Positions 1 through 64,000 of a stretch of 64,000 bases of DNA are shown here, piece by piece (positions within the stretch are counted from its first letter, which is position 1; each line of letters opens with the position of its first letter). The notes below the pieces were generated by a model that saw only the letters and a program-made list of their open reading frames with translations, did not search any database and was not told where the DNA came from. The DNA lies in NCBI GenBank assembly GCA_963752475.1, contig CAVVYR010000032.1, positions 15,972-79,971 of the forward strand, given 5' to 3'. This DNA is from an uncultured Chloroflexia bacterium. GTDB lineage: Bacteria > Chloroflexota > Limnocylindria > Limnocylindrales > CSP1-4. The translations under genes and the position numbers were made by a program.

Positions 1-99
1 ACAAGGCCGCGGTCGACGCCATCCGCGTCGGCACCGGTGCCACGGGCGAGGCGCTCGAGGGTCTGGAGGCGAGCTTCGGGCGCGTGGCCGGGCGGGTGC

Positions 100-110
<11 letters not shown>
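1..110 (+). pseudogene. Fragment resembling a phage tail tape-measure protein
   Basis: Frame 3 from base 3 reads KAAVDAIRVGTGATGEALEGLEASFGRVAGRVRED with GC3-rich codons. This resembles the IRVGTGATG..L..L...F..V segment I recall from phage tape-measure proteins. The plausible coding frame switches at about 100-110. Confidence 0.4.
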
Positions 111-490
<380 letters not shown>

Positions 491-762
491 ACAGAAGGAC
501 AAACACGACGAAGCACGCCGCGTGGAATGGGGATTATAGGCCACCTCGCACAAGCTTTCCCACGAGGTCGCCTCGACCGCCGTGGCTCGACCGGGATGCC
601 GCGCCGGCGGAGCCATCGGTGAAACGTAGGCGATGACGGATGCGCGCCTGCTCGAAGCCGACCGGCTACTCTGAGACGAGCGCGTCGTGCTCTGCCCCCG
701 CAGGCATGGCGAGCACAGCTCGGCGGCTTCAGGAACGGGAATCGGACCCCACGTGGGGAGGA

Positions 763-2070
763 ATGGACGAAACGATGACGCACGGCTCAACGGGCACCAC
801 GGAACGCCTCCTTGGAGGTGTCTCCTCGACGTTCCGCATCAATCCCTACACCGGCGGCTTCCTGGAGGTGGCAGATGCCCACGGTGCACGATTGCGCACC
901 AGCGACGGGCGTGAGTTCATCGACATGTTCATGGCGCACGGCAGCACCGTGCTCGGCCACGGGCACCCGGCCGTGGTGGCAGCGGTCAAGTCCGCACTCG
1001 ACGCTGGTGTGGTCATCGGCTATGAGACCGGCGAGGGAGAGGCTGTCGCCCGGCGGCTAGCCACGTTCGTGCCCACCGCCGAGGCGGTGCGCTTCGTGGC
1101 CTCAGGCAGCGAGGCCGTGACCACGGCACTGCGGGTGGCCCGCGCATACACCGGACGAGAGTTGGTCATCAAGATCGACGGCCACTACAACGGCGCCAGC
1201 GACTACGCCCTCGTGAACTCCCTGGCCGCCAACACCGATGCGCAGAACCCCGGCGGGGAGATCTCACACCGCATCCCTTCATGCGCAGGCATCCCACAGG
1301 CGACACTCGACACCGTCATCCCGGTCCCCTGGAACGACCTCGATGCACTCGACGCCGCCTTCGCGACCTACGGCGACCGCATCGCCGCGGTGTTGATGGT
1401 GCCGCTCGACTTCAACAACGGCTGCATCACGCCGAGCGAGGGGTACCTGCAGGCGGCCATCGAGCGGACCCATCAGTCCGGCGCGCTGATGGTCTTCGAT
1501 GAGGTGCTCTCCGGCCTCAAGGTGCGCGGTGGTACCGCGCAGGCGCTCTATGGCGTGACGCCGGACCTGACGACGGTCTCCAAGGCCATCAGCAGCGGCG
1601 TTCCTCTCGCGGCCGTGGTGGGCCTGCGCGAACCGATGGAGACGATCATGCGGCCGACCGAGCAGGGGGCCATCCAGGGCGGCACCTTCGCCGGCAGCGC
1701 GCTGGGATTGGCCGCCGCGACGGCGACGCTCGGACTGCTCGCCGACACGCCGGTGCATGACGAGCTGCTCGCTCGCGCGGAGCGGTTCTTCGCCCAGCTG
1801 CAGGCCGTCTTCGACCGCTCCTCGTTGCCGGCCCGTGTCCAGAGCGTGGGCAGCATGTTCACCATCTACGTCGGCACGCGGGAGCCGGTGAGGAGCTACG
1901 CCGACATGAACGCGCTCGATCGCGACCTCGCTCGTCGCTTCTTCACGCGCTGCATCGACGCGGGCATGTACTTCCACACCGACTTCTGCATCTCTGCGGC
2001 CCACGACGACGCGATCCTCGACGACGTCCTTGGGCGGATGGAGGCGATCGCCTCACAGCCCGACTGGTAG
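763..2070 (+). CDS. Class III PLP aminotransferase (glutamate-1-semialdehyde aminomutase-like)
   Basis: Motifs VRFVASGSEA, FDEVLSG, TTVSKAISSGVP (PLP Lys) and GGTFAG. Start placed at ATG 763 or 775 after GGGGAGGA. Confidence 0.85.
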   Translation: MDETMTHGSTGTTERLLGGVSSTFRINPYTGGFLEVADAHGARLRTSDGREFIDMFMAHGSTVLGHGHPAVVAAVKSALDAGVVIGYETGEGEAVARRLATFVPTAEAVRFVASGSEAVTTALRVARAYTGRELVIKIDGHYNGASDYALVNSLAANTDAQNPGGEISHRIPSCAGIPQATLDTVIPVPWNDLDALDAAFATYGDRIAAVLMVPLDFNNGCITPSEGYLQAAIERTHQSGALMVFDEVLSGLKVRGGTAQALYGVTPDLTTVSKAISSGVPLAAVVGLREPMETIMRPTEQGAIQGGTFAGSALGLAAATATLGLLADTPVHDELLARAERFFAQLQAVFDRSSLPARVQSVGSMFTIYVGTREPVRSYADMNALDRDLARRFFTRCIDAGMYFHTDFCISAAHDDAILDDVLGRMEAIASQPDW

Positions 2071-2095
2071 CACGCGTCCGGGGGCGTCGGAACGG

Positions 2096-3052
2096 TCAGT
2101 CCTGACGAGCCAGCCGCAGGCCAAGGTCGGCGGCTCCGGCGAGGACGCTCTCCTGCCCCAGGGCCGCGGGCACGACCCGGAGCGAAGCACCGTTCTCGCG
2201 CATCACGCGCTTGCGCGCGAGGGAGGCGGCGCGGCGGATGAGACGGGGCTGACCGAGCCCGATCGAGCCACCGACCACGACCACGGCCGGCTCCACCACC
2301 GAGGCCATCGCCGCGAGCGAGACCGAGAGCGCCACGGCCGCGTCGTCCACGAGCCGACGAGCGGTAGGGTCGCCCTCGCGGGCGGCGCGGAAGACCTCTT
2401 CGGGAGTCCTCGGTGCCGGCGAAGCGCCCGTCGCGGTGCGACGCGGCCAGGCTTGCTTGGCACGACGTGCGAGCGAGCTGCCGCCGGCGAATGACTCGAC
2501 GTCACCGCGTCGCCCGCAGGCACATCGTGGGCCATCAGGATCGACCTGGAGGTGGCCCACTTCGCCGGCGTTGCCATTGGCGCCGCGCACGACCTGACCG
2601 CCGACCACGATGCCACCGCCGATGCCGCTGCTGACCGTCAGGTAGCCCATGGGATCGGCACCCGCACCGGCACCGAAGTGCCATTCACCGAGGGCCGCAG
2701 TGTTGGCGTCATCTTCGAGGGCCACGGGCACATCCAACCGTTCACCGAGCATGGCCGCGATGGGCACATCGGCCCAGCCCAGGTTCGAGCTGCGCGTGAT
2801 GACGCCGTTCGACGCATCGAGCGGTCCCGGAGCTGCGACGCCGACCGCAAGGACCCGGCCCCCGCCTCGCTCGATCGACTGTCCGACCTCCCCGGCGACC
2901 CAGTCCACCAGGTCTGCGGGTCGGCCATGGCTATCGGTGCGCACGACCTCACCGTCGGGCCGCCAGCCGGATGCGAGCTCATCGACGGCGCGGACCGACA
3001 GCAGCGTCTTGGTGGCGCCGATGTCGAGGGCCACCACGAGCGCGGTACTCAT
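2096..3052 (-). CDS. ROK family sugar kinase
   Basis: Motifs ALDIGATK, LEDDANTAALGE, GIGGG and GEVGH...CACGRRGDVE (Zn motif). Start MSTALVV lies just downstream of the GH4 stop. Confidence 0.9.
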   Translation of the reverse strand: MSTALVVALDIGATKTLLSVRAVDELASGWRPDGEVVRTDSHGRPADLVDWVAGEVGQSIERGGGRVLAVGVAAPGPLDASNGVITRSSNLGWADVPIAAMLGERLDVPVALEDDANTAALGEWHFGAGAGADPMGYLTVSSGIGGGIVVGGQVVRGANGNAGEVGHLQVDPDGPRCACGRRGDVESFAGGSSLARRAKQAWPRRTATGASPAPRTPEEVFRAAREGDPTARRLVDDAAVALSVSLAAMASVVEPAVVVVGGSIGLGQPRLIRRAASLARKRVMRENGASLRVVPAALGQESVLAGAADLGLRLARQD

Positions 3053-3056
3053 GCGG

Positions 3057-4275
3057 CTACCCGGGGGAGCCCGTCTCGACCTCTTGGACGAGGGCGACGG
3101 CCTGGTCGTAGCTCGACACCATGGGGTTCGCCAGCATGGCCCGGAGCCGATCGTCGTGCGAAGCGCCAGGCTCGGTCGCCGCCGCCGCCATGGCCTCGTA
3201 GGCGGCGTGCTCTGCGAGGAGCTGTGCCGGCAGGGGCGGCAGGGGCGGTACGGGCACGGCCTCTGCCTGGCGAGGCCTGGGGAAGCGGACCGGACCTTCC
3301 GTGATGACCGCATCCGGCAGCCCGGGGATGCGTCCGTCGTTGCGCATGCCCAGGAGCAGCACATCGTCGGACCCGTTGGACCAGGCATCGACGAGCGGCA
3401 GCACGGCCTTGCGGTACCACACGGCCCCCCGGCTAGGGCAGGTCCACCTGTCCGTCAGCGTAGCCCTGCAGCAACTCCGCTTCCAGCCGCTGGAGCTGCT
3501 GCGCTCTCGTTTCGCTCGCGGCCTGCTGGGTGGTGAGGATGCGATCGGGGTTCAGGTAGTAGCGCACGTATGGCGCCCCCACCGCACCCTGCATTCGGAC
3601 CGCGTCGGGGTCCTGGCCGGTGACGAGGTCCAACGTCGCCTCCAGAGCCTCGTCATCGGCGGGAGTCCACCAACCCATGTGGTTCATACCCTGATAGCGC
3701 AGACGCACGTCGGCCGGCGAGATCCCCAGCCGCTCCGCGATGGCGTCGCAGAAGACCAGCGGTGAGTCGCAGACGGAGTAGACGGGGGCGCCGTAGGCCT
3801 CCTGCAGGGCTGCGACCACGATGCCCGACGGGTTGGTCAGGTTGATATGCAGTGCGTCGGGCGCGACCTCCCGCACGGTCTCCCAGTAGCGACGCACGAC
3901 CGGCACCGTTCGCAGCGCGTTGGCCAGGCCACCGGGACCCATGGTCTCCTCGCCCGGGCAGTCGTGTCGCTGCGGGTACGACTCATCGAACACGCGCGCG
4001 GCGAGACCGCCGATGCGCACCGCGTTGAGGACCACCTCCGCCCCCTCGAGGGCAGCCGCCAGATCGGTCTCGGTCCGCACCTCCACCGAAGTCCCCTCGA
4101 GTCCGGCAGCACGGCGCCGCATCTCGGCGGCGACGAGTTCGAGACGCTCGGGCGAACGGCCGTGCAGGATCAACTCCAGCGGGGGTCGGCGATCCTCGCC
4201 GCCCGGCCAGTCGGCGAGCGCATCGGCCAGCTCGGGTGTGGCGGAGGCCGATCCGCCCAGGATCACGAAGCGCAT
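3057..4275 (-). CDS. Family 4 glycoside hydrolase (6-phospho-glycosidase-like), split by one extra base at about 3435-3438
   Basis: N-part (3433-4275) has the ILGGSAS Rossmann fold, GEETMGPGG, NLTNP, VCD and GMNH. The C-part (3057-3422) WY...MRNDGRIPGLPDAVITEGPV...AMLANPMV continues after skipping one base (CTG CCC T AGC CGG). Confidence 0.85.
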
Positions 4276-4278
4276 GGT

Positions 4279-5433
4279 TCAGCCCTCGGCGTAGAAGTCG
4301 TTGATGGCGGCCGCGACGCGATCGACCTCGCCATCGGTCAGCTCAGCGAACATCGGCAGGCAGAGCACGCGTCCGTAGAGCGACCGTGCCACGGCCATGT
4401 CATCGGCGGCCCGCCACGGCTGTTCCTGGTAGGCCCCCTGGTCGGGCACCGCCTTGGGATACATGATCTGGGTGCGCACGCCACGACCCTCGAGGTAGGC
4501 CATGAGCTCTTCGCGCCGCGGGGCCAGCACCGTGTACTGGTAGTAGGCGTGTCGACCGGTGGCATCACGCACGGGCAGCTGCAGCGGCGTGTCCGCGAGC
4601 AGCTCGTCGTAGCGAGCGGCCACCCGCCGGCGTCCGGCGAGCTGGTCCTCCATCCCGCGCAGCTTGATGCGCAGGAACGCGGCCTGCATCTCATCGAGCC
4701 GTTCCTGGAACCCGAGGATGAGGTGCTCGTGCTTGGTGCCGGCCTGGCCCATGTAGCGCAGCTGGCGCACTCGTGCGGCGAGGTCATCGTCCGAGGTCGT
4801 GATGAAGCCGCCGTCGCCGAGGGCCCCGAGGAGCTTGGCCGGGTAGAAGCTGAAGGCCGCGATGTCGCCCAGGCTCCCGGCCTTGCGATCTCCGAGGGTG
4901 GCACCGTGCGCATGGGCCGCATCCTCGAGGATGGGCACGCCCGGCGCTGCCTCGCGCACGGCATCGACGTCGACGCAGCCACCGTACATGTGGACCGGCA
5001 CGATGGCCTTGGTGCGGTCGCTCAGCGCACCCTTCACGCGCGCGGGGTCCATGTTGTAGGTCAGCGGGTCGACGTCCACGAAGACGGGCGTGGCACCGGT
5101 GTAGCTGATGGCGAAGACCGTGGCGATGTAGGTGTTGGGTACGGTGATGACCTCGTCGCCAGGACCGACGCCCAGCGCGCGCAGCGCGAGGTGGAGCGCG
5201 GCAGTGCCGCTACTGATGCCGACGCCGTGGCTGCTGTCGCTGTAGGCCGCGAACTCCTCCTCGAAGGCCGCCAGGTGCTTGCCCAGCGTGTACTTGCCCA
5301 CGGGCAGGCAATCCTCGAAGGCCGCGCGCAGCTCGTCGGCGATAGCGGCGTGCCAACGCGTCAGGTTCTCGGGCGGGATGACCGGCAGGTCGACATCCGC
5401 GTCGGCTTCGGTGGGCGTGGCTGGCGTGGTCAT
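4279..5433 (-). CDS. DegT/DnrJ/EryC1/StrS family sugar aminotransferase
   Basis: Motifs SSGTAALHLAL, EDAAHAHGA, FSFYPAKLLGALGDGG, RLDEMQAA and LCLPM. AGGAGG RBS before ATG 5433. Confidence 0.92.
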   Translation of the reverse strand: MTTPATPTEADADVDLPVIPPENLTRWHAAIADELRAAFEDCLPVGKYTLGKHLAAFEEEFAAYSDSSHGVGISSGTAALHLALRALGVGPGDEVITVPNTYIATVFAISYTGATPVFVDVDPLTYNMDPARVKGALSDRTKAIVPVHMYGGCVDVDAVREAAPGVPILEDAAHAHGATLGDRKAGSLGDIAAFSFYPAKLLGALGDGGFITTSDDDLAARVRQLRYMGQAGTKHEHLILGFQERLDEMQAAFLRIKLRGMEDQLAGRRRVAARYDELLADTPLQLPVRDATGRHAYYQYTVLAPRREELMAYLEGRGVRTQIMYPKAVPDQGAYQEQPWRAADDMAVARSLYGRVLCLPMFAELTDGEVDRVAAAINDFYAEG

Positions 5434-5479
5434 CGGTGTCCTCCTGCTGGGAACGGCGGGTGAGGGTGAGGTCGGTCGG

Positions 5480-6499
5480 TCATGGGAGGGTGTCGAGCAG
5501 TGCCGCGACACGATCGGCATCGATGGTCGTCTCGTCGACGATGGAGTGCGGCAGGCCGGCGGCTCTGACGAAGCGCGGCAGGTCCAGCAACACGGCTTCG
5601 AGGGTGGCGTGGTCGAGACCCAGCTGCCCGGGACGCCACTCCACCCCACAGCGGTCGAGGAAGGCGGCGGCACGCGCCTGGTCATGGTCCTGCAGGCCGG
5701 ACATCAAGACGGTCCCCAGGCCGATGAGCTCCCCGTGCACGAACGATCGGCCCGTGTGGGCCTCGGCGGCGTAGCCGAAGTAGTGCTCCGAGCCCTCCTC
5801 CGGTCCGCTGTGGCCGACGGTCAGCAGTAGCGCGTTGACCTCGACGTAGGCGCGGATGATGAACTCGAGGGCTCCGTGCGTGACAGCCGCGACGGCATCG
5901 GCCTGGTCATAGAGCCGTTCGAGGACCGCGGCGGCGGCGGCATCGACCTCGTCATCGAAGTCGATCTTGCCCGACTTGGCGCCCAGGGCCCAGTCGAAGC
6001 GGCCGGTCTGGATCGATAGCAGGTCTCCCACACCGGCTCGGTTGAGCCGTGGGGGTGCGGTGGCGATGAGCTCGAGGTCCGCGATGATGGGATCGGCCAC
6101 GACGAAGCCGTCGTACTCCACGGTGCCCTTGCGCCTGACGGCCACGGTGTTGGTGACCGACGCATCGACGCTGATGATACTGGGGGCGAGGACGAGTGGC
6201 GTCTCGCTCCGCCAGGCCAGGTACTTGGCCGTGTCCATGACCACACCACCCCCCAGACCGACGATGTGGTCCACCGTGGCAAGGTCCGCGACCAGGCGCT
6301 CCAGGTCTGCTTCGTCGAGCGAACTGTTGAGGATCGTGGTAGCGGCGCCATCGGTGACGGAGGCCGGCACGTTGGCCAGCGGTTCCGCCTGTGTCACCAG
6401 CGCGTATGACCCGCCAAGAGCTGCGATCTGAGGGGCGAGGTTCCCGCGACCCACGCGCAGGTCCGGCCGCTTGGCACGTTCGAGCAGTTCCTGATCCAT
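5480..6499 (-). CDS. Fe-ADH superfamily polyol dehydrogenase (glycerol-1-phosphate dehydrogenase/AraM-like)
   Basis: Motifs GLGGGVVMDTAKY, PSIISVDA, GVGDLLS, GSEH and HGELIGLG. Confidence 0.8.
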   Translation of the reverse strand: MDQELLERAKRPDLRVGRGNLAPQIAALGGSYALVTQAEPLANVPASVTDGAATTILNSSLDEADLERLVADLATVDHIVGLGGGVVMDTAKYLAWRSETPLVLAPSIISVDASVTNTVAVRRKGTVEYDGFVVADPIIADLELIATAPPRLNRAGVGDLLSIQTGRFDWALGAKSGKIDFDDEVDAAAAAVLERLYDQADAVAAVTHGALEFIIRAYVEVNALLLTVGHSGPEEGSEHYFGYAAEAHTGRSFVHGELIGLGTVLMSGLQDHDQARAAAFLDRCGVEWRPGQLGLDHATLEAVLLDLPRFVRAAGLPHSIVDETTIDADRVAALLDTLP

Positions 6500-6511
6500 G
6501 CCTGCAGGATA
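6500..6511 (-). promoter_or_regulatory. -10 element of a probable leaderless transcript (TATCCT-N6-ATG)
   Basis: TATCCT lies 6 nt upstream of ATG 6499, with no SD. Confidence 0.55.
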
Positions 6512-6583
6512 CCAGTCCGGTCACCAGACACGCACATCTCAGTCACGAATTGTCCCTATTGTGCGCGAACTGAGCACGAATGA

Positions 6584-6618
6584 TTGACACTTCGATACTA
6601 GCGGGGCACAATCGAGGC
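6584..6618 (+). promoter_or_regulatory. Sigma70-type promoter TTGACA-N17-CACAAT, probable leaderless deoR mRNA
   Basis: TTGACA at 6584-6589, 17-nt spacer, CACAAT at 6607-6612, ATG 6 nt later. CACGAAT is repeated at 6544 and 6575 and may be a DeoR site. Confidence 0.7.
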
Positions 6619-7383
6619 ATGGCAGCGACGGCTCGCGACGAGGTGGTCATGGACACGCTACGGACGTCCGGAACCGTCAGCGTGACCGACCTCGCGGCCT
6701 CCCTGGACGTGACGGAGGCCACCGTGCGACGCACCCTCCAGCGGCTCGCCCGCGACGGGAGGGTCATCCGCACCTACGGTGGTGCGACCGTCGCGCATGC
6801 CGGCACGGTGCCGGCCTCGGAGCGCGATGATCCCGAGATCGAGTACAAGCGGGCCGTCGGCGCGGCCGCTGCCGGGCTGGTCGAGGACGGCTCCACCATC
6901 GCGCTCTCCAGCGGCACCACCGTGCTGGAGATGGCTCGGCGCTTGCGCGGACGGGACCTGACCGTCATCACCAACGCGCTCGATGTGGCCAACGCGCTCC
7001 TGGACGCGCCCGGGGTGGAGCTCATCGTCGTGGGTGGCGTGGTGCTCGGCGGCGTGCACAGCATGCGCGGCCACCTCACCGAGGAGGCACTGCGCGACCT
7101 GCGCGCGGACACCGTCTTCATGGGCGTCTCGGCCATCGATCTCGACACCGGCTTCATGACGGAGCAGGTGCGGGAGATCGCCGTGGACCGAGCCTTGCGC
7201 GAGATCGCGCGCGAGGCCGTCATCCTCGCCGATGCCAGCAAGTTCCACCGCGTCGCGCCCGGCTTCATGTTCGGGTTCAGCAAGGTGCGCACCGTCGTCA
7301 CCGACGAGCGCGTCGACGAAGCGACCCGCGAAGCCTTGGAGGGTCGCGCGGTGCGTACGGTCGTCGGCGTCGACGAGCGGTAG
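6619..7383 (+). CDS. DeoR/GlpR family transcriptional regulator
   Basis: HTH VSVTDLAASLDVTEATVRRTL..L, RTYGGA, SSGTT, ITNALDVA and LADASKF. Confidence 0.93.
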   Translation: MAATARDEVVMDTLRTSGTVSVTDLAASLDVTEATVRRTLQRLARDGRVIRTYGGATVAHAGTVPASERDDPEIEYKRAVGAAAAGLVEDGSTIALSSGTTVLEMARRLRGRDLTVITNALDVANALLDAPGVELIVVGGVVLGGVHSMRGHLTEEALRDLRADTVFMGVSAIDLDTGFMTEQVREIAVDRALREIAREAVILADASKFHRVAPGFMFGFSKVRTVVTDERVDEATREALEGRAVRTVVGVDER

Positions 7384-7573
7384 CCGGCCAGATCATGCGC
7401 GTAGCCAGCGACGACGGAGCCTGCCATCCCCAAGGTCCTGGGCGCAGCCGCTGCCCAAGAGGGCCGGTGATCGATCAAGAAGTGAGGCGGAGGCCTCGAC
7501 GGAGCACGGAGGTGAGTTGACTGGACGACGCAGGACGAACGCATCCATCAGGCGAAGAGGAGGTTCCACACAC

Positions 7574-8932
7574 ATGGACAAGCGATCGATGAAGGTGACC
7601 GCCGGAGCGGCCACGATGGCTCTCGCAGTATCGACGATGTCGGTCGGCGCGGCCACAGCGCAGGATTTCGATTGGCGCGCCCACGAGGGCGAGTCGGTCG
7701 TGTTCCTCGCGAACCAGCATCCCTGGACTGACGGCATGACGTCGCTCCTGGACCAGTTCACGGCCGACACGGGCATCGAAGTCGACGTACAGGCCTTCTC
7801 GGAGAGCCTCTACTTCGACAAGATGGAGCAGACCGTCCGCGCCGCCGAGGGCGAAGCCGACGTCTACTTCCTGCCCATGGATTCCACGGCCTTCACGCAG
7901 TACAGCGCCGACGCGGTCGAGCCGCTGTCACCGTACCTGGACGACCCCAGCAAGACGTCCCCGGACTACGACTTCGCGGACTTCCCCGATGGCTTCCTGG
8001 GTGGCGTGATGTATCCGCCCGGCGCCGAGGATGCGGAGGCCTACGGCATCCCCATCGCCTTCGAGGCCTACACGCTCTTCTACAACCAGGACCACGTCGA
8101 CAAGTACCTCGACGGTGTGGTGCCTACCACCATGGACGAGCTCATCGCGGCCGCGGCTACGGTCAACGAGGCCGGCGCAGCGGACGGCGTGGCTGGCGCC
8201 GTGATGCGCGGTATCCGGTCCGACACCATCATGGACACGCTCACCGGTGTCGTGCTCAACGCCGTCGGTGACATGGAGTCCCCGACCCCGTACAACATCT
8301 GGTTCGATGGCTCGTGGGACAACCCGCGACTCGACGATCCGGCCGTGTGCAAGGGTCTGGCCGACTACGCCGACATGCTGGCTGCCGGCCCGGCCAACAA
8401 GTTCGCCATCGACTGGCCGGACGCCAACACGCTGTTCCAGCAGGGTCGCGCCGCGTTCTTCATCGATGCCAGCCTCTTCGGTCCCGGCTATGAGGACCCT
8501 GAGATGTCCATCGTCGCCGGCAAGACCGGCTACATGGCGCTGCCTCCGCAGGAGGCCAGTGGCAACTCGCAGACCGGTCACTGGCTGTGGGGCTTGGGCA
8601 TCCCCAAGAACGCTGCCAACAAGGACGCTGCCTGGTACTTCTTGCAGTACATGACCAACCCCGCCAACACCGCGGAGATCGGCCAGTTCACCGGTGGCGC
8701 TCCGCGCCTGTCGGCCTATGAGGACGCCGGCTACGTGGACTCGCTGGTGCCGGAGTACGCCGCGACCGTGAACGATGCGATGTCCGACTCGCGCACGACC
8801 GTGGTCCTCAAGGAGGGCTGGAAGGACGGCGCGCTGGCCATCGTCGACACCATGCTGGCGATCGCCGACGGCGAGGACCCCGAGGCCGCCTGCGCGGCCG
8901 GCAACGAGGCACTGCTCGCCGCCGTCAACTAG
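7574..8932 (+). CDS. Sugar ABC transporter substrate-binding protein (CUT1)
   Basis: Signal peptide ending ATA-Q, YGIPIAFE..TLFYN, P.TMDEL, FQQGRAAF and WGLGIPKNA.NKDAAW. GAGGAGG RBS. Confidence 0.9.
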   Translation: MDKRSMKVTAGAATMALAVSTMSVGAATAQDFDWRAHEGESVVFLANQHPWTDGMTSLLDQFTADTGIEVDVQAFSESLYFDKMEQTVRAAEGEADVYFLPMDSTAFTQYSADAVEPLSPYLDDPSKTSPDYDFADFPDGFLGGVMYPPGAEDAEAYGIPIAFEAYTLFYNQDHVDKYLDGVVPTTMDELIAAAATVNEAGAADGVAGAVMRGIRSDTIMDTLTGVVLNAVGDMESPTPYNIWFDGSWDNPRLDDPAVCKGLADYADMLAAGPANKFAIDWPDANTLFQQGRAAFFIDASLFGPGYEDPEMSIVAGKTGYMALPPQEASGNSQTGHWLWGLGIPKNAANKDAAWYFLQYMTNPANTAEIGQFTGGAPRLSAYEDAGYVDSLVPEYAATVNDAMSDSRTTVVLKEGWKDGALAIVDTMLAIADGEDPEAACAAGNEALLAAVN

Positions 8933-8986
8933 CTTCAGACGAGAACAGTCGTCCGCTCGCCGGCCTGAGTCGGTGAACGGCCTGAG

Positions 8987-9017
8987 CGCTCTGTCCGGGC
9001 CCAGCCCGGACAGAGCG
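8987..9017. terminator. Perfect 14-bp intercistronic stem-loop after the SBP gene
   Basis: CGCTCTGTCCGGGC-CCA-GCCCGGACAGAGCG with no U-tract. Likely stabilises or attenuates the mRNA. Confidence 0.6.
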
Positions 9018-9072
9018 TCATCCATGAAGGGGACCGCAAGCTGTCCACGCTAGCCACCGGGAACGCCATTCG

Positions 9073-9954
9073 ATGAACCGCGATCGATCGGGAGCGCGCG
9101 CTGATCGCGGGACGCGATTCCTCATCCCGCTGGTGGTGGTGCTGGGCCTGACCTCGCTGTACCCCACGTTGTACTCGCTCTACATGAGCGCGTTCGACTG
9201 GAACTGGGGTCAACGCTTCAACTTCGTCGGCATCGACAACTACATCGAACTCCTCACCAGCGAGCGCTTCCAGATCTCGCTCTGGAACACCTTCGTCTTC
9301 ACCTTCGGGGCGGTCGCGGTGGAGCTGGTCCTGGGCATCGGGCTGGCGCTCGTGGTCAATCGCCTGGGCCGCGGTGCCGCCGTCGTACGCACGCTGCTGC
9401 TGGTGCCGCTGATGGTCTCGGGCATCATCGTCGCGCTCATCTGGAAGATCATCCTCGATCCGACCATCGGCCCCGTGAACCTGGTGATCCGACAACTGGG
9501 TATCCCGCCACTGGGCTTCCTGGGCGACCCGGCGATGGGCATGGCTTCGATCATCCTCATCGACACGTGGTGGCAGACCGCCTTCGTCTTCATCGTCTTC
9601 TCCGCCGGGTTGCAGGCCCTCCCGCGCGAACCGCTGGAGGCGGCCGAAGTGGACGGGGCCGGGTTCTGGGCTCGTCTGCGCTACGTGATCCTGCCCATGC
9701 TGAAGCCGATCATCCTGGTCATCCTGCTGTTCCGCACGATCGACTGCATGAAGGTGTTCGCCCTCATCTTCGGCACTACCGGCGGAGGTCCGTTGACCAC
9801 CACCGAGTCGGTGCAGGTGCTGGCCTACCGCATCGCCTTCAAACAGCAAGGCATGAGCCTGTCCATGACCGCCATGGTCATCTTCGCGGTCGTGGTCCTG
9901 ACGTTGGTCATGGTCATCCGCCGCGCGAGCCGTGAGCAGCAGGCGCTCGGATGA
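9073..9954 (+). CDS. Sugar ABC transporter permease (MalF-like)
   Basis: FVGIDNY, EAA loop EAAEVDGA and TM helices. Confidence 0.93.
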   Translation: MNRDRSGARADRGTRFLIPLVVVLGLTSLYPTLYSLYMSAFDWNWGQRFNFVGIDNYIELLTSERFQISLWNTFVFTFGAVAVELVLGIGLALVVNRLGRGAAVVRTLLLVPLMVSGIIVALIWKIILDPTIGPVNLVIRQLGIPPLGFLGDPAMGMASIILIDTWWQTAFVFIVFSAGLQALPREPLEAAEVDGAGFWARLRYVILPMLKPIILVILLFRTIDCMKVFALIFGTTGGGPLTTTESVQVLAYRIAFKQQGMSLSMTAMVIFAVVVLTLVMVIRRASREQQALG

Positions 9955-10799
9955 GCAACTCGAACCGCTTGACGCGCGCGACCCGCCGGCGACTGGAGCT
10001 CTCCGGGGCCTGGATCGTAGCTATCGGCGCCATCGGCCTCACGCTCTTCCCGCTGTACTGGCTCTTCCTCATCTCGACCAAGAAGCCGGTCGACGCCTTC
10101 AAGACGCCGCCAGACCTCATCTACATCCCCGACTTCAGCAAATACGCCGAGATCTGGCAGCAGGGCGACTTCGCTGCGGCCTTCTTCAACAGCGTCATCG
10201 TGGTGGGGGTCGGCGTCGTGCTGGCGCTCGTCATCGCGGCGCCGGCGGCCTATGCCATCGTGCGCTTCAGGATCCGGGCCGGCCGCTGGCTGGCGCTGTG
10301 GCTGCTGCTGGCCTACGCCCTGCCGGAGTTCCTCTTCGTCATCCCCATGTACGTGCTGTACCAGCAGATCGGACTCTTCGACACGCAGATCGGCCTGGCC
10401 CTCATCTACCAGGTCTTCGCGGTGCCCTTCGCCGTCTGGCTCATCCAGGCCTTCTTCAGCGAGGTCCCACACGACCTGGGCGACGCCGCACGCGTGGACG
10501 GTTGTACCGAGCTGCAGTCGCTGTTGCGGGTGTACCTGCCGTTGGCCGCGCCGGGCATCGCGGCCACGGGCATCCTCGTGGGCATCGTGATGTGGAACGA
10601 GGTCACCATCGCGCTGTCCCTCACGTTCGATGAATCGAGGACCGTGACCATCGCCGTCGCCGGCTACCGCGGGTACGCCGCCATGCGCTGGCAGGAGATG
10701 GCCGCCGCCTCGATGACCGCCATCGTCCCCATGCTCTTCTTCGCCCTCGTGGCACAGCGCTATCTCGTCAAGGGCCTCACATTCGGAGCAGTGAAATGA
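9951..10799 (+). CDS. Sugar ABC transporter permease (MalG-like)
   Basis: DAARVDGC loop, WNE and GLTFGAVK C-terminus. ATGA overlap with the upstream gene. Confidence 0.93.
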   Translation: MSNSNRLTRATRRRLELSGAWIVAIGAIGLTLFPLYWLFLISTKKPVDAFKTPPDLIYIPDFSKYAEIWQQGDFAAAFFNSVIVVGVGVVLALVIAAPAAYAIVRFRIRAGRWLALWLLLAYALPEFLFVIPMYVLYQQIGLFDTQIGLALIYQVFAVPFAVWLIQAFFSEVPHDLGDAARVDGCTELQSLLRVYLPLAAPGIAATGILVGIVMWNEVTIALSLTFDESRTVTIAVAGYRGYAAMRWQEMAAASMTAIVPMLFFALVAQRYLVKGLTFGAVK

Positions 10800-11590
10800 C
10801 TGAATCCCAAGCATTGGTGGGCCGTCGCGCCCTCGTCACCGGCGCGGGCCGGGGCATCGGCCGGGCCATCGCGGTCCGCCTCGCGCAAGACGGCGCCGCT
10901 GTCGTCGTCAACGACGTCAACGACGAGACCGCGACCGCGACCGCGGAGGCCATCCGCAGCGCCGGCGGCCGAGCCAAGACAGCCGTGGGCGACCTGGCTG
11001 CGACCGCTGGCGTCCACGCTGTGTGCGATGCCGCGGTCGAGCACCTCGGCGGCATCGACATCCTCGTCAACAACGCCGGCATCTCGCTCTATCGCGCCAT
11101 CGTCGATTGCAGCGAGGATGATTGGGACGCCCATCTCGACATCATGGCCAAGGCCACGTTCCTCTCGATGCGCCGGCTGGCGCCGGCGATGATGGAACGC
11201 GGTTGGGGCCGCATCGTCAACCTGGGCTCGTACGTGGCCCAGTTCAACTGCACCACCAAGTACTTCGGCCCCTACTGCGCGGCCAAGTTCGCCATCGTCG
11301 GACTGACCCAGGTCGCGGCCCAGGAGTTCGCACCCGCGGTCACCGTCAACGCTATCGGACCCGGGGACGTGGAGACCGAGATGATGGAGATCGAGTGGGT
11401 GCAGGAGGGCGAGCGCCGCGGCATCACCCCGGCAGAGGTCAAGGAGGAGTACCGGCAGCGGCTCATCATGGAGCGCCTGGAGGGGCCCGACGACATCGCC
11501 GGTGCGGTGGCCTTCCTGTGCACCCCAGCCGCCAACCAGATCACCGCCAGCCACCTCATCGTCAGCGGCGGCCTCCCCTACCACCACTGA
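10796..11590 (+). CDS. SDR family oxidoreductase
   Basis: Motifs TGAGRGIG, NNAG and YCAAK. Confidence 0.92.
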   Translation: MTESQALVGRRALVTGAGRGIGRAIAVRLAQDGAAVVVNDVNDETATATAEAIRSAGGRAKTAVGDLAATAGVHAVCDAAVEHLGGIDILVNNAGISLYRAIVDCSEDDWDAHLDIMAKATFLSMRRLAPAMMERGWGRIVNLGSYVAQFNCTTKYFGPYCAAKFAIVGLTQVAAQEFAPAVTVNAIGPGDVETEMMEIEWVQEGERRGITPAEVKEEYRQRLIMERLEGPDDIAGAVAFLCTPAANQITASHLIVSGGLPYHH

Positions 11591-11608
11591 CCGAGACGAG
11601 CGCTGGGA

Positions 11609-13063
11609 TCAGGCGCGGCCCTCGACCTCCCTGAGCGCCGGGTAGAGGGCGCGGTAACGCGCGTAGCCGGAGTCATAGGCGGCGTGAGGCCGGGGCTCGA
11701 TGATGTCGCCCGGCTCGACGAAGCGCTCGATGTCCGACCAGGCCTCGAAGGCGCCGACGCCGATGCCGGCCACGAAGGCCACGCCCAGGGCCGAGCCCGG
11801 ATGTGAGCGCAGCGTCTCGAGCGGCAGACCCATGACGTCGGCGGTGACCTGTGGCCAGAGCGCGGAGCGGGCACCACCGTTGGTGACGCGCACGCGCCGC
11901 GGCTGCAGGCCCAGCTCGGCGAAGACGTCGAGGTGGTGCCGGAAGCCGTAGGCGATCGACTCCAGCACGGCGCGGAACAGGTCGCCGCGCCGGTGTGACA
12001 GGGAGAGGCCGGAGAAGACACCGCGGGCCTCAGGGTCGTTGAGCGGGGTCTTCTCTCCCAGCATGTAGGGCAGGGCCACGACGCCACCCGCGCCCGGTCC
12101 CGCCGCGTCAGCCTCGGCATCGAGCACGTCGAGTGCCTCACCGCCGGCCAGCTCACGCTGGAACCAGCGGATGAAGCTGCCCGAGGAGGCCATGCAACCG
12201 TTGGGCAGGTACAGGCCCGGCGAGAGGTGCATATCCAGGTAGAGCCGCTCATCGGTCACCGGTACCGACGTCGTGAGCAGGATGTCGCCGGCCCCGCCCA
12301 GCTTCACCAGCAGGTCGCCCTCGCGCACGAGCCCGGCGGCGAAGGCCGAGGCCACGTGGTCGGCGCTGCCGGCGACGACGGGCGTTCCTTCTCGCAGTCC
12401 GGTCAACGCTGCTGCCGAGGCGGTCACCTGCCCCACCACGTCATGCGGGCGTCGGACCGGCGGCAGGAGGTCGGCGTCCAACCCGGCGGCGGCCACGACA
12501 TCAGGTGCCCAGGCCGCGCTGTCGAGGTCATACAGTCCGCTCTCGACGGCCCAGTTGAGCTCGACCGAGCGCTCCCCGGTCAGGCGGCCGACCATGGCGT
12601 CGTACGAGCCGCAGACCGTGGCCGCTCCGTCCAGCGCGGCCGGTTCGTGACGTGCCAGCCAGCGGATGGTCGGGGCCACCGACTGCTGCGTGATGGGCGA
12701 CCCGGTCCGCCGCAGGATGTCTGCTCCCGCGAGTCCTGCCTGGAGCTCCGCGATCTCGCTCGTCGCGCGTGCGTCGTTCTGCTGGATGGATCGGCGAAGC
12801 GGTCGACCATCAGGATCGAGCAGCACGACGCAGGGAACCATGCCGCTGACGCCGACCGCGTCGGGCTGGCGCTCGGCCGTCAGGCCGCGAGTCAGGGCGG
12901 CCAGGTTGGCCCACCACTCCTCCACCTCCTCCTCGGCCCAGCCGGGATGGTCGGAGTGGAGCGTGGTCGGCTGCTGGGCTTCGGCCAGAAGGCCGCGTCG
13001 GTCGTCGAGCAGGACCGCCTTGGTGGCGGTGGTGCCGATGTCGACCCCGAGGAACACACTCAC
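11609..13063 (-). CDS. FGGY family carbohydrate kinase (xylulokinase-like)
   Basis: Motifs GVDIGTTATKA, QQNDARA, GSADH, PYMLGEKTP and NGGARS. TATGCT-N6-GTG leaderless start. Confidence 0.9.
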   Translation of the reverse strand: MSVFLGVDIGTTATKAVLLDDRRGLLAEAQQPTTLHSDHPGWAEEEVEEWWANLAALTRGLTAERQPDAVGVSGMVPCVVLLDPDGRPLRRSIQQNDARATSEIAELQAGLAGADILRRTGSPITQQSVAPTIRWLARHEPAALDGAATVCGSYDAMVGRLTGERSVELNWAVESGLYDLDSAAWAPDVVAAAGLDADLLPPVRRPHDVVGQVTASAAALTGLREGTPVVAGSADHVASAFAAGLVREGDLLVKLGGAGDILLTTSVPVTDERLYLDMHLSPGLYLPNGCMASSGSFIRWFQRELAGGEALDVLDAEADAAGPGAGGVVALPYMLGEKTPLNDPEARGVFSGLSLSHRRGDLFRAVLESIAYGFRHHLDVFAELGLQPRRVRVTNGGARSALWPQVTADVMGLPLETLRSHPGSALGVAFVAGIGVGAFEAWSDIERFVEPGDIIEPRPHAAYDSGYARYRALYPALREVEGRA

Positions 13064-13118
13064 GACGCCAGCATAGGCTCGCGCGGACGATGGCGGGCGA
13101 CTCCGCGCCCTCGGTCGT

Positions 13119-14261
13119 TCAGGCCTTGCGCCGGAAGCGCGGGTTGGTCTCCGCGACCGGCACGCGCGTCACCAGCAAGCCAGCCGCGACCGAGGCGATC
13201 ACGAAGAGCCAGAAGGCTCCATCGATGCCCACGAGATCGGAGCTGGTGCCGATGATGGCCGGGCTGAGCATGAAGGCGAAGGTCAGGGCGGTGAACACCG
13301 CGGTCAGGGAGGGACCAGCGGGTGGGATGCGCCCGGCCGCGCCGAAGATCTGGGGGATCGGGTTGGCCAGGCCGATGCCGGCCACGAAGAGCCCGAGCAG
13401 GGCGATGGCAGGCTCGGCCACGATGAGGAAGGCGGCGATGGCGGCGGCCGCGAGGTACATGCCCCACTCGGTCAGCCTGATCGAACCGAAGCGGTCCTTG
13501 GCCCAGTCGCCGCCGATGCGCCCGAAGAAGAGTCCGGCCGACAGAGCCGCGTAGGCCAGGGCAGCGAACGATGCGCTGGCGGCGATGCCCTCGTCGAGAT
13601 AGACGCCGCTCCAGTCGGTCAGGCCGCCCTCCACGAAGGCGACGAGCGCGATGAGGGCGGCCAGGGGCAGCACAGCGCGCGAGGGCTTGTGGAGCCCGGT
13701 CGCCCCCACGGTCCTGATCGAACCGATGCCCAGCGACCTGGCCGCCAGCAGTGCCACCAGCCACAGTGCGACAGCGGCCACGACCGCCTCGACGACCGGC
13801 TCGACCCCGGCGGCGAGGGCCAGCGCGATGCCCACCGCGCCGACGACACCACCCAGCGACCAGCCGGCATGCAGTCGGGACATGATGGACGTCCCCCCGC
13901 TGTCTTCAAGGGCCACGCCGTGCGCATTCATGGACACATCCATGGTGCTGTTGACGTAGCCGAAGACGAAGAGGGCGGCTGCCAACAGCGGCAGGCTCGG
14001 CGCTGCCAGCGGCAGGATGACCAGCCACGGGAAGATGAGCGAGGACGCCGTGAGGATGCGCCGGCTGGACACCCGCACGAGCAGCTGGCCGGTCACCTGC
14101 TGCGAGATCAGGGCCCCCAAGGGTGCGAACAACAGCGCCAGGCCGAACTCGCCGCCGCTGGCACCGAGTCCGTCCTTCACCGTTGGGATCGTCGCCACCC
14201 ACGTGCCCATGACGACACCGTGGACGAGGAAGGCGAGGAAGGTGGCCACGCGTGGGCTCAT
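13119..14261 (-). CDS. MFS transporter
   Basis: About 12 hydrophobic segments with DVSMNAHG, SRLHAGWSLG and EG..TDWS. Confidence 0.88.
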   Translation of the reverse strand: MSPRVATFLAFLVHGVVMGTWVATIPTVKDGLGASGGEFGLALLFAPLGALISQQVTGQLLVRVSSRRILTASSLIFPWLVILPLAAPSLPLLAAALFVFGYVNSTMDVSMNAHGVALEDSGGTSIMSRLHAGWSLGGVVGAVGIALALAAGVEPVVEAVVAAVALWLVALLAARSLGIGSIRTVGATGLHKPSRAVLPLAALIALVAFVEGGLTDWSGVYLDEGIAASASFAALAYAALSAGLFFGRIGGDWAKDRFGSIRLTEWGMYLAAAAIAAFLIVAEPAIALLGLFVAGIGLANPIPQIFGAAGRIPPAGPSLTAVFTALTFAFMLSPAIIGTSSDLVGIDGAFWLFVIASVAAGLLVTRVPVAETNPRFRRKA

Positions 14262-14307
14262 CCGGCGGAGGTCCGTCGCGCGGGGGCTGCGCCGTATCGG
14301 CGCGGGG

Positions 14308-14787
14308 TCACTTGCCAGCCTTGAACGGGTAGAGCACCCAGTCGTTGGTCTCGACGATGAAATGGTCGGGCACGATGTCCACTCGCGACTTGCCCGGCTT
14401 GTAGTGCAGTACCGCCGTCACCGGCGTGCCACCAGCGGCGCGGATGCGCTTGGAGACCGCGGCGATGGTCGTGCCACTGTCCCAGACCTCATCGATGACG
14501 AGCACGGTCCTGCCCACGATCTGGTCATCGGAGGGGAACTGCAGGAAGTCGGCCTTGCCTCGGAACCCGCTCTCGTCGTCATAGGCCACCACGGCCGCGA
14601 GCAGCATGTCGCGCCAACCCATGCGATAGCCGAGCATGCCCGCGGGTACCAGACCGCCACGCGAGATGGCCAGCACCACGTCCGGCTCGGGGGCCGCTCG
14701 GAGGCGCACGGCGAGCTCGGCCACGAGTCGGTCGAGGTCAGCCCAGGTGACGTTGATCTTGACGGGTTCGACGGAGGTTTCGGGCAT
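14308..14787 (-). CDS. Purine phosphoribosyltransferase (xanthine/guanine PRT-like)
   Basis: AISRGGLVP, PRPP loop VLVIDEVWDSGTT and WVLYP. Start moved to ATG 14787 (TACGCT-N6-ATG). Confidence 0.85.
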   Translation of the reverse strand: MPETSVEPVKINVTWADLDRLVAELAVRLRAAPEPDVVLAISRGGLVPAGMLGYRMGWRDMLLAAVVAYDDESGFRGKADFLQFPSDDQIVGRTVLVIDEVWDSGTTIAAVSKRIRAAGGTPVTAVLHYKPGKSRVDIVPDHFIVETNDWVLYPFKAGK

Positions 14788-14868
14788 GTCGGCAGCGTAC
14801 ACGTCGGTGCCCTCGCCCGTGGACGCCAAGAGGGAGATTGAGCCCTATCGAAGAGGGGGCTGAGTGAG

Positions 14869-15354
14869 ATGACCTCGCGTATCGCTCCGCTCCGAGGGTC
14901 ACGCCTGACACGGAGCCTCCTGGCCGCAATGTCACTCTCACTGGTGGCATCCGTGACGATGGCACCCGGGCCGGCCACGGATGAGTTCGAGGGCGCCCTG
15001 CGCATCGCGGCCTCCTACCACCGCGAGCTGTCCGGCCTGCCGGCCAGGTACATCGACCAGCCCGAGACGGCGACAGACGAGTTCGAACGCCTGACGGCGG
15101 CGGCGACGGAAGCGCAGTACGAGGTCGCCATCGAGCCCTGCTTCGCGCGCTGGTGGGCCTACGAGTACATGGGTCTCGAGCTTGCGGCGCTCTCGCTCGA
15201 GCTGCGTCGGACCCACGAGGGGTACGCCGAGACGGCCGACACCCTCGAGCGGCTGGGGGCGCGGATGTGGAGCGACGCCATGAGCCTGCTGCCCGACGCG
15301 GCCTCCGCCTGCGGTCTCGAGCAGCGCCCATCACTCCGGCTCAGCTTGCCCTAG
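14869..15354 (+). CDS. Hypothetical, probably secreted, helical protein
   Basis: Hydrophobic N-terminal signal-like segment, GC3-rich codons and two Cys. No family recognised. Confidence 0.55.
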   Translation: MTSRIAPLRGSRLTRSLLAAMSLSLVASVTMAPGPATDEFEGALRIAASYHRELSGLPARYIDQPETATDEFERLTAAATEAQYEVAIEPCFARWWAYEYMGLELAALSLELRRTHEGYAETADTLERLGARMWSDAMSLLPDAASACGLEQRPSLRLSLP

Positions 15355-15479
15355 AACGGGTCCATCGTTCCCCACCGGGGACCCTGCTCTACCATGAGCC
15401 CGACACCGGTTCCGGTGGCGACCGCTGCGGCGCGCCGTGGCCCCGACCTTGAGATTGCGTACGCCTGAGGAGGCATGAC

Positions 15480-16007
15480 ATGGCATTCGGACCGCTTCAG
15501 ATCTTCACCTTCGGCTTTGATGACACCTCCCGCTTCGAAGGCCGCATCGCCGAGGAGCTCATCAAGCTCAGCGATGCCGGCACCATCCGCATCATCGACG
15601 CCCTCGCGGTCGTGGCCGAGGGCGATGAGGTCGAGATCCTCCGCGTCTCCGATCTCGACGACGAGCAGCGCACCGAGCTGGGCATGGAGATGGGCGCGCT
15701 CATGGGGCTCGGCATGGCCGGTCTCGAGGGCATGATCGAGGGTGCTGCGGCCGGCGCGGCGATCGTCGAAGAAGGCGGACTCGGCGTGGTCGAGGCCATC
15801 GGTGAGGAGTTCATCGAGAACCTGCCCGATGGCGCAGCCGCGCTGCTGTTGATCATCGAGCACGCCTGGGCCGTGCCGCTTCGTGAGGCGGTCGCCGACG
15901 CCGGCGGCCTGCTCCTCGGCAACCAGTGGATCGGCGCGCAGGACCTCGTCGAGCTGGGCCTGGCGCTGGGCATCGCGGCCGAGCAGGAAGCGGAGTCGAA
16001 GGACTAG
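15480..16007 (+). CDS. DUF1269/DUF6325-like membrane-associated protein
   Basis: MAFGPLQ..., GTIRIIDAL, Gly-rich hairpin and AALLLIIEHAWA. GAGGAGG RBS. Confidence 0.75.
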   Translation: MAFGPLQIFTFGFDDTSRFEGRIAEELIKLSDAGTIRIIDALAVVAEGDEVEILRVSDLDDEQRTELGMEMGALMGLGMAGLEGMIEGAAAGAAIVEEGGLGVVEAIGEEFIENLPDGAAALLLIIEHAWAVPLREAVADAGGLLLGNQWIGAQDLVELGLALGIAAEQEAESKD

Positions 16008-16134
16008 CCGCTCACATCCGGCCGGAACGCCCGGACCCTCCGGGCAGCGGACCGAGTTGTCGTCTCGCGCACGGGATCGACGCCTCGGTCCGACCGCATC
16101 TGCGACGCCGGTACACTCCGGCGAGGAGGTGACG

Positions 16135-16980
16135 ATGTCCTTGAAGTGGGACGGAAGAGAGTGCTGGGCCGTCGTGCTCGGCGCAAGCAGCGGCTTCGGT
16201 GCCGCGGCCGCCAAGGCCTGGGCCAGGGCCGGTTTCGGGGTCATCGGCGTCCATCTCGACATGCGCGCGACCAGAGCCGATGCGGAAGCTGTGCGCGACG
16301 AGATCGCCGCGCTCGGTGTGCCGGTCCACTTCTTCAACACCAACGCCGCCGACGACGGCAAGCGCGAGAAGACCATCGCCGCACTGAGCGAGGTCTTCGA
16401 TGAGCGACGAGCAGCCGGAGAGCAGCCGATGGTGGGCGCGATGCTCCACTCGCTGGCCTTCGGGGCGACCCTCCACTACATCACCGACGATGAGGACCGC
16501 AAGGAGCTGTCGCGCAAGCAGATGGAGATGACGCTCGACGTCATGGCCCATTCCTTGCTCTACTGGACGCGCGACCTCTATCACGCGGACATGCTGCAGC
16601 GTGGCTCTCGCGTCTACGCCATGTCCAGCGAGGGCGCCATCCTGGCCGTGCCCACGTACGGCGCGGTGAGCACTGCCAAGGCCGCTCTCGAGGCCCACGT
16701 CCGGCAGCTGGCCCTCGAACTGGCGCAGGCCGGCATCACCGTCAACGCCATCCGCGCTGGGGTCACCGACACGCCTGCGCTGCGACGCATCCCCGGCTGG
16801 CGACAGCTCGTGGAAGCGGCCGAAGCGCGCAATCCCAACGGTCGCCTGACCACGCCTGAGGACGTGGCCGACGCCTTGACGGTGCTGGCCACGCCGCAGA
16901 CGCACTGGATGACGGGCAACGTCATCGGCGTCGACGGCGGCGAGGTCATGGGCACCAGGGAGTCGGCCGACATCCCGTAA
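16135..16980 (+). CDS. Enoyl-ACP reductase-like SDR (FabL type)
   Basis: LGASSGFG, YxxxxxxK motif (YGAVSTAK), GVTDTPAL and NP.GRLTTPEDVA. Confidence 0.75.
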   Translation: MSLKWDGRECWAVVLGASSGFGAAAAKAWARAGFGVIGVHLDMRATRADAEAVRDEIAALGVPVHFFNTNAADDGKREKTIAALSEVFDERRAAGEQPMVGAMLHSLAFGATLHYITDDEDRKELSRKQMEMTLDVMAHSLLYWTRDLYHADMLQRGSRVYAMSSEGAILAVPTYGAVSTAKAALEAHVRQLALELAQAGITVNAIRAGVTDTPALRRIPGWRQLVEAAEARNPNGRLTTPEDVADALTVLATPQTHWMTGNVIGVDGGEVMGTRESADIP

Positions 16981-16992
16981 GGGGGCGAACGA

Positions 16993-19803
16993 GTGAGCGA
17001 AGAGCAGGCAGCGCGCAGCACCAGGTCCGAGCGGGTCAATCCGGCCGTGGAGGCGGAACCGGCCGGCATCGGCTCGTCGAGCGCGCCCAATTCGCTTTCG
17101 CGCGAGGTCCGGCTGCTGGGCTCGCTGCTGGGTCAGGTCATCGCCGAGCAGGCCGGCGAGGAGATCCTCGAGATCGTCGAGCGGGTGCGCAAGCTGACCA
17201 TCGACATCCGCAAGAACCCCTCCGCCACGCGGAAGCTGGGCTTGCGACAGATCATCGAAGAGCTCCCGCAGGAGCAGCTCGAGCCGGTCATCAAGTCGTT
17301 CAGCCTCTATTTCCACCTCACCAACCTGGCCGAGGAGAAGCACCGGGTCCGGCGGGTGCGCAAGCGCGCCCGCACGACCCCTGGCGGCCAGGAGGGCTCG
17401 ATCGAGGCGGCCGTGCGCAAGATGCTCGACGAGGATGAGCCTGACGACATCCGCGAGTTGCTCGACTCGCTCTCGATCGGCCTGGTGCTGACGGCACACC
17501 CGACGGAGGCTCGGCGGCGAACGGTACTGGTGGCACTGCGCCGGACGTTCGACCTCATCGACCGCCTCGATGACCCGCGGCTCACGCCGAACGAGGACTT
17601 CGAGATCCGGCGGCGACTGCGCGAGGAGATCTCGTTGCTTTGGCGAACGAGCTTCCTGCGCACCGAGCGGCCGAGGGTCATGGACGAGGTCCGAACGGCC
17701 CTGCTCTTCTTCGACGAGACGCTGTTCCGGGTCACGCCGTACGTCTATCGCACGGTCGACCGCGTGCTGGACCTCGCGCCCTGGACGGGCGAGGGCGCTG
17801 CCGAGAATGGCTCCGGGCCGGCTTCGGATACCGGACACACGGGTACGCGCCCACCAGCCATCAGGCCCTTCCTGCACTGGGGCTCATGGGTCGGGGCGGA
17901 TCGCGACGGCCACCCGCGCGTGACTGCGGCCATCACCCGGGAGGCCGCGGCCACCGGCGCCGATCACGTCCTTCGCGGGTTGGAGGCTGTGGCCACACGC
18001 CTGCTGCACACGGTCACACCGACCCACCTGGTCGACGACGTCTCGCCCTACATCAACTCGCGGCTCGAGCTGGACCGCGATGAGCTGGGCAACGCCTTCG
18101 ATGACCTCGTCGAGCACTATCCCGGAGAGCCCTATCGCCAGCGCTTCGGCTCGATCGCCGAGCGGCTGCGACAGACGCGCCACCACCTGGTCAACGGCCG
18201 TGGCCTGGGCGCCGGCTACGACTCCCCGGATGACCTCCTGACCGAGATCGACGAGCTGCAGAGGGCGCTCATCGAGGACGATATGGCGCGCGTGGCCTAC
18301 GGCGAGGTCCAGAACTTCCGCTGGCAGGTGGAGACGTTCGGGTTCCACGCGTTCTCGCTGGAAGTGCGTCAGCACAGCGAGGTGCACGAAGCCACGCTCG
18401 AGGCGTTGCGCGATGGCGTCGTGCTCGGTGAGCGGGAAGTCACCAACGGCGTGACCGCGGCGGAGGTCCTCGAGACCTACCGCGCCATCGCCGACATCCA
18501 GGAGCGCTTCGGCCCCCAGGCGTGCCACCGGCACGTCATCAGCTTCACGCGCCAGGCGCAGGACGTCTACAACGTGCTCGAGCTGGCCGACTACGCCGGA
18601 CTCGCGCGCGACGCCATCGACGTCGTGCCCCTGCTCGAAACGGCAGACGCGCTCGACGGCGCCGACAGGCTGCTCGACGATATCCTTAGCGATGCTACCT
18701 ATCGTGAGCACGTGCGCGCGCGTGGCGATCACCAGGAGGTCATGCTCGGCTACTCCGACTCGACCAAGGAGTCGGGCGCGATGGCCGCAGCTTGGCTGCT
18801 GCACAACGCAGAGACCAAGCTCGTGGCCGCGGCCAAACGGCACGGCATCCGCCTGACGCTGTTCCACGGCCGTGGCGGGGCCATCGGTCGCGGCGGCGGC
18901 CCGATGAACCGGGCCATCATGTCCAGTGCCCCGCACTCGCTCGATGGCACGCTCAAGATCACCGAGCAGGGCGAAGTCGTGGCTGACCGCTACGCCAACT
19001 TCGATATCGCCATGCGCCACCTGGCGCAGTTGACGAATGCCGTGCTCATCGCCTCGTCGCCGGGGCACGAGCAAGAGGCAGAGGAGGCACAGGCGCGGGG
19101 TAAGACGATCTTCGCCGAGCTGGCCGAACGCTCGGCGCAGGTGTACCAGTCGCTCGTCTGGCAGGACCCCACGTTCGAGGCCTACTACGTGGCGGCGACA
19201 CCCATCGGCGAACTCTCACGGCTGGCCATGGGCTCGCGGCCAGCCGCACGCGGCGGTGGTGCCGTGTCGCTGGACAAGCTGCGCGCGATCCCGTGGGTCT
19301 TCTCGTGGGCACAAGCACGTCTGTTCCTGCCGGCCTGGTACGGCATGGGCACCGCGGTCGAGGCCTTCGAAGCGGAGCAAGGTGCCGGCGCGACCGGATC
19401 GCTGCAGGCCCTCTATCGCGAATCGCCCTTCCTCACGGGCGTCATCGACGTCATGGAGATGGCGCTGGCCAAGGTCGATCTCTCGGTGGCCGAACGCTAC
19501 GCCGGCCTGGCCCCCAAGCCCGATGCCGACCGCATCTGGGAGATGATCCGATCCGAGTACGAGCGCACCGTGGCTGCGGTCCTGCGCATCTGCGGCCGCG
19601 AGAGGCTGCTCGATGCCGCACCCGCGTTGCAGCGCTCGATCCAGCTACGCAACCCGTACGTCGACTCGCTGTCCGAGCTGCAAGTGATGCTGCTCGGCCG
19701 CCTGCGCGCGATGCCGGAGGATGACCCTGGCCGCGAAGAGCTGCGGCGCCTCGTACAGCTCACCGTCAGCGGCGTGGCCGCCGGCCTGCAGAACACCGGC
19801 TAG
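16993..19803 (+). CDS. ppc: Phosphoenolpyruvate carboxylase
   Basis: Motifs VLTAHPTE, DRDG, QEVMLGYSDS.K, FHGRGG..GRGG, TEQGE, LRAIPWVFSW and C-terminal LQNTG. Confidence 0.97.
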   Translation: MSEEQAARSTRSERVNPAVEAEPAGIGSSSAPNSLSREVRLLGSLLGQVIAEQAGEEILEIVERVRKLTIDIRKNPSATRKLGLRQIIEELPQEQLEPVIKSFSLYFHLTNLAEEKHRVRRVRKRARTTPGGQEGSIEAAVRKMLDEDEPDDIRELLDSLSIGLVLTAHPTEARRRTVLVALRRTFDLIDRLDDPRLTPNEDFEIRRRLREEISLLWRTSFLRTERPRVMDEVRTALLFFDETLFRVTPYVYRTVDRVLDLAPWTGEGAAENGSGPASDTGHTGTRPPAIRPFLHWGSWVGADRDGHPRVTAAITREAAATGADHVLRGLEAVATRLLHTVTPTHLVDDVSPYINSRLELDRDELGNAFDDLVEHYPGEPYRQRFGSIAERLRQTRHHLVNGRGLGAGYDSPDDLLTEIDELQRALIEDDMARVAYGEVQNFRWQVETFGFHAFSLEVRQHSEVHEATLEALRDGVVLGEREVTNGVTAAEVLETYRAIADIQERFGPQACHRHVISFTRQAQDVYNVLELADYAGLARDAIDVVPLLETADALDGADRLLDDILSDATYREHVRARGDHQEVMLGYSDSTKESGAMAAAWLLHNAETKLVAAAKRHGIRLTLFHGRGGAIGRGGGPMNRAIMSSAPHSLDGTLKITEQGEVVADRYANFDIAMRHLAQLTNAVLIASSPGHEQEAEEAQARGKTIFAELAERSAQVYQSLVWQDPTFEAYYVAATPIGELSRLAMGSRPAARGGGAVSLDKLRAIPWVFSWAQARLFLPAWYGMGTAVEAFEAEQGAGATGSLQALYRESPFLTGVIDVMEMALAKVDLSVAERYAGLAPKPDADRIWEMIRSEYERTVAAVLRICGRERLLDAAPALQRSIQLRNPYVDSLSELQVMLLGRLRAMPEDDPGREELRRLVQLTVSGVAAGLQNTG

Positions 19804-19983
19804 CGACGAGCCGCTGCTGATCGACCCTCGCCGGCATCTGTCCCCTCGCCGGCGTGTATCCCCTTGGGGAGGCTCCATCGACCGTGGAGGTGGCCGCCTG
19901 GGAGGCACAACGAGCAGGGCATGGCCGGCGCCGAAGTAGCTGTAAGGCCCTGATCGGCAGTGCCCTCTGGCCTGTTCGGGCGT

Positions 19984-20002
19984 TTGCAGCGGTTGCTATA
20001 GT
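19984..20002 (+). promoter_or_regulatory. Extended -10 promoter (TGcTATAGT) for cluster B
   Basis: TG-N-TATAGT at 19994-20002 in an AT-richer patch, overlapping the imperfect palindrome TGCAGCGGTTGC. Confidence 0.55.
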
Positions 20003-20081
20003 AGGCAGGCACTAGAAAGTAAACGTAAGCACTCGCAAGTCCCCAGTGAGTGCCGGCGGCCTTGGGAGGAGAGCGACCCGC

Positions 20082-21288
20082 ATGGCGGCGACAGGCCCGC
20101 GACTGACCTTCAACACGCACTTGCACGTGCCCCCGAACTTCTCGGCCTTCACCACCGTGGAAGATGCCGTGGAGACCTCGGCGCGGGAAGGCGTGAAGGT
20201 CATCGGCACATCCAACTTCCACAGCTTCGGCGTCTACGACCGCTTCGATGCGGCCGCGCGTGCCAACGGCCTCAAGGCCCTCTTCGGCCTCGAGTTCATC
20301 TCCGTCATGGACGAAGCCATGCGCGCGGACATGACCGTCAACGACCCGGCCAACCCCGGCCGCGCCTACATCTGCGGCAAGGGCATCCCCGACCCGTCCG
20401 ATCCCGGCGCCGCAGCCGTTTCCTTCATGGCCGAGGCCAAGGTCGCCAACGAAGGCCGCCACACGAAGATGGTCGACCTCACGCGCGAGCTGTACGCCCA
20501 GGCCGGCCTCGAGGTCGACGTCACCTACGAGTCGATCGTGGCCCTCGTCTGCGAGCGCGCCAAGGTCCCCGCGGATTGGGTCATCCTGCAGGAACGCCAC
20601 GTCGCCCTCGGTTTCCAGGAGGCCCTCTTCGGGGCGCTCCCGGCCGAAGAGCGCCCCGCCTTCCTCGAGCGGCTCTACGGCCAGCCGGCCAAGGCCGCCC
20701 CTGACGATGTCGTCGGCACCCAGGGCGAGCTGCGCTCCAAGCTGATGAAGGCCGGCTGCCCCGCCTTCGTGGACGAAACGCCGGTCCCGTTCGAGGACGC
20801 GGTCGACTTCATCCGCGGCACCGGCGCCATCGTCATCTACCCCACCGTCGCCGACGGCGCCGAACCCCATCTGCGGCTACGAGGATCCCGTCGGTGACCT
20901 CGTGACCCGGCTCGGCGAGCGCCACATCTACGGCGCCGAGCTGGTCACGGTGCGCAACACGCCCGAGTGCGTCGACCGCTACGTCAAGGCCTGGCGCGAC
21001 GCGGGCATCTTCGTCACCGCCGGCACCGAGCACAACACGCTCGACCGCATCCCGGTCGACCCCACCTGCGTCAACGACATCCCCATCAGCGAAGCCTCGC
21101 GCGACATCTTCTGGGAGGGCGTCTGCGTCGTCGCCGCCCACCAGCACCTGAAGCAGCAGGGCGAGGCCGGCTACGTCGACGAGGCCGGCGCGCTCAACCC
21201 TGGCTTCCCCGACGCCGAGACCCGCATCCGCTACTTCGCCGAGATGGGCGCCGAGCTCATCTACGAAGCCACAGGAACCGCCCGATGA
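20082..21288 (+). CDS. PHP-domain metallo-phosphoesterase-like protein, split by one extra base at about 20862-20868
   Basis: N-terminal NTHLHVPPNFSAF (HxH), GLEFI, YICGKG and C-terminal GTEHNT. The two ORFs join as ADGA(E/N)PICGYEDP after removing one base. Confidence 0.75.
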
Positions 21289-23364
21289 CCGACCTCGCGA
21301 CCCTCCGGGTCCTCCCGCTCGACCACCAGCTGCTGACGCGATGCGGTCGAGATGTCCCAGCGCTTCGGGCGCGACCCCGAGTACACCCGCGGTGGCGGTG
21401 GCAACTCGTCGGTCAAGGCCGATGGCATCGTCTACATCAAGCCCAGCGGCGTCTCGCTCGCGGCCATCGAAGCCGAGGACCTGGTCCCGCTCGCGACCGC
21501 TCCCCTCCTCGACCTGCTGCTCAACGGTGGTGCCGAGGACGATGAGGCCCGCATCCCAGGCGCCCCCGATCCCGTCATGCGCGCCGCGGCCAAGGTACGC
21601 ATGGGTGAGGCCAAGGGCCGGCGCCCGTCCGTGGAGCTGATGTTCCACTCGCTGCTGCCCGAGACGTTCGTGCTGCACACGCACGCCATCGTGCCCAACG
21701 CCGTCACCTGCAACCTGCAGGGCGAGGCCGTCATGACCGATCTCTTCGGTGACGAGGCCCTGTGGGTGCCCTACACCGATCCGGGCCTTCCCCTGGCACG
21801 CACGATCCACGAGCTGCGCGAGGCGCACGTGGCCCGCACCGGCGGCCCTGCCCCGCGCATCACCTTCATGGGCGACCACGGCATCATCGTCTCGGCCGAC
21901 ACGATCGCCGAGATCGCCGAGCTCAACGAACACATCATGGGCACGGTCTCGGGCGCTCTCGAACGTGCCGGGGTCACCGTCGGCAGCAGCGGCCGCGCTG
22001 CCGCTCGCATCGCCGCCGACGAAGCCAAGGCCGCGGAGCTGACCCAGACCATCGCGCCCACGCTGCGCGGCCTGCTCTCCGACGCCGGCGAACCACTCAA
22101 ACTCGTGACCTACGACCCCGCTCCCGCCGCGGCCGAGTATCTCGAGTCCGAAGATGGCCGATCGGCCGTCCTCGGCGGCGCCATGACGCCCGACCAGATC
22201 GTCTACTCCGGCTCCTTCCCGCTGCTCTTCGACCCACCCGCGGATGTCGAGCCCGAAGCGGCACCGGAGCTCCTCGAAGAAGCGCTCGAGACACACGTGG
22301 AGCAGCACGGCACCAAGCCCATCGTCACGGTCGTGCCCGGCCTGGGCATCTTCGCTGCCGGCGACTCGTGGAAGGGCGTGGACACCGCCCGCGACGTCTA
22401 CCTCGACTGTCTGCGCGTGTACGAGGGTGCCGACGCACTCGGACGCGTGCGCGCGCTGAACGACGAGGAGCGTGGCTTCATCGAGCATTGGGAAGTCGAG
22501 TCGTACCGCAAGAACGCGGCCGCCCTCCAGGGCGCTCAGGGTCGCTTCGCGGGCAAGGTCGCGCTGGTCACCGGCGCGGCGCAGGGCTTCGGCCTCGGTA
22601 TCGCCCAGGGGCTCGCGCGCGAGGGCGGCACGGTCGTCCTGGCCGACCTCCAGGCCGAGCAGGCAGCTACCGAAGCCGCGGCCATCGAGACCGAGCACGG
22701 CCCCGGCCGAGCCTGGTCAGTGGCCGTCAACGTGACCGACGAGGATTCGGTCAAGGACGCCGTGGCCCAGGTCGTCGAGCGCTACGGCGGGCTCGACCTC
22801 TTCGTCAGCAACGCGGGTGTGCTCCGCGCCGGCGGTGTGACCGAGCAGCCCGTGGCCGACTTCGACTTCGTGACCTCGGTCAACTACCGCGGCTACTTCC
22901 TCGGCGTCCGCGCCGTGGCCCCGGTCCTGGCGGCCCAGCACGCGGCCCGGCCGGACATCCTGTGCGACATCGTCGAGATCAACTCCAAGTCCGGTCTCGT
23001 GGGCAGCAAGCGCAACTTCGCCTACGCCGGCTCCAAGTTCGGCGGCGTGGGCCTGACCCAGTCGTTCGCGCTCGAGCTGGTCGAGGACGGCATCAAGGTC
23101 AACGCCGTCTGCCCCGGCAACTACTACGAGGGCCCGCTGTGGTCCGATCCCGAGAACGGGCTCTTCGTGCAGTACCTGCGGGAAGGCAAGATCCCCGGCG
23201 CCACGTCCATCGACGAGGTCCGCGCCGCCTACGAAGCCAAGGTCCCGATGGGACGCGGCTGCACCCCCGATGACGTGGTCGAGGCCATCCTCTACCTCGT
23301 CTCCCAGCGATACGAGACCGGGCAGGCACTGCCGGTCACCGGAGGCCAGGTGATGCTGTCATGA
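21285..23364 (+). CDS. Bifunctional class II aldolase-like / SDR (sorbitol-6-phosphate 2-dehydrogenase-like) fusion
   Basis: N-domain GGGGNSSVK, IKPSG, RPSVE..FH, HTH and HG. C-domain TGAAQGFG, INSKSG, YAGSKFGGVGLTQSFALEL and GNYYEGPLW (SrlD-like). The coupled ATG at 21285 needs one base removed near 21335; otherwise the start is 21352. Confidence 0.82.
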
Positions 23365-25040
23365 GCGAGATCCCCCAGACCCAGGTCGCATTCCAGTTCA
23401 TCGGTGCCGACGAAACGCGGCTGAGCACCGACAAGCCGGTGCCCAAGCTGGGCCCGACCCAGATCCTGTGCAAGATCGAAGCCACCGGCATCTGCTTCAG
23501 CGACACCAAGCTGCTGCACGCCTTCACCGCTCACCCGCGCAAGAGCGAGGTCCTGACCTTCCTCAGCGCGGACGAGCTGGCGGGCATCCCGAGCTACGTG
23601 CCCGGCGAGACGCCGACCGTGCCTGGGCACGAGGCCTGCGCCCGCGTCGTGGCCGTCGGCTCCGAGGTCAAGCACCACCAGATCGGCGACCGAGCCCTCG
23701 TGCAGACCGACTACCGGCACATGCTCACGGCTGGCTCCAACGCCTCCTTCGGCTACAACTTCGAGGGCGCGCTGCAGCAGTACACGCTCATGGACGAGCG
23801 CGTGATCATCGACCCCGAGACGCAGGAGCGTTTCCTCATCCCCGTGAGTGAGGAGCCCGGCGCATCGGCCGTGGGGCTGCTCGAGCCGTGGGCCTGCGTC
23901 GAGCGCGCCTACGCCACCGAGGAGCGCGGCACGCTCAAGTCCGAGGGTAAGCTGCTGGTCGTCGCCGACGCCGGCCACGTCATCGAGGGTGTGGCCGAGC
24001 TCATCACCAGCTCCGCGCCCGCCTCGATCACCACGGTCGTGGCGGAGAGCGCCCAGGAAGCGGCCATGGAGGCGCTGGGCACGGCCTTCGTCGACTCGAT
24101 CGACGGCCTCGAAGCCGGCACCTACGACGACATCATCTACTTCGGCTCCGACCCCGACCGCGTCGAGGCGCTGCAGCCGCTGCTGACGCTCAAGGGCGTC
24201 ATCGACATCGTGCTCGGCGGCGAGACGCTGGGCCGACCGGTGAACGTCGACGTCGGGCGCGTGCATTACGACCTCACCCGCTGGGTCGGCACGACCGGCT
24301 CATCGGCCGCCGAGGGCTACAGCTGGGTGCCCGCCACCGGCGAGCTGCGCTCGGGCGAGAAGGTCGGCGTCATCGGCGCTGCCGGCCCCATGGGCTTCAT
24401 GCACGTGGTGCGGGCGTTGACCGCCGGTCTGCCGGGTGTCGCCGTCGATGCCATCGATATCGACGAGGAGCGCCTGGCCCACCTCGCGAGCGTCGCCGCT
24501 CCCCTCGCCGAGGCCCGCAGCCTGACCTTCGCCGCCATCGACAGCAAGTCCCAGGAGCCGGCTGGTGGCTATACCCGTATCGGCTGCATGGTCCCGGTCC
24601 CGCCGCTGGCCGCCGGCACCGTCGACCTTGCCGCCGAGGGCGCCATCATCGACTTCTTCGCCGGTTTCGCCGTTGGCACCACGGCCCCGTTGGACCTCGA
24701 TGCGATGTTGCGGAAGCGCATCTACATCCTGGGCACCAGCGGCTCGATGATCAGCGACATGAAGGCCGTGCTCGGCCGCCTGGAGGCCGGCACGCTCGAT
24801 ACGAACATCAGCGTCTACGCCGTCAGCGGCATGCAGGGCGTCGACGATGCCCTTGGCGCGGTCATGGCCCGCACCAGTGGCGGCAAGATCGTCATCTACC
24901 CGCAGCTGACCGAGATGGGCATGGTCACGCTGGCCCAGATGCCCGAGCGCCTGCCGGAGGTCGCTGCCGCACTCAACGACGGCCGCTGGACCAAGGCCGC
25001 CGAAGAGATCCTGCTGCAGACGGCCGGGGACGCCGTGTGA
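23361..25040 (+). CDS. Zn-dependent MDR dehydrogenase, L-sorbose-1-phosphate reductase-like, extended (559 aa)
   Basis: Motifs GICFSDTK, PGHE, FGY..EGALQQY, LLEPWACV, GAAGPMG, GTSGS and GGKIVIYP. Confidence 0.75.
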   Translation: MSEIPQTQVAFQFIGADETRLSTDKPVPKLGPTQILCKIEATGICFSDTKLLHAFTAHPRKSEVLTFLSADELAGIPSYVPGETPTVPGHEACARVVAVGSEVKHHQIGDRALVQTDYRHMLTAGSNASFGYNFEGALQQYTLMDERVIIDPETQERFLIPVSEEPGASAVGLLEPWACVERAYATEERGTLKSEGKLLVVADAGHVIEGVAELITSSAPASITTVVAESAQEAAMEALGTAFVDSIDGLEAGTYDDIIYFGSDPDRVEALQPLLTLKGVIDIVLGGETLGRPVNVDVGRVHYDLTRWVGTTGSSAAEGYSWVPATGELRSGEKVGVIGAAGPMGFMHVVRALTAGLPGVAVDAIDIDEERLAHLASVAAPLAEARSLTFAAIDSKSQEPAGGYTRIGCMVPVPPLAAGTVDLAAEGAIIDFFAGFAVGTTAPLDLDAMLRKRIYILGTSGSMISDMKAVLGRLEAGTLDTNISVYAVSGMQGVDDALGAVMARTSGGKIVIYPQLTEMGMVTLAQMPERLPEVAAALNDGRWTKAAEEILLQTAGDAV

Positions 25041-25846
25041 TGACGGCGGCCATGAGCGAGGAGACCCGGGCCGCCTTCGCCGACGAGCGGCAGGCGGAGA
25101 TCGCGCGCCTCGTGGAGGAGCGTGGCCGTGCCCGGGTGACCGAGCTGGCCGAGGTCTTCGGCGTCTCCTCGGTGACCATCCGCAAGGACCTTGACACCCT
25201 CACCGACCAGGGACGCATCATCCGCACCCACGGTGGCGCCATCGCGCCACGCGTCCGCGGGCAGGACCTGGCCTACGACGTGCGTGACCGCATGCAGCAG
25301 CCGGAGAAGGCGGCCATCGGGCGCTTGGCTGCCACCCGCGTCAACGACGGCGAGTCGATCATCGTCGACGCCAGCACGACCAGCCTCTATCTCGCCCGTG
25401 AGCTGCTGAAGCGGACGCCGGGCCAGAGCCTGACCATCGTCACCAACAGCATCCGCCTGGCCATGGAGTCTGCGGTTCGCCCCGACATCAGCGTGCTGCT
25501 CATGGGCGGCCGCGTGCGCGGTCGATCGCTCTCGCTGGTGGGCCAGCTCGGCGACGGCGTCCTGCGTCGCGTCAACGTGCAGAAGGCGTTCGTAGGCGCG
25601 GCCGGCTTCACGGCCGACGAAGGCCTCACCGAGACGACCGAGGAAGAGGCGCAGATCAAGCGGGCCATGGTGGCTGCCGCACGCGAGGTCTACGCGCTCG
25701 TCGACAACAGCAAGTGGGGGCGCGTGGCCTCGGCCACGTTCTGCCGCCCCGAAGAAGTGACCGGCGTGTTCACCGACGCCGGCGCCCCCGAGGAGATGCT
25801 CGAGGGGCTGCAAGGGATGGGGATCGAGGTGCAGCAGCATGCCTGA
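25037..25846 (+). CDS. DeoR/GlpR family transcriptional regulator
   Basis: Motifs ELAEVFGVSSVTIRKDL, RTHGGA, DASTT and DNSKWG. Confidence 0.93.
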   Translation: MMTAAMSEETRAAFADERQAEIARLVEERGRARVTELAEVFGVSSVTIRKDLDTLTDQGRIIRTHGGAIAPRVRGQDLAYDVRDRMQQPEKAAIGRLAATRVNDGESIIVDASTTSLYLARELLKRTPGQSLTIVTNSIRLAMESAVRPDISVLLMGGRVRGRSLSLVGQLGDGVLRRVNVQKAFVGAAGFTADEGLTETTEEEAQIKRAMVAAAREVYALVDNSKWGRVASATFCRPEEVTGVFTDAGAPEEMLEGLQGMGIEVQQHA

Positions 25847-27320
25847 CAAGGGGCGACGCTACGTCGCGCTCGACTTCGGGGCCGAAAGCGGCCGAACGAT
25901 CGTCGGCACCATCGCTGACGACAAGCTCACGGTGGAGCCGGTCCACCGCTATCCGAACGTGCCCGTGAGGATGGGTGGCACGCTCTACTGGGACTTCCCG
26001 CGGATGTTCGGCGACATGCTCGACGGCATGCGCAAGGCCGCGGCGGATGGGCCGGTGCACTCGGTGTCGGTCGATACCTGGGGCGTCGACTACGGCTATC
26101 TCGACGCGCAGGGCCGGCTCATCGGCAACCCCATCCACTACCGCGACACGCGCCACGAGACGATGCTCGAGGAGGCCTTCAAGGTCATCCCGCGGGACGA
26201 GCTGTACATGGCCACGGGCATCCAGTTCATGTCCATCAACACGATCTTCCAGATGCTCAGCGAGGTGAAGGCGAAGGACCCCATCCTCGAGCAGGCCGAC
26301 AAGCTGCTGATGATGCCGGACCTCTTCAATCACTTCCTCTGCGGGGTCGACGTCTGCGAGTACACCGAGGCCACCACCGGGCAGACGGTCGATCCGTGGA
26401 CCAGGGACTGGGCACGGCCCGTGCTCGAGCGCCTCGACATCCCGACGCACTTCCTGCCCGAGATCGTCCAGCCCGGCACCGAGCTGGGCACGCTGCTCAA
26501 CGAGGTCGCGGACGCCACCGGATGCAAGGGCGCGACGGTGGTGGCCGGGGCCTCGCACGACACGCCGTCGGCCGTGGCCGGGGCGCCATTGGCGAGCTCG
26601 TCGACGGCCTACATCTCGTCGGGCACCTGGTCGCTCGTGGGCCTCGAGGTCACCGAGCCGGTGGTCACCGCCGCGGCCCTGGAGGCCAACGTCACCAACG
26701 AGGGTGGCTACGCCGACACCATCACGCTGCTCAAGAACTGCATGGGTCTGTGGCCGGTGCAGCAGTCGCGCAAGGCCCTCTGGCCCGGCGATGGAGCGCC
26801 CTCCTACGAGGAGATCTGCAAGCTGGCCGAGGAGGGCCCGCAGTGGACGGCCTTCGTCGACCCCGACGACCCGCGCTTCCTGTGGCCCGGCGACATGCCC
26901 ACGCGCATCCGCGAGTACTGCGAGGAGACCGGGCAGCCGGTCCCGCTCGAGACGGCCACCCTGTTCCGGGTCATCTTCGAGTCGCTCGCGCTCAAGTACA
27001 CCTGGGTCGTCGAGAAGCTCAGCGCGGTCACCGGTACCGAGATCGATCGCATCCACATCGTCGGCGGCGGCTCGCAGAACGAGCTGCTGTGCCAGATGAC
27101 GGCCAACGCCAGCAAGCGCGAGGTCGTGGCCGGCCCTGTGGAGGCCACGGCCATCGGCAACATCAGCATCCAGGCCATCACATCGGGCGAACTCAGCGAC
27201 CTGAGCCAGGCTCGCGAGCTCATCGCCCGCTCGTTCCCGATGAAGACCTACGAGCCCAAGGGCTTCTTCTGGCGCGAGGCCAGGGAGCGCTTCGAGGCAC
27301 TCATGACCAAGGACGCCTAG
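25839..27320 (+). CDS. rhaB: Rhamnulokinase-family (FGGY) ketose kinase
   Basis: Motifs ALDFGAESGR, DTWGVDY, YRD.R, NTIFQ, HDT.SAV, SSGTWSL.G, TNEGG, GGGSQN, GPVEATAIGN. Confidence 0.8.
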   Translation: MPDKGRRYVALDFGAESGRTIVGTIADDKLTVEPVHRYPNVPVRMGGTLYWDFPRMFGDMLDGMRKAAADGPVHSVSVDTWGVDYGYLDAQGRLIGNPIHYRDTRHETMLEEAFKVIPRDELYMATGIQFMSINTIFQMLSEVKAKDPILEQADKLLMMPDLFNHFLCGVDVCEYTEATTGQTVDPWTRDWARPVLERLDIPTHFLPEIVQPGTELGTLLNEVADATGCKGATVVAGASHDTPSAVAGAPLASSSTAYISSGTWSLVGLEVTEPVVTAAALEANVTNEGGYADTITLLKNCMGLWPVQQSRKALWPGDGAPSYEEICKLAEEGPQWTAFVDPDDPRFLWPGDMPTRIREYCEETGQPVPLETATLFRVIFESLALKYTWVVEKLSAVTGTEIDRIHIVGGGSQNELLCQMTANASKREVVAGPVEATAIGNISIQAITSGELSDLSQARELIARSFPMKTYEPKGFFWREARERFEALMTKDA

Positions 27321-27370
27321 CCACAAGAGAAGGAGGCCTCAGAAGGAGGCCTCGGGGAAGGGAGACGGAC

Positions 27371-28234
27371 ATGAACAAGTTCGGAGTCCACGGTCTCGTA
27401 TGGAGCGGCACCTGGGGCGCGAAGGAGTGCGCCTATACCGTCGAGAGCAGCAAGGAGGCCGGCTTCGACCTCGTCGAGTTCCCGGTCTTCAGCCCCGACG
27501 AGATGGACATCCCGACCATCATCTCGTCGCTCGAGGCCAACGATATGGAGGCCACCTGCTCGCTGGGCCTCGGCTTCGACAACGACATCAACAGCGAAGA
27601 CGCAGACAGCGTGGCACGCGGTGAGGAGACGCTGATGGAGGCGCTCACCCTCGCCCAGGACATCGGTGCCAAGTACCTCGGTGGCGTCATCTTCAGCGCC
27701 CTCGGTCCGTACGGCCACGCACCTACACCCAGGAGCCGCGAGAATAGCCAGCGCGTCATCAGCAAGCTGGCCGAGAAGGCCAAGGCGGCCGGCATCACCA
27801 TCGGACTCGAGTTCGTCAACCGCTATGAGTCGAACCTGCTCAACACCTCGGCGCAGACGGTCGAGTACATCAAGGAGTGCACCTCGGACAACCTCGTGGT
27901 CCACCTCGACTCGTATCACATGAACATCGAGGAGAACGACTTCCGGCAGCCCGTCTTCGACGCCGGCGACCGCCTGGGCTACGTCCACATCGGCGAGAAC
28001 CACCGTGGCTACCTGGGCCAGGGCCACATCGACTTCCCCCAGCTCTTCAAGGCTCTCGTCGATGCCGAGTACGACGGCATCATCACCTTCGAGTCATTCA
28101 GCTCGAAGGTCGTCGACGAGGACCTCACGACCACGCTGCGCATCTGGCGGAACATGTGGGAGAACTCCATGGATCTCGCCGTCCAGGCTCGTCGCTACAT
28201 GGGCGAGGAGATGGCCAAGGCAGGTGCGAAGTAG
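27371..28234 (+). CDS. D-psicose/D-tagatose 3-epimerase family sugar epimerase
   Basis: Motifs LEFVNRYE, HLDSYHMNIEE, HIGENHRG and FESFS, giving the E-D-H-E metal site. Confidence 0.88.
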   Translation: MNKFGVHGLVWSGTWGAKECAYTVESSKEAGFDLVEFPVFSPDEMDIPTIISSLEANDMEATCSLGLGFDNDINSEDADSVARGEETLMEALTLAQDIGAKYLGGVIFSALGPYGHAPTPRSRENSQRVISKLAEKAKAAGITIGLEFVNRYESNLLNTSAQTVEYIKECTSDNLVVHLDSYHMNIEENDFRQPVFDAGDRLGYVHIGENHRGYLGQGHIDFPQLFKALVDAEYDGIITFESFSSKVVDEDLTTTLRIWRNMWENSMDLAVQARRYMGEEMAKAGAK

Positions 28235-28269
28235 GCCATATGGACCGTCAGCCGGTGCAGGTGGTGCGC

Positions 28270-28288
28270 TATCCTGCAAACGATTTCA
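28270..28288 (+). promoter_or_regulatory. -10 (TATCCT) plus LacI-family operator TGCAAACGATTTCA
   Basis: 14-bp pseudo-palindrome matching TGnAAnCGnTTnCA at 28275-28288, overlapping the probable transcription start of the ABC operon. Confidence 0.65.
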
Positions 28289-28366
28289 TCCGAATCGGCA
28301 CGCTCGCATGCAATGGCTGCCGGTCTGCCTCCGAAGTAGCAAGCCCGCAGTAGGAACCAGCACGGC

Positions 28367-29908
28367 ATGACAGCGCTGCTCGAGCTGAGCAACATCACCA
28401 AATCGTTCCCAGGGGTCAAAGCCCTCGAGGACGTCCACTTCTCCACCGATGCGGGGCAGGTCCACGCGCTCGTGGGCGAGAACGGAGCCGGGAAGTCGAC
28501 CCTCATCAAGGTCATCTCCGGTGTCCATCCCGCCGACAGCGGCACCATCCGCATGAATGGCGAGGAGGTCAAGTTCGACAGCCCTCACGCCGCCCAGGAC
28601 GCCGGCATCGCCACGATGTATCAGGAGCTGAGCCTCTACCCGGAGCTGACCGTGGCAGAGAACATCTTCATGGGCCACGCGCCCATGCGGAAAGCCGGTC
28701 CCACCCAGGTCATCGACTGGGGTGAGATGAACCGGCGCGCGGAAGAGATCCTGACCTCGCTCGAGATCCATGACCTCGACGTCAAGCGCAAGGTGGGCAC
28801 GCTCAACGTGGGTAACCGCCAGCGTGTGGAGATCGCCAAGGCGCTCTCGCTCGACGCCAAGGTCCTGATCATGGACGAGCCTTCGGCCGCTCTCACCGAG
28901 TCCGACGTGGAGCGCCTATTCCGCATCGTGCGCCTGCTCAAGGAGCGCGGCGTGGCCATCATCTACATCAGCCATCGCCTCATCGAGGTCTTCCAGCTCG
29001 CGGACAAGGTCACGGTCCTGCGCGACGGCAAGTTCGTCGACAGCAAGCCCGTGAGCGAGACGGACGAGGACGATCTCATCAAGATGATGGTCGGCCGCAC
29101 CATCACGGACCTCTTCCCCAAGCTGCCCAGCGAGGTCGGCGATCCCGTCCTGGAGGTGAAGTCGCTGAACCGCCATCCGCAGACGGAAGACGTCAGCTTC
29201 ACCGTGCGCAGCGGCGAGATCGTGGGTATGGCCGGCCTCGTAGGCTCGGGCCGCAGCGAGACGGCCCAGTGCATCTTCGGCATCCTCAAGCCGGACAGTG
29301 GCGAGATCATCGTCGAAGGCCAGGTCGCCAAGATCGGCTCGCCTCGCCGGGCCATGAAGCTGGGGATCGCCTACATCCCCGAGGACCGCGGCACCCAGGG
29401 GCTGGTGCGCGAGATGAAGATCCGCGAGAACCTCTCGATGGCCATCCTCGACACCTTCACCCGGCTCGGCTTCGTGAGCAAGCGCGAGGAGCGCAAGTCG
29501 GGCGATGCTCTCATCGAGCAGCTCAACATCATCGCTACCAGCGGCGAGCAGGTCGTGAACAAGCTCTCTGGCGGAAACCAGCAGAAGGTCGTGGTCGGGA
29601 AGTGGCTGGCCAGCAAACCCAGGATGCTGATCGTGGATGAGCCTACCCGCGGCGTGGACGTCGGCGCCAAGGCGGAGATCCACCGCCTGCTCAGCGAGCT
29701 GGCACAGCAGGGCCTGGGCATCCTCATGATCTCCAGCGAGCTGCCCGAGGTCCTGGGCATGAGCGACCGCATCCTGGTCATGCGCAACAGTCGCCTGGTG
29801 GGGGAGTTCACGCGCGCCGAGGCGACCCAGGAGAACGTGGGCGCGGCCATGATGAGCGACGCCATCGCAGCTGACGACGCGGCCGTCGCCGTAGGCGGTG
29901 CCGCATGA
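28367..29908 (+). CDS. Monosaccharide ABC transporter ATP-binding protein (CUT2, RhaT/RbsA-like)
   Basis: Motifs [13 protein letters not shown] and LSGGNQQK in a tandem ABC domain protein. Confidence 0.95.
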   Translation: MTALLELSNITKSFPGVKALEDVHFSTDAGQVHALVGENGAGKSTLIKVISGVHPADSGTIRMNGEEVKFDSPHAAQDAGIATMYQELSLYPELTVAENIFMGHAPMRKAGPTQVIDWGEMNRRAEEILTSLEIHDLDVKRKVGTLNVGNRQRVEIAKALSLDAKVLIMDEPSAALTESDVERLFRIVRLLKERGVAIIYISHRLIEVFQLADKVTVLRDGKFVDSKPVSETDEDDLIKMMVGRTITDLFPKLPSEVGDPVLEVKSLNRHPQTEDVSFTVRSGEIVGMAGLVGSGRSETAQCIFGILKPDSGEIIVEGQVAKIGSPRRAMKLGIAYIPEDRGTQGLVREMKIRENLSMAILDTFTRLGFVSKREERKSGDALIEQLNIIATSGEQVVNKLSGGNQQKVVVGKWLASKPRMLIVDEPTRGVDVGAKAEIHRLLSELAQQGLGILMISSELPEVLGMSDRILVMRNSRLVGEFTRAEATQENVGAAMMSDAIAADDAAVAVGGAA

Positions 29909-30912
29909 CCGCAGCCGCCAACGCTCGCAGCAATCGCTACCTCGAGGGCGTCCGCCGTGTCCTCGGCAGCCAGGAAGGCATCCTCCTGCTGATCCTCGTG
30001 GTGCTCATCATCGGCGTCGGTCTGTACAACCCGCGCTTCCTCAACGAGCGCAACCTGACCGACGTCTTCAACGCCAACGCCTACGTCGCCGTCGCGGCCA
30101 TCGGCATCTCGATGATCATCATCACCGGCAACATCGACATCTCTTGTGGCGCCGCCATCGCCGTGCTCTGGTCGCTGTCCGGCACCATCGCCGAGGTACT
30201 CGGGACTTCAGGCTGGCCCACGGCGGTGGTCCTCGCACTCGCATGGATCGTGCCCATCTTCGCGGGCATGCTCATCAGTGCCGTCAACGGCTTCTTCGTG
30301 GCCTATCTCGGGATACCTGCCATCGTGGTCACGTTGGGCACCTTCAGTATCCTGCGTGGCGGCCTCATCTTCGTGGCCGGCGGCAACACCATCACTCAGC
30401 TGCCTGACGGCTACGGCATCGCGCAGCAGAGCATCGGCCCCTTGTCGGTGTCGATCATCATCATGATCATCCTGACGTTCGTCGCGTTCGCCTGGATGCG
30501 CTGGAGCCGTCTGGGCCGCTCGCAGTACGCCATCGGCGGTAACAAGGAGGCCGCTCGCCTCTCCGGCATCGACGTCCGCAGCTCGCTGATGAAGACGTTC
30601 ATCATCGCCGGCGCCTTCTACGGCGTAGCTGGGGTGATGTACGCCACGCAGTTCAACACCATCCAGACGGTGGTCCCCGCGGGTCTCGAACTCTCGATCA
30701 TCACGGCGTCGGTCGTGGGTGGCGTGTCCATCCTCGGGGGCGTGGGGACCGTCATCGGCTCTACGTTGGCGGCCATCCTCATCCGTACCATCGGAGCCTC
30801 GCTCATCTTCGTTGACATCTCGCCGTTCTGGCTCAAGGCCATCCTCGGCGTGCTCATCCTGGTGACCGTGCTGCTGGACGTCGTCCGCAGACGGCGTCAG
30901 GAGAGGATGTAG
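29905..30912 (+). CDS. Monosaccharide ABC permease
   Basis: Motifs GNIDIS, YAIGGN..AARLSG and GGVSILGG.G. Confidence 0.93.
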   Translation: MTAAANARSNRYLEGVRRVLGSQEGILLLILVVLIIGVGLYNPRFLNERNLTDVFNANAYVAVAAIGISMIIITGNIDISCGAAIAVLWSLSGTIAEVLGTSGWPTAVVLALAWIVPIFAGMLISAVNGFFVAYLGIPAIVVTLGTFSILRGGLIFVAGGNTITQLPDGYGIAQQSIGPLSVSIIIMIILTFVAFAWMRWSRLGRSQYAIGGNKEAARLSGIDVRSSLMKTFIIAGAFYGVAGVMYATQFNTIQTVVPAGLELSIITASVVGGVSILGGVGTVIGSTLAAILIRTIGASLIFVDISPFWLKAILGVLILVTVLLDVVRRRRQERM

Positions 30913-30927
30913 AGGGGAGGTGCTGAG

Positions 30928-31959
30928 ATGACGACCGCCAACCCCACCGCCAACGGCACGACCATGAATGACCGCCTCCGCGCCATCCTCTTCCGCCAGG
31001 AGACGATCCTCTTCGTCATCCTCGTGGTCGGCGTGCTCCTGATGTCGACGCTTTCGGACGTCTTCCTGACGCCGGAGAACCTGCTCAACCAGGGCCGGTT
31101 GGCCACAGAGATCGCGTTGATCGCCCTGCCCATGACGCTGATCATCATCACCGGCGGCATCGACCTCTCGGTCGGCTCCATCGCCGGGCTCACGGCCATC
31201 ATGCTGGGCGTGGCCTGGAACAGCTGGGGGCTGCCTCTCGAGGTAGCTGTCGCGGTGGCGCTCATCATCGCCACCGCCTGCGGTGCCTTCAACGCCTTCT
31301 TCATCGTGAAGGTCGGGCTACCACCACTGATCACCACCCTCGCCACGCTGGCCCTGTTCCGCGGTCTCGCGGAGGGCATCGCTCAGGGACGGTCCGTGCG
31401 CGGCTATCCCGATTGGTTCTTCATCCTGGGCCAGAAGGACTTCGACCTCTTCGGCCTCGCCAGTATCCCCAACCAGCTCTTCCTGGTGGTCATCAGCATC
31501 ACCATCATCGGCGCCGCGCTGGCGTGGACGCCGTTCGGGCGCTCGCTCTACGCCATCGGCAACAACGAGACGGGCGCTCGCTTCAGCGGCATGCCCGTAT
31601 TCCGCAACAAGTTCATCATCTACACGTTGTCGGGCTTCATGTCGGGCCTCGCCGGCTGGGTCTTCGTCTCGCGCGTGAGCACCACGCGCCAGGACATGGG
31701 CACCGGCTGGGAGCTGACCGCCATCACCGCAGTGGTCGTGGGTGGCACCAGCATCTTCGGCGGCAGTGGCACTATCGTTGGCACCGTCCTGGGCCTGGTG
31801 CTGATCCAGCTGATGCGCAACGGACTCGCGCTGGCGGGCGCCAAGGGCGACGCCACCACCATCGTCGTCGGCCTCGTGCTCATCGGCGCAGTGCTCATCA
31901 ACACGTTCATAACCAATCCGCCCGAACGGATCAAGCGACTCCTACCGTCACGCAGCTAG
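30928..31959 (+). CDS. Monosaccharide ABC permease
   Basis: Motifs GGIDLSVG, YAIGNNE..ARFSG and GGTSIFGG.G. Confidence 0.93.
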   Translation: MTTANPTANGTTMNDRLRAILFRQETILFVILVVGVLLMSTLSDVFLTPENLLNQGRLATEIALIALPMTLIIITGGIDLSVGSIAGLTAIMLGVAWNSWGLPLEVAVAVALIIATACGAFNAFFIVKVGLPPLITTLATLALFRGLAEGIAQGRSVRGYPDWFFILGQKDFDLFGLASIPNQLFLVVISITIIGAALAWTPFGRSLYAIGNNETGARFSGMPVFRNKFIIYTLSGFMSGLAGWVFVSRVSTTRQDMGTGWELTAITAVVVGGTSIFGGSGTIVGTVLGLVLIQLMRNGLALAGAKGDATTIVVGLVLIGAVLINTFITNPPERIKRLLPSRS

Positions 31960-32060
31960 AGCTCATGGGCTCATTCGAGAGGAGGTGCCGACCAGCCACA
32001 GCCCAGCCAGGTCCATAAGAGGGACCGCTGATCGTCCAACTTCGATCACATCTGGAGGAG

Positions 32061-33185
32061 ATGTACCGCAACATGCGAAAGCCAATCGTTCTTCTGACCA
32101 CGATGGCCCTGACCCTGGGGTCCGTTGGCGCCGTCGGCGCTGCCTGGGATGGTGGCGACGACCTGCCGACCAGCCCGCTCAACTGCCCGGGCGAGGATCC
32201 GCCCGCAGCGCCACCCGCCGGCGACTACGACGGCGGCATGGTCCAGAACCCGGTCGCCCAGCCCGGTGACGACCTGACCCTGGTCGACATCCCCAAGCTC
32301 ATCGGCATCGGCTACTTCAACGCCACCGCGCAGGGCATGCAGGAAGCTGCAGTCGAGCTCGGCAACGTCGAGGTCATCAACGACGGCCCGACCCAGGCCA
32401 ACATCGATGAGCAGATCACCTTCATCGACAACTACATCACCCAGGGCGTGGACGGCGTGCTCTTCGCCGCCAACGACCCCGTGGCCATCGGCCCGGTGCT
32501 GCAGAAGGCCCTTGAGAACGGCGTGCGCGTCGTCGGTTACGACGCCAACTCCGTGCCCGAGGCTCGCGAGTGGTTCATCAACCAGGCGCCGTTCGCCCCG
32601 ATCGCCAAGACCATGATCGACAGCCTCGTGGCCGAGCAGGGCGAGGAAGCCTCCTTCGGCATCGTCACCTCGACCTTCACCACGCCCAACCAGGCGCGCT
32701 GGATCGCCGAGATGGAAGCCTATGCCTCCAAGTGCTATCCGAACATGACCTGGCTCGAGACGCTCGAGGCCCAGGAGGACTACCCGCTCTCCTTCAGCCA
32801 GGCCCAGACGCTCATCAACAAGTACGGCGACGACATGAACGGCATCTTCGGTATGACGTCGGTGGCCACGCCGGCCGCTGCCGATGCGGTCACCCAGGCT
32901 GACGCCTGTGGCTCGGTCTCCGTCGTCGGTCTGGCCACCCCCAACGAGATGCGCCCGTTCGTCGAGAGCGGCTGCGTCGAGTCGGTCGTGCTCTGGAACC
33001 CGGTCGACCTTGGCTACGCCTCGGTCTACGTCACCCGCGCCATCGTCGACGGCGAGTTCGGCCCTGGCGACACCAGCGTCAGCGCTGGCAGGCTCGGTGA
33101 CCTCGTGGTCGTGAACGGCTCCGAGGTCCTCCTCGGCGACCCGTTCGTGTTCACCCCCGAGAACATCGGCGACTTCGACTTCTAG
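32061..33185 (+). CDS. Monosaccharide ABC substrate-binding protein (RhaS/LsrB-like)
   Basis: Signal peptide, IPKLIGIGYF, PNQARW, LWNPVDLGY and the C-terminal F.PENIGDFDF. Confidence 0.88.
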   Translation: MYRNMRKPIVLLTTMALTLGSVGAVGAAWDGGDDLPTSPLNCPGEDPPAAPPAGDYDGGMVQNPVAQPGDDLTLVDIPKLIGIGYFNATAQGMQEAAVELGNVEVINDGPTQANIDEQITFIDNYITQGVDGVLFAANDPVAIGPVLQKALENGVRVVGYDANSVPEAREWFINQAPFAPIAKTMIDSLVAEQGEEASFGIVTSTFTTPNQARWIAEMEAYASKCYPNMTWLETLEAQEDYPLSFSQAQTLINKYGDDMNGIFGMTSVATPAAADAVTQADACGSVSVVGLATPNEMRPFVESGCVESVVLWNPVDLGYASVYVTRAIVDGEFGPGDTSVSAGRLGDLVVVNGSEVLLGDPFVFTPENIGDFDF

Positions 33186-33225
33186 TCCTGCCGGCGGGTC
33201 TCCCGCCACGGTCTAGTCACCAACG

Positions 33226-33262
33226 ACGCCGGGGTGCCGCAGAGGCGCCCCGGCGTTTTCGT
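33226..33262 (+). terminator. Rho-independent terminator
   Basis: ACGCCGGGGTGCC-GCAGA-GGCGCCCCGGCGT followed by TTTCGT. Confidence 0.75.
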
Positions 33263-33340
33263 ATGCCCTTGCCTGACTCGGCCGCCTGAGGGTGCCTGCG
33301 CCGCGCCGGCCCACGCTGTGTCCGATCACGCTGGGTCGCG

Positions 33341-33379
33341 AACAACTGGTCGGATGTTGCGAACAATTGGCCAGATGTT
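33341..33379. promoter_or_regulatory. Tandem pair of 18-bp pseudo-palindromic operators (GntR/FadR-like)
   Basis: AACAACTGGTCGGATGTT (33341-33358) and AACAATTGGCCAGATGTT (33362-33379), with a 21-bp period. Confidence 0.6.
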
Positions 33380-33692
33380 CCCTGGGGCGGCCTTGGCCAG
33401 GAGAACGACACGCGCCGCGCGATCCGAATGCATCGTCATGCGCTCCAAGCCCATCGACGGGGCCGACATGCACGTCGTCTGCATCGACATGCACCATGGC
33501 CCGGTATGGCAGCACCACTGTCTGGCCTAAGGCCACCTGGGGTGCCATTCGACCAGGAAGTCGGAGAGCCTCGGCTCCGATGACTGGACTCGGCGCCCAG
33601 GTAGCCTCGCCACGCGCGTGCCGACGCTGAATCGTTCCTCACGTACCCGCCGCGCGGGGGATGATAGGCACGACCGGAGCAGGGGGTACGAC

Positions 33693-34722
33693 ATGGACCC
33701 GACCATCAAGGCGGCCGTTGGGTCGCAGCGGTGTGGAGGTGACGCTGCTCGGGCTCGGCGGCGCCACCTACGGCTCGATCTACCGCGAGGTCAGCGAGCG
33801 CGAAGCGCTCGACGCCATCGATGCTGCCTGGGACGCGGGCATCCGCTACTTCGACACCTCGCCCTGGTACGGCTGTGGCCTCTCGGAGCTGCGCACCGGC
33901 GCCGGCCTGCGCCACCGGCCACGCGACGAGTTCGTCCTTTCGTCCAAGGTGGGCCGCTGCATGGACGCGCGCGAACCCGGGTCCACCCGCAACCTCTCGC
34001 CGTGGGTCGCGCCGGCACCCTTCGATCACTACCACGACTACTCCTACGACGGCATCATGCGCAGCTACGAGCAGTCCCAGCTGCGCCTGGGCATGACCCA
34101 CTACGACGTCGGCGTCATCCACGATCTCGACTTCTGGACGCACCAGACCGAGGAGCGGGTGCAAGGCCACCTCGAGGCGCTGGAGTCGAGCGGCTGGCGA
34201 GCGCTCGAGGAGCTGCGTCGAGACGGTCTGCTCAAGGCCATCGGGGCGGGCATCAACGAGCTGGGCTTGATGGAGCGCTTCCTGGCCTTCTGCGAGCCCG
34301 ACTTCTGGCTCGTGGCCATGCCCTATACGCTGCTCCGCCAGGAGATGCTCGACGGTGAGTTCGACATCTGCGCCCGCCACGGCATCAGCGTCATCATCGG
34401 TGCGCCGTACCAGTCGGGCATCCTGGCCACCGGCGCCGTGCCCGGTGCACGCTGCGACTACCGCCCAGCCACGGAGGATGAGCTGTCCGCGGTGCGCCGG
34501 ATCGAGGACGTCTGCGCTCGACACGAGGTGCCCCTGCCGGCGGCAGCGCTGCAGTTCGTGGTGGGCCATCCGGTCGTCGCCTCGGTCATCCCGGGAGCCG
34601 CGTCCGCGGCACAGGTCGAGCGCAACGTGGCTACCTTCCGCCACCCCATCCCGGCGGACCTATGGGCCGAGCTGAAGACGGAGGGCCTGCTGCGGGAAGA
34701 TGCGCCGGTCCCTGCTTCGTGA
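33693..34722 (+). CDS. Aldo/keto reductase, D-threo-aldose 1-dehydrogenase (L-fucose dehydrogenase)-like; one extra base near 33710
   Basis: Motifs YFDTSPWYG.GLSE, LSSKVGR, DYSYDGIMRS.E.S..RLG and IHD. The likely start MDPTIK-RPLGRSG at ATG 33693 needs one base removed; the alternative start is 33661. Confidence 0.85.
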
Positions 34723-34730
34723 AGGGGACC

Positions 34731-35561
34731 ATGAACGACCGCGACGGCGCCTTGCGGCAAACGGCCGCGGAGCTGCGCGGGAACATCCTGACGATGATCC
34801 ACAGCGCCGGTTCTGGTCATCCTGGTTCGGCCCTCTCGTCTGCCGACCTGTTCACGGTCCTGTACTGGGACGAGCTGAACGTCGACCCCGCGAACCCGCG
34901 CTGGCCGGACCGCGACCGGCTGCTGCTGTCCAAGGGGCACGCCTGCCCAGTGCTCTACGCGTCGCTGGCGATGAAGGGCTACTTCGGCCTGGAGCACCTC
35001 GGCCGACTGCGGCAGATCGACGGCATCCTGCAGGGCCACCCGGACATGAACAAGACCCCTGGGGTCGATTACACCACCGGTTCGCTGGGACACGGCCTTT
35101 CGATCGGCCTGGGCATGGCGCTCGCGGCCCGGCTGGACGAGCGAGCGTATCGGACGTACGTCGTGATCGGCAGCGGCGAGCTGCAGGAGGGCCTGGTGTG
35201 GGAGGCGGCCATGGCCGCGGCCAAGTGGGACTCGGACAACCTCTGCGCCATCGTGGACTACAACGGCCTGCAGCTCGACGGTCGCAACGACGAGGTCATG
35301 CCGCTGGGCGATATCGCGGCCAAGTGGCACGCGTTCGACTGGCACGTCATCGAGTGCGACGGGCACGACATGGCGGCGATCCGCGGGGCTTTCGACCAAG
35401 CGCGACAGACGAGCGGCTGCCCGTCGGTCATCATCGCCCGCACGACCAAGGGCAAGGGCGTCTCGTTCATGGAGCATCAGGTCGGCTGGCACGGTCGGGT
35501 CCCCGACGACGAGCAGTTCCGCCAGGCCATGGCCGAGATCACCGGATCCACGGATGACTAG
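34731..35561 (+). CDS. Transketolase, N-terminal (TPP-binding) subunit
   Basis: Motifs SGHPG, DRLLLSKGHA, LQGHP, TGSLGHG, G(S)GELQEG..WEA, KGKGVSFME and WHG. Confidence 0.92.
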   Translation: MNDRDGALRQTAAELRGNILTMIHSAGSGHPGSALSSADLFTVLYWDELNVDPANPRWPDRDRLLLSKGHACPVLYASLAMKGYFGLEHLGRLRQIDGILQGHPDMNKTPGVDYTTGSLGHGLSIGLGMALAARLDERAYRTYVVIGSGELQEGLVWEAAMAAAKWDSDNLCAIVDYNGLQLDGRNDEVMPLGDIAAKWHAFDWHVIECDGHDMAAIRGAFDQARQTSGCPSVIIARTTKGKGVSFMEHQVGWHGRVPDDEQFRQAMAEITGSTDD

Positions 35562-36510
35562 GTACGCCATGGGGGACGTCCTGCCCACGCGCGTGGCCTA
35601 CGGCGAGGCCCTGCGCGACCTCGGCGAGGTGGACGAGCGGGTCGTGGTGCTGGAAGCGGACATCGGCAAGTCCACACACAGCGCCCTCTTCGGCGCCGCC
35701 CACCCGGAGCGCTACTTCAACGTGGGCATCGCCGAGCAGAACGAGATGGGCGTGGCCGCCGGGCTGGCGAGCTGTGGCAAGGTCGCCTTCGTCTCCACCT
35801 ACGCCGTCTTCGCCAGCATGCGCGCCTGCGAGCAGATCCGGACCTTCGTGGCCTACCCGCGAGCCAACGTCAAGGTCTGCCCCAGCCACGGGGGCCTCAC
35901 CCCCGGCAACGACGGCCCCACACACCAGGCCACCGAGGACCTCGGCATCATGCGTACGATCCCCAACATGACGGTGTGCATGCCGACCGATGCGGTGATG
36001 GCGTACAAGGCCGTCTTCGCGGCGGCGGAGCTCGAGGGCCCGCTCTATCTGCGCCTCACGCGTGACCCGGTGCCGGTGGTCTACGACGACGAACTCGACT
36101 TCGCCTTCGGTAAGGCCATCGTGCTGCGGACCGGGACCGAGGCCACGATCGTGGCCAACGGCGACATGGTCGTCCAGGCCCTCCAGGCAGCAGAGCGTCT
36201 GGCCGCGGACGGCATCGACGTCACGGTCATCGACATGCACACGATCAAGCCGCTCGACGAGGCCTGCCTCCTCGAGCACTGCACGGGCAAGCGGTTCGTC
36301 GTCAGTGCCGAGGACCACCAGATCAACGGCGGTCTCGGCAGCGCTGTCGCCGAGTTCCTCGCCGAGCGTTGCCAGGTGCCCATGAAGCGCATCGGCCTAC
36401 GCGACACGTTCGCTGAGTCCGGGCCGTACCTCGAGCTGCTCAGGAAGTACGGACTGGACGCGGGCGCCATCGAGCGTGCCGTGCGCGACGGACTGGCGGG
36501 CACGAGATGA
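35554..36510 (+). CDS. Transketolase, C-terminal subunit
   Basis: Motifs GIAEQN, RACEQIR, DGPTHQ, YLRL.R, TIKPLD, EDH...GGLGSAV and D.FAESG. Confidence 0.92.
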   Translation: MTRYAMGDVLPTRVAYGEALRDLGEVDERVVVLEADIGKSTHSALFGAAHPERYFNVGIAEQNEMGVAAGLASCGKVAFVSTYAVFASMRACEQIRTFVAYPRANVKVCPSHGGLTPGNDGPTHQATEDLGIMRTIPNMTVCMPTDAVMAYKAVFAAAELEGPLYLRLTRDPVPVVYDDELDFAFGKAIVLRTGTEATIVANGDMVVQALQAAERLAADGIDVTVIDMHTIKPLDEACLLEHCTGKRFVVSAEDHQINGGLGSAVAEFLAERCQVPMKRIGLRDTFAESGPYLELLRKYGLDAGAIERAVRDGLAGTR

Positions 36511-37269
36511 TGCGGTCGTCGGCGAGCTTCAGCGGCCAGGCCGTGCTCGTGACCGGCGCCGGCAGCGGCATCGGCGCGACCATCGCGCGGGTGTTCGCGG
36601 AGCGTGGGGCCCACGTCGCCATCAACGATGTCGACGCTGAGGCTGCAGAGCGGGTGGCTGACCGAGCTGCTCGAGCGCGGCCTGAGCGCGGCGCCGTTCG
36701 TGGCGGACGTGACGCTCGAGCCGGCGGTGCGGGCGATGTGCGACGAGGTCGTCGAGACCTTCGGTTCGCTGGACATCCTGGTCAACAACGCCGGCGTCCT
36801 GGGCCTCACGCCGACCGAAGAGCTGGAGGTCGATGCCTGGGCTCGCACGCTGGCGGTCAACCTCACCGGGGCCTTCATCTGCTGCCGGGCCGTGTTGCCA
36901 CCGATGCGTCGGCAGGGCCGCGGCCGGATCGTCAACATCTCGTCGCTGGCCGGAGAGTCCGGCGGCATCGCGGCCGGCGCAGACTACGCCGCCTCCAAGG
37001 GCGGCCTGCTCACGCTCACCCGTAAGCTGGCGCTGGAAGTCGCAGCGCATGGCATCACCGTCAACGCCATCGCACCGGGCACCACGCGGACGCCCATGAT
37101 CGAAGCCCTGTCACCGGTCGACCGGGACATGCTGCGGGCGAAGATCCCCGTCGGGCGCTTGGGGGAGCCTGAGGATGTCGCCTACGCCGTCTGCTTCCTG
37201 GCGAGTGACGAGGCGTCCTTCATCACCGGCGCCACCCTGGACGTGAACGGCGGGCTCCTGATGCGATGA
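36507..37269 (+). CDS. SDR family oxidoreductase (FabG-like), split by one extra base at about 36661
   Basis: TGAGSGIG in ORF 36507; NNAG, YAASK and LDVNGG in ORF 36604. They join as AERVAD-ELLERG. Confidence 0.85.
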
Positions 37270-37297
37270 GGTGCTGAACGAAGGTGGAGGGATCTCG

Positions 37298-38059
37298 ATG
37301 ACAGGACGGCTCGAGGGCAAGGCCATCATCGTCACCGGCAGCTCGAGAGGGATCGGTCGCAGCTGCGCCCTTCGCTGCGCCGAAGCCGGAGCGCGCGTGG
37401 TGGTGCACGGGCGGACCGCCAGTGACGAGCTCGAGGCCAGCGTCTCGCAGATCCGCGAACGGGGCGGGGTGGCCGTCGGCGTCAGTGGCGACGTCTCGAT
37501 CCGGGCGGACGTCGAGCGCATCGTGGCCGAGAGCACGGCCGCGCTGGGCCCGCTCGATGGCCTCGTCAACAACGCCGGCATCAGCTACTTCATCGACTTC
37601 CTGGAGGTCACCGACGAGCAATGGGAGGCGCTGATGGCCGTCAATGCCAAGGGTCCCTTCCTCATGACGCAGGCGGTCGCGCGGACGATGATCGAGGCCG
37701 GACGGCCGGGTCGGATCTGCAACGTGACCTCGATCTCCGGCCAGAAGGCGACGAACCCGCAGCAGGTGCCCTACTGCACGTCCAAGGGCGCGGCCAACAT
37801 GTTCACCAAGGTCGCGGCGGTGGCCCTCGGTCCGCACGGCATCACCGTCAATGCCGTGCTGCCCGGCACCATCGAGACCGACATCAACCGCGAGGTCCTC
37901 GCCGCCGAAGGCACGGTCGAGGCCATCACCGAGGCCACGCCGCTGGGGCGCCTGGGCGACGTCGAGGACGTGGGGCAGGCCGTGGTCTACCTCATGTCGG
38001 ACGAGGCCCGCTGGGTCACCGGTGCCCTGCTCGCGGTGGACGGCGGCTTCATCGCCTGA
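37298..38059 (+). CDS. SDR family oxidoreductase (L-rhamnose/glucose 1-dehydrogenase-like)
   Basis: Motifs TGSSRGIG, NNAG, YCTSK and PGTIETDIN. Confidence 0.88.
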   Translation: MTGRLEGKAIIVTGSSRGIGRSCALRCAEAGARVVVHGRTASDELEASVSQIRERGGVAVGVSGDVSIRADVERIVAESTAALGPLDGLVNNAGISYFIDFLEVTDEQWEALMAVNAKGPFLMTQAVARTMIEAGRPGRICNVTSISGQKATNPQQVPYCTSKGAANMFTKVAAVALGPHGITVNAVLPGTIETDINREVLAAEGTVEAITEATPLGRLGDVEDVGQAVVYLMSDEARWVTGALLAVDGGFIA

Positions 38060-38247
38060 CGTCCGCCGTCTGTCGGACGCGACCGCGCCTGATCATCGCT
38101 GCCCGACCCGCTTCTCCATGGTCGGGCTCGAGACCGCCCTGTCCCGGACCTGATCGGATCGTCCGTGCGTTGGGTGATAATGCCGATGGTCGCTCGCGGG
38201 GCTCGACCCCAGGCTGAGCGCTAGACAACGATGTCACTGGAGGCGAC

Positions 38248-38442
38248 ATGCAGATCACAGCAGACCGGGAAACGTGCACGGCGGCCGGACAGTGCGCGAG
38301 CGTAGCGGCGGCGCTCTTCGACCAGGACGACGATGGCGTCGTGGTGCTCCTCAAGGAGGAACCGAGTGAGGCCGAGGAGCCCCTGGCGCGCCGGGCGGCC
38401 AGCCTCTGCCCGGCGCGCGCGATCACCATCGTCGAAGACTAG
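38248..38442 (+). CDS. [3Fe-4S] ferredoxin (P450-associated type)
   Basis: CTAAGQC...CP motif (CxxAxxC). GGAGG RBS. Confidence 0.92.
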   Translation: MQITADRETCTAAGQCASVAAALFDQDDDGVVVLLKEEPSEAEEPLARRAASLCPARAITIVED

Positions 38443-39636
38443 GTGCCGATCGACGCGTCGGCCCGCGTCGTCATCGTGGGTGCATCCGTCGGCGGCCTGA
38501 CCACGGCGGAGGCACTGCGCCACGAAGGGTTCAAGGGGCCCATCACGCTGGTCGGCGATGAGGCTCGACTGCCCTACCGCCGACCGCCGCTCTCCAAGCA
38601 GGTACTGACGGGCGAGTGGCCGCCTGAGCGCACGTACCTCCTCGATGCGGGCGGGTTGGACGACCTCGATCTGCGGATGATGCTGGGCAGCCGCGCAAGC
38701 GAGCTGGACGTCACTGCTCACACATTGGTGGTCGACGGCGAGCGAGTCCCGTACGACACCCTCGTGGTCGCGACTGGCGTCAAGGCTCGTCAGCTCCCAG
38801 GCGTGGGTGACGCCCGGGGCATCCACACGCTGCGAACGCTCGACGATGTCGATGCCATCCGTACCCGCCTGGAGACGGCGGCTCGAGTCGCCGTGGTCGG
38901 CGCCGGCGTGCTGGGATCCGAGATCGCCTCGGCGGCGCGTCACCTCGGCCTCCAGGTCGTCCTCATCGGCCGCACGAAGAGCATGCGCATGGGACAGGTC
39001 GGCGACCACCTGTCCGAGCTCATCAAGGAGCTGCACCGGGCCAACGAGGTAGACGTCCGAACCGGTGTGGGCGTGGTCGACGTCTCCGGGTCGGGCCATC
39101 AGCAGGTGGTAGAGCTGTCGAGCGGCGAGGTCGTGGAGGCGGATCTCGTGATCGTCGCGATCGGCGGGATCCCGTCGACCGACTGGCTCTCCGGCTGCGG
39201 CCTCGACCTCTCCGATGGCGTGGTCTGTGATGCCTCTGGACTCGCAGCACCGGACGTGTATGCCGTCGGCGACGTGGCCCAATGGCGCCGACAGGCCGGA
39301 ACCCCGGTGCCCCGCGCCGAACACCATCTCAATGCGGTCGAGCAGGCGCTGGCCGTCGCCCACCTGCTCGTGACCGGAGAGCCACCGGGCGCCGTCGTAC
39401 CCTTCTTCTGGTCCGAACTCCACGACACGCGGATCCAGGCCTACGGCCGTTTCGCCGCTGACTCGCCGCTCGAGGCCATCGCGGGCGACATGGGCGATCG
39501 ACGGTTCGTCGCAGCGTCGCGCGACGGCGACCGGACCACCGGCGTGGTGGGCTGGAACATGCCTCGAGACTTCCGCGACGCCCGCGCCCTCGTCGATGCC
39601 TCCACTCCCCCACCGCACCAAGGAGTCCCGTCGTGA
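38443..39636 (+). CDS. NAD(P)H-ferredoxin reductase
   Basis: Motifs IVGASVGG, PY.RPPLSK, ATG, GAGVLGSE, YAVGDVA and PFFWS. Confidence 0.92.
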   Translation: MPIDASARVVIVGASVGGLTTAEALRHEGFKGPITLVGDEARLPYRRPPLSKQVLTGEWPPERTYLLDAGGLDDLDLRMMLGSRASELDVTAHTLVVDGERVPYDTLVVATGVKARQLPGVGDARGIHTLRTLDDVDAIRTRLETAARVAVVGAGVLGSEIASAARHLGLQVVLIGRTKSMRMGQVGDHLSELIKELHRANEVDVRTGVGVVDVSGSGHQQVVELSSGEVVEADLVIVAIGGIPSTDWLSGCGLDLSDGVVCDASGLAAPDVYAVGDVAQWRRQAGTPVPRAEHHLNAVEQALAVAHLLVTGEPPGAVVPFFWSELHDTRIQAYGRFAADSPLEAIAGDMGDRRFVAASRDGDRTTGVVGWNMPRDFRDARALVDASTPPPHQGVPS

Positions 39637-40874
39637 CCGACAAGAAGACCGAGCCCATCGATGACACGCCGAAGTGCCCGATCCCCTACGAACCACCGGT
39701 TTCGGTTCCCGTCGACGGGACCCCGCTGACACCATCGCCCTGCCTCGCGGCGTACCGGGACGTGGCCGCGGCCGTGCCGCTTCGCTATGCCGATGGCCAC
39801 GAGGGCCTGTTGACCACCACCGCGGACTTCGCGATGGCGGTCCTGACCGATCCGCGCTTCAGCCTCAAGCAGTGGCGCTTCCCGCTCGAGGCGCAGGCTG
39901 GCGCTGCCCACAGCCAGGTCGAGGACGACCCCATCGACGCTGCCGCGGAAGAGGCACTCGAGGCCTGCAACCTGCTGAAGATGGACGCCCCCGAGCACAG
40001 CCGGCTGCGCAAGGCGATCACCGGTCGCCTGTCCGTGCGCGCCGTGCGCAACTACGAGGACCGAGTACGCGAGATCGTCGCACGCCAGCTCGCCCGCTTC
40101 ATGGCGCTCGGCTCGCCGGCCAACCTGACCACCGAGTACGCCGACCCGATCAGCGCCCACGACCACTGCCACGCGCTGGGCGTCCCGGACGACCTGGTCC
40201 CCGGCTTCTTCGACACGTTCGTTCGGCTGAGCCCAAGGCAGCAGAAGCACGACTACGTGCGGGAGGTGGTAGGGGCCAAGCGCGACGACCTCGGCGAGGA
40301 CATCATCAGCGACCTCATCCGCAGCGACCTGACGGACGCGGAGATCGAAGGACAGCTCGTGCTGCTCATGAACGCCGGCCGGGACACCGTGGCCTACATG
40401 ATCGCGACAGGCGCGAACATGCTCCTGAAGAACCCGGAGCAGCTGGACGCCCTGCGCGACGAGCCTGAGCTCATCGAGACGGGCGTGGAGGAGATCCTGC
40501 GCTACGGCGCCATGTTCGTGACGCTGTTCCCGCGTACCGCCACTGAGGATGTCGAGATCGACGGGGTGAGGATCCCGAAGGGCACCACGGTCTCCGCCTC
40601 GCCGGTGGCCGCTAACCGCGACCCGCACCGCTGGGAACACCCAGATGAGCTCGACCTGCGACGCGATGCCTTCGGGCACCTCTCGTTCGGCTCCGGCCAG
40701 CATGGCTGCGTGGGCCAGCAGTTCGCCCGGCTCCAGGTGAAGGAGGCGCTCAGGCAGCTCATCGCCGCGATGCCCGACCTGCGCTTGGTCAAGGCCCAGC
40801 AGGACGAGCCCATCCGACCGTTCCCCTCGGAGTTGCCGACCTATCACGCCGGCGACGTCATCGTGGCCTGGTAG
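39633..40874 (+). CDS. Cytochrome P450
   Basis: D.PEH.RLR, I-helix AGRDT, ExxR (EEILR), ANRDP and heme motif FGSGQHGCVG. Confidence 0.95.
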   Translation: MTDKKTEPIDDTPKCPIPYEPPVSVPVDGTPLTPSPCLAAYRDVAAAVPLRYADGHEGLLTTTADFAMAVLTDPRFSLKQWRFPLEAQAGAAHSQVEDDPIDAAAEEALEACNLLKMDAPEHSRLRKAITGRLSVRAVRNYEDRVREIVARQLARFMALGSPANLTTEYADPISAHDHCHALGVPDDLVPGFFDTFVRLSPRQQKHDYVREVVGAKRDDLGEDIISDLIRSDLTDAEIEGQLVLLMNAGRDTVAYMIATGANMLLKNPEQLDALRDEPELIETGVEEILRYGAMFVTLFPRTATEDVEIDGVRIPKGTTVSASPVAANRDPHRWEHPDELDLRRDAFGHLSFGSGQHGCVGQQFARLQVKEALRQLIAAMPDLRLVKAQQDEPIRPFPSELPTYHAGDVIVAW

Positions 40875-40883
40875 GAGCGAGAG

Positions 40884-41858
40884 ATGCAGTACCGCACGTT
40901 CGGCCGCACGGGCTGGCAGGTGAGTGAGATCGGGTTCGGGGCGTGGCAGCTCGGCGGCCAGTGGGGCGAGGTCGACGACGACGCCTCCGTGGCCGCGCTC
41001 CTGCACGCCTACGAGCTGGGTGTCAACTTCGTCGACACCGCGCAGATGTATGGCACGGGCCACAGCGAGGAGGTCGTCGGGCGCTCGCTGCGCGAATGGC
41101 GTGGGGGCAAGATCTACGTCGCCACCAAGATCCAGCCTCTCAAGTGGCCCGACCCCGACGACCCCGACCCGGACATGCGAGGTCGCTACCCCGGATGGCA
41201 TCTGCGCGAGGGCACCGAGGCCGCGCTCAGCCGTCTCGGCCTCGAGCGGATCGACCTCATGCAGCTCCATTGCTGGCTCGAAGACGGGCTCACCTCGCTG
41301 GACTGGCTGGAGGTCCTCGACGACCTCCGGAACGAAGGCAAGATCGACCACATCGGTGTGTCCATCCGCGACTACAAGCCGCACGAGGGGGTCCGGCTGG
41401 CCCGCTACGGGCTCGTGGATTCGCAGCAGGTCATCTACAACATCTTCGAGCAGCGGGCCCAGGAGGAACTCTTCCCGGCCGGCGAGACGACCGGGACGGC
41501 GATGATCGCGCGGGTCCCGCTCGATTCCGGTGCGCTGTCGGGCGCATGGACGCCCGAAACCTACGCGAGCTGGCAGCCAGGCAGCCAGCAGCATTCGATG
41601 TTCCGCGGCGAGCGGTTCGGCGAGACGCTGGCCCGGGTCGAGGCCCTCAAGGCGGTCTGCGCTCCGTACTACCCGACGCTCGCCGAGGCCGCCACCCGCT
41701 TCGCCCTGAGCGAGCCTGGCGTCTCGACCATCATCCCCGGCATGCGCTCGCGTGGACGCGTGGACGAGAACGTCGCGTACAGCGACGGCCAGCCCTTCCC
41801 GGCCGAGCTGAAGGCCGCACTCGGAGCGCACGGATGGATCCGCGACTACTACCGATGA
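40884..41858 (+). CDS. Aldo/keto reductase
   Basis: Motifs SEIGFGAW, DTAQMYG.GHSE, ATK, QLH and YNIFEQ. Confidence 0.92.
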   Translation: MQYRTFGRTGWQVSEIGFGAWQLGGQWGEVDDDASVAALLHAYELGVNFVDTAQMYGTGHSEEVVGRSLREWRGGKIYVATKIQPLKWPDPDDPDPDMRGRYPGWHLREGTEAALSRLGLERIDLMQLHCWLEDGLTSLDWLEVLDDLRNEGKIDHIGVSIRDYKPHEGVRLARYGLVDSQQVIYNIFEQRAQEELFPAGETTGTAMIARVPLDSGALSGAWTPETYASWQPGSQQHSMFRGERFGETLARVEALKAVCAPYYPTLAEAATRFALSEPGVSTIIPGMRSRGRVDENVAYSDGQPFPAELKAALGAHGWIRDYYR

Positions 41859-42595
41859 ACGACCCGCGTCCCGAGGACCTCGACCGGCATCGTCTCCAGC
41901 TCCTGCGCCCCCACGAGATCGCGGCGCGACTCGACGAGCGCTCCGTGGTGTTCCTGCCCATGGGCACGCTCGAGTGGCACTCGCGACACCTGCCGGTCGG
42001 CCTTGACGCCCTCAACGCCGAGGGCGTCTGCCTGCGTGCGGCCGCTACGCGCGGCGGGATCGTCTACCCCACCCTCTACTACGGCACCGGGGGCTCGCAT
42101 CGGTCATTCCCGTGGTCGATGATGATGCCGTCGGGCACAGAGATCGAGGCACTCCTGGCGTACTCGCTCGAGCGCCTCGACGAGATGGGTGTCGAGCTGG
42201 CGGTCATGTTCACCGGCCACTTCGCTCCCGAGCAGGTGGCAGTCGTCACGCAGGCAGCCGAGCGGTGGAACGGTCGGGACCGCCGGATGCGCGCCCTTGG
42301 CCTGTCGGTGGATGGCGCGACCGGCCTCGCCATCGCACCCGACCACGCTGGCCGTTTCGAGACGACCCTGCTGCACGCCCACCGTCCGGAGGTCGTGAGC
42401 CCGGAGCTCATCCCGGAGCAGCCAGACGACGAGGCGGGTGAGGATCCGTGGGGCCAGCAGCGATACGACCCCACACACTCGCTCTGGGGTGTGGTCGGCC
42501 CCGACCCGCGCGACTTCGATCCCGCGGACGCCCCGGCGCTATTGGACGGCTGTGTTCGGTGGGTCCTGGCCCAGATCGACGAGGCGGCGAGGTAG
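41855..42595 (+). CDS. Creatininase family amidohydrolase
   Basis: Motifs P.GTLEWHSRHLPVGLD, TGH and DHAGRFET. ATGA coupling to the upstream gene. Confidence 0.85.
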   Translation: MNDPRPEDLDRHRLQLLRPHEIAARLDERSVVFLPMGTLEWHSRHLPVGLDALNAEGVCLRAAATRGGIVYPTLYYGTGGSHRSFPWSMMMPSGTEIEALLAYSLERLDEMGVELAVMFTGHFAPEQVAVVTQAAERWNGRDRRMRALGLSVDGATGLAIAPDHAGRFETTLLHAHRPEVVSPELIPEQPDDEAGEDPWGQQRYDPTHSLWGVVGPDPRDFDPADAPALLDGCVRWVLAQIDEAAR

Positions 42596-42603
42596 TCGCT
42601 CGA

Positions 42604-43473
42604 TCAGATGCGGAAGAAGCGCTCGGCGTTGCCGCTGAACATGGCCGCCTGCTCGGCCTGGCTGAGGTCGGCGATGATGGCCGCATAGGCGTCGATGACG
42701 TCGGGGTAGGACGAGAACAGCCGGTCGACCGGCCAGTTGGTGCCGAAGATCGTGCGCTCGACCCCGAACGACTCGATCGCATGGAGCACCAGCGGGCGCA
42801 TCGAGTCGACCGTCCAGTGAGGGTCACCCATGCCCAGGGCCGAGATCTTGACGATGACGTTGGGCGCTTCCGCGAGGGACGTCATCCCGGCGCGCCAGAA
42901 GGCCAGGTAGTCGTCGTCCCGACGTAGCGGGAACCCGGCGTGGTCGAGCGAGATGGTGGTGTCGGGGAAGGCCAGCGCGAGGTCCTTGATCTGGGCCAGC
43001 GTCTCCGGCCGTGGATCGACGCAGTAGACGAGGTCGTGCTCGCGCAAGGAGGCGAAGCCGCGTCGCCACGCGGGGTCGACGAGGTACTCGCCCTCGCCGA
43101 AGTCGCGTACGCCGCGCATGTTGGGGAAGTCGAGGTGCCGGGCGATGACATCGTTCGCATCAGGTTGCGCGAGGTGCACCTCGGCCACGATGCCGTGCGG
43201 ATGACCCAGCCGGTCGGCGAAGGCCTGCAACCAGCGCGTCTCCTCGACGGGATCCGGGGTGCCCACGGCGCACTCGACGTGGATCGACTTGACCACGTTG
43301 CTGAAGCGTGACTCGGCGATCCAGTCATCGGCCCAGTAGCGCTGCGCCTGGATCGGCTCCACGGCCTCGAGGATGTGGTGCTTGACGCCCGGCCGTAGCC
43401 AACCGTATTCGAGCGTGGGGTGCTGCAGATCGTAGAAGTGGAGGTGCGTGTCGATGAACGGGATCGCGGCCAC
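42604..43473 (-). CDS. Amidohydrolase_2 family sugar lactonase (L-fucono/rhamnono-lactonase-like)
   Basis: Motifs DTHLHF, LDHAG, KISA, FGTNWPV and GNAERFF. GAGGAG RBS before GTG 43473. Confidence 0.82.
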
Positions 43474-43594
43474 GATCCTCCTCGGCTGCGGACGTGTCAC
43501 CCATCGTAGTCCGCCGATGCAGAGGGCTGCTGGGCCCGCTAGGGCGGGTCATTCGGCCACTTGCGTTTCCTATCGAACGGTTACTATCTGGTTC

Positions 43595-45202
43595 ATGTCC
43601 GAAACGGAGGAAGAGGGCGTGAGGACGCCTGAAGGACTGAGGGACGACGCGGCTGAGGCCAGCCCTGTGTCGGATCCGGCTGCCCTCGCGCCGGTGATCG
43701 AGATGCGCGACGTCTCCAAGCGCTACGGCGAGATCCAGGCCCTCGATGACGTCTCGCTCGAGCTCTACCCCGGCGAGATCCACGCCCTCCTGGGCGAGAA
43801 CGGCGCGGGCAAGTCCACGCTCATCAAGGTCATGACCGGCGTGGTCCAGCCGGACATCGGCGACATCCTCATCGATGGTGAGAAGGTCCACATCGGCAGC
43901 GCCTTCGACGCGCAGACGTACGCCGTCGCGGCCATCTACCAGGAGCCCATGATCTTCCCGGACCTGACGGTGGCGGAGAACATCTTCATCGGCCATCGCG
44001 ATCGCGGCCGTATCGTCAACAAGGGCAAGATGCGCGATGAAGCCGCGGCCGTGCTCGCCCGCCTGGACGTCCACCTCGATGTGCAGGCCCCGGCCTCGAC
44101 GCTGACGCTGGCGCAACAGCAGACGGTGGAGATCGCCAAGGCGCTCTCGCTCAACACGCGCGTGCTCATCATGGACGAGCCCACCGCCTCGCTCTCGGCG
44201 CACGAGGTCGCACAGCTCTTCGTCATCATCGGGCGGCTCAAGGCTGAAGGCGTGGCCATCCTCTTCATCTCCCACCGCCTTGAAGAGGTCTTCGAGCAGG
44301 CCGACCGCATCACGGTCATGCGTGACGGCGCCTGGATCTCCACCACGCTGCGCGCGGACATGACCATCGACGAGGCCATCCGCCAGATGGTCGGCCGCGA
44401 GGTCGTGGAGTTCTACACACGCACCCAGTCGAACCCCGGCGAGGTCATCCTGCAGGTCGAGGACCTGGGCGTGGAGGGCGCGTTCGAGGGCGTCAACTTC
44501 GAGTTGCGCAAGGGCGAGGTGCTGGGCTTCGCCGGCCTTGTCGGAGCGCGGCGCACAGACGTCGGCCTGGCGCTCTTCGGCATCCATCCCGCCGATACCG
44601 GGCGCATCCTGCTCGACGGCCAGGAAGTGCACATCAAGAGTTCCAAGGACGCGCTGGACCTGGGTATCGCCTACACCACCGAGGACCGGCGCGGGCACGG
44701 GCTCATCTTCAACCAGTCCATCGCGGCCAACATCACGCTGCCCTCGCTCGACCGCTATCTCAACAAGCTGCGCCTCATCCGCACACAGCTGGAGCGAGCG
44801 ACGGCGCTGGACTTCCGCGAGCGCCTGTCGATCCGTGCCCCCGGCGTGGATACGCCCGCGTCGTCGCTCTCGGGCGGCAACCAGCAGAAGGTCGTGCTCA
44901 GCAAGTGGCTCGACACCAAGCCTCGCATCCTCATCCTCGATGAGCCCACGCGCGGCATCGACGTGGGCGCCAAGGTGGAGGTCCACCATCTCGTCGACGA
45001 GCTGGTCAGGGAAGGCATCGCCATCATCCTCATCAGCTCGGACCTGCCTGAGCTGCTGCCCATGAGCGACCGCATCCTGGTCATGCGTGAAGGCCGCCAG
45101 ATGGACCTCATCGATGGTGCTGACGCGACATCGGAGCAGGTGCTCACCCTGGCCATGGGCCAGGCCGAGACGGTGCCCGCTGACGAAGGGGCCGGGGCAT
45201 GA
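43595..45202 (+). CDS. Monosaccharide ABC transporter ATP-binding protein (RhaT-like)
   Basis: Motifs [14 protein letters not shown] and LSGGNQQK. Confidence 0.95.
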
Positions 45203-46266
45203 TCGACTCCGTGCTGCGGCGACTGCGCCCGAGCCAGGTGCGTGAGGTCATCACGCTCCTGATCATCGTCGGCATCGTCATCTTCTTCTCGACCCAGATC
45301 GACAACTACCTGACCGGCCGGACGTTCAACCGCGTCACCACCGAGTTCCCCATCATCGCGGTCGTGGCCGTGGGCCAGCTGCTGGTGGTGCTGACACGCA
45401 ACCTCGACCTGTCGGTCGGCTCACAGGTGGCCCTCGTGGCCTGGTCCACCGGCTTCATCGCCACCGAGTTCAACGGCATCAACCCCGTCGTGCTCGTGGT
45501 CCTGGGCATGGGCATGGGCGTGATCATGGGCGGCATCAACGGCCTCATCGTGGCCTTCGGCCGCGTGCCGGCCATCATCACCACGCTGGCCACTCTGGCC
45601 ATCTATCGCTCGTTCCTCATCACCATGGCCAGCGCGCAGACGATCGAGACGCGCGGCCTGCCCGGCTGGATCGTCAGCTTCCCGGGCACCACCCTGTTCG
45701 AGTTCGGCAAGGCCGACGTCCGACTCATCTTCCTTGTCGCGCTCATCGTGGTGGCGGTGGTGCAGCTGATGCTCACATTCCTGCCCTACGGTCGTCGGCT
45801 CTACGCCATCGGCTCCAACCCTGGTGCGGCCAGCATGGTCGGTCTACCCAAGCAGCGCGATGTGTTCCTGGCCTACCTCGGTTGTGGCGCGCTCGCAGGT
45901 CTGGGTGGCTTCCTCCAGATGGCCAAGTTCGGGACCATCACCGTGGACTCCGCACGCGGCCTGGAGATGGCCGTCATCGCAGCGGTCGTCGTGGGCGGAG
46001 CGAACATCTTCGGTGGATCAGGTTCTGCCATCGGTGTGATGCTGGGCGCGATCCTCATCGCCGTACTCGACCTCTCGCTGGCCCGCTGGATCGGGATCAG
46101 CGACTTCACCCGTGACTTCCTGCTGGGCATGCTCATCCTGCTGGCAGTCGCCGGCGACGTGGTCATCAACAAGCGCCTGCAGAAGGTCTGGATGCGAGCC
46201 CGCCGCCGGGACGAGGCCAGAGCCGGCCCTTCCGCCGGCGCCCAGGCGGGAGGCCCCGATGGATAG
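45199..46266 (+). CDS. Monosaccharide ABC permease (RhaP-like)
   Basis: Motifs [15 protein letters not shown] and GGANIFGG.G. Confidence 0.92.
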
Positions 46267-47359
46267 CGCCCCGACCATGGTCCAGCGGATCACGTCCCGC
46301 CTACGCTCATGGGAAGGCCTGTTGCTGGCCATCCTCATCCTCGTGATCGCACTGAACACGTTCCTGGCACCCAACTACCTCTTCGGCGACCTGGGCAGCC
46401 AGAACCAGGTCAACCTGTGGTGGATCAGCATCGAGAAAGCCATCGTCGTGCTGGCCATGGCCTTCGTCATCATCAATGGCGAGATCGACCTCTCGGTGGC
46501 CTCGGTCATGGGTCTGTCGGCGGTCGTGGTGGCCGTGCTCTGGGAACAGGGCGTGGGCATCGAGATCGGCATCCTCGTGGCCCTGCTGGTAGGCCTGGCC
46601 GTGGGCCTCTTCAATGGCTTCTGGGTGGCGGTCGTGGGCCTGCCCTCGCTGGTGGTGACGCTGGCCGGCTTGATCGGCATCCGCGGCCTGGCCTTCATGC
46701 TCATCGAGGGCCGGTCCATCGGCAACCAGGAAACGGCCTTCCCCACCTGGTTCGAGGACATGGGCCAGCAGCCGGTGAGCGAGCTCATCGGGGTGCTCGA
46801 CGCGATCCCGGTCATCGATCGCGTGCCCTTCGCGATGTTCGCCTACTTCGGCCTGCTCATCCTGGCCGGGATCGTATTGGGCAAGTCCGGGTTCGGCCGG
46901 CGCACGTACGTCATCGGCAGCAACAAGGACGTGGCTCAGTACTCGGGCGTGAATGTGCGACGACACAAGTTCCTGATCATGATGATCAGCGCGGTGACGG
47001 CCGCCCTCGCGGGTGTGCTCCTGGCCTCGCACCTGGGCGCGGTGCGTGGCAGCACGGCCTTCGGCTGGGAGTTGGACATCATCACCATCGTGCTGCTGGG
47101 CGGGGTCAGTATCTTCGGTGGCTCCGGCACCATGCTCGGCGTCTTCCTCTCCACCATGCTCGTGCTCAACATCCGCAACGGCCTTGGCCTCAACAACGTG
47201 CCCGGCCACACCCAGACCGGCGTCGTGGGCGCCTTGCTCATCCTCTCGGTGCTGCTACCCAACATGATCGAGTCCTACCAGGGCTGGGCCCGTCGCCGCT
47301 CGCTTGCCCGCGCTGCCCGTGCTTCCCGCGCTTCGCCGGACCGTGGCGAGCAGACATGA
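46259..47359 (+). CDS. Monosaccharide ABC permease (RhaQ-like)
   Basis: Motifs RSWEGLL, GEIDLSVAS and WELDIITIVLLGGVSIFGG. Confidence 0.92.
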   Translation: MDSAPTMVQRITSRLRSWEGLLLAILILVIALNTFLAPNYLFGDLGSQNQVNLWWISIEKAIVVLAMAFVIINGEIDLSVASVMGLSAVVVAVLWEQGVGIEIGILVALLVGLAVGLFNGFWVAVVGLPSLVVTLAGLIGIRGLAFMLIEGRSIGNQETAFPTWFEDMGQQPVSELIGVLDAIPVIDRVPFAMFAYFGLLILAGIVLGKSGFGRRTYVIGSNKDVAQYSGVNVRRHKFLIMMISAVTAALAGVLLASHLGAVRGSTAFGWELDIITIVLLGGVSIFGGSGTMLGVFLSTMLVLNIRNGLGLNNVPGHTQTGVVGALLILSVLLPNMIESYQGWARRRSLARAARASRASPDRGEQT

Positions 47360-47466
47360 TGTAGCCGATCGGACAGCGGACTGGCGCTGGCCTACCCAGC
47401 GCCGTAGGATGGCCCTAGAAGTCGGGCACTAGCCCGAGGGGAAACCAACTTCAGGAGGAGGACTTC

Positions 47467-48528
47467 ATGCGCAGAACCATTGCTGTCGCGGCCGCAGCCG
47501 CCCTGACCGTCTCGGCGTTCGCCGCTCCGGTCACCGCGCAGGATGCGGTCATGGCAGAACCTGGCGAAGACGTCAACATGCTCTTGCTGCCCAAGTTCCT
47601 GGGCATCATCGTGTTCGACCAGGCCAACGAGGGTGCACAGGAAGCCGCCACCGAGCTGGGCATTCCGACCGCTCCCACCTTCACCGGCCCAACGGCCGAG
47701 AACAGCGTCGCGGGCCAGATCGAGCAGGTCACCAACGCCCCCACCCAGGGCTTCGACGTGGTCATGCTCTCGAACAACGCTGGCGACCAGATCGCTCCGG
47801 TGGCTGCCGCGGCCCAGGAAGCCGGCACCAAGATCGTGACCTGGGACTCGCCCATCCCGTCCGCCGAGGGCGAGGACGTCTTCGTCGCCCAGGTCGACTT
47901 CAACGACATGGGCAAGACCATGGCCGACATGTCCCTCTCGCTGGTGGGCGAGGACGGCGGCCAGGTCGGTATCCTCTCGGCATCGCCTGACGCGGCCAAC
48001 CAGAACGCCTGGATCGCGGCCTACGAGGACGCTATCGCAGCCGATCCGGACACCTACGGCGGCATCGAGAACGTCGAGACCGTCTACGGCAACGACAAGT
48101 CCGAGGACAGCTACAACGCTGCCATCGCGCTCGTCGACAAGTATCCGGACCTCGAAGTCATCATGGCTCCCACGACCGTCGGCATCGCCGCGGCCGCCAA
48201 GGCCATGCAGGACGAGGGCCTCTGCGAGGACGTCGCCGTCTCCGGTCTGGGCCTGCCCAGCGAGATGGTCGACTTCACCATGAACGGCTGCGCGCCCGAG
48301 TTCGCGCTGTGGTCATTCGTGGACCTCGGCTACCTGAGCACGTACGTGAGCTACCTGCTCGCGACCGGCGCCCTCGAGGGTGTCGAAGGCGAGACCTTCA
48401 ACGCCGGGCGCATGGGTGACTTCACCATCGAGAAGGACCCGACCCGACCGGACGTGGATGCTCTCCGCGTCCTCATGGGCCCCTTCACGATCTACACGCC
48501 TGAGAACGTCGAGGCAGCCGCCGGCTGA
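47467..48528 (+). CDS. Rhamnose-type ABC substrate-binding protein (RhaS-like)
   Basis: Signal peptide, [27 protein letters not shown] and LWSFVDLGY. Confidence 0.88.
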
Positions 48529-48540
48529 CCCCGCACATCC

Positions 48541-48581
48541 GACGACCCCGGTCCGCAGCAGCGGGCCGGGGTCGTTCTTTG
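48541..48581 (+). terminator. Rho-independent terminator between convergent genes
   Basis: ACGACCCCGGTCCGC-AGCA-GCGGGCCGGGGTCGT followed by TCTTT. Confidence 0.75.
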
Positions 48582-48641
48582 ATTCCCGGGACCTTGAGCC
48601 CCGAGCGTCGGGTAGCCCTGGTACCCGAGCGTCCGGCGGCG

Positions 48642-49739
48642 CTAGTAGACGCCGTGCGTCTTGACGGCCTCGATCATGGCCTCGACGTTCTCCAGCGGCG
48701 TGTCGGCCTGGAGGATGTGCGCCGGCGCGACCATGTAGCCGCCGCCGGGGCCAAGGGCCTCGATCTTGGCCTTGACGTCCGCCTCGATCTCCTCCGGTGT
48801 TCCGTTCGGGAGCAGCTGCTGCTGGTCGATGGCCCCCCAGAACGAGAGCTCGGAGCCGAACTGCTCCTTGAGCTCGTGCGGTTCGTGGCCGGGGACGTTG
48901 GGCTGCACCGGATTGAAGACATCCAGGCCGATCTCGATGAGGTCCGGCAGGATCGGCGCGATGGCGCCGTCGCAGTGGTACATGACCATGACGTCGGGGT
49001 TGACCGAGCGGAACTCCGAGAAGACCTCCGCCATACGCGGCTTGAAGATACGTCGCCACATGTCCGGCGAGACCATCATGCCGTTCTGGGCCCCGAAGTC
49101 GTCTCCGGTCCAGATGCCATCCACCCCGAGCTCCACGAGCTGCTTGCCGATATCGATGCTCCAGCGCATGGTGCGATCGATGAGGGCCTCGATGTAGTCC
49201 TCGCCCATGGCCATGTCGGTCATGAACTTCTGCAGCCCGGTCATGTGCCAGGCCATCTCGAACATCGTCAGCTCGACGTCGCCGATGATGAAGTAGTCGC
49301 CCTTGTACTGCGCGATGTAGCGCTTGGCGTCCTCGAAGCGGGCGCTGTCGAACGGGTCCGGGAAGGGCAGGTCACGGACCTCCTGAGCTGTCGTGCACGA
49401 CTCGAGCGGGCCCTTGACCACGTCGTACCAGGCGATGCCCATCTTCATCTTCATGCCGAACTCGTTGACGATGCAGCCGTCATCGGTCTGCTCGGGTTCG
49501 TATCCAGCGGGCACGCCGCCTCCGACGAGGACGCAGTCGCTGCCCATGGCCACGCGGATCTCATTGCCGGACGTGCGGTACTTCAGGTCCTCGTAGTAGT
49601 TCGGCTGCCAGCCGATGGGGATATCAAGCTTGTCGCTGAACGCTTCGAGCAGCGGCCGCGACAGGTCGAACTCGACCGGCACACGGTCGGGTTGGCCGTC
49701 GCGGCCCAACGCCCGCTGCACCCGTTCTCGAGAGTTCAC
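48642..49739 (-). CDS. Uroporphyrinogen decarboxylase / MtaA-CmuA methyltransferase family protein
   Basis: N-terminal NSRERV..A....PDRVP, GDDFG.Q, HCDG, NPVQP, FWGAID.Q and H.LQ.DTP.EN. Start GTG 49739 after AGGAAGGAG. Confidence 0.85.
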   Translation of the reverse strand: MNSRERVQRALGRDGQPDRVPVEFDLSRPLLEAFSDKLDIPIGWQPNYYEDLKYRTSGNEIRVAMGSDCVLVGGGVPAGYEPEQTDDGCIVNEFGMKMKMGIAWYDVVKGPLESCTTAQEVRDLPFPDPFDSARFEDAKRYIAQYKGDYFIIGDVELTMFEMAWHMTGLQKFMTDMAMGEDYIEALIDRTMRWSIDIGKQLVELGVDGIWTGDDFGAQNGMMVSPDMWRRIFKPRMAEVFSEFRSVNPDVMVMYHCDGAIAPILPDLIEIGLDVFNPVQPNVPGHEPHELKEQFGSELSFWGAIDQQQLLPNGTPEEIEADVKAKIEALGPGGGYMVAPAHILQADTPLENVEAMIEAVKTHGVY

Positions 49740-49882
49740 GCTGACTTCGCTCCTTCCTGATGCTGGCCTTCTGCCCACCCTAGACGTCGGTGGTGCTGAG
49801 GCATCCTGCCAGCCAGCCCGATAGCAGCATCCGGAAGGACCCATAGCCGCCGGCAACGGGTGTCTTCGAGCGCGCCGTGCTG

Positions 49883-51262
49883 CTAGCCGCTGGTGGCCGA
49901 ACCGCTGGTCACAGGCTTGACCGGGACCATGTTCCAATCGGCGCGTCGGATGACGACGGTCGTCCCCAGCGCGATGACCGCGAGCACGATGGCTCCGCCC
50001 AACATCGCCTCGCGCACACCGACGAGATCGGCCACCAAGCCGGCCAGGAAAGCGCCGATGAGGCTGGCCGCCTGGAAGGACATGACCCAGACGCCGATGA
50101 CACGCCCCCTCAGATCGTCTGGGGTGGCGCCATGGACGGAGACGAGCGCGTTCTGTCCGAGCGAGATCTGCGCTGCACCCAGGCCGAAGGCCAGGATGAA
50201 CACGATCGTCGTCGAGCGGGTGACGGCCACGAGCGCGACCAGTGTCGCGATGGAGAACATGGCCACGATGAGCCAGTTGCGCCGATCGCCGCGCGCGAAG
50301 GTCGTGACCACCAGCGCGGCCGCGAAGGCCCCGGCGCCCGAGGCCCCCAGGAACGCACCGTAGCCGTCCGCGCCGAGACCCAACTCTTCGGTGGCATAGA
50401 GCGGGGCGAGCGTGGTGAACGTGGCCATGCCGAACGTGGCAGCGGTGAAGATCGAGACCAGCGAGAGCCGCACCACCGGGTTGTGCATGACGAAGCCGAT
50501 ACCCTCGCGCAGGTCACCCAGGACCGAACCCATGCGGTCGGTCCGACCTCGACCAGGCCTGCGATAGCGGTCCATCCATACGAACGACACCGCCACCAGC
50601 GCCGAGGCCACGCCGGAGACGAGGAACGGCGAGGCCGAGCCGAAGCCGGCGATGAGCGTCCCGGCCACGACGGGACCGAGCAGGCGCGTCAGGTTCCAGG
50701 CCGTGGCGTGCAGTGACGTCGCGCTCGACAGATCGGTTCGCGGGATGAGCTCGGTCATGAACGACTGTCGGATCGGCACCTCGACCGCGATGAGCAGGCC
50801 GAAGCCGAACGAGAAGGCCATCAGCAGCGGCAGCGACTGCCCGCCCGCGAGCACCAGCCCGAAGAGCATCAGCGAGAGGAACGTGGCGAAGACCTGTGAG
50901 GCGATCATCGCGTTGCGTCGGTTGACGCGATCCGCCAGCACGCCACCCATGGGTCCGACGAAGAGCGTGGGCACGTAGAAGAAGCCGGTCACGAGGCCCA
51001 CTTCCGCCGGGGTCGCACCGAGCTCCACCGCCAGCCACGGGATGGCCACCAGCGGCATCCACATCGAGGCGCCACGGAAGAGCATGCCCACGAAGTAGAT
51101 GCGGAAGCCGGCGTGCTTGAGCGCACGGTATCCGTGGAGGCGGCCGCGTGGGGCGGGGCCCGGTGGCGGTGAGGCTGGCGAGCTATCGCCCTGCGGCTGC
51201 TCCGCTGACCGGGTCGCGTCCGTCGGCGCCGGTTCGGCTGGAGTGGCGGGCGTGGTCGTCAT
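49883..51262 (-). CDS. MFS transporter (H+ antiporter-3 / DUF894-like)
   Basis: FRIYF.G, GGVLADR..RR, P.RQS and LRGRV with 12 TM segments. Confidence 0.88.
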   Translation of the reverse strand: MTTTPATPAEPAPTDATRSAEQPQGDSSPASPPPGPAPRGRLHGYRALKHAGFRIYFVGMLFRGASMWMPLVAIPWLAVELGATPAEVGLVTGFFYVPTLFVGPMGGVLADRVNRRNAMIASQVFATFLSLMLFGLVLAGGQSLPLLMAFSFGFGLLIAVEVPIRQSFMTELIPRTDLSSATSLHATAWNLTRLLGPVVAGTLIAGFGSASPFLVSGVASALVAVSFVWMDRYRRPGRGRTDRMGSVLGDLREGIGFVMHNPVVRLSLVSIFTAATFGMATFTTLAPLYATEELGLGADGYGAFLGASGAGAFAAALVVTTFARGDRRNWLIVAMFSIATLVALVAVTRSTTIVFILAFGLGAAQISLGQNALVSVHGATPDDLRGRVIGVWVMSFQAASLIGAFLAGLVADLVGVREAMLGGAIVLAVIALGTTVVIRRADWNMVPVKPVTSGSATSG

Positions 51263-51338
51263 CGAGTGTCTCCACTCTACGCCCGGAGCTGCGTTCGGTC
51301 ATCGGGCCGAGCGGCCCCGCGGCAGGGGCCATCGGTGG

Positions 51339-52445
51339 CTACGGCACCGAGCCGATCTCGACGGTGGTCTTGATGTGGTCGCCGGAGCCGGCGAGGTGGC
51401 CGGCGATGGCTTCGGCGTCGAAGCCCTCGATGCGGTCGGTGAGCAGCTCGTTCAGCCAGCCCCGCGTGGCGACATCGGCCTGGGCCTGGCCGATGGTGGC
51501 GACCGCGCCGGAGTAGTCGCTCCAGGCGGCCGCCGCGCTGCCCACGAGCACGCGGTTGTAGAGCACGAGCGATTGGTTCAGCCGCGCCATGTCCACCGGC
51601 ATCGACCGGCTCCCCGGCGTGACGCTGAAGAGGGCGGCCACGCCATTCGGCGCGAGCGAGGCCACCGCGGGCTCGATGAGCGCCGGAGCGCCAGAGCCCT
51701 CGAAGACGACGTCGAAGGGGCCGTCGCGGTCGGCCAAGGTCGAGAGGTCCGTGTCGGTGGCGCTCACGTAGCGGGCACCGAGCCGCTCGATCAGCTCGCT
51801 GTTACGGTAGCCGGCTGGTCGCCGTGCATAGGTCGTGACCTCGAGACCGCGCTGGCGCAGGGCCAACGTGGCCAGCAGGCCGATGGTGCTGGCGCCGGTG
51901 ACGAGCGCGCGCTTCGGCTCCCACAGATCGAGGCGTGCCTGGACCTGGTCGGCCTGGCGCAGTGACTTGGTGATACAGCTCAGCGGCTCGGTCAGGATGG
52001 CCACGTCCTCCAGCTCGCCGGGCACGGGCACGAGGTACTCGGCCTCGACCACGAGCTCTTCGCGCATGAAGCCGTGGGCCTGGCTGATGCCGGTCTCGAT
52101 GAAGACGGGGTCGGTGGAGAGGTCAGGCCGGCCGATCCGGTCGTAGACGCTGTCGCCGGGCCGGCGGATGGTGACCACGACCGACTGGCCGAGGGAGACG
52201 TCGGCGGCAGGCCCGACCTCGGTCACGCGGCCCAGCGACTCGTGGCCGAGGACGAGGAAGTCCTCGCCGGGCGGAGCCACGCCGTACTCCCCTGCCGCAA
52301 GGTCGGCGTCGGTGCCACAGAGGCCGGCGCGGATCATCGACACACGGACGCCGCGGCCGCCTGGGATCTGGTCGACCGACGGCCGGGGCAGGTCGCGCAG
52401 GTGGACCGAGTCGGGCGTGCCGGGCCGGATGGCGATGGCCTTCAT
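51339..52445 (-). CDS. Zn-dependent glucose 1-dehydrogenase-like MDR
   Basis: Motifs GLCGTD, LGHES.G, RRPG, E.GI...HGFM and EPLS...K. Confidence 0.8.
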   Translation of the reverse strand: MKAIAIRPGTPDSVHLRDLPRPSVDQIPGGRGVRVSMIRAGLCGTDADLAAGEYGVAPPGEDFLVLGHESLGRVTEVGPAADVSLGQSVVVTIRRPGDSVYDRIGRPDLSTDPVFIETGISQAHGFMREELVVEAEYLVPVPGELEDVAILTEPLSCITKSLRQADQVQARLDLWEPKRALVTGASTIGLLATLALRQRGLEVTTYARRPAGYRNSELIERLGARYVSATDTDLSTLADRDGPFDVVFEGSGAPALIEPAVASLAPNGVAALFSVTPGSRSMPVDMARLNQSLVLYNRVLVGSAAAAWSDYSGAVATIGQAQADVATRGWLNELLTDRIEGFDAEAIAGHLAGSGDHIKTTVEIGSVP

Positions 52446-52473
52446 GGGGCCAGCGTAGCCCGCCGGCGGCGAC

Positions 52474-53043
52474 TCAGTCGGGCCGCCTCACCGCCCGCAG
52501 GCACGCCCGCGCGAGGGTGTCGAGACCAGCCTCGTCGAGCTCACGGTCCGGTTTGGCCGCCAGCCGGATGGCCGGGCCGAAACCCAGGTCCCAGACGACC
52601 ATCGGGGGCAGGTCCACCACGTAGCGGGCCATCTCCGCGCTGGCCTCCACCAGCGGATCCTGCCCCTCCATCACCCGGCGGTGCGCGGCATCGGCGTACG
52701 GCGACGCCTCCATCTGGATGATGTAGCGCGCCCGAGCCGGATCCTCGGCGAGGTGACGATAGGCGTCGTGCCACAGCTGCAGGAACTGGTCCTCGAGCGA
52801 GGCCTGCCGGTCCAGTCGGGACACGGCCGCGCCGGCGAGCTCCCGCTTGACCTCTTCGTACGTCGCGATGAGCAGCTCATCCTTGGAGTCGTAGTGCACG
52901 TAGGCCGTGCCCGCGGCGACCCCGGCTCGCTCGGCCACGGCGGACATGCTCGTCCCGCGGAAGCCACGCTCGGCGACAAGCTCGAGCGTGGCGCGCCGAA
53001 GGAGAGCTGCGCGGTCGACGGGGGTCTTCGTCCTAGTTGCCAA
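52474..53043 (-). CDS. TetR/AcrR family regulator
   Basis: HTH RGFRGTSMSAVAERAGVAAGTAYVHYDSKDEL. TTG start overlaps the SDR stop. Confidence 0.88.
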   Translation of the reverse strand: MATRTKTPVDRAALLRRATLELVAERGFRGTSMSAVAERAGVAAGTAYVHYDSKDELLIATYEEVKRELAGAAVSRLDRQASLEDQFLQLWHDAYRHLAEDPARARYIIQMEASPYADAAHRRVMEGQDPLVEASAEMARYVVDLPPMVVWDLGFGPAIRLAAKPDRELDEAGLDTLARACLRAVRRPD

Positions 53044-53959
53044 GGCTGAACACTGTACCGGTCCGGGACTCGGTGATGTCCCACATGCGGGTCGTCTCGT
53101 CCTTCGCTGCGCGCTTCTCATCGGACCCCAGCCGGACCGGGGCGCCGCGCATCGACCAGCGCGGGCCATAGAACTCACCGTTGGCCGCGTCGGGATCCGT
53201 GGCCGCTCGCAATACCGGCAGCGCGCCACCGAGGGCCGACATGCCGATGTAGCGCGCGGCGATCTTCCAGAAGCGACCGGAGACACCGGTGCCGCCGCTC
53301 GCCGCGGTAGCGACCTGGAGGTTCGTGTGCGAGAGCCCGGGGTGGGCAACGAGGCTCGCGACACTCGAGCCAGCGGCTTCGAGACGTCGGGCGAACTCGA
53401 TGGCGAACTGGTAGTTGGCGAGCTTCGAGTCGCTGTACGCCCGCCACGGGTCGTAGTCGTCGGTCACCTGCGTACGGTCTTCGGTCAGGGTCCGTCCCTG
53501 CAGCCGAGCACCGCTGGTCACGGTCACGACGCGCGCTGCCGGGGCCGCCTCGAGGACGGCCATCAGCTCCTGGGTCAGGACGAAGTGGCCAAAGTGGTTC
53601 GTGCCGATCTGGGTCTCGAAGCCATCCTTCGTCTCGCCGGCTGGGGTCGCCATGAGGCCAGCATTGTTGAGCAGGATGTCGACGTGTTCGTGCTCGCTCT
53701 TCACGCGATCGGCGAACGCCCGCACCGAGTCGAGCGATCCGAGATCGACGTCTCGCAGCTCCAGCTTCGCGTCGGGGGCCTCGGCCTTGATGCGTGCGAC
53801 CGCGTTCGCCCCCTTCTCCATGTCACGTACGGCCATGACGACCGTGGCGCCCTTGTGGGCAAGCTCACGGCTGGCCTCGTAGCCGAGCCCGCTGTTGGCG
53901 CCGGTGATGACGGCGATCCTGCCGCTCTGGTCGGGGATGTCGTTGACGCTCCAGGCCAC
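53033..53959 (-). CDS. SDR oxidoreductase (retinol dehydrogenase/WWOX-like)
   Basis: Motifs TGANSGLG, NNAG, GTNHFGHF, YSDSKLAN and HPG. Confidence 0.92.
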   Translation of the reverse strand: MAWSVNDIPDQSGRIAVITGANSGLGYEASRELAHKGATVVMAVRDMEKGANAVARIKAEAPDAKLELRDVDLGSLDSVRAFADRVKSEHEHVDILLNNAGLMATPAGETKDGFETQIGTNHFGHFVLTQELMAVLEAAPAARVVTVTSGARLQGRTLTEDRTQVTDDYDPWRAYSDSKLANYQFAIEFARRLEAAGSSVASLVAHPGLSHTNLQVATAASGGTGVSGRFWKIAARYIGMSALGGALPVLRAATDPDAANGEFYGPRWSMRGAPVRLGSDEKRAAKDETTRMWDITESRTGTVFSLGN

Positions 53960-54012
53960 TGCGTGCTCCTTGTTCTCCGCGCCGATCAGGGTGTCGGCGC
54001 TCTTGTTCTGAC

Positions 54013-54054
54013 TGAATGCTCATTCATAATGAACGTTCATTCATGTGCTGTCAA
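54013..54054 (-). promoter_or_regulatory. Promoter TTGACA-N17-CATTAT with two palindromic TetR-type operators
   Basis: TTGACA at 54054-54049. Palindromes AATGAACGTTCATT (54028-54041) and TGAATGCTCATTCA (54013-54026) cover the spacer, -10 and start region. Confidence 0.75.
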
Positions 54055-54087
54055 GAAGCCGAGCCGGCGAAGCCAGGGCGCGGCCGC

Positions 54088-54969
54088 TCAGAGACGGTGC
54101 AGCGGTCTCGTCAGGCAGGTCGGCCCGCCCTCGCAAGGCAGGCACAGCTCGTCCGCCCCGAAGGTGACGACATCGCAGCCGGCCTCCTCCATCAGTGCCT
54201 TCGTACCGGGGAAGCCGTCGATGGCCAGGCAGCGGCGCGGTCGGGTCGGCAGCACGTTGAGGTTCAGTCCCCCGCTGGCATCGAACTCGTCCTCGGGCAC
54301 GTGCAGCAGCTCGTAGCCGAGATCCTTCATGCGCTCGTAGAGCGCGACCGGCACCAGCGGCGCGTAGACCAGCGAAAGGTCGACATCGAGCGGGTTCACC
54401 ACCGACAGCAGGTGCAGGCAGGCCTCGGGCCCGTGGAAGTAGGGCATGTCGTAGGCCTCGACGGTGATGCCGTGTGGCTTCACGATCGCGGCGAGCTGGT
54501 CGATGCCCGACTGGTTCGTGCGATAGCCACGCCCGACCGCGATGGTGGTCGGGTCCAGCCAGAAGCAGTCTCCACCCTCGATCGTGCCCGGCTCATCGAC
54601 TACCCCGACCACCGGCATCAGACCCTCATAGAAGCGGGCGTGGAGCGCGGCCTCGTCGACACGGAGGTCCTTGCCCGGCCGCATGATCACGACCCCAGCC
54701 GGGATGGTGAACGACGGGTCGTAGGTGAAGATGGAGTCGGCCAGGCCGTCGTCAGCGTCGTCGATGTAGTGGATGGAAGCGCCGTCGGCCTCGAGCAGCG
54801 CGGCAAAGGCCTCGAACTGCCGCTGCATCGCTTCCGCATCGATGGGCCTGGCGTAGTGCCACCGCTCCGGGTCGCAGGCGAGGATGGCGCCGGGGCGTCG
54901 CATGGCCACGTGCCGGAGCTCGCCGGCCATGGAGTCGACGCCGTACGCGGCCAGTGGTTCGGATGTCAT
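54088..54969 (-). CDS. Amidinotransferase / dimethylarginine dimethylaminohydrolase family
   Basis: Motifs DSIFTYDP, IEGGD, RTN..G, LHL and GGPTCLT (catalytic Cys). Confidence 0.88.
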   Translation of the reverse strand: MTSEPLAAYGVDSMAGELRHVAMRRPGAILACDPERWHYARPIDAEAMQRQFEAFAALLEADGASIHYIDDADDGLADSIFTYDPSFTIPAGVVIMRPGKDLRVDEAALHARFYEGLMPVVGVVDEPGTIEGGDCFWLDPTTIAVGRGYRTNQSGIDQLAAIVKPHGITVEAYDMPYFHGPEACLHLLSVVNPLDVDLSLVYAPLVPVALYERMKDLGYELLHVPEDEFDASGGLNLNVLPTRPRRCLAIDGFPGTKALMEEAGCDVVTFGADELCLPCEGGPTCLTRPLHRL

Positions 54970-55189
54970 GGCTTCGAGTCTAGGCCGACTTGCCCACTCA
55001 CCAACGGTGGTGGTGCTAGGAACTCAGGCAGGGTCGCATCCGTCGCCGGCAAGCCCGCGAGCAGACATCGCGAGCGTGGCCACCGCCGTCTCGCGTGCTC
55101 AGGTGCCCACGACCTGCGCCTACCACCACCCCGGTTGGTGCGTGAGCAACTCCGCGGGGCGAGGCTCGTCGGTGACACCAGCGCGATCG

Positions 55190-55230
55190 GAATCGAAAGC
55201 GGGCGATGGATGGTCCACCGCCCGCTTCGA
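55190..55230 (-). terminator. Terminator hairpin downstream of glnA
   Basis: Minus strand AAGCGGGCGGTGGA-CCA-TCCATCGCCCGCTT followed by TCGATT. Confidence 0.6.
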
Positions 55231-55293
55231 TAGCTCCCAGGGCGCCTCACAGCCCAGAGAGTGCGACTCCCAGAGGGGTACGCGTTCGTTCGA

Positions 55294-56676
55294 CTAGTAG
55301 GCCTCGAGGTAGCGGTCGCGCTCCCAGTCGGTGACCTGGGTCTTGTACTCGGCCCACTCCTCGCGCTTGGCCTCGAGGTAGTTGTTGAAGACGTGATCGC
55401 CCAGAGCCTCGGCGATGACCTCGTCCTGCTCCATGGCGTAGATGGCGCTGCCGAGCGAACCGGGGAGCTCCTCGATGCCCTTCTCGGCAACGCGCTCCGC
55501 GGTCATCTCGAAGAGCGACTCCTCGACCGGATCGCCGAGCTTCAAGCCCTTCTCGATGCCGTCCAGGCCGGCTGCCAGCATGGCCGCGAAGGCCAGGTAG
55601 GTGTTGGCGGTCGGGTCGGGGCAGCGGACCTCACAGCGCGTGGCCTCGACCGAGCGGCCCGGCGAGACCTTGGGCACACGGATCAGCGCGGAGCGGTTGG
55701 TGCGGCCCCACGTCAGGTAGGTCGGGGCCTCGTAGCCGGGCACCAGACGCTTGTAGCTGTTGACCAGCGGTGCCAGCAACGCGCTCATGCCGCGAGCGTG
55801 AGCCAGGACGCCGGCCATGTAGGACTGCGCCAGCTTCGACAGGCCGTACTTGCTGCGCGGCTCGGCGAAGGCGTTCTTCTCGTCCTCGATCGACCACAGG
55901 CTCTGGTGTGTGTGCATGCCGGAACCGTTGATGCCCTCGATCGGCTTGGGCATGAAGGTGGCGTACAGACCGTGGAGGTTGGCGATGGCCTTGAGCGTGA
56001 ACTTGAAGGTGACGGCGTTGTCCGCGGTGGTCAGGCCGTCGCTGTACTGGAAGTCGATCTCGTGCTGGCCGAAGGCGACCTCGTGGTGACCGGCCTCGAC
56101 GCGGATCCCGAAGGCCTCCAGCGCGTTGATCATGTCGCGACGGACGGACTGGGCCAGGTCGGTGGAGAAGTCGAAGTAGCCACCCTGGTCGTGCGGCAGC
56201 GGGCTGATCTTGCCTTCGTCATCCTTGCGGAAGAGGAAGAACTCGAGCTCCGGACCGGCGTTCCAGATGTAGCCCATGTCCTCGGCACGCTTGAGCTGCT
56301 TCTTGAGCACGCCGCGCGGATCGCCGACGAAGGGCTGGCCGTCGGGCGTCATGACGTCACAGATGACGCGGGCGGTGCCACGGCTGCCCAGCGGTCCGGC
56401 CGACATGTCGCCGCCCTGCCAGGGGATCTCAGCGAACGTGTTCATGTCCGGCTGCAGCCACTGGTCGGACTCGGCGATGCGCGTGAAGCCCTCGATCGAG
56501 GAACCATCGAACCAGGTCCCGTGCTCCAGCGACTCCTCGAGTCGGTAGAGCGGGATGGTGATGCCCTTGACGATGCCCAGCAGGTCGGTGAACTGCAGTT
56601 CTACGAACCGGATGTCCCGCTCCTTGGCGGCTTGGATCTTGTCGAGCGGATCGTTCGACGCTACTTCGATGACCAA
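55294..56676 (-). CDS. glnA: Glutamine synthetase type I (GSI-alpha-like)
   Basis: Motifs FDGSSIEG, GPELEFF, HHEVA.GQHEI, FMPKP..G.NGSGMH, NSYKRLVPGYEAP and NRSA.IR. TTG start with GAGGAG RBS. Confidence 0.96.
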   Translation of the reverse strand: MVIEVASNDPLDKIQAAKERDIRFVELQFTDLLGIVKGITIPLYRLEESLEHGTWFDGSSIEGFTRIAESDQWLQPDMNTFAEIPWQGGDMSAGPLGSRGTARVICDVMTPDGQPFVGDPRGVLKKQLKRAEDMGYIWNAGPELEFFLFRKDDEGKISPLPHDQGGYFDFSTDLAQSVRRDMINALEAFGIRVEAGHHEVAFGQHEIDFQYSDGLTTADNAVTFKFTLKAIANLHGLYATFMPKPIEGINGSGMHTHQSLWSIEDEKNAFAEPRSKYGLSKLAQSYMAGVLAHARGMSALLAPLVNSYKRLVPGYEAPTYLTWGRTNRSALIRVPKVSPGRSVEATRCEVRCPDPTANTYLAFAAMLAAGLDGIEKGLKLGDPVEESLFEMTAERVAEKGIEELPGSLGSAIYAMEQDEVIAEALGDHVFNNYLEAKREEWAEYKTQVTDWERDRYLEAY

Positions 56677-56785
56677 TGGTTTCTCCTCTACCTTGGCCGC
56701 GCGCTGGGCCCTTGGATCTCAAGAGCGGGCACACAGTGAGGCGGCGCGGCCGATTCAGAGGTTAGACAAGCCCTGTCCGAGATAG

Positions 56786-56801
56786 GTTTCCGCCGGGTTA
56801 C
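56786..56801 (-). promoter_or_regulatory. GlnR-box-like site GTAAC-N6-GAAAC upstream of glnA
   Basis: Minus strand GTAAC-CCGGCG-GAAAC matches the actinobacterial GlnR a/b consensus gTnAc-n6-GaAAc. A TAACCT -10 candidate lies about 20 nt downstream. Confidence 0.55.
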
Positions 56802-56854
56802 GCCTCAGAACCAGTCGCTGGACGAATCGTGCCCTGGGCCCGAATCCGGCCGGA

Positions 56855-58246
56855 TCAGGGCTTGAGCGCACCCTCCACGGCCTCGGTCAGCTTGGCGAAC
56901 TCGCCATCGGCGTCGACATAGCGGTCAGCCACGAAGGCCAGTTCGACGTGCTCGTCAGTGACGCGCGCCCAGGCGCGTCGGCGGGGGAAGTAGAACGTCA
57001 GCACCAGGCCCGCGATGAGCAGCCCGAAGGCGGTCCAGATGACCGGCTGGCCGGGGTCGTTCCTGATGACCATCCCGGTCCAGCTACCGACCGAGTCCCA
57101 GGTGATGGACTGACCGGCCGTGACCTCCGGGTCGGTCGAGACGCCGACCGGGATGGTGGCCAGGAAGAGCGTGTCATTCTGGCCGCTCTCCGGATCGGCC
57201 GGGCCGACACCCTGCAGGGCCAGCAGCGGGGCACCGGTGGCGTCGGCACTCAGCACCGCCACCAGACCGACGTCCGCTCCAGGGATGGTCATGAAGCCCT
57301 GCGGCAGCCCCAGCAGCTCATCGTCGAGCAGCAGCGGGCCCTCCCACACCAGGGTGTCCGTCTCGTCGGTGATCGTCAGCTCGGCCGTGGGGCCGAAGGT
57401 GTTCTGGTGAAAGACGAACCCTTCGAGCCGCAGCGGATCGTTGACCCGGATGGTCTCGCGCGCGATCTCCTCGCCCCCGCGATAGACCGACAGGTCGGTG
57501 CTGAAGTCCGCGAACGAACCATCCTCGCGACGGGGTGCGAAGAAGGCGTTGTTCTTGACCAGCAGGTTGTCGGGCGTGCCCACCGCCTGTACCGGCGCGG
57601 TCTCGCCCTCGCCCACGAACACGACCGTCTCGAAACCGGCCCCCACGGTGATGGCACCGCCGGCGAGGAACAGCACGAGTCCGGCATGCGTCAGCAGCGT
57701 GGCCAACTTCTGGTACTGGTTGCGATCGGCGTAGACATACGTGGCGTCGGGGGCCACGTACGTCTGCTGGCGCCTGAAGTGACGACGCCGGAAGGCACGG
57801 CGGACCGGATCGAGCGCGGTCTCCCCTCCCCCAGCGAAGGCCGCCCGGTGCTCGCGACCGGGCTCGAAGAAGGCCGCGGGTTGCTCTACGCGCACGTGGC
57901 TCACCGAGCGCCACAGCCGCGGGGTGCGATCGAGCGTGCAGCAGATGATCGACAGCACCAGCACCGTCATCAAGAGCAGGAACCAGGACGTGGAGAAGAC
58001 GCTGAACAGCCCCAGGGTGTCGAAGGCGTCGACGATGAACGAGCCCGCCGGCAGCGAGTCCCAGGCCGCGTGCATCGTGGCCAGCTCCGCGGCGTAGCGG
58101 GCTGGGTCGTCGGCCCGCGTGATCGGGAACTGCCGCACGAGCATCCCCACCAGCCCGGCCAGAGCCAGGAGCGTGATGAGCAGCACCGCGAAGCGGACGT
58201 CGGTAAGGAGCCGCCAAGCGGCCGCCCCCATCCGCGCCAGCACCAT
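56855..58246 (-). CDS. resB: Cytochrome c biogenesis protein ResB/Ccs1
   Basis: Motifs L..VRFAVLL, VFSTSWF, CTLDR, H.GL, VNDPL...G..FHQ, DPG...W and F...RR.W. Confidence 0.85.
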   Translation of the reverse strand: MVLARMGAAAWRLLTDVRFAVLLITLLALAGLVGMLVRQFPITRADDPARYAAELATMHAAWDSLPAGSFIVDAFDTLGLFSVFSTSWFLLLMTVLVLSIICCTLDRTPRLWRSVSHVRVEQPAAFFEPGREHRAAFAGGGETALDPVRRAFRRRHFRRQQTYVAPDATYVYADRNQYQKLATLLTHAGLVLFLAGGAITVGAGFETVVFVGEGETAPVQAVGTPDNLLVKNNAFFAPRREDGSFADFSTDLSVYRGGEEIARETIRVNDPLRLEGFVFHQNTFGPTAELTITDETDTLVWEGPLLLDDELLGLPQGFMTIPGADVGLVAVLSADATGAPLLALQGVGPADPESGQNDTLFLATIPVGVSTDPEVTAGQSITWDSVGSWTGMVIRNDPGQPVIWTAFGLLIAGLVLTFYFPRRRAWARVTDEHVELAFVADRYVDADGEFAKLTEAVEGALKP

Positions 58247-58248
58247 CG

Positions 58249-59460
58249 TCAGGCGCTGAGGCCCGCCTCCATCGCCGCCATCAGTGCGCCGGCCATATCG
58301 GCGAGCAGGTCGTCCACGTCCTCCAGTCCGACCGAGATGCGCACCATGCCCGGCGGGATACCGACCTGCGCCAGCTGCTCGTCGGTGAGCTGCCGATGGG
58401 TCGCGGTCGGTGGATGGACGGCATAGGTGACCACGCTGCCGAGCGTGGCTGTGACCGGCGGGATGGTGAGGCCGTCGATGAAGGCCGCCGCAGCCGCGCG
58501 TGAAGGCAGCTCCATCGCAAGCATGCCGCCACCTCGACGAAGCTCGCGCTGGGCGATCTCGGCCTGCGCATGGCTGGCCAGGCCCGGATAGGCCACGTGC
58601 TCGACACCCGGAGCGCTCTCCAGCTGCCGGGCGAGTACGAGGGCCGTGGCCGAGTGGCGGTCCATGCGCACGTGGAGGGTCTGCAGCCCGCGCAGCACGA
58701 GGAAGGCCGCGAAGGGCGAGACGATGCCACCGGTATCGATGGCGACATCGCGCACACGATCGATGAACCCGCGCGTGCCGGCGACCGCCCCGGCGACGAC
58801 ATCGGAGTGACCGCTCAGCCACTTGGTGGCCGACTCGACCACGACATCGGCCCCGAGCTGCAGGGGTTCGCAGATGAAGGGCGAGGCGAAGGTGTTGTCC
58901 ACGACCAGCTGGGCGCCATGCGCGTGCGCCAGCTCGGCGAGGCGAGCGAGGTCGGCGACGACGATGGTGGGGTTGGAGATGGTCTCGGCGTAGAGCACCG
59001 CGGTCGGCGCCGCAGTCAGCTCACGCTCGACGGCCTCGAGGTCCACGGGGTCGACGAACACGACCTCGACACCGAGCGTTCGAAGTACCCGCTCCATCAG
59101 GGCGCGGGTACTGCCGTAGACCGCCTGAGTCGAGACGATGCGGTCGCCGGCACGCACCAGCGTCAGGAGCGTGGCGTGGATGGCGCCCATGCCGGAGCCG
59201 AAGGCGTAGCCGGCCTCCGCTCCGTGGAGCTCGGCGAAGGCGCCGGCCATGGCGTCGGCGGTCGGGTTCTCGAGGCGCGCGTAGGTGTACCCCGGTCGCT
59301 CGAAGCCGACCAGCTCCGCGTAGTCATCGACATCCTGGGCGTGGAACGTAGCCGACTGGTAGATCGGCACCGCCGCCGGCTGCTGCTCCACCTTGGGAGC
59401 GCGCGTGGCGGCCTTGATGGCGCGGGTGCCGAAGCCGTGCTGCTGTTCGTCAGTGGACAT
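58249..59460 (-). CDS. Cys/Met metabolism PLP-dependent lyase (cystathionine gamma-synthase/lyase, methionine gamma-lyase family)
   Basis: Motifs PIYQSATF, YARLENPT, SGMGAI, ETISNP, VDNTFA, SATKWLSGHSD and RISVGLE. Confidence 0.93.
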   Translation of the reverse strand: MSTDEQQHGFGTRAIKAATRAPKVEQQPAAVPIYQSATFHAQDVDDYAELVGFERPGYTYARLENPTADAMAGAFAELHGAEAGYAFGSGMGAIHATLLTLVRAGDRIVSTQAVYGSTRALMERVLRTLGVEVVFVDPVDLEAVERELTAAPTAVLYAETISNPTIVVADLARLAELAHAHGAQLVVDNTFASPFICEPLQLGADVVVESATKWLSGHSDVVAGAVAGTRGFIDRVRDVAIDTGGIVSPFAAFLVLRGLQTLHVRMDRHSATALVLARQLESAPGVEHVAYPGLASHAQAEIAQRELRRGGGMLAMELPSRAAAAAFIDGLTIPPVTATLGSVVTYAVHPPTATHRQLTDEQLAQVGIPPGMVRISVGLEDVDDLLADMAGALMAAMEAGLSA

Positions 59461-59516
59461 GGCCTGACTCTACACAGGACGTCGCGGAGGCGCGGACGAC
59501 GCGAGGCCTGGGGTCT

Positions 59517-61367
59517 CTATCGCGGTCGGCGGTCGTCCTCTTCGGGCTCGATGGGCAGTGCGATCCACGGCCGGTCGTCGGCATCTGCGCGGATCTCGTC
59601 GGAGCGGCTCGCGCCACGGCCTGGTGCCCGGTAGTCGGCAGCCGGGCGATCGGTGGTGTCGTTGCCCGGGGGCGTGACGCTCGACTGGCCGTCGGTGCGG
59701 GTGAGCCAGGGCTGGTCGGGCGCCTCGACCGCCGTGCGCGTGCGGGTCGGCGGTTCGGGCGGCTCCTCGGGCGGCAGCGCCTTGGGTCGTGGCGGCTCGG
59801 GTCGTGGGGACTCAGGTGCTCGGGTGGACTCGGTCACCCCGGTCGACCACGGCGGGGCGACATCCTCGTCGGGCTCGACGGGGATGGTGGAGCGGTCGGA
59901 ACGACGCTGGTCGTCGGGCTCGACGGGGATGGTGGAGCGGTCGGAACGTCGTCGGTCGGCCGGGTCGGTGCGAGTGCCGGCGGCCGGCTCGCCATGGACG
60001 CGGACGCTGCCTTCGGTGCGACCACGCCACGGGGCAGGATCGCCGCCGGTACGAGCGGAGTCGGCTGGGGTCAGTTGCACCAGGTCGTGCGAGTCGGCAT
60101 CGATGTCGGTCGCCACCCGCTCGGTGCGCATCTGGTAGCCCACGATGCGGTTCTTGCCCCGACGTTTCGCCTCGTACATGGCCACGTCGGCTGCGGCCAC
60201 CAGTTGCTCGATGGTGCCGCCATCGTCGGGATAGGCCACCAGGCCCACCGACACCGAGGAGCGGACGTTGCGATCGGGCGCATTCAGCGTCAGCGAGAAG
60301 ATGTCGCGACGCAGCTTCTCACCCACGACGTAGCCGCCGGCCGCGTCGGTCTCGGGCAGCAGCACCACGAACTCGTCACCACCGTAGCGAGCGGCGGCGT
60401 CGGTGAAGCGGATGGTACGGCGGATGGTGTCAGCGACGCCCTTGAGCAGCCGGTCTCCCCACTGGTGCCCGAAGGTGTCGTTCACCGGCTTGAGGTCATC
60501 GAGGTCCAGCATCAACAGCGTGAAGCCGCGACCCATGCGATCCGAGCGGCGGATCTCCTGCTCCATGGTGGTGAAGAAGAAGGCGCGGTTGTAGAGACCG
60601 GTCAGGGCATCGAAGCGCGATGCGCGCAGGGCTTCGTCACGAGCGTGGCGCTGCGAGCGCGCGGCGGCGGTGGCGATGTCGGCGAGGAGGATGAGCGAGA
60701 CGGCGTTGATGCCGACCCAAGCCAGCGCCTCCGGTTCGAGCGGACCACTGACGACGGCATCGAAGAGGCCGACCGCGGCGATGGTCACCGCCCCCACCAG
60801 GGCCACGGCCAGCGGCGCCCGGCCTTCCGAGGACAACGCCGTCCCCGCGGCCACGAGGTAGAAGCCCACGAGGAACGGGCTCCCGGCCCCACCGGTGAGC
60901 ACCATCAGCAGGCCCAGGAAGACGATCGCGCCGATGCCCTCGAGCGGGCGGCGGTAGTGCCCGAAGGCAGCCGGCGGCACCATGTCCATGAACAGGACGA
61001 CGAGCAGCATGCCCGCGGACAGGAGCGTGAAGATGCCTGGCTCGTTCTCCGGCCACGCGCGCGTGAGCGCCACCACCACGGCCACAGCCGCGAGGAAGAG
61101 CAGGGCCACGACACGGGCCACCTGGCGAGTGCTGGCGGGCGAGATGAAGGTCGTGCTGCTGCGCATGGCGGCCGTGGCGGGGCCGGTCGCCGGCTCCCGA
61201 TCGTCGCGGTCGCGCAGTCGGAGGTCCATGAGGTCCGGGTTCTGCTTCGCCGGCCCAGTGTCGCCGCCGCCACGCACCGCGCTCGACGTGGCATAGGCCA
61301 CCGTCACCGCAACGGCGGCGATGACGATGAGCCCGACGACGAGCAGGATGATCTGGTCAGAGGACAC
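59517..61367 (-). CDS. Membrane-bound diguanylate cyclase (GGDEF) with a long disordered C-terminus
   Basis: TM segments, DALTGLYNR, DLD.LK.VND.FGH..GD, RxxD I-site (RFTD), RYGGDEF and AD.AMY.AK..GKN. Confidence 0.92.
   Translation of the reverse strand: MSSDQIILLVVGLIVIAAVAVTVAYATSSAVRGGGDTGPAKQNPDLMDLRLRDRDDREPATGPATAAMRSSTTFISPASTRQVARVVALLFLAAVAVVVALTRAWPENEPGIFTLLSAGMLLVVLFMDMVPPAAFGHYRRPLEGIGAIVFLGLLMVLTGGAGSPFLVGFYLVAAGTALSSEGRAPLAVALVGAVTIAAVGLFDAVVSGPLEPEALAWVGINAVSLILLADIATAAARSQRHARDEALRASRFDALTGLYNRAFFFTTMEQEIRRSDRMGRGFTLLMLDLDDLKPVNDTFGHQWGDRLLKGVADTIRRTIRFTDAAARYGGDEFVVLLPETDAAGGYVVGEKLRRDIFSLTLNAPDRNVRSSVSVGLVAYPDDGGTIEQLVAAADVAMYEAKRRGKNRIVGYQMRTERVATDIDADSHDLVQLTPADSARTGGDPAPWRGRTEGSVRVHGEPAAGTRTDPADRRRSDRSTIPVEPDDQRRSDRSTIPVEPDEDVAPPWSTGVTESTRAPESPRPEPPRPKALPPEEPPEPPTRTRTAVEAPDQPWLTRTDGQSSVTPPGNDTTDRPAADYRAPGRGASRSDEIRADADDRPWIALPIEPEEDDRRPR
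59866..59948. repeat. 45-bp-period in-frame tandem duplication in the GGDEF tail
   Basis: TCGTCGGGCTCGACGGGGATGGTGGAGCGGTCGGAACG occurs at 59866 and 59911, encoding RRSDRSTIPVEPD twice. Confidence 0.9.
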
Positions 61368-61533
61368 GCACTACCCCATGTACCCGCGCACGCGGGTCGT
61401 TCGTGGCGAGGCAGGCAAGGTCGCCACAAGTACTCCCTTCACGCTGGCCGAATGGTACTGCCCGGGCCGACCTTGCCGTGCTCCCCCTCGGTGCTAGTGT
61501 GGACCGCAGGCAACGTCATGCGCTGAGGTAGAG

Positions 61534-61833
61534 ATGAGCGAACCCGCCCGATCCGAACAGGCCTGCCCCGTCTGCTCGCAGCACACGCTGGCCCTGGACA
61601 AGCCGCCTGAGATCGACGTCATGGGCGTCCAGCAGTACAGCGACATGCTGGGCATGGGTGACCTCGAGAACGAGGGTCCGTTGGGCATCGTCTGCCTCAA
61701 CTGCAAGACGCACTGGCGCGACAAGGCGGCCTTCGATCGCGGGGAGCCGGACCCTGACGAGGGCGCCGATGCGCCCGTTGACGTGGACTTCGACGACGAC
61801 GCCAGTGCCGGTGGAGATGTCGTCGACGAGTGA
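61534..61833 (+). CDS. Small hypothetical Zn-ribbon-like protein with acidic tail
   Basis: CPVC...CLNC pair, D/E-rich C-terminus, GAGG RBS and GTGA overlap with the next gene. Confidence 0.7.
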   Translation: MSEPARSEQACPVCSQHTLALDKPPEIDVMGVQQYSDMLGMGDLENEGPLGIVCLNCKTHWRDKAAFDRGEPDPDEGADAPVDVDFDDDASAGGDVVDE

Positions 61834-62609
61834 CCCCACCGCCAGCCGAGGGACCTGAGGGTGGCCTCTTCCTGACCCGGGAGGGAGCGCCGCGCGCCTT
61901 CGTCATCGTCTCGAGCGCGCGCTCGGGCTCCAATCTGCTCGTGTCGTACCTGCGCCAGGTGGCCGAGGCCGCCTGTTTCGGTGAGATCCTGCGGGGCGAG
62001 TTCCCCTCGAAGCCCGGCTGGGACAAGCTGGTCAAGCGACTGGCTCTGCCGGAGTCGGCGCGCGAGCTGCATCGTCACGACCTGGTGGCCTTCTGGGAGC
62101 TGTTCCTGGCCCAGGCGTTACGCCGTCGGCGCTGGGTCGGCGCCAAGGTCTTCTACTACCACCGTGAGGACGACGCGGTCTGGTCGCGTTTCGCGGCGCC
62201 CGACCATCGAGTGCTCCATCTGTGGCGTGATTCGACGTTCGACCAGTACGTCTCTCGGCTGCTGGCGGTCGAGAGCGGCGAGTGGAAAGCCGGCGATGGT
62301 GCGGCCGAGCCGCGGGTGACCTTCGACCGGGACGACTACCTGCGCTACCGCGACGGGATCCGGACGGGCTTCGAGCGGACCAGGGAGCGCTACAGCGGCA
62401 GCGAGCGGTTCGTGGACATCGAGTACCGGCAGCTGACCGATCACGCGTACGTCGAGGGCTTGCTGCAGCGGCTCTTCGGGGAGCGGATCTCGGTGGAGGA
62501 GACGCTGCGGCGTCAGCGTGGCCGGCCCAAGCTCGAGTACCTCACGAACCCCGAGGCTGCGGAGCGGTTCTCTGGCGATACGCTGACTGGGGGCTTCGAG
62601 GCGGGCTGA
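61830..62609 (+). CDS. PAPS-dependent sulfotransferase (Stf0/NodH-like)
   Basis: 5'-PSB loop SSARSGSNLL, GEI, G.K.F and 3'-PB motif HLWR....QYVS..A..SG.W. Confidence 0.75.
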   Translation: MTPPPAEGPEGGLFLTREGAPRAFVIVSSARSGSNLLVSYLRQVAEAACFGEILRGEFPSKPGWDKLVKRLALPESARELHRHDLVAFWELFLAQALRRRRWVGAKVFYYHREDDAVWSRFAAPDHRVLHLWRDSTFDQYVSRLLAVESGEWKAGDGAAEPRVTFDRDDYLRYRDGIRTGFERTRERYSGSERFVDIEYRQLTDHAYVEGLLQRLFGERISVEETLRRQRGRPKLEYLTNPEAAERFSGDTLTGGFEAG

Positions 62610-62613
62610 GCTC

Positions 62614-62748
62614 GCGCTGCCCCGTGCGCGCTGCCCCGTGCCCGTCATCCCGTGCGCGCTGCCCCGTCCGGCCATCCCGTGCGCGCTGCCCCGTCCGGCC
62701 ATCCCGTGCGCGCTGCCCCGTCCGGCCATCCCGTGCGCGAGGCCCCGT
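62614..62748. repeat. 27-bp tandem repeat (3 perfect units plus degenerate flanking units)
   Basis: CATCCCGTGCGCGCTGCCCCGTCCGGC at 62646, 62673 and 62700, with partial copies on both sides. Confidence 0.92.
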
Positions 62749-62773
62749 AGTCATCCGTCGTCTCGGCCGACGC

Positions 62774-63018
62774 TGTCGCGCATCGTGCGATGTCTTGTAG
62801 TCAGCTGTCGCCCCGGTCGACCCTACGGCTGGCGAACCCCCTTTCATGTGGACATATGTCGCGCTGGCCGACGCTCGTCCGACTCGGGCCATCTGCCTTA
62901 GGGACTACCGTCGACGGGGGCGACGTGTGGCCGACTGGAGCAACTGTTCCCCTCTCGGAAGCAGGCTGGGACGGGTGGTTCGTGGCTACAAGCCATCGCT
63001 GTGTCGATGCGGGCGACA
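62774..63018. other. Nested inverted-repeat element (possible structured RNA or REP/MITE-like unit)
   Basis: Outer arms 62774-62803 / 62983-63018, inner arms 62807-62821 / 62910-62924 and 62821-62829 / 62895-62903. Confidence 0.5.
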
Positions 63019-63069
63019 TCTGACGACATCAGCACCGCACAGCAGGCGATCGCCCAGAGAGCTGCCGGA

Positions 63070-63423
63070 TCAGATCCCGCGCTGGCCGAGCATGAACATC
63101 AGCGCCAGGCTGGTGAGCACAGCGAGGCCGAAGAGGATGGCCACGATCCCGCCGACGCCGAAGCCGAAGGCCAGCACGCCCACGAACCAGACCGCGAGTT
63201 CCACGCCGAGCCGGGCGGGGTCGTCGAGCCGCTGGGAGGCTTTGGGTGCCACGAAGAGGCCCCAGATGGTGACGACGATGGCGATGAGCACGATCGCGAT
63301 GGGGAGCCCGATGAGCAGGCTGTCCGTGGCGCCGATGCCGAAGAGGAGCAGCGCCAGGAGCACGAGCAGCTCGAGCACGAAGCGGAAGCCGGCGTTGAGG
63401 TTGCGCATCGTCGCTTCAGTCAT
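63070..63423 (-). CDS. YrdB/DUF2568 family membrane protein
   Basis: N..LRF.LEL-like start, WGLFVAPKA and R..VEL..F, with four TM segments. Confidence 0.8.
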   Translation of the reverse strand: MTEATMRNLNAGFRFVLELLVLLALLLFGIGATDSLLIGLPIAIVLIAIVVTIWGLFVAPKASQRLDDPARLGVELAVWFVGVLAFGFGVGGIVAILFGLAVLTSLALMFMLGQRGI

Positions 63424-63919
63424 GGGCTCGTGCCCTCCCCTCGATCTCGGCCGCCCGGGCGGCTTCCTCCGCGGCATCGGTGGTACGCACCTCGGCCTCG
63501 AGGCGCAACAGCTGGGTCACCGACAGGATGACCGACTGCAGGCGCTCGGTGAGGCGCCGCTTCATGAGCCGAGAGACGGGACCGGTCATCTCGGCGAGGA
63601 CCGTGACGTGAGTGCCGTTGTCGGTCGACTCCAGGATCCAGGCCTGCTGCTCAGCGAGAACCAGCACGCGGCCCTTCCATGAGAAGGAACGAGGGCTATC
63701 GATGGAGGTGAAGCGGCACTTGAGCGTGCCGATCTCGGTCGAGAAACGGAACCTGGCGCCGACCTCGAGTTCCTCGTCACGGGCGGCATGCCGGATGGCG
63801 GGGTTCCATGTAGGCCAGGAGGCGACGTCAGTCAAGATCGCCCAGACCTCGGGTCGAGGGGCGGCGATGTCGATCTCGGCGTAGGCGCTGACCGGCGCTG
63901 ATGACTTCGGCTGCTCCAC
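63416..63919 (-). CDS. SRPBCC (polyketide cyclase/START-like) family protein
   Basis: I.IAAP..EVW..LTDV..WP.WNP, G.RF and F.W.G. Confidence 0.85.
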   Translation of the reverse strand: MEQPKSSAPVSAYAEIDIAAPRPEVWAILTDVASWPTWNPAIRHAARDEELEVGARFRFSTEIGTLKCRFTSIDSPRSFSWKGRVLVLAEQQAWILESTDNGTHVTVLAEMTGPVSRLMKRRLTERLQSVILSVTQLLRLEAEVRTTDAAEEAARAAEIEGRARAHD

Positions 63920-63962
63920 GCATGGATGCTACCGCGGCCGCGGCCGGCTCAAGAAGGGAAAG

Positions 63963-64000
63963 TGGTCGGGGTGGCGGGGATCGAACCCGCGACCTCATGC
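63963..64000 (-). tRNA. tRNA 3' half (truncated by window edge), probably tRNA-Pro
   Basis: Reverse complement GCATGAGGTCGCGGGTTCGATCCCCGCCACCCCGACCA shows the T-arm, an acceptor ending CCCCG-A-CCA (G72/A73 as in Pro) and encoded CCA. The anticodon is outside the window. Confidence 0.85.

Follow-up and report, generated by a model that had tools for sequence, protein, structure and literature searches.

A mobile cytochrome P450 cassette of L-rhamnose utilisation loci and its possible role in O-methyl-L-rhamnose demethylation

In Sinorhizobium, the rhizopine 3-O-methyl-scyllo-inosamine is demethylated by MocDEF, in which an oxygenase, a ferredoxin, and a reductase strip this sugar-like nutrient of its O-methyl group and whose genes adjoin a CUT2 importer. 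The cassette described here resembles MocDEF in this composition, whereas the MocDEF oxygenase is of the di-iron or Rieske type rather than a P450, its substrate is a cyclitol, and the two systems are without sequence relation. A P450 counterpart is CYP236A2 (P450ZoGa, PDB 6G5Q and 6G5O) from marine Flavobacteriia, which is specific for 6-O-methyl-D-galactose and works with a ferredoxin and a ferredoxin reductase (PMC6292453). Both systems are three-component class-I P450s in a sugar-utilisation locus, and the chemistry of CYP236A2, O-demethylation to the free sugar and formaldehyde, is also what we infer here. Next to each lies a conserved accessory oxidoreductase that uses NAD(P), a Zn-ADH there and an AKR here; the dehydrogenase conserved beside CYP236A is required for growth on 6-O-methyl-D-galactose (PMC10033563). 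The present P450 belongs to another lineage (6G5O and 6G5Q are absent from the best 60 sequence matches and from the Foldseek matches listed), its hosts are Actinomycetota and Chloroflexota of soil and freshwater, its partner pathway is that of L-rhamnose rather than of galactose or porphyran, and its cassette adds a creatininase-fold hydrolase and an AraC regulator.

Nearest in sequence and fold are the CYP105/CYP107 types (StvP2, EryF, PikC, OleP, CYP105A1), which use the same type of redox partner. Their substrates for tailoring or hydroxylation are polyketides, vitamin D, and drugs, and they occur in biosynthetic clusters or alone, whereas the present clade sits in rhamnose catabolic loci. 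The L-rhamnose cluster of the Actinobacteria/Chloroflexus type consists of RhaI, RhaB, RhaEW, RhaM, RhaFGHJ, and a LacI-type regulator (Rodionova et al. 2013, PMC3870299). Exactly these genes recur beside P450s of the clade, and RhaI and RhaEW there score above the curated NCBIfam cut-offs (RhaI of L005 and L016 with 537 and 597 bits vs 531, RhaEW of L066 with 996 vs 568). The term P450 is absent from the accessible portion of PMC3870299, and the cassette is an add-on of some rhamnose clusters only.

The locus lies in a 64,000-nt stretch of DNA from an uncultured Chloroflexia bacterium of soil or freshwater (genome G000), referred to as the window. The five cassette genes stand within a sugar island (Table 1). 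Ferredoxin and reductase genes are spaced by 0 nt, reductase and P450 genes overlap by 4 nt, a 9-nt gap separates P450 and AKR2, and AKR2 and hydrolase share a 4-nt ATGA overlap, given a hydrolase start at ATG 41855. The tight coupling read from the sequence in the initial annotation, with gaps or overlaps of 0–9 nt, is thus confirmed, as is the presence of the GATAAT that it named as a −10 candidate near 38177.

Table 1. Features of the cassette and its surroundings in the window
Feature	Coordinates	Strand	Evidence and remarks
RhaEW-like aldolase/SDR	21337-23364	+	TIGR02632, 296 bits vs cut-off 568
Rhamnulokinase-like FGGY kinase	25761-27320	+	TIGR02627, 446 vs 528
Psicose-epimerase-like TIM barrel	about 27350-28234	+	
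ABC1 with second RhaS-like binding protein	28367-33185	+	TIGR02637, 234 vs 342
AKR1	33661-34722	+	Top solved relatives L-galactose dehydrogenases, E 1.7e-28
Split transketolase (TKT)	34662-35561 and 35554-36510	+	Confirmed flank gene
SDR1	36507-37269	+	Frameshifted near 36640-36660
SDR2	between SDR1 and spacer	+	Top model L-rhamnose 1-dehydrogenase Lra1, 231 bits vs cut-off 400
Spacer, SDR2 to ferredoxin gene, 188 nt	38060-38247	+	GATAAT at 38176-38181
Whole cassette	38248-42595	+	
Ferredoxin, 64 aa	38248-38442	+	Pfam Fer4_15 7.2e-11, Fer4_13 2.2e-10
FAD-dependent ferredoxin reductase	38443-39636	+	Pfam Pyr_redox_2 4.6e-54, Reductase_C
Cytochrome P450, 413 aa	39633-40874	+	Pfam PF00067
AKR2, aldo-keto reductase	40884-41858	+	PF00248 1.2e-52
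Creatininase-fold metallohydrolase	41855-42595	+	PF02633, 110.7 bits vs cut-off 31.3
Amidohydro_2, lactonase-like	42604-43500	-	PF04909 8e-36; PDB 4dlf 3.8e-14
ABC2, CUT2 sugar importer	43448-48528	+	ATPase, two permeases, binding protein
ABC2 ATPase	43448-45202	+	True start probably ~225 nt later
ABC2 permeases	45199-46266 and 46112-47359	+	Pfam/NCBIfam
ABC2 RhaS-like binding protein	47467-48528	+	TIGR02637, 248 bits vs cut-off 342
URO-D/MtaA-like	48642-49937	-	PF01208 1.2e-29; TIGR01463, 82 vs 235; start likely near 49745

The catalytic motifs of the P450, AKR2, and the hydrolase are intact. The P450 carries the Cys-ligand loop FGSGQHGCVGQ, EEILR, and AGRDT in the I-helix, and its AF2 model reaches a pLDDT of 90.7. 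Its closest solved relative is StvP2 (6m4p; 36% identity, E 9e-59, TM 0.83); no solved structure is more than 36% identical, and CYP105/107-type structures lead at 26–36%. Sequence and structure matches agree with the earlier placement as CYP105/107-like and not CYP236-like. Macrolides and further lipophilic compounds are the substrates of the nearest solved relatives. P450s are assigned to CYP families by a threshold of 40% identity, and since the identity to all solved members lies below it, the sequence suggests a separate CYP family. The clade, supported by 100 on the tree, has members 39–57% identical to the P450 of the window, and no description of it was found in the literature. Compared to StvP2, its B-C loop has an acid-rich stretch that is ~14 residues longer, with an invariant D102. 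AGRDT had been flagged as unusual. Functionally it is not: the usual acid-alcohol pair is retained. Across 44 clade members G249 and D251 never vary and R250 reaches at least 90% conservation, so that the motif is a signature of the clade and not a defect.

The ferredoxin contains three cysteines (C10, C16, C54), which we take to mark the small single-cluster type serving actinobacterial P450s, and is 86–92% identical in L005 and L006. AKR2 is the best-conserved cassette gene (88–93% identity in L004–L008) and has D51, Y56, K82, and H129, the catalytic motif; its solved relatives are YhdN and IolS, and its top NCBIfam match, YdjG, gives 109 bits vs a cut-off of 550. The hydrolase shares the fold family of creatininase, MftE, ArfB, and IolN and all six metal/catalytic positions: all 21 homologues compared retain E40, H42, D51, H122, H164, and E169, which align with creatininase E34, H36, D45, H120, H178, and E183. 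In contrast to these relatives, it stays far below every NCBIfam equivalog cut-off (creatininase 60 vs 235, MftE 53 vs 172, IolN 27 vs 245) and stands in a new context of P450, AKR, and rhamnose genes. The removal of an acyl group, previously considered for this amidase-like protein, is not supported. Purifying selection acts on each of the four cassette genes tested (dN/dS 0.12–0.27 vs L004 and L008), with 0.22–0.27 for the reductase.

The cassette travels as a unit. All five genes are kept in L004, L005, L006, and L008, where the P450 is 87%, 74%, 92%, and 77% identical, respectively. Within the genus, 3 of 49 genomes carry the cassette, and among 401 sampled genomes of the phylum the cassette P450 was found at E ≤ 1e-80 in G000 itself and nowhere else. 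In G455, which has no P450, ABC2 runs directly into the TKT-SDR-SDR genes; the cassette is therefore an independent insertion in G000, placed beside a RhaS-like importer and without its AraC regulator. This regulator is encoded divergently upstream of the cassette in L005, L006, and L008, at the position of the spacer, and no orthologue was found in G000. Such an insertion could mean that a xenobiotic or secondary-metabolite P450 unrelated to sugars landed by chance, a reading that also draws on L006 (genome G014), where the cassette adjoins GlnA-ADI-GDH and the visible flank is without a sugar gene, and on the 13 of 42 loci without a rhamnose-specific gene within reach, several of which are short or at contig ends. 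The initial annotation had itself named independent insertion and homologues without sugar genes as evidence against a sugar role; the insertion and the flank in G014 fit this, but sugar genes recur beside homologous P450s elsewhere.

This recurrence was counted in loci gathered via the P450. ORFs were called in 83 loci and clustered, and cluster representatives were run on Pfam; counts were made on the 42 non-redundant loci that offered 5 kb or more of flank, and genes within 10 kb were considered. A rhamnose-specific gene (RhaI, RhaM, RhaEW, or GH78) is present in 29 of the 42, 28 from neighbourhood clustering plus L008, which was added via a RhaM protein found separately. RhaI occurs in 13 loci, RhaM in 10, RhaEW in 8, and GH78 in 15; further neighbours are sugar ABC genes (27), LacI (21), and AraC (24). 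As G000 has about 5 sites with rhamnose genes in its 4.25 Mb, roughly 2–3% of a genome lies within 10 kb of one, which sets the chance expectation. Rhamnose genes are found in all large P450 subclades, in varied gene orders, at GC contents of 0.41–0.72, and in two phyla, and the three outgroup P450 loci that exceed 6 kb (L081, L082, L086) have none. In many Actinomycetota and a few Limnocylindria (Chloroflexota), the clade forms an accessory component of loci for L-rhamnose utilisation, and the cassette is very probably linked to rhamnose catabolism. Given this excess over chance, its recurrence across phyla with different gene orders, and recurrent neighbours among which PKS, NRPS, and terpene genes were not seen, a chance landing is disfavoured and has very little probability. 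The earlier view that the P450 system belongs to sugar catabolism and not to secondary metabolism is upheld. In the window, no RhaI, RhaM, or GH78 gene adjoins the cassette; the RhaI of G000 is on another contig.

For the substrate and chemistry, we infer a route in which a decorated 6-deoxyhexose of the rhamnose type would be imported by a RhaS-like ABC importer. The best candidate is an O-methyl-L-rhamnose, e.g., 3-O-methylrhamnose (acofriose), which may stem from glycans of algae, cyanobacteria, bryophytes, or bacteria; O-methyl-rhamnose had been listed among the substrates to screen and now leads. 3-O- and 2-O-Methylrhamnose are widespread, in the literature excerpts available, in AGPs of bryophytes, ferns, and charophytes, in EPS of cyanobacteria and algae, and in Accumulibacter EPS. 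Electrons would pass from NAD(P)H via the reductase and the ferredoxin to the P450, which would hydroxylate the methyl carbon; the resulting hemiacetal would break down to L-rhamnose and formaldehyde, and L-rhamnose would then be processed via RhaM, RhaI, RhaB, and RhaEW. AKR2 and the metallohydrolase are co-inherited helpers that may handle a reactive by-product or a second decoration. Tentatively, and with somewhat less than even confidence, we favour this independently evolved O-methyl-L-rhamnose demethylase feeding the rhamnose pathway. Cultured Microbacterium and Curtobacterium are hosts in which the reading can be tested.

The P450 could instead act on a non-sugar aglycone (a flavonoid, terpenoid, or similar) of imported rhamnosides, with P450, AKR, and hydrolase detoxifying or degrading it after intracellular GH78 cleavage. 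GH78 is the commonest rhamnose-specific neighbour, low-GC and Curtobacterium-like loci pair the P450 with GH78, GH3, an apiosidase-like gene, and CUT1 oligosaccharide importers, the closest solved P450s bind lipophilic polyketides, and an AKR and a hydrolase suit aglycone degradation. However, many loci have no glycosidase within 10 kb (e.g., L016, L025, L042, L036, L030), and there the cassette is flanked by the LacI regulator gene on one side and by a CUT2 importer of the monosaccharide type together with RhaM-RhaI-RhaEW-kinase on the other; a single aglycone would also have to be common to freshwater streamlined actinobacteria, plant-associated Microbacteriaceae, and Limnocylindria. An aglycone is an unlikely substrate, and in GH78-rich loci the P450 could still act on one.

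The cassette partners are found in 30 (ferredoxin), 27 (reductase), 19 (AKR2), and 18 (hydrolase) of the 42 loci, and in 7 low-GC loci the gene after the P450 encodes an NHL beta-propeller in place of AKR and hydrolase. AKR and hydrolase are superfluous for a simple demethylation, yet conserved in about 18–19 of 42 loci. This obligatory-looking pair would make more sense if the product of the P450 required further redox and hydrolytic steps, as in a different oxidation within the catabolism of rhamnose-type sugars, e.g., hydroxylation of a deoxy position (3,6-dideoxyhexose to 6-deoxyhexose) or cleavage of a lactyl or ethyl ether, which AKR and hydrolase would complete. The same neighbourhood evidence speaks for such an oxidation as for methyl-rhamnose demethylation. 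Against it, a catabolic P450 of this kind has no known precedent, nothing at these loci points to it specifically, and in nature dideoxy sugars and sugars with lactyl or ethyl ethers are much less frequent than O-methyl sugars; we consider it quite improbable.

All flanking genes named in the initial annotation are present, with the corrections that the URO-D gene lies on the minus strand and that SDR1, intact in its L091 orthologue, is frameshifted here. That annotation joined the cassette with AKR1, the split transketolase, the SDRs, and the lactonase into one pathway for a decorated deoxy or branched sugar, which would first be stripped of its decoration and then oxidised via a lactone or cleaved by transketolase. 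The genes lie within 16 kb, mostly on one strand, and the likeness of AKR1 to L-galactose dehydrogenase, of SDR2 to Lra1, and of Amidohydro_2 to fuconolactonase (top NCBIfam match L-fucono-1,5-lactonase, 89.5 bits, under the cut-off of 400) could make up an oxidative route for a 6-deoxy-L-hexose. Beside homologous P450s, however, neither TKT nor Amidohydro_2 occurs in any of 42 loci, AKR1 occurs in none of 83, and a URO-D-like gene in 1 of 42. TKT-SDR genes without the P450 occur in 12 genomes of the genus (AKR1 was left out of this query) and form a single run with ABC2 in G455; SDR1 is disrupted, and neither a dehydratase nor an aldolase that would serve the oxidative route was seen. The block 33661–38059 (AKR1 to SDR2) is specific to the window and outside the conserved system, as is Amidohydro_2, which its absence from the 42 loci shows not to be conserved with the cassette. 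An integrated pathway is therefore hardly probable, and O-methyl-L-rhamnose demethylation remains the preferred reading.

The upstream deoxy-sugar genes (21337–33185) are paralogue-grade matches, since all score under the NCBIfam cut-offs; the local Rha-like genes of the window in general lie below curated cut-offs. The ABC2 binding protein scores about as high as that of the bona fide rha cluster L041 (244.7 bits; TIGR02637) and is 66% identical to one that in L008 neighbours both the cassette and a RhaM gene. The URO-D/MtaA-like gene is convergent with the binding-protein gene, and the + strand ORF overlying it had no family match. In L004 the URO-D/MtaA-like gene adjoins the cassette; in L005 it is flanked by RhaI on one side and ABC genes on the other, all on one strand.

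Five genes of the window form a cassette that encodes a ferredoxin, its reductase, a cytochrome P450, the aldo-keto reductase AKR2 and a creatininase-fold hydrolase (table). The window has a GC content of 0.64-0.72, and reading frames were chosen by third-position GC together with Pfam and NCBIfam matches. The cassette genes follow each other closely: the ferredoxin gene abuts that of the reductase (0 nt), the reductase gene overlaps the P450 gene by 4 nt, AKR2 begins 9 nt after the P450, and the end of AKR2 overlaps the hydrolase start by 4 nt (ATGA). The P450 has its own ferredoxin and FAD-dependent reductase genes immediately upstream, which is the make-up of a class-I three-component system.

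Features of the window and of related loci (L, P450 loci; G, sampled genomes; C, contigs within a genome)
Feature	Location	Strand	Basis or remark
Cassette, five genes	38248-42595	+	Pfam/NCBIfam
Ferredoxin, 64 aa, three cysteines	first cassette gene	+	Fer4_15/Fer4_13
FAD-dependent ferredoxin reductase	second cassette gene	+	Pyr_redox_2 + Reductase_C
Cytochrome P450, 413 aa	third cassette gene	+	PF00067, 90.5 bits, cut-off 22.8
AKR2 aldo-keto reductase	fourth cassette gene	+	
Creatininase-family hydrolase	fifth cassette gene, start ATG 41855	+	PF02633, 110.7 bits, cut-off 31.3
TKT_C + SDR1	35551-37269		
SDR1	36507-37269		frameshifted near 36640-36660
Amidohydro_2, lactonase-like		-	
CUT2 ABC importer with RhaS-like binding protein	47467-48528 (binding protein)		
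GlnA-ADI-GDH region	49883-56676	-	
TKT_C + SDR1 inverted	G014:C22, G002:C26, G004:C160, G446:C5, G438:C7, G458:C1, G450:C19, G021:C19, G449:C2		
URO-D/MtaA-like gene between RhaI and ABC importer genes	L005:3872-6406	-	one strand, operon-like
Tandem double-RhaM protein	L008:5036-5935	-	beside the cassette
RhaM pair in a single 433-aa open frame	G000:C29:123141-123758	-	similar to L008
Apiosidase-like (PF13204) and second GH78-like genes	L018:~7100-8800, L034:7145-8764, L052		adjoin reductase and P450; low-GC
NHL-repeat beta-propeller, ~300 aa	L015, L018, L021, L029, L033, L034, L074		directly after P450; actinobacteria-like

The P450 was used as a query against 5.8 billion proteins, and an alignment of 44 homologs then served to collect 80 metagenome loci; the actinobacterial gene context is drawn from such metagenome contigs. 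The search returned about 18 homologs at 72% identity or more, followed by a large set at 46-57% that takes in cultured Microbacterium, Curtobacterium, Lacisediminihabitans and Nonomuraea. In a tblastn comparison of the window proteins with 83 P450 loci, homologs were found of the ferredoxin (40 loci), the reductase (37), AraC (31) and LacI (24) regulators, the hydrolase (24) and AKR2 (23), and none of the flanking transketolase, AKR1 or Amidohydro_2. A "xylose-isomerase-like" protein of locus L005 has homologs at 14 of these loci. Both this protein and its homolog in L016 are L-rhamnose isomerases (RhaI; 537 and 597 bits, curated NCBIfam cut-off 531).

The survey was repeated independently of the window by calling open reading frames in all loci, clustering them all-against-all and submitting one representative of each recurrent cluster to Pfam. 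The recurrent neighbors of the P450 are GH78 alpha-L-rhamnosidase, the L-rhamnose mutarotase RhaM (PF05336, found beside clade P450s), RhaI, RhaEW (an aldolase-SDR fusion of 678 aa; 996 bits in L066, cut-off 568) and an FGGY kinase. Sugar importers of the CUT2 and CUT1 types, regulators of the LacI and AraC families, AKR2 and the hydrolase recur as well. To be counted, a locus had to have a P450 of at least 39% identity and a flank of 5 kb or more, as 48 of 77 did. With L007, the window's own sequence, omitted and P450s at least 97% identical merged, 42 non-redundant loci were left. At least one rhamnose-specific gene is present at 28 of the 42, or at 29 with L008, whose 299-aa neighbor is a double RhaM. 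A similar pair occurs in the window's own genome, G000 (table).

A FastTree phylogeny of 51 P450s separates the clade from outgroups of 26-30% identity with full support. Every large subclade has rhamnose genes, at loci that range in GC from 0.41 to 0.72 and show several different gene orders; rhamnose genes are absent from the three outgroup P450 loci longer than 6 kb. These neighborhoods make it highly probable that the cassette is an accessory module of L-rhamnose utilization. An unlikely alternative is that the cassette has no link to sugars at all. Against it stands the rarity of rhamnose-specific genes: G000 has about five places with them in 4.25 Mb, so adjacency within 10 kb is expected by chance in only a few per cent of cases. 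Within the window itself no RhaI, RhaM or GH78 gene lies beside the P450; in G000 these genes are found on C6 (RhaI), C19 and C29 (RhaM) and C27 (GH78). Farther upstream in the window are genes for an aldolase/SDR resembling RhaEW, a kinase resembling rhamnulokinase, a TIM barrel of the psicose-epimerase type and another importer with a RhaS-like binding protein, all of them below the curated NCBIfam cut-offs (RhaEW-like, 296 against 568; kinase, 446 against 528; the two binding proteins of the window, 234 and 248 against 342). Of three AraC neighbors compared with NCBIfam, two matched over the DNA-binding half alone, and in the third (L039) most of the protein also aligned to RhaS/RhaR (69 bits, cut-off 288); none of the three offered a clue to the ligand. 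Substrates of the inositol, pinitol and rhizopine type were dropped as candidates because the conserved partners are rhamnose genes.

Two further arrangements were observed among the loci. At seven loci with a GC of 0.46-0.48 (L043, L044, L049, L050, L056, L058 and L059), the P450 stands alone with no adjoining ferredoxin or reductase. Its neighbors are pknB/PP2C on one side and, on the other, a GATase gene followed by crgA, a conserved actinobacterial housekeeping region, and a GH78-GH3-CUT1 importer cluster is found a few kb on. At three other loci, an apiosidase-like gene and a second GH78-like gene adjoin the reductase and P450 (table), a hint that the sugar may come from pectin (RG-II-type) or complex glycans of a similar kind.

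The initial annotation had joined the cassette to its flanking genes in one sugar pathway. Its gene list holds: AKR1 (with L-galactose dehydrogenases as nearest solved relatives), the split transketolase, two SDRs, the lactonase-like Amidohydro_2, the CUT2 importer and a URO-D/MtaA-like gene are all present, the last of these on the minus strand after correction. The split of the transketolase is confirmed by PF00456 (N-terminal TPP domain, 1.2e-56) on one protein and PF02779 and PF02780, for the pyrimidine-binding and C-terminal domains, on the next. SDR1 had to be corrected for a frameshift, as its N-terminal Rossmann part lies in one frame and the remainder in another; the ortholog in L091 (genome G006) is intact, and SDR1 may be a true pseudogene or the frameshift an error of the assembly. 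The URO-D gene matches Pfam URO-D (103.9 bits, cut-off 23.9) and falls short of the MtaA/CmuA methyltransferase model TIGR01463 (82.4 against 235.4), and no corrinoid-protein gene was noticed nearby. A URO-D/MtaA-like gene also occurs at L005 (table) and in G455, where it adjoins the importer genes ABC1 and the transketolase block with no P450 present.

Of the interpretation proposed with this gene list, the link to sugars and the candidate substrate class still stand. The window-specific pathway does not; it is an improbable alternative that draws on the adjacency of the flanking genes, and the survey speaks against it, as a transketolase is present at none of the 42 non-redundant loci; an apiose/transketolase route was dropped for the same reason. 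The flanking genes are also not bound to the cassette: 12 genomes of the genus share the TKT-SDR block (75-79% DNA identity), and in G455, which has no P450, ABC2-like genes run straight into TKT_N-TKT_C-SDR1-SDR2 with a URO-D-like gene convergent to them. From this contiguity it follows that the cassette and Amidohydro_2 are interposed between the flanking genes in G000. In G014 the cassette adjoins GlnA-ADI-GDH, and in G006 the transketolase block lies between GDH and ADI, with the cassette on a separate contig. The cassette is thus a mobile unit, and in G000 it is an insertion.

Within the genus, 3 of 49 genomes carry the P450; among 400 other genomes sampled from the phylum, none does at E <= 1e-80. 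A scan of genome contigs with the single P450 gave only three close relatives. A query of a plasmid collection returned Streptomyces genes of at most 40% identity as best matches and no clade member. The cassette is intact elsewhere, with P450 identities of 92% (L006), 87% (L004), 77% (L008) and 74% (L005). AKR2 is its most conserved member (88-93%), and an AraC-family regulator is divergent upstream of the cassette in L005, L006 and L008; no ortholog of this regulator was found in G000 (a 4.25-Mb metagenome-assembled genome, 88.8% complete). The dN/dS of 0.12-0.27 over the reductase, P450, AKR2 and hydrolase indicates purifying selection, and the cassette genes are therefore maintained despite the insertion.

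Several rearrangements were seen in the same genomes. Compared with L006/L102 and L091, the minus-strand region from GlnA is arranged as GlnA-ADI-(variable)-GDH-(variable) and, across the genus, is a hot spot for rearrangement. The slot adjoining GDH holds TetR and SDR3 as well as MFS and URO-D in G000, the transketolase block in G006, and AraC with the P450 cassette in G014. TKT_C and SDR1 are inverted relative to TKT_N and SDR2 in nine genomes of the genus (table), with breakpoints at gene borders, so that the two transketolase halves are turned toward each other. The arrangement is collinear in G000, G006 and G455, and a search of the block's ends in the window gave no convincing inverted repeats. 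In L003/L006/L102 (G014:C13), the P450 and reductase are split over several frames. These may be indel errors typical of long-read assemblies, and the apparent gene decay should not be relied upon.

The P450 carries the motifs FGSGQHGCVGQ with C359, EEILR (E286, E287, R290) and AGRDT (D251-T252), all conserved across 44 clade members. The I-helix AGRDT had been regarded as unusual; the acid-alcohol pair is preserved in it, and the motif is a signature conserved throughout the clade. By sequence and by comparison of a structure model (pLDDT 90.7), the nearest solved relatives are StvP2 (6m4p; E 9e-59, 36% identity, TM 0.83), CYP105AW5, EryF, PikC, OleP and CYP105A1. Members of one CYP family conventionally share at least 40% identity. 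With its best solved relative of any kind at 36%, the P450 would not belong to the CYP236A family, and neither the best 60 of 401 sequence matches in the PDB (last E 2.8e-36) nor the Foldseek matches listed include the CYP236A2 structures 6G5O and 6G5Q. In the tree, a Nonomuraea protein joins the window's subclade within an otherwise actinobacterial clade (support 90), which suggests a transfer of the P450 into Limnocylindria, tentatively given the long branches. An actinobacterial host was rejected, as a WhiB gene was not found in G000; the earlier remark that the P450 looks actinobacterial therefore bears on the history of the gene and not on the host. Relative to StvP2, the B-C loop has about 14 additional acid-rich residues, and D102 is invariant. 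The B-C loop of CYP236A2 is described as providing the sugar-binding residues Glu62, Arg66 and Gln70 (PMC6292453), a parallel that is suggestive only.

Methyl ethers make sugars resistant to ordinary catabolic enzymes. The most economical chemistry, for which belief and doubt are nearly balanced, would be that the P450 takes an O-methyl group off a methyl-rhamnose to yield rhamnose and formaldehyde. 3-O- and 2-O-methylrhamnose are reported as widespread in cell-wall proteins of bryophytes, ferns and charophytes, in exopolysaccharides of cyanobacteria and algae and in polymers of bacteria, sources that fit the soil, plant-associated and freshwater origin of the P450 loci. Two other, less probable readings remain within the rhamnose setting, namely action on the aglycones of rhamnosides and another oxidation of a rhamnose-type sugar. 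The GH78 neighbors bear on the former, and the top Foldseek ranks, held by macrolide and vitamin-D P450s, gave no hint of the substrate; demethylation has the abundance of methylrhamnose on its side. A broader and more tentative proposal is that carbohydrate-active P450s evolved independently a second time and that the clade is this other family: a CYP105/107-derived O-methyl-L-rhamnose demethylase, distributed among freshwater and soil Actinomycetota, that would have reached Limnocylindria by gene transfer, with its own AraC sensor and an AKR-hydrolase pair performing a follow-up reaction. The idea is directly testable because cultured Microbacterium, Curtobacterium and Nonomuraea strains have homologs.

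In the open-access literature searched, CYP236A is the only enzyme family shown to demethylate a free sugar, and its substrate is one red-algal sugar. Searches of open-access full text gave no paper that describes a P450 in rhamnose clusters, methyl-rhamnose catabolism or a P450-AKR-creatininase cluster, and a comparative-genomics study of rhamnose regulons is listed with 0 occurrences of "P450" (PMC3870299). If the proposal is true, a rhamnose-wired P450 clade would point to a general solution for methylated deoxy-sugars and would explain their recycling from algal, cyanobacterial and lower-plant glycans; such sugars are reported from exopolysaccharides of cyanobacteria and algae, from the cell walls of bryophytes and ferns and from surface glycans of bacteria.

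The role of AKR2 and the hydrolase is not explained by O-demethylation, which in its plain form requires neither, and the conserved pair would pose a new enzymatic problem. AKR2 carries the D-Y-K-H positions and matches generic small-aldehyde reductase models only (YdjG, 109 bits against 550), with YhdN and IolS as nearest structures. In the hydrolase, six positions (E40, H42, D51, H122, H164 and E169) show no variation among 21 of 21 homologs and align with the metal ligands and catalytic histidine of Pseudomonas creatininase. Its NCBIfam scores are far short of the curated cut-offs for creatininase, MftE and IolN (60.3 against 235, 53.1 against 172 and 27.3 against 245), and its L016 homolog behaves likewise; the ESM Atlas returned generic creatininase clusters alone. 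The creatininase fold family includes a formamide hydrolase, and on this ground it might be speculated that AKR2 and the hydrolase oxidize and hydrolyze a formaldehyde adduct, which, if true, would be a new formaldehyde-handling route. The dehydrogenase beside CYP236A is likewise described as unexplained yet required (PMC10033563). At 7 of the 42 loci, all low-GC, the AKR-hydrolase pair is absent and an NHL beta-propeller follows the P450; it shows weak similarity to SGL/lactonase and Vgb-lyase proteins and may be a functional replacement for the pair.
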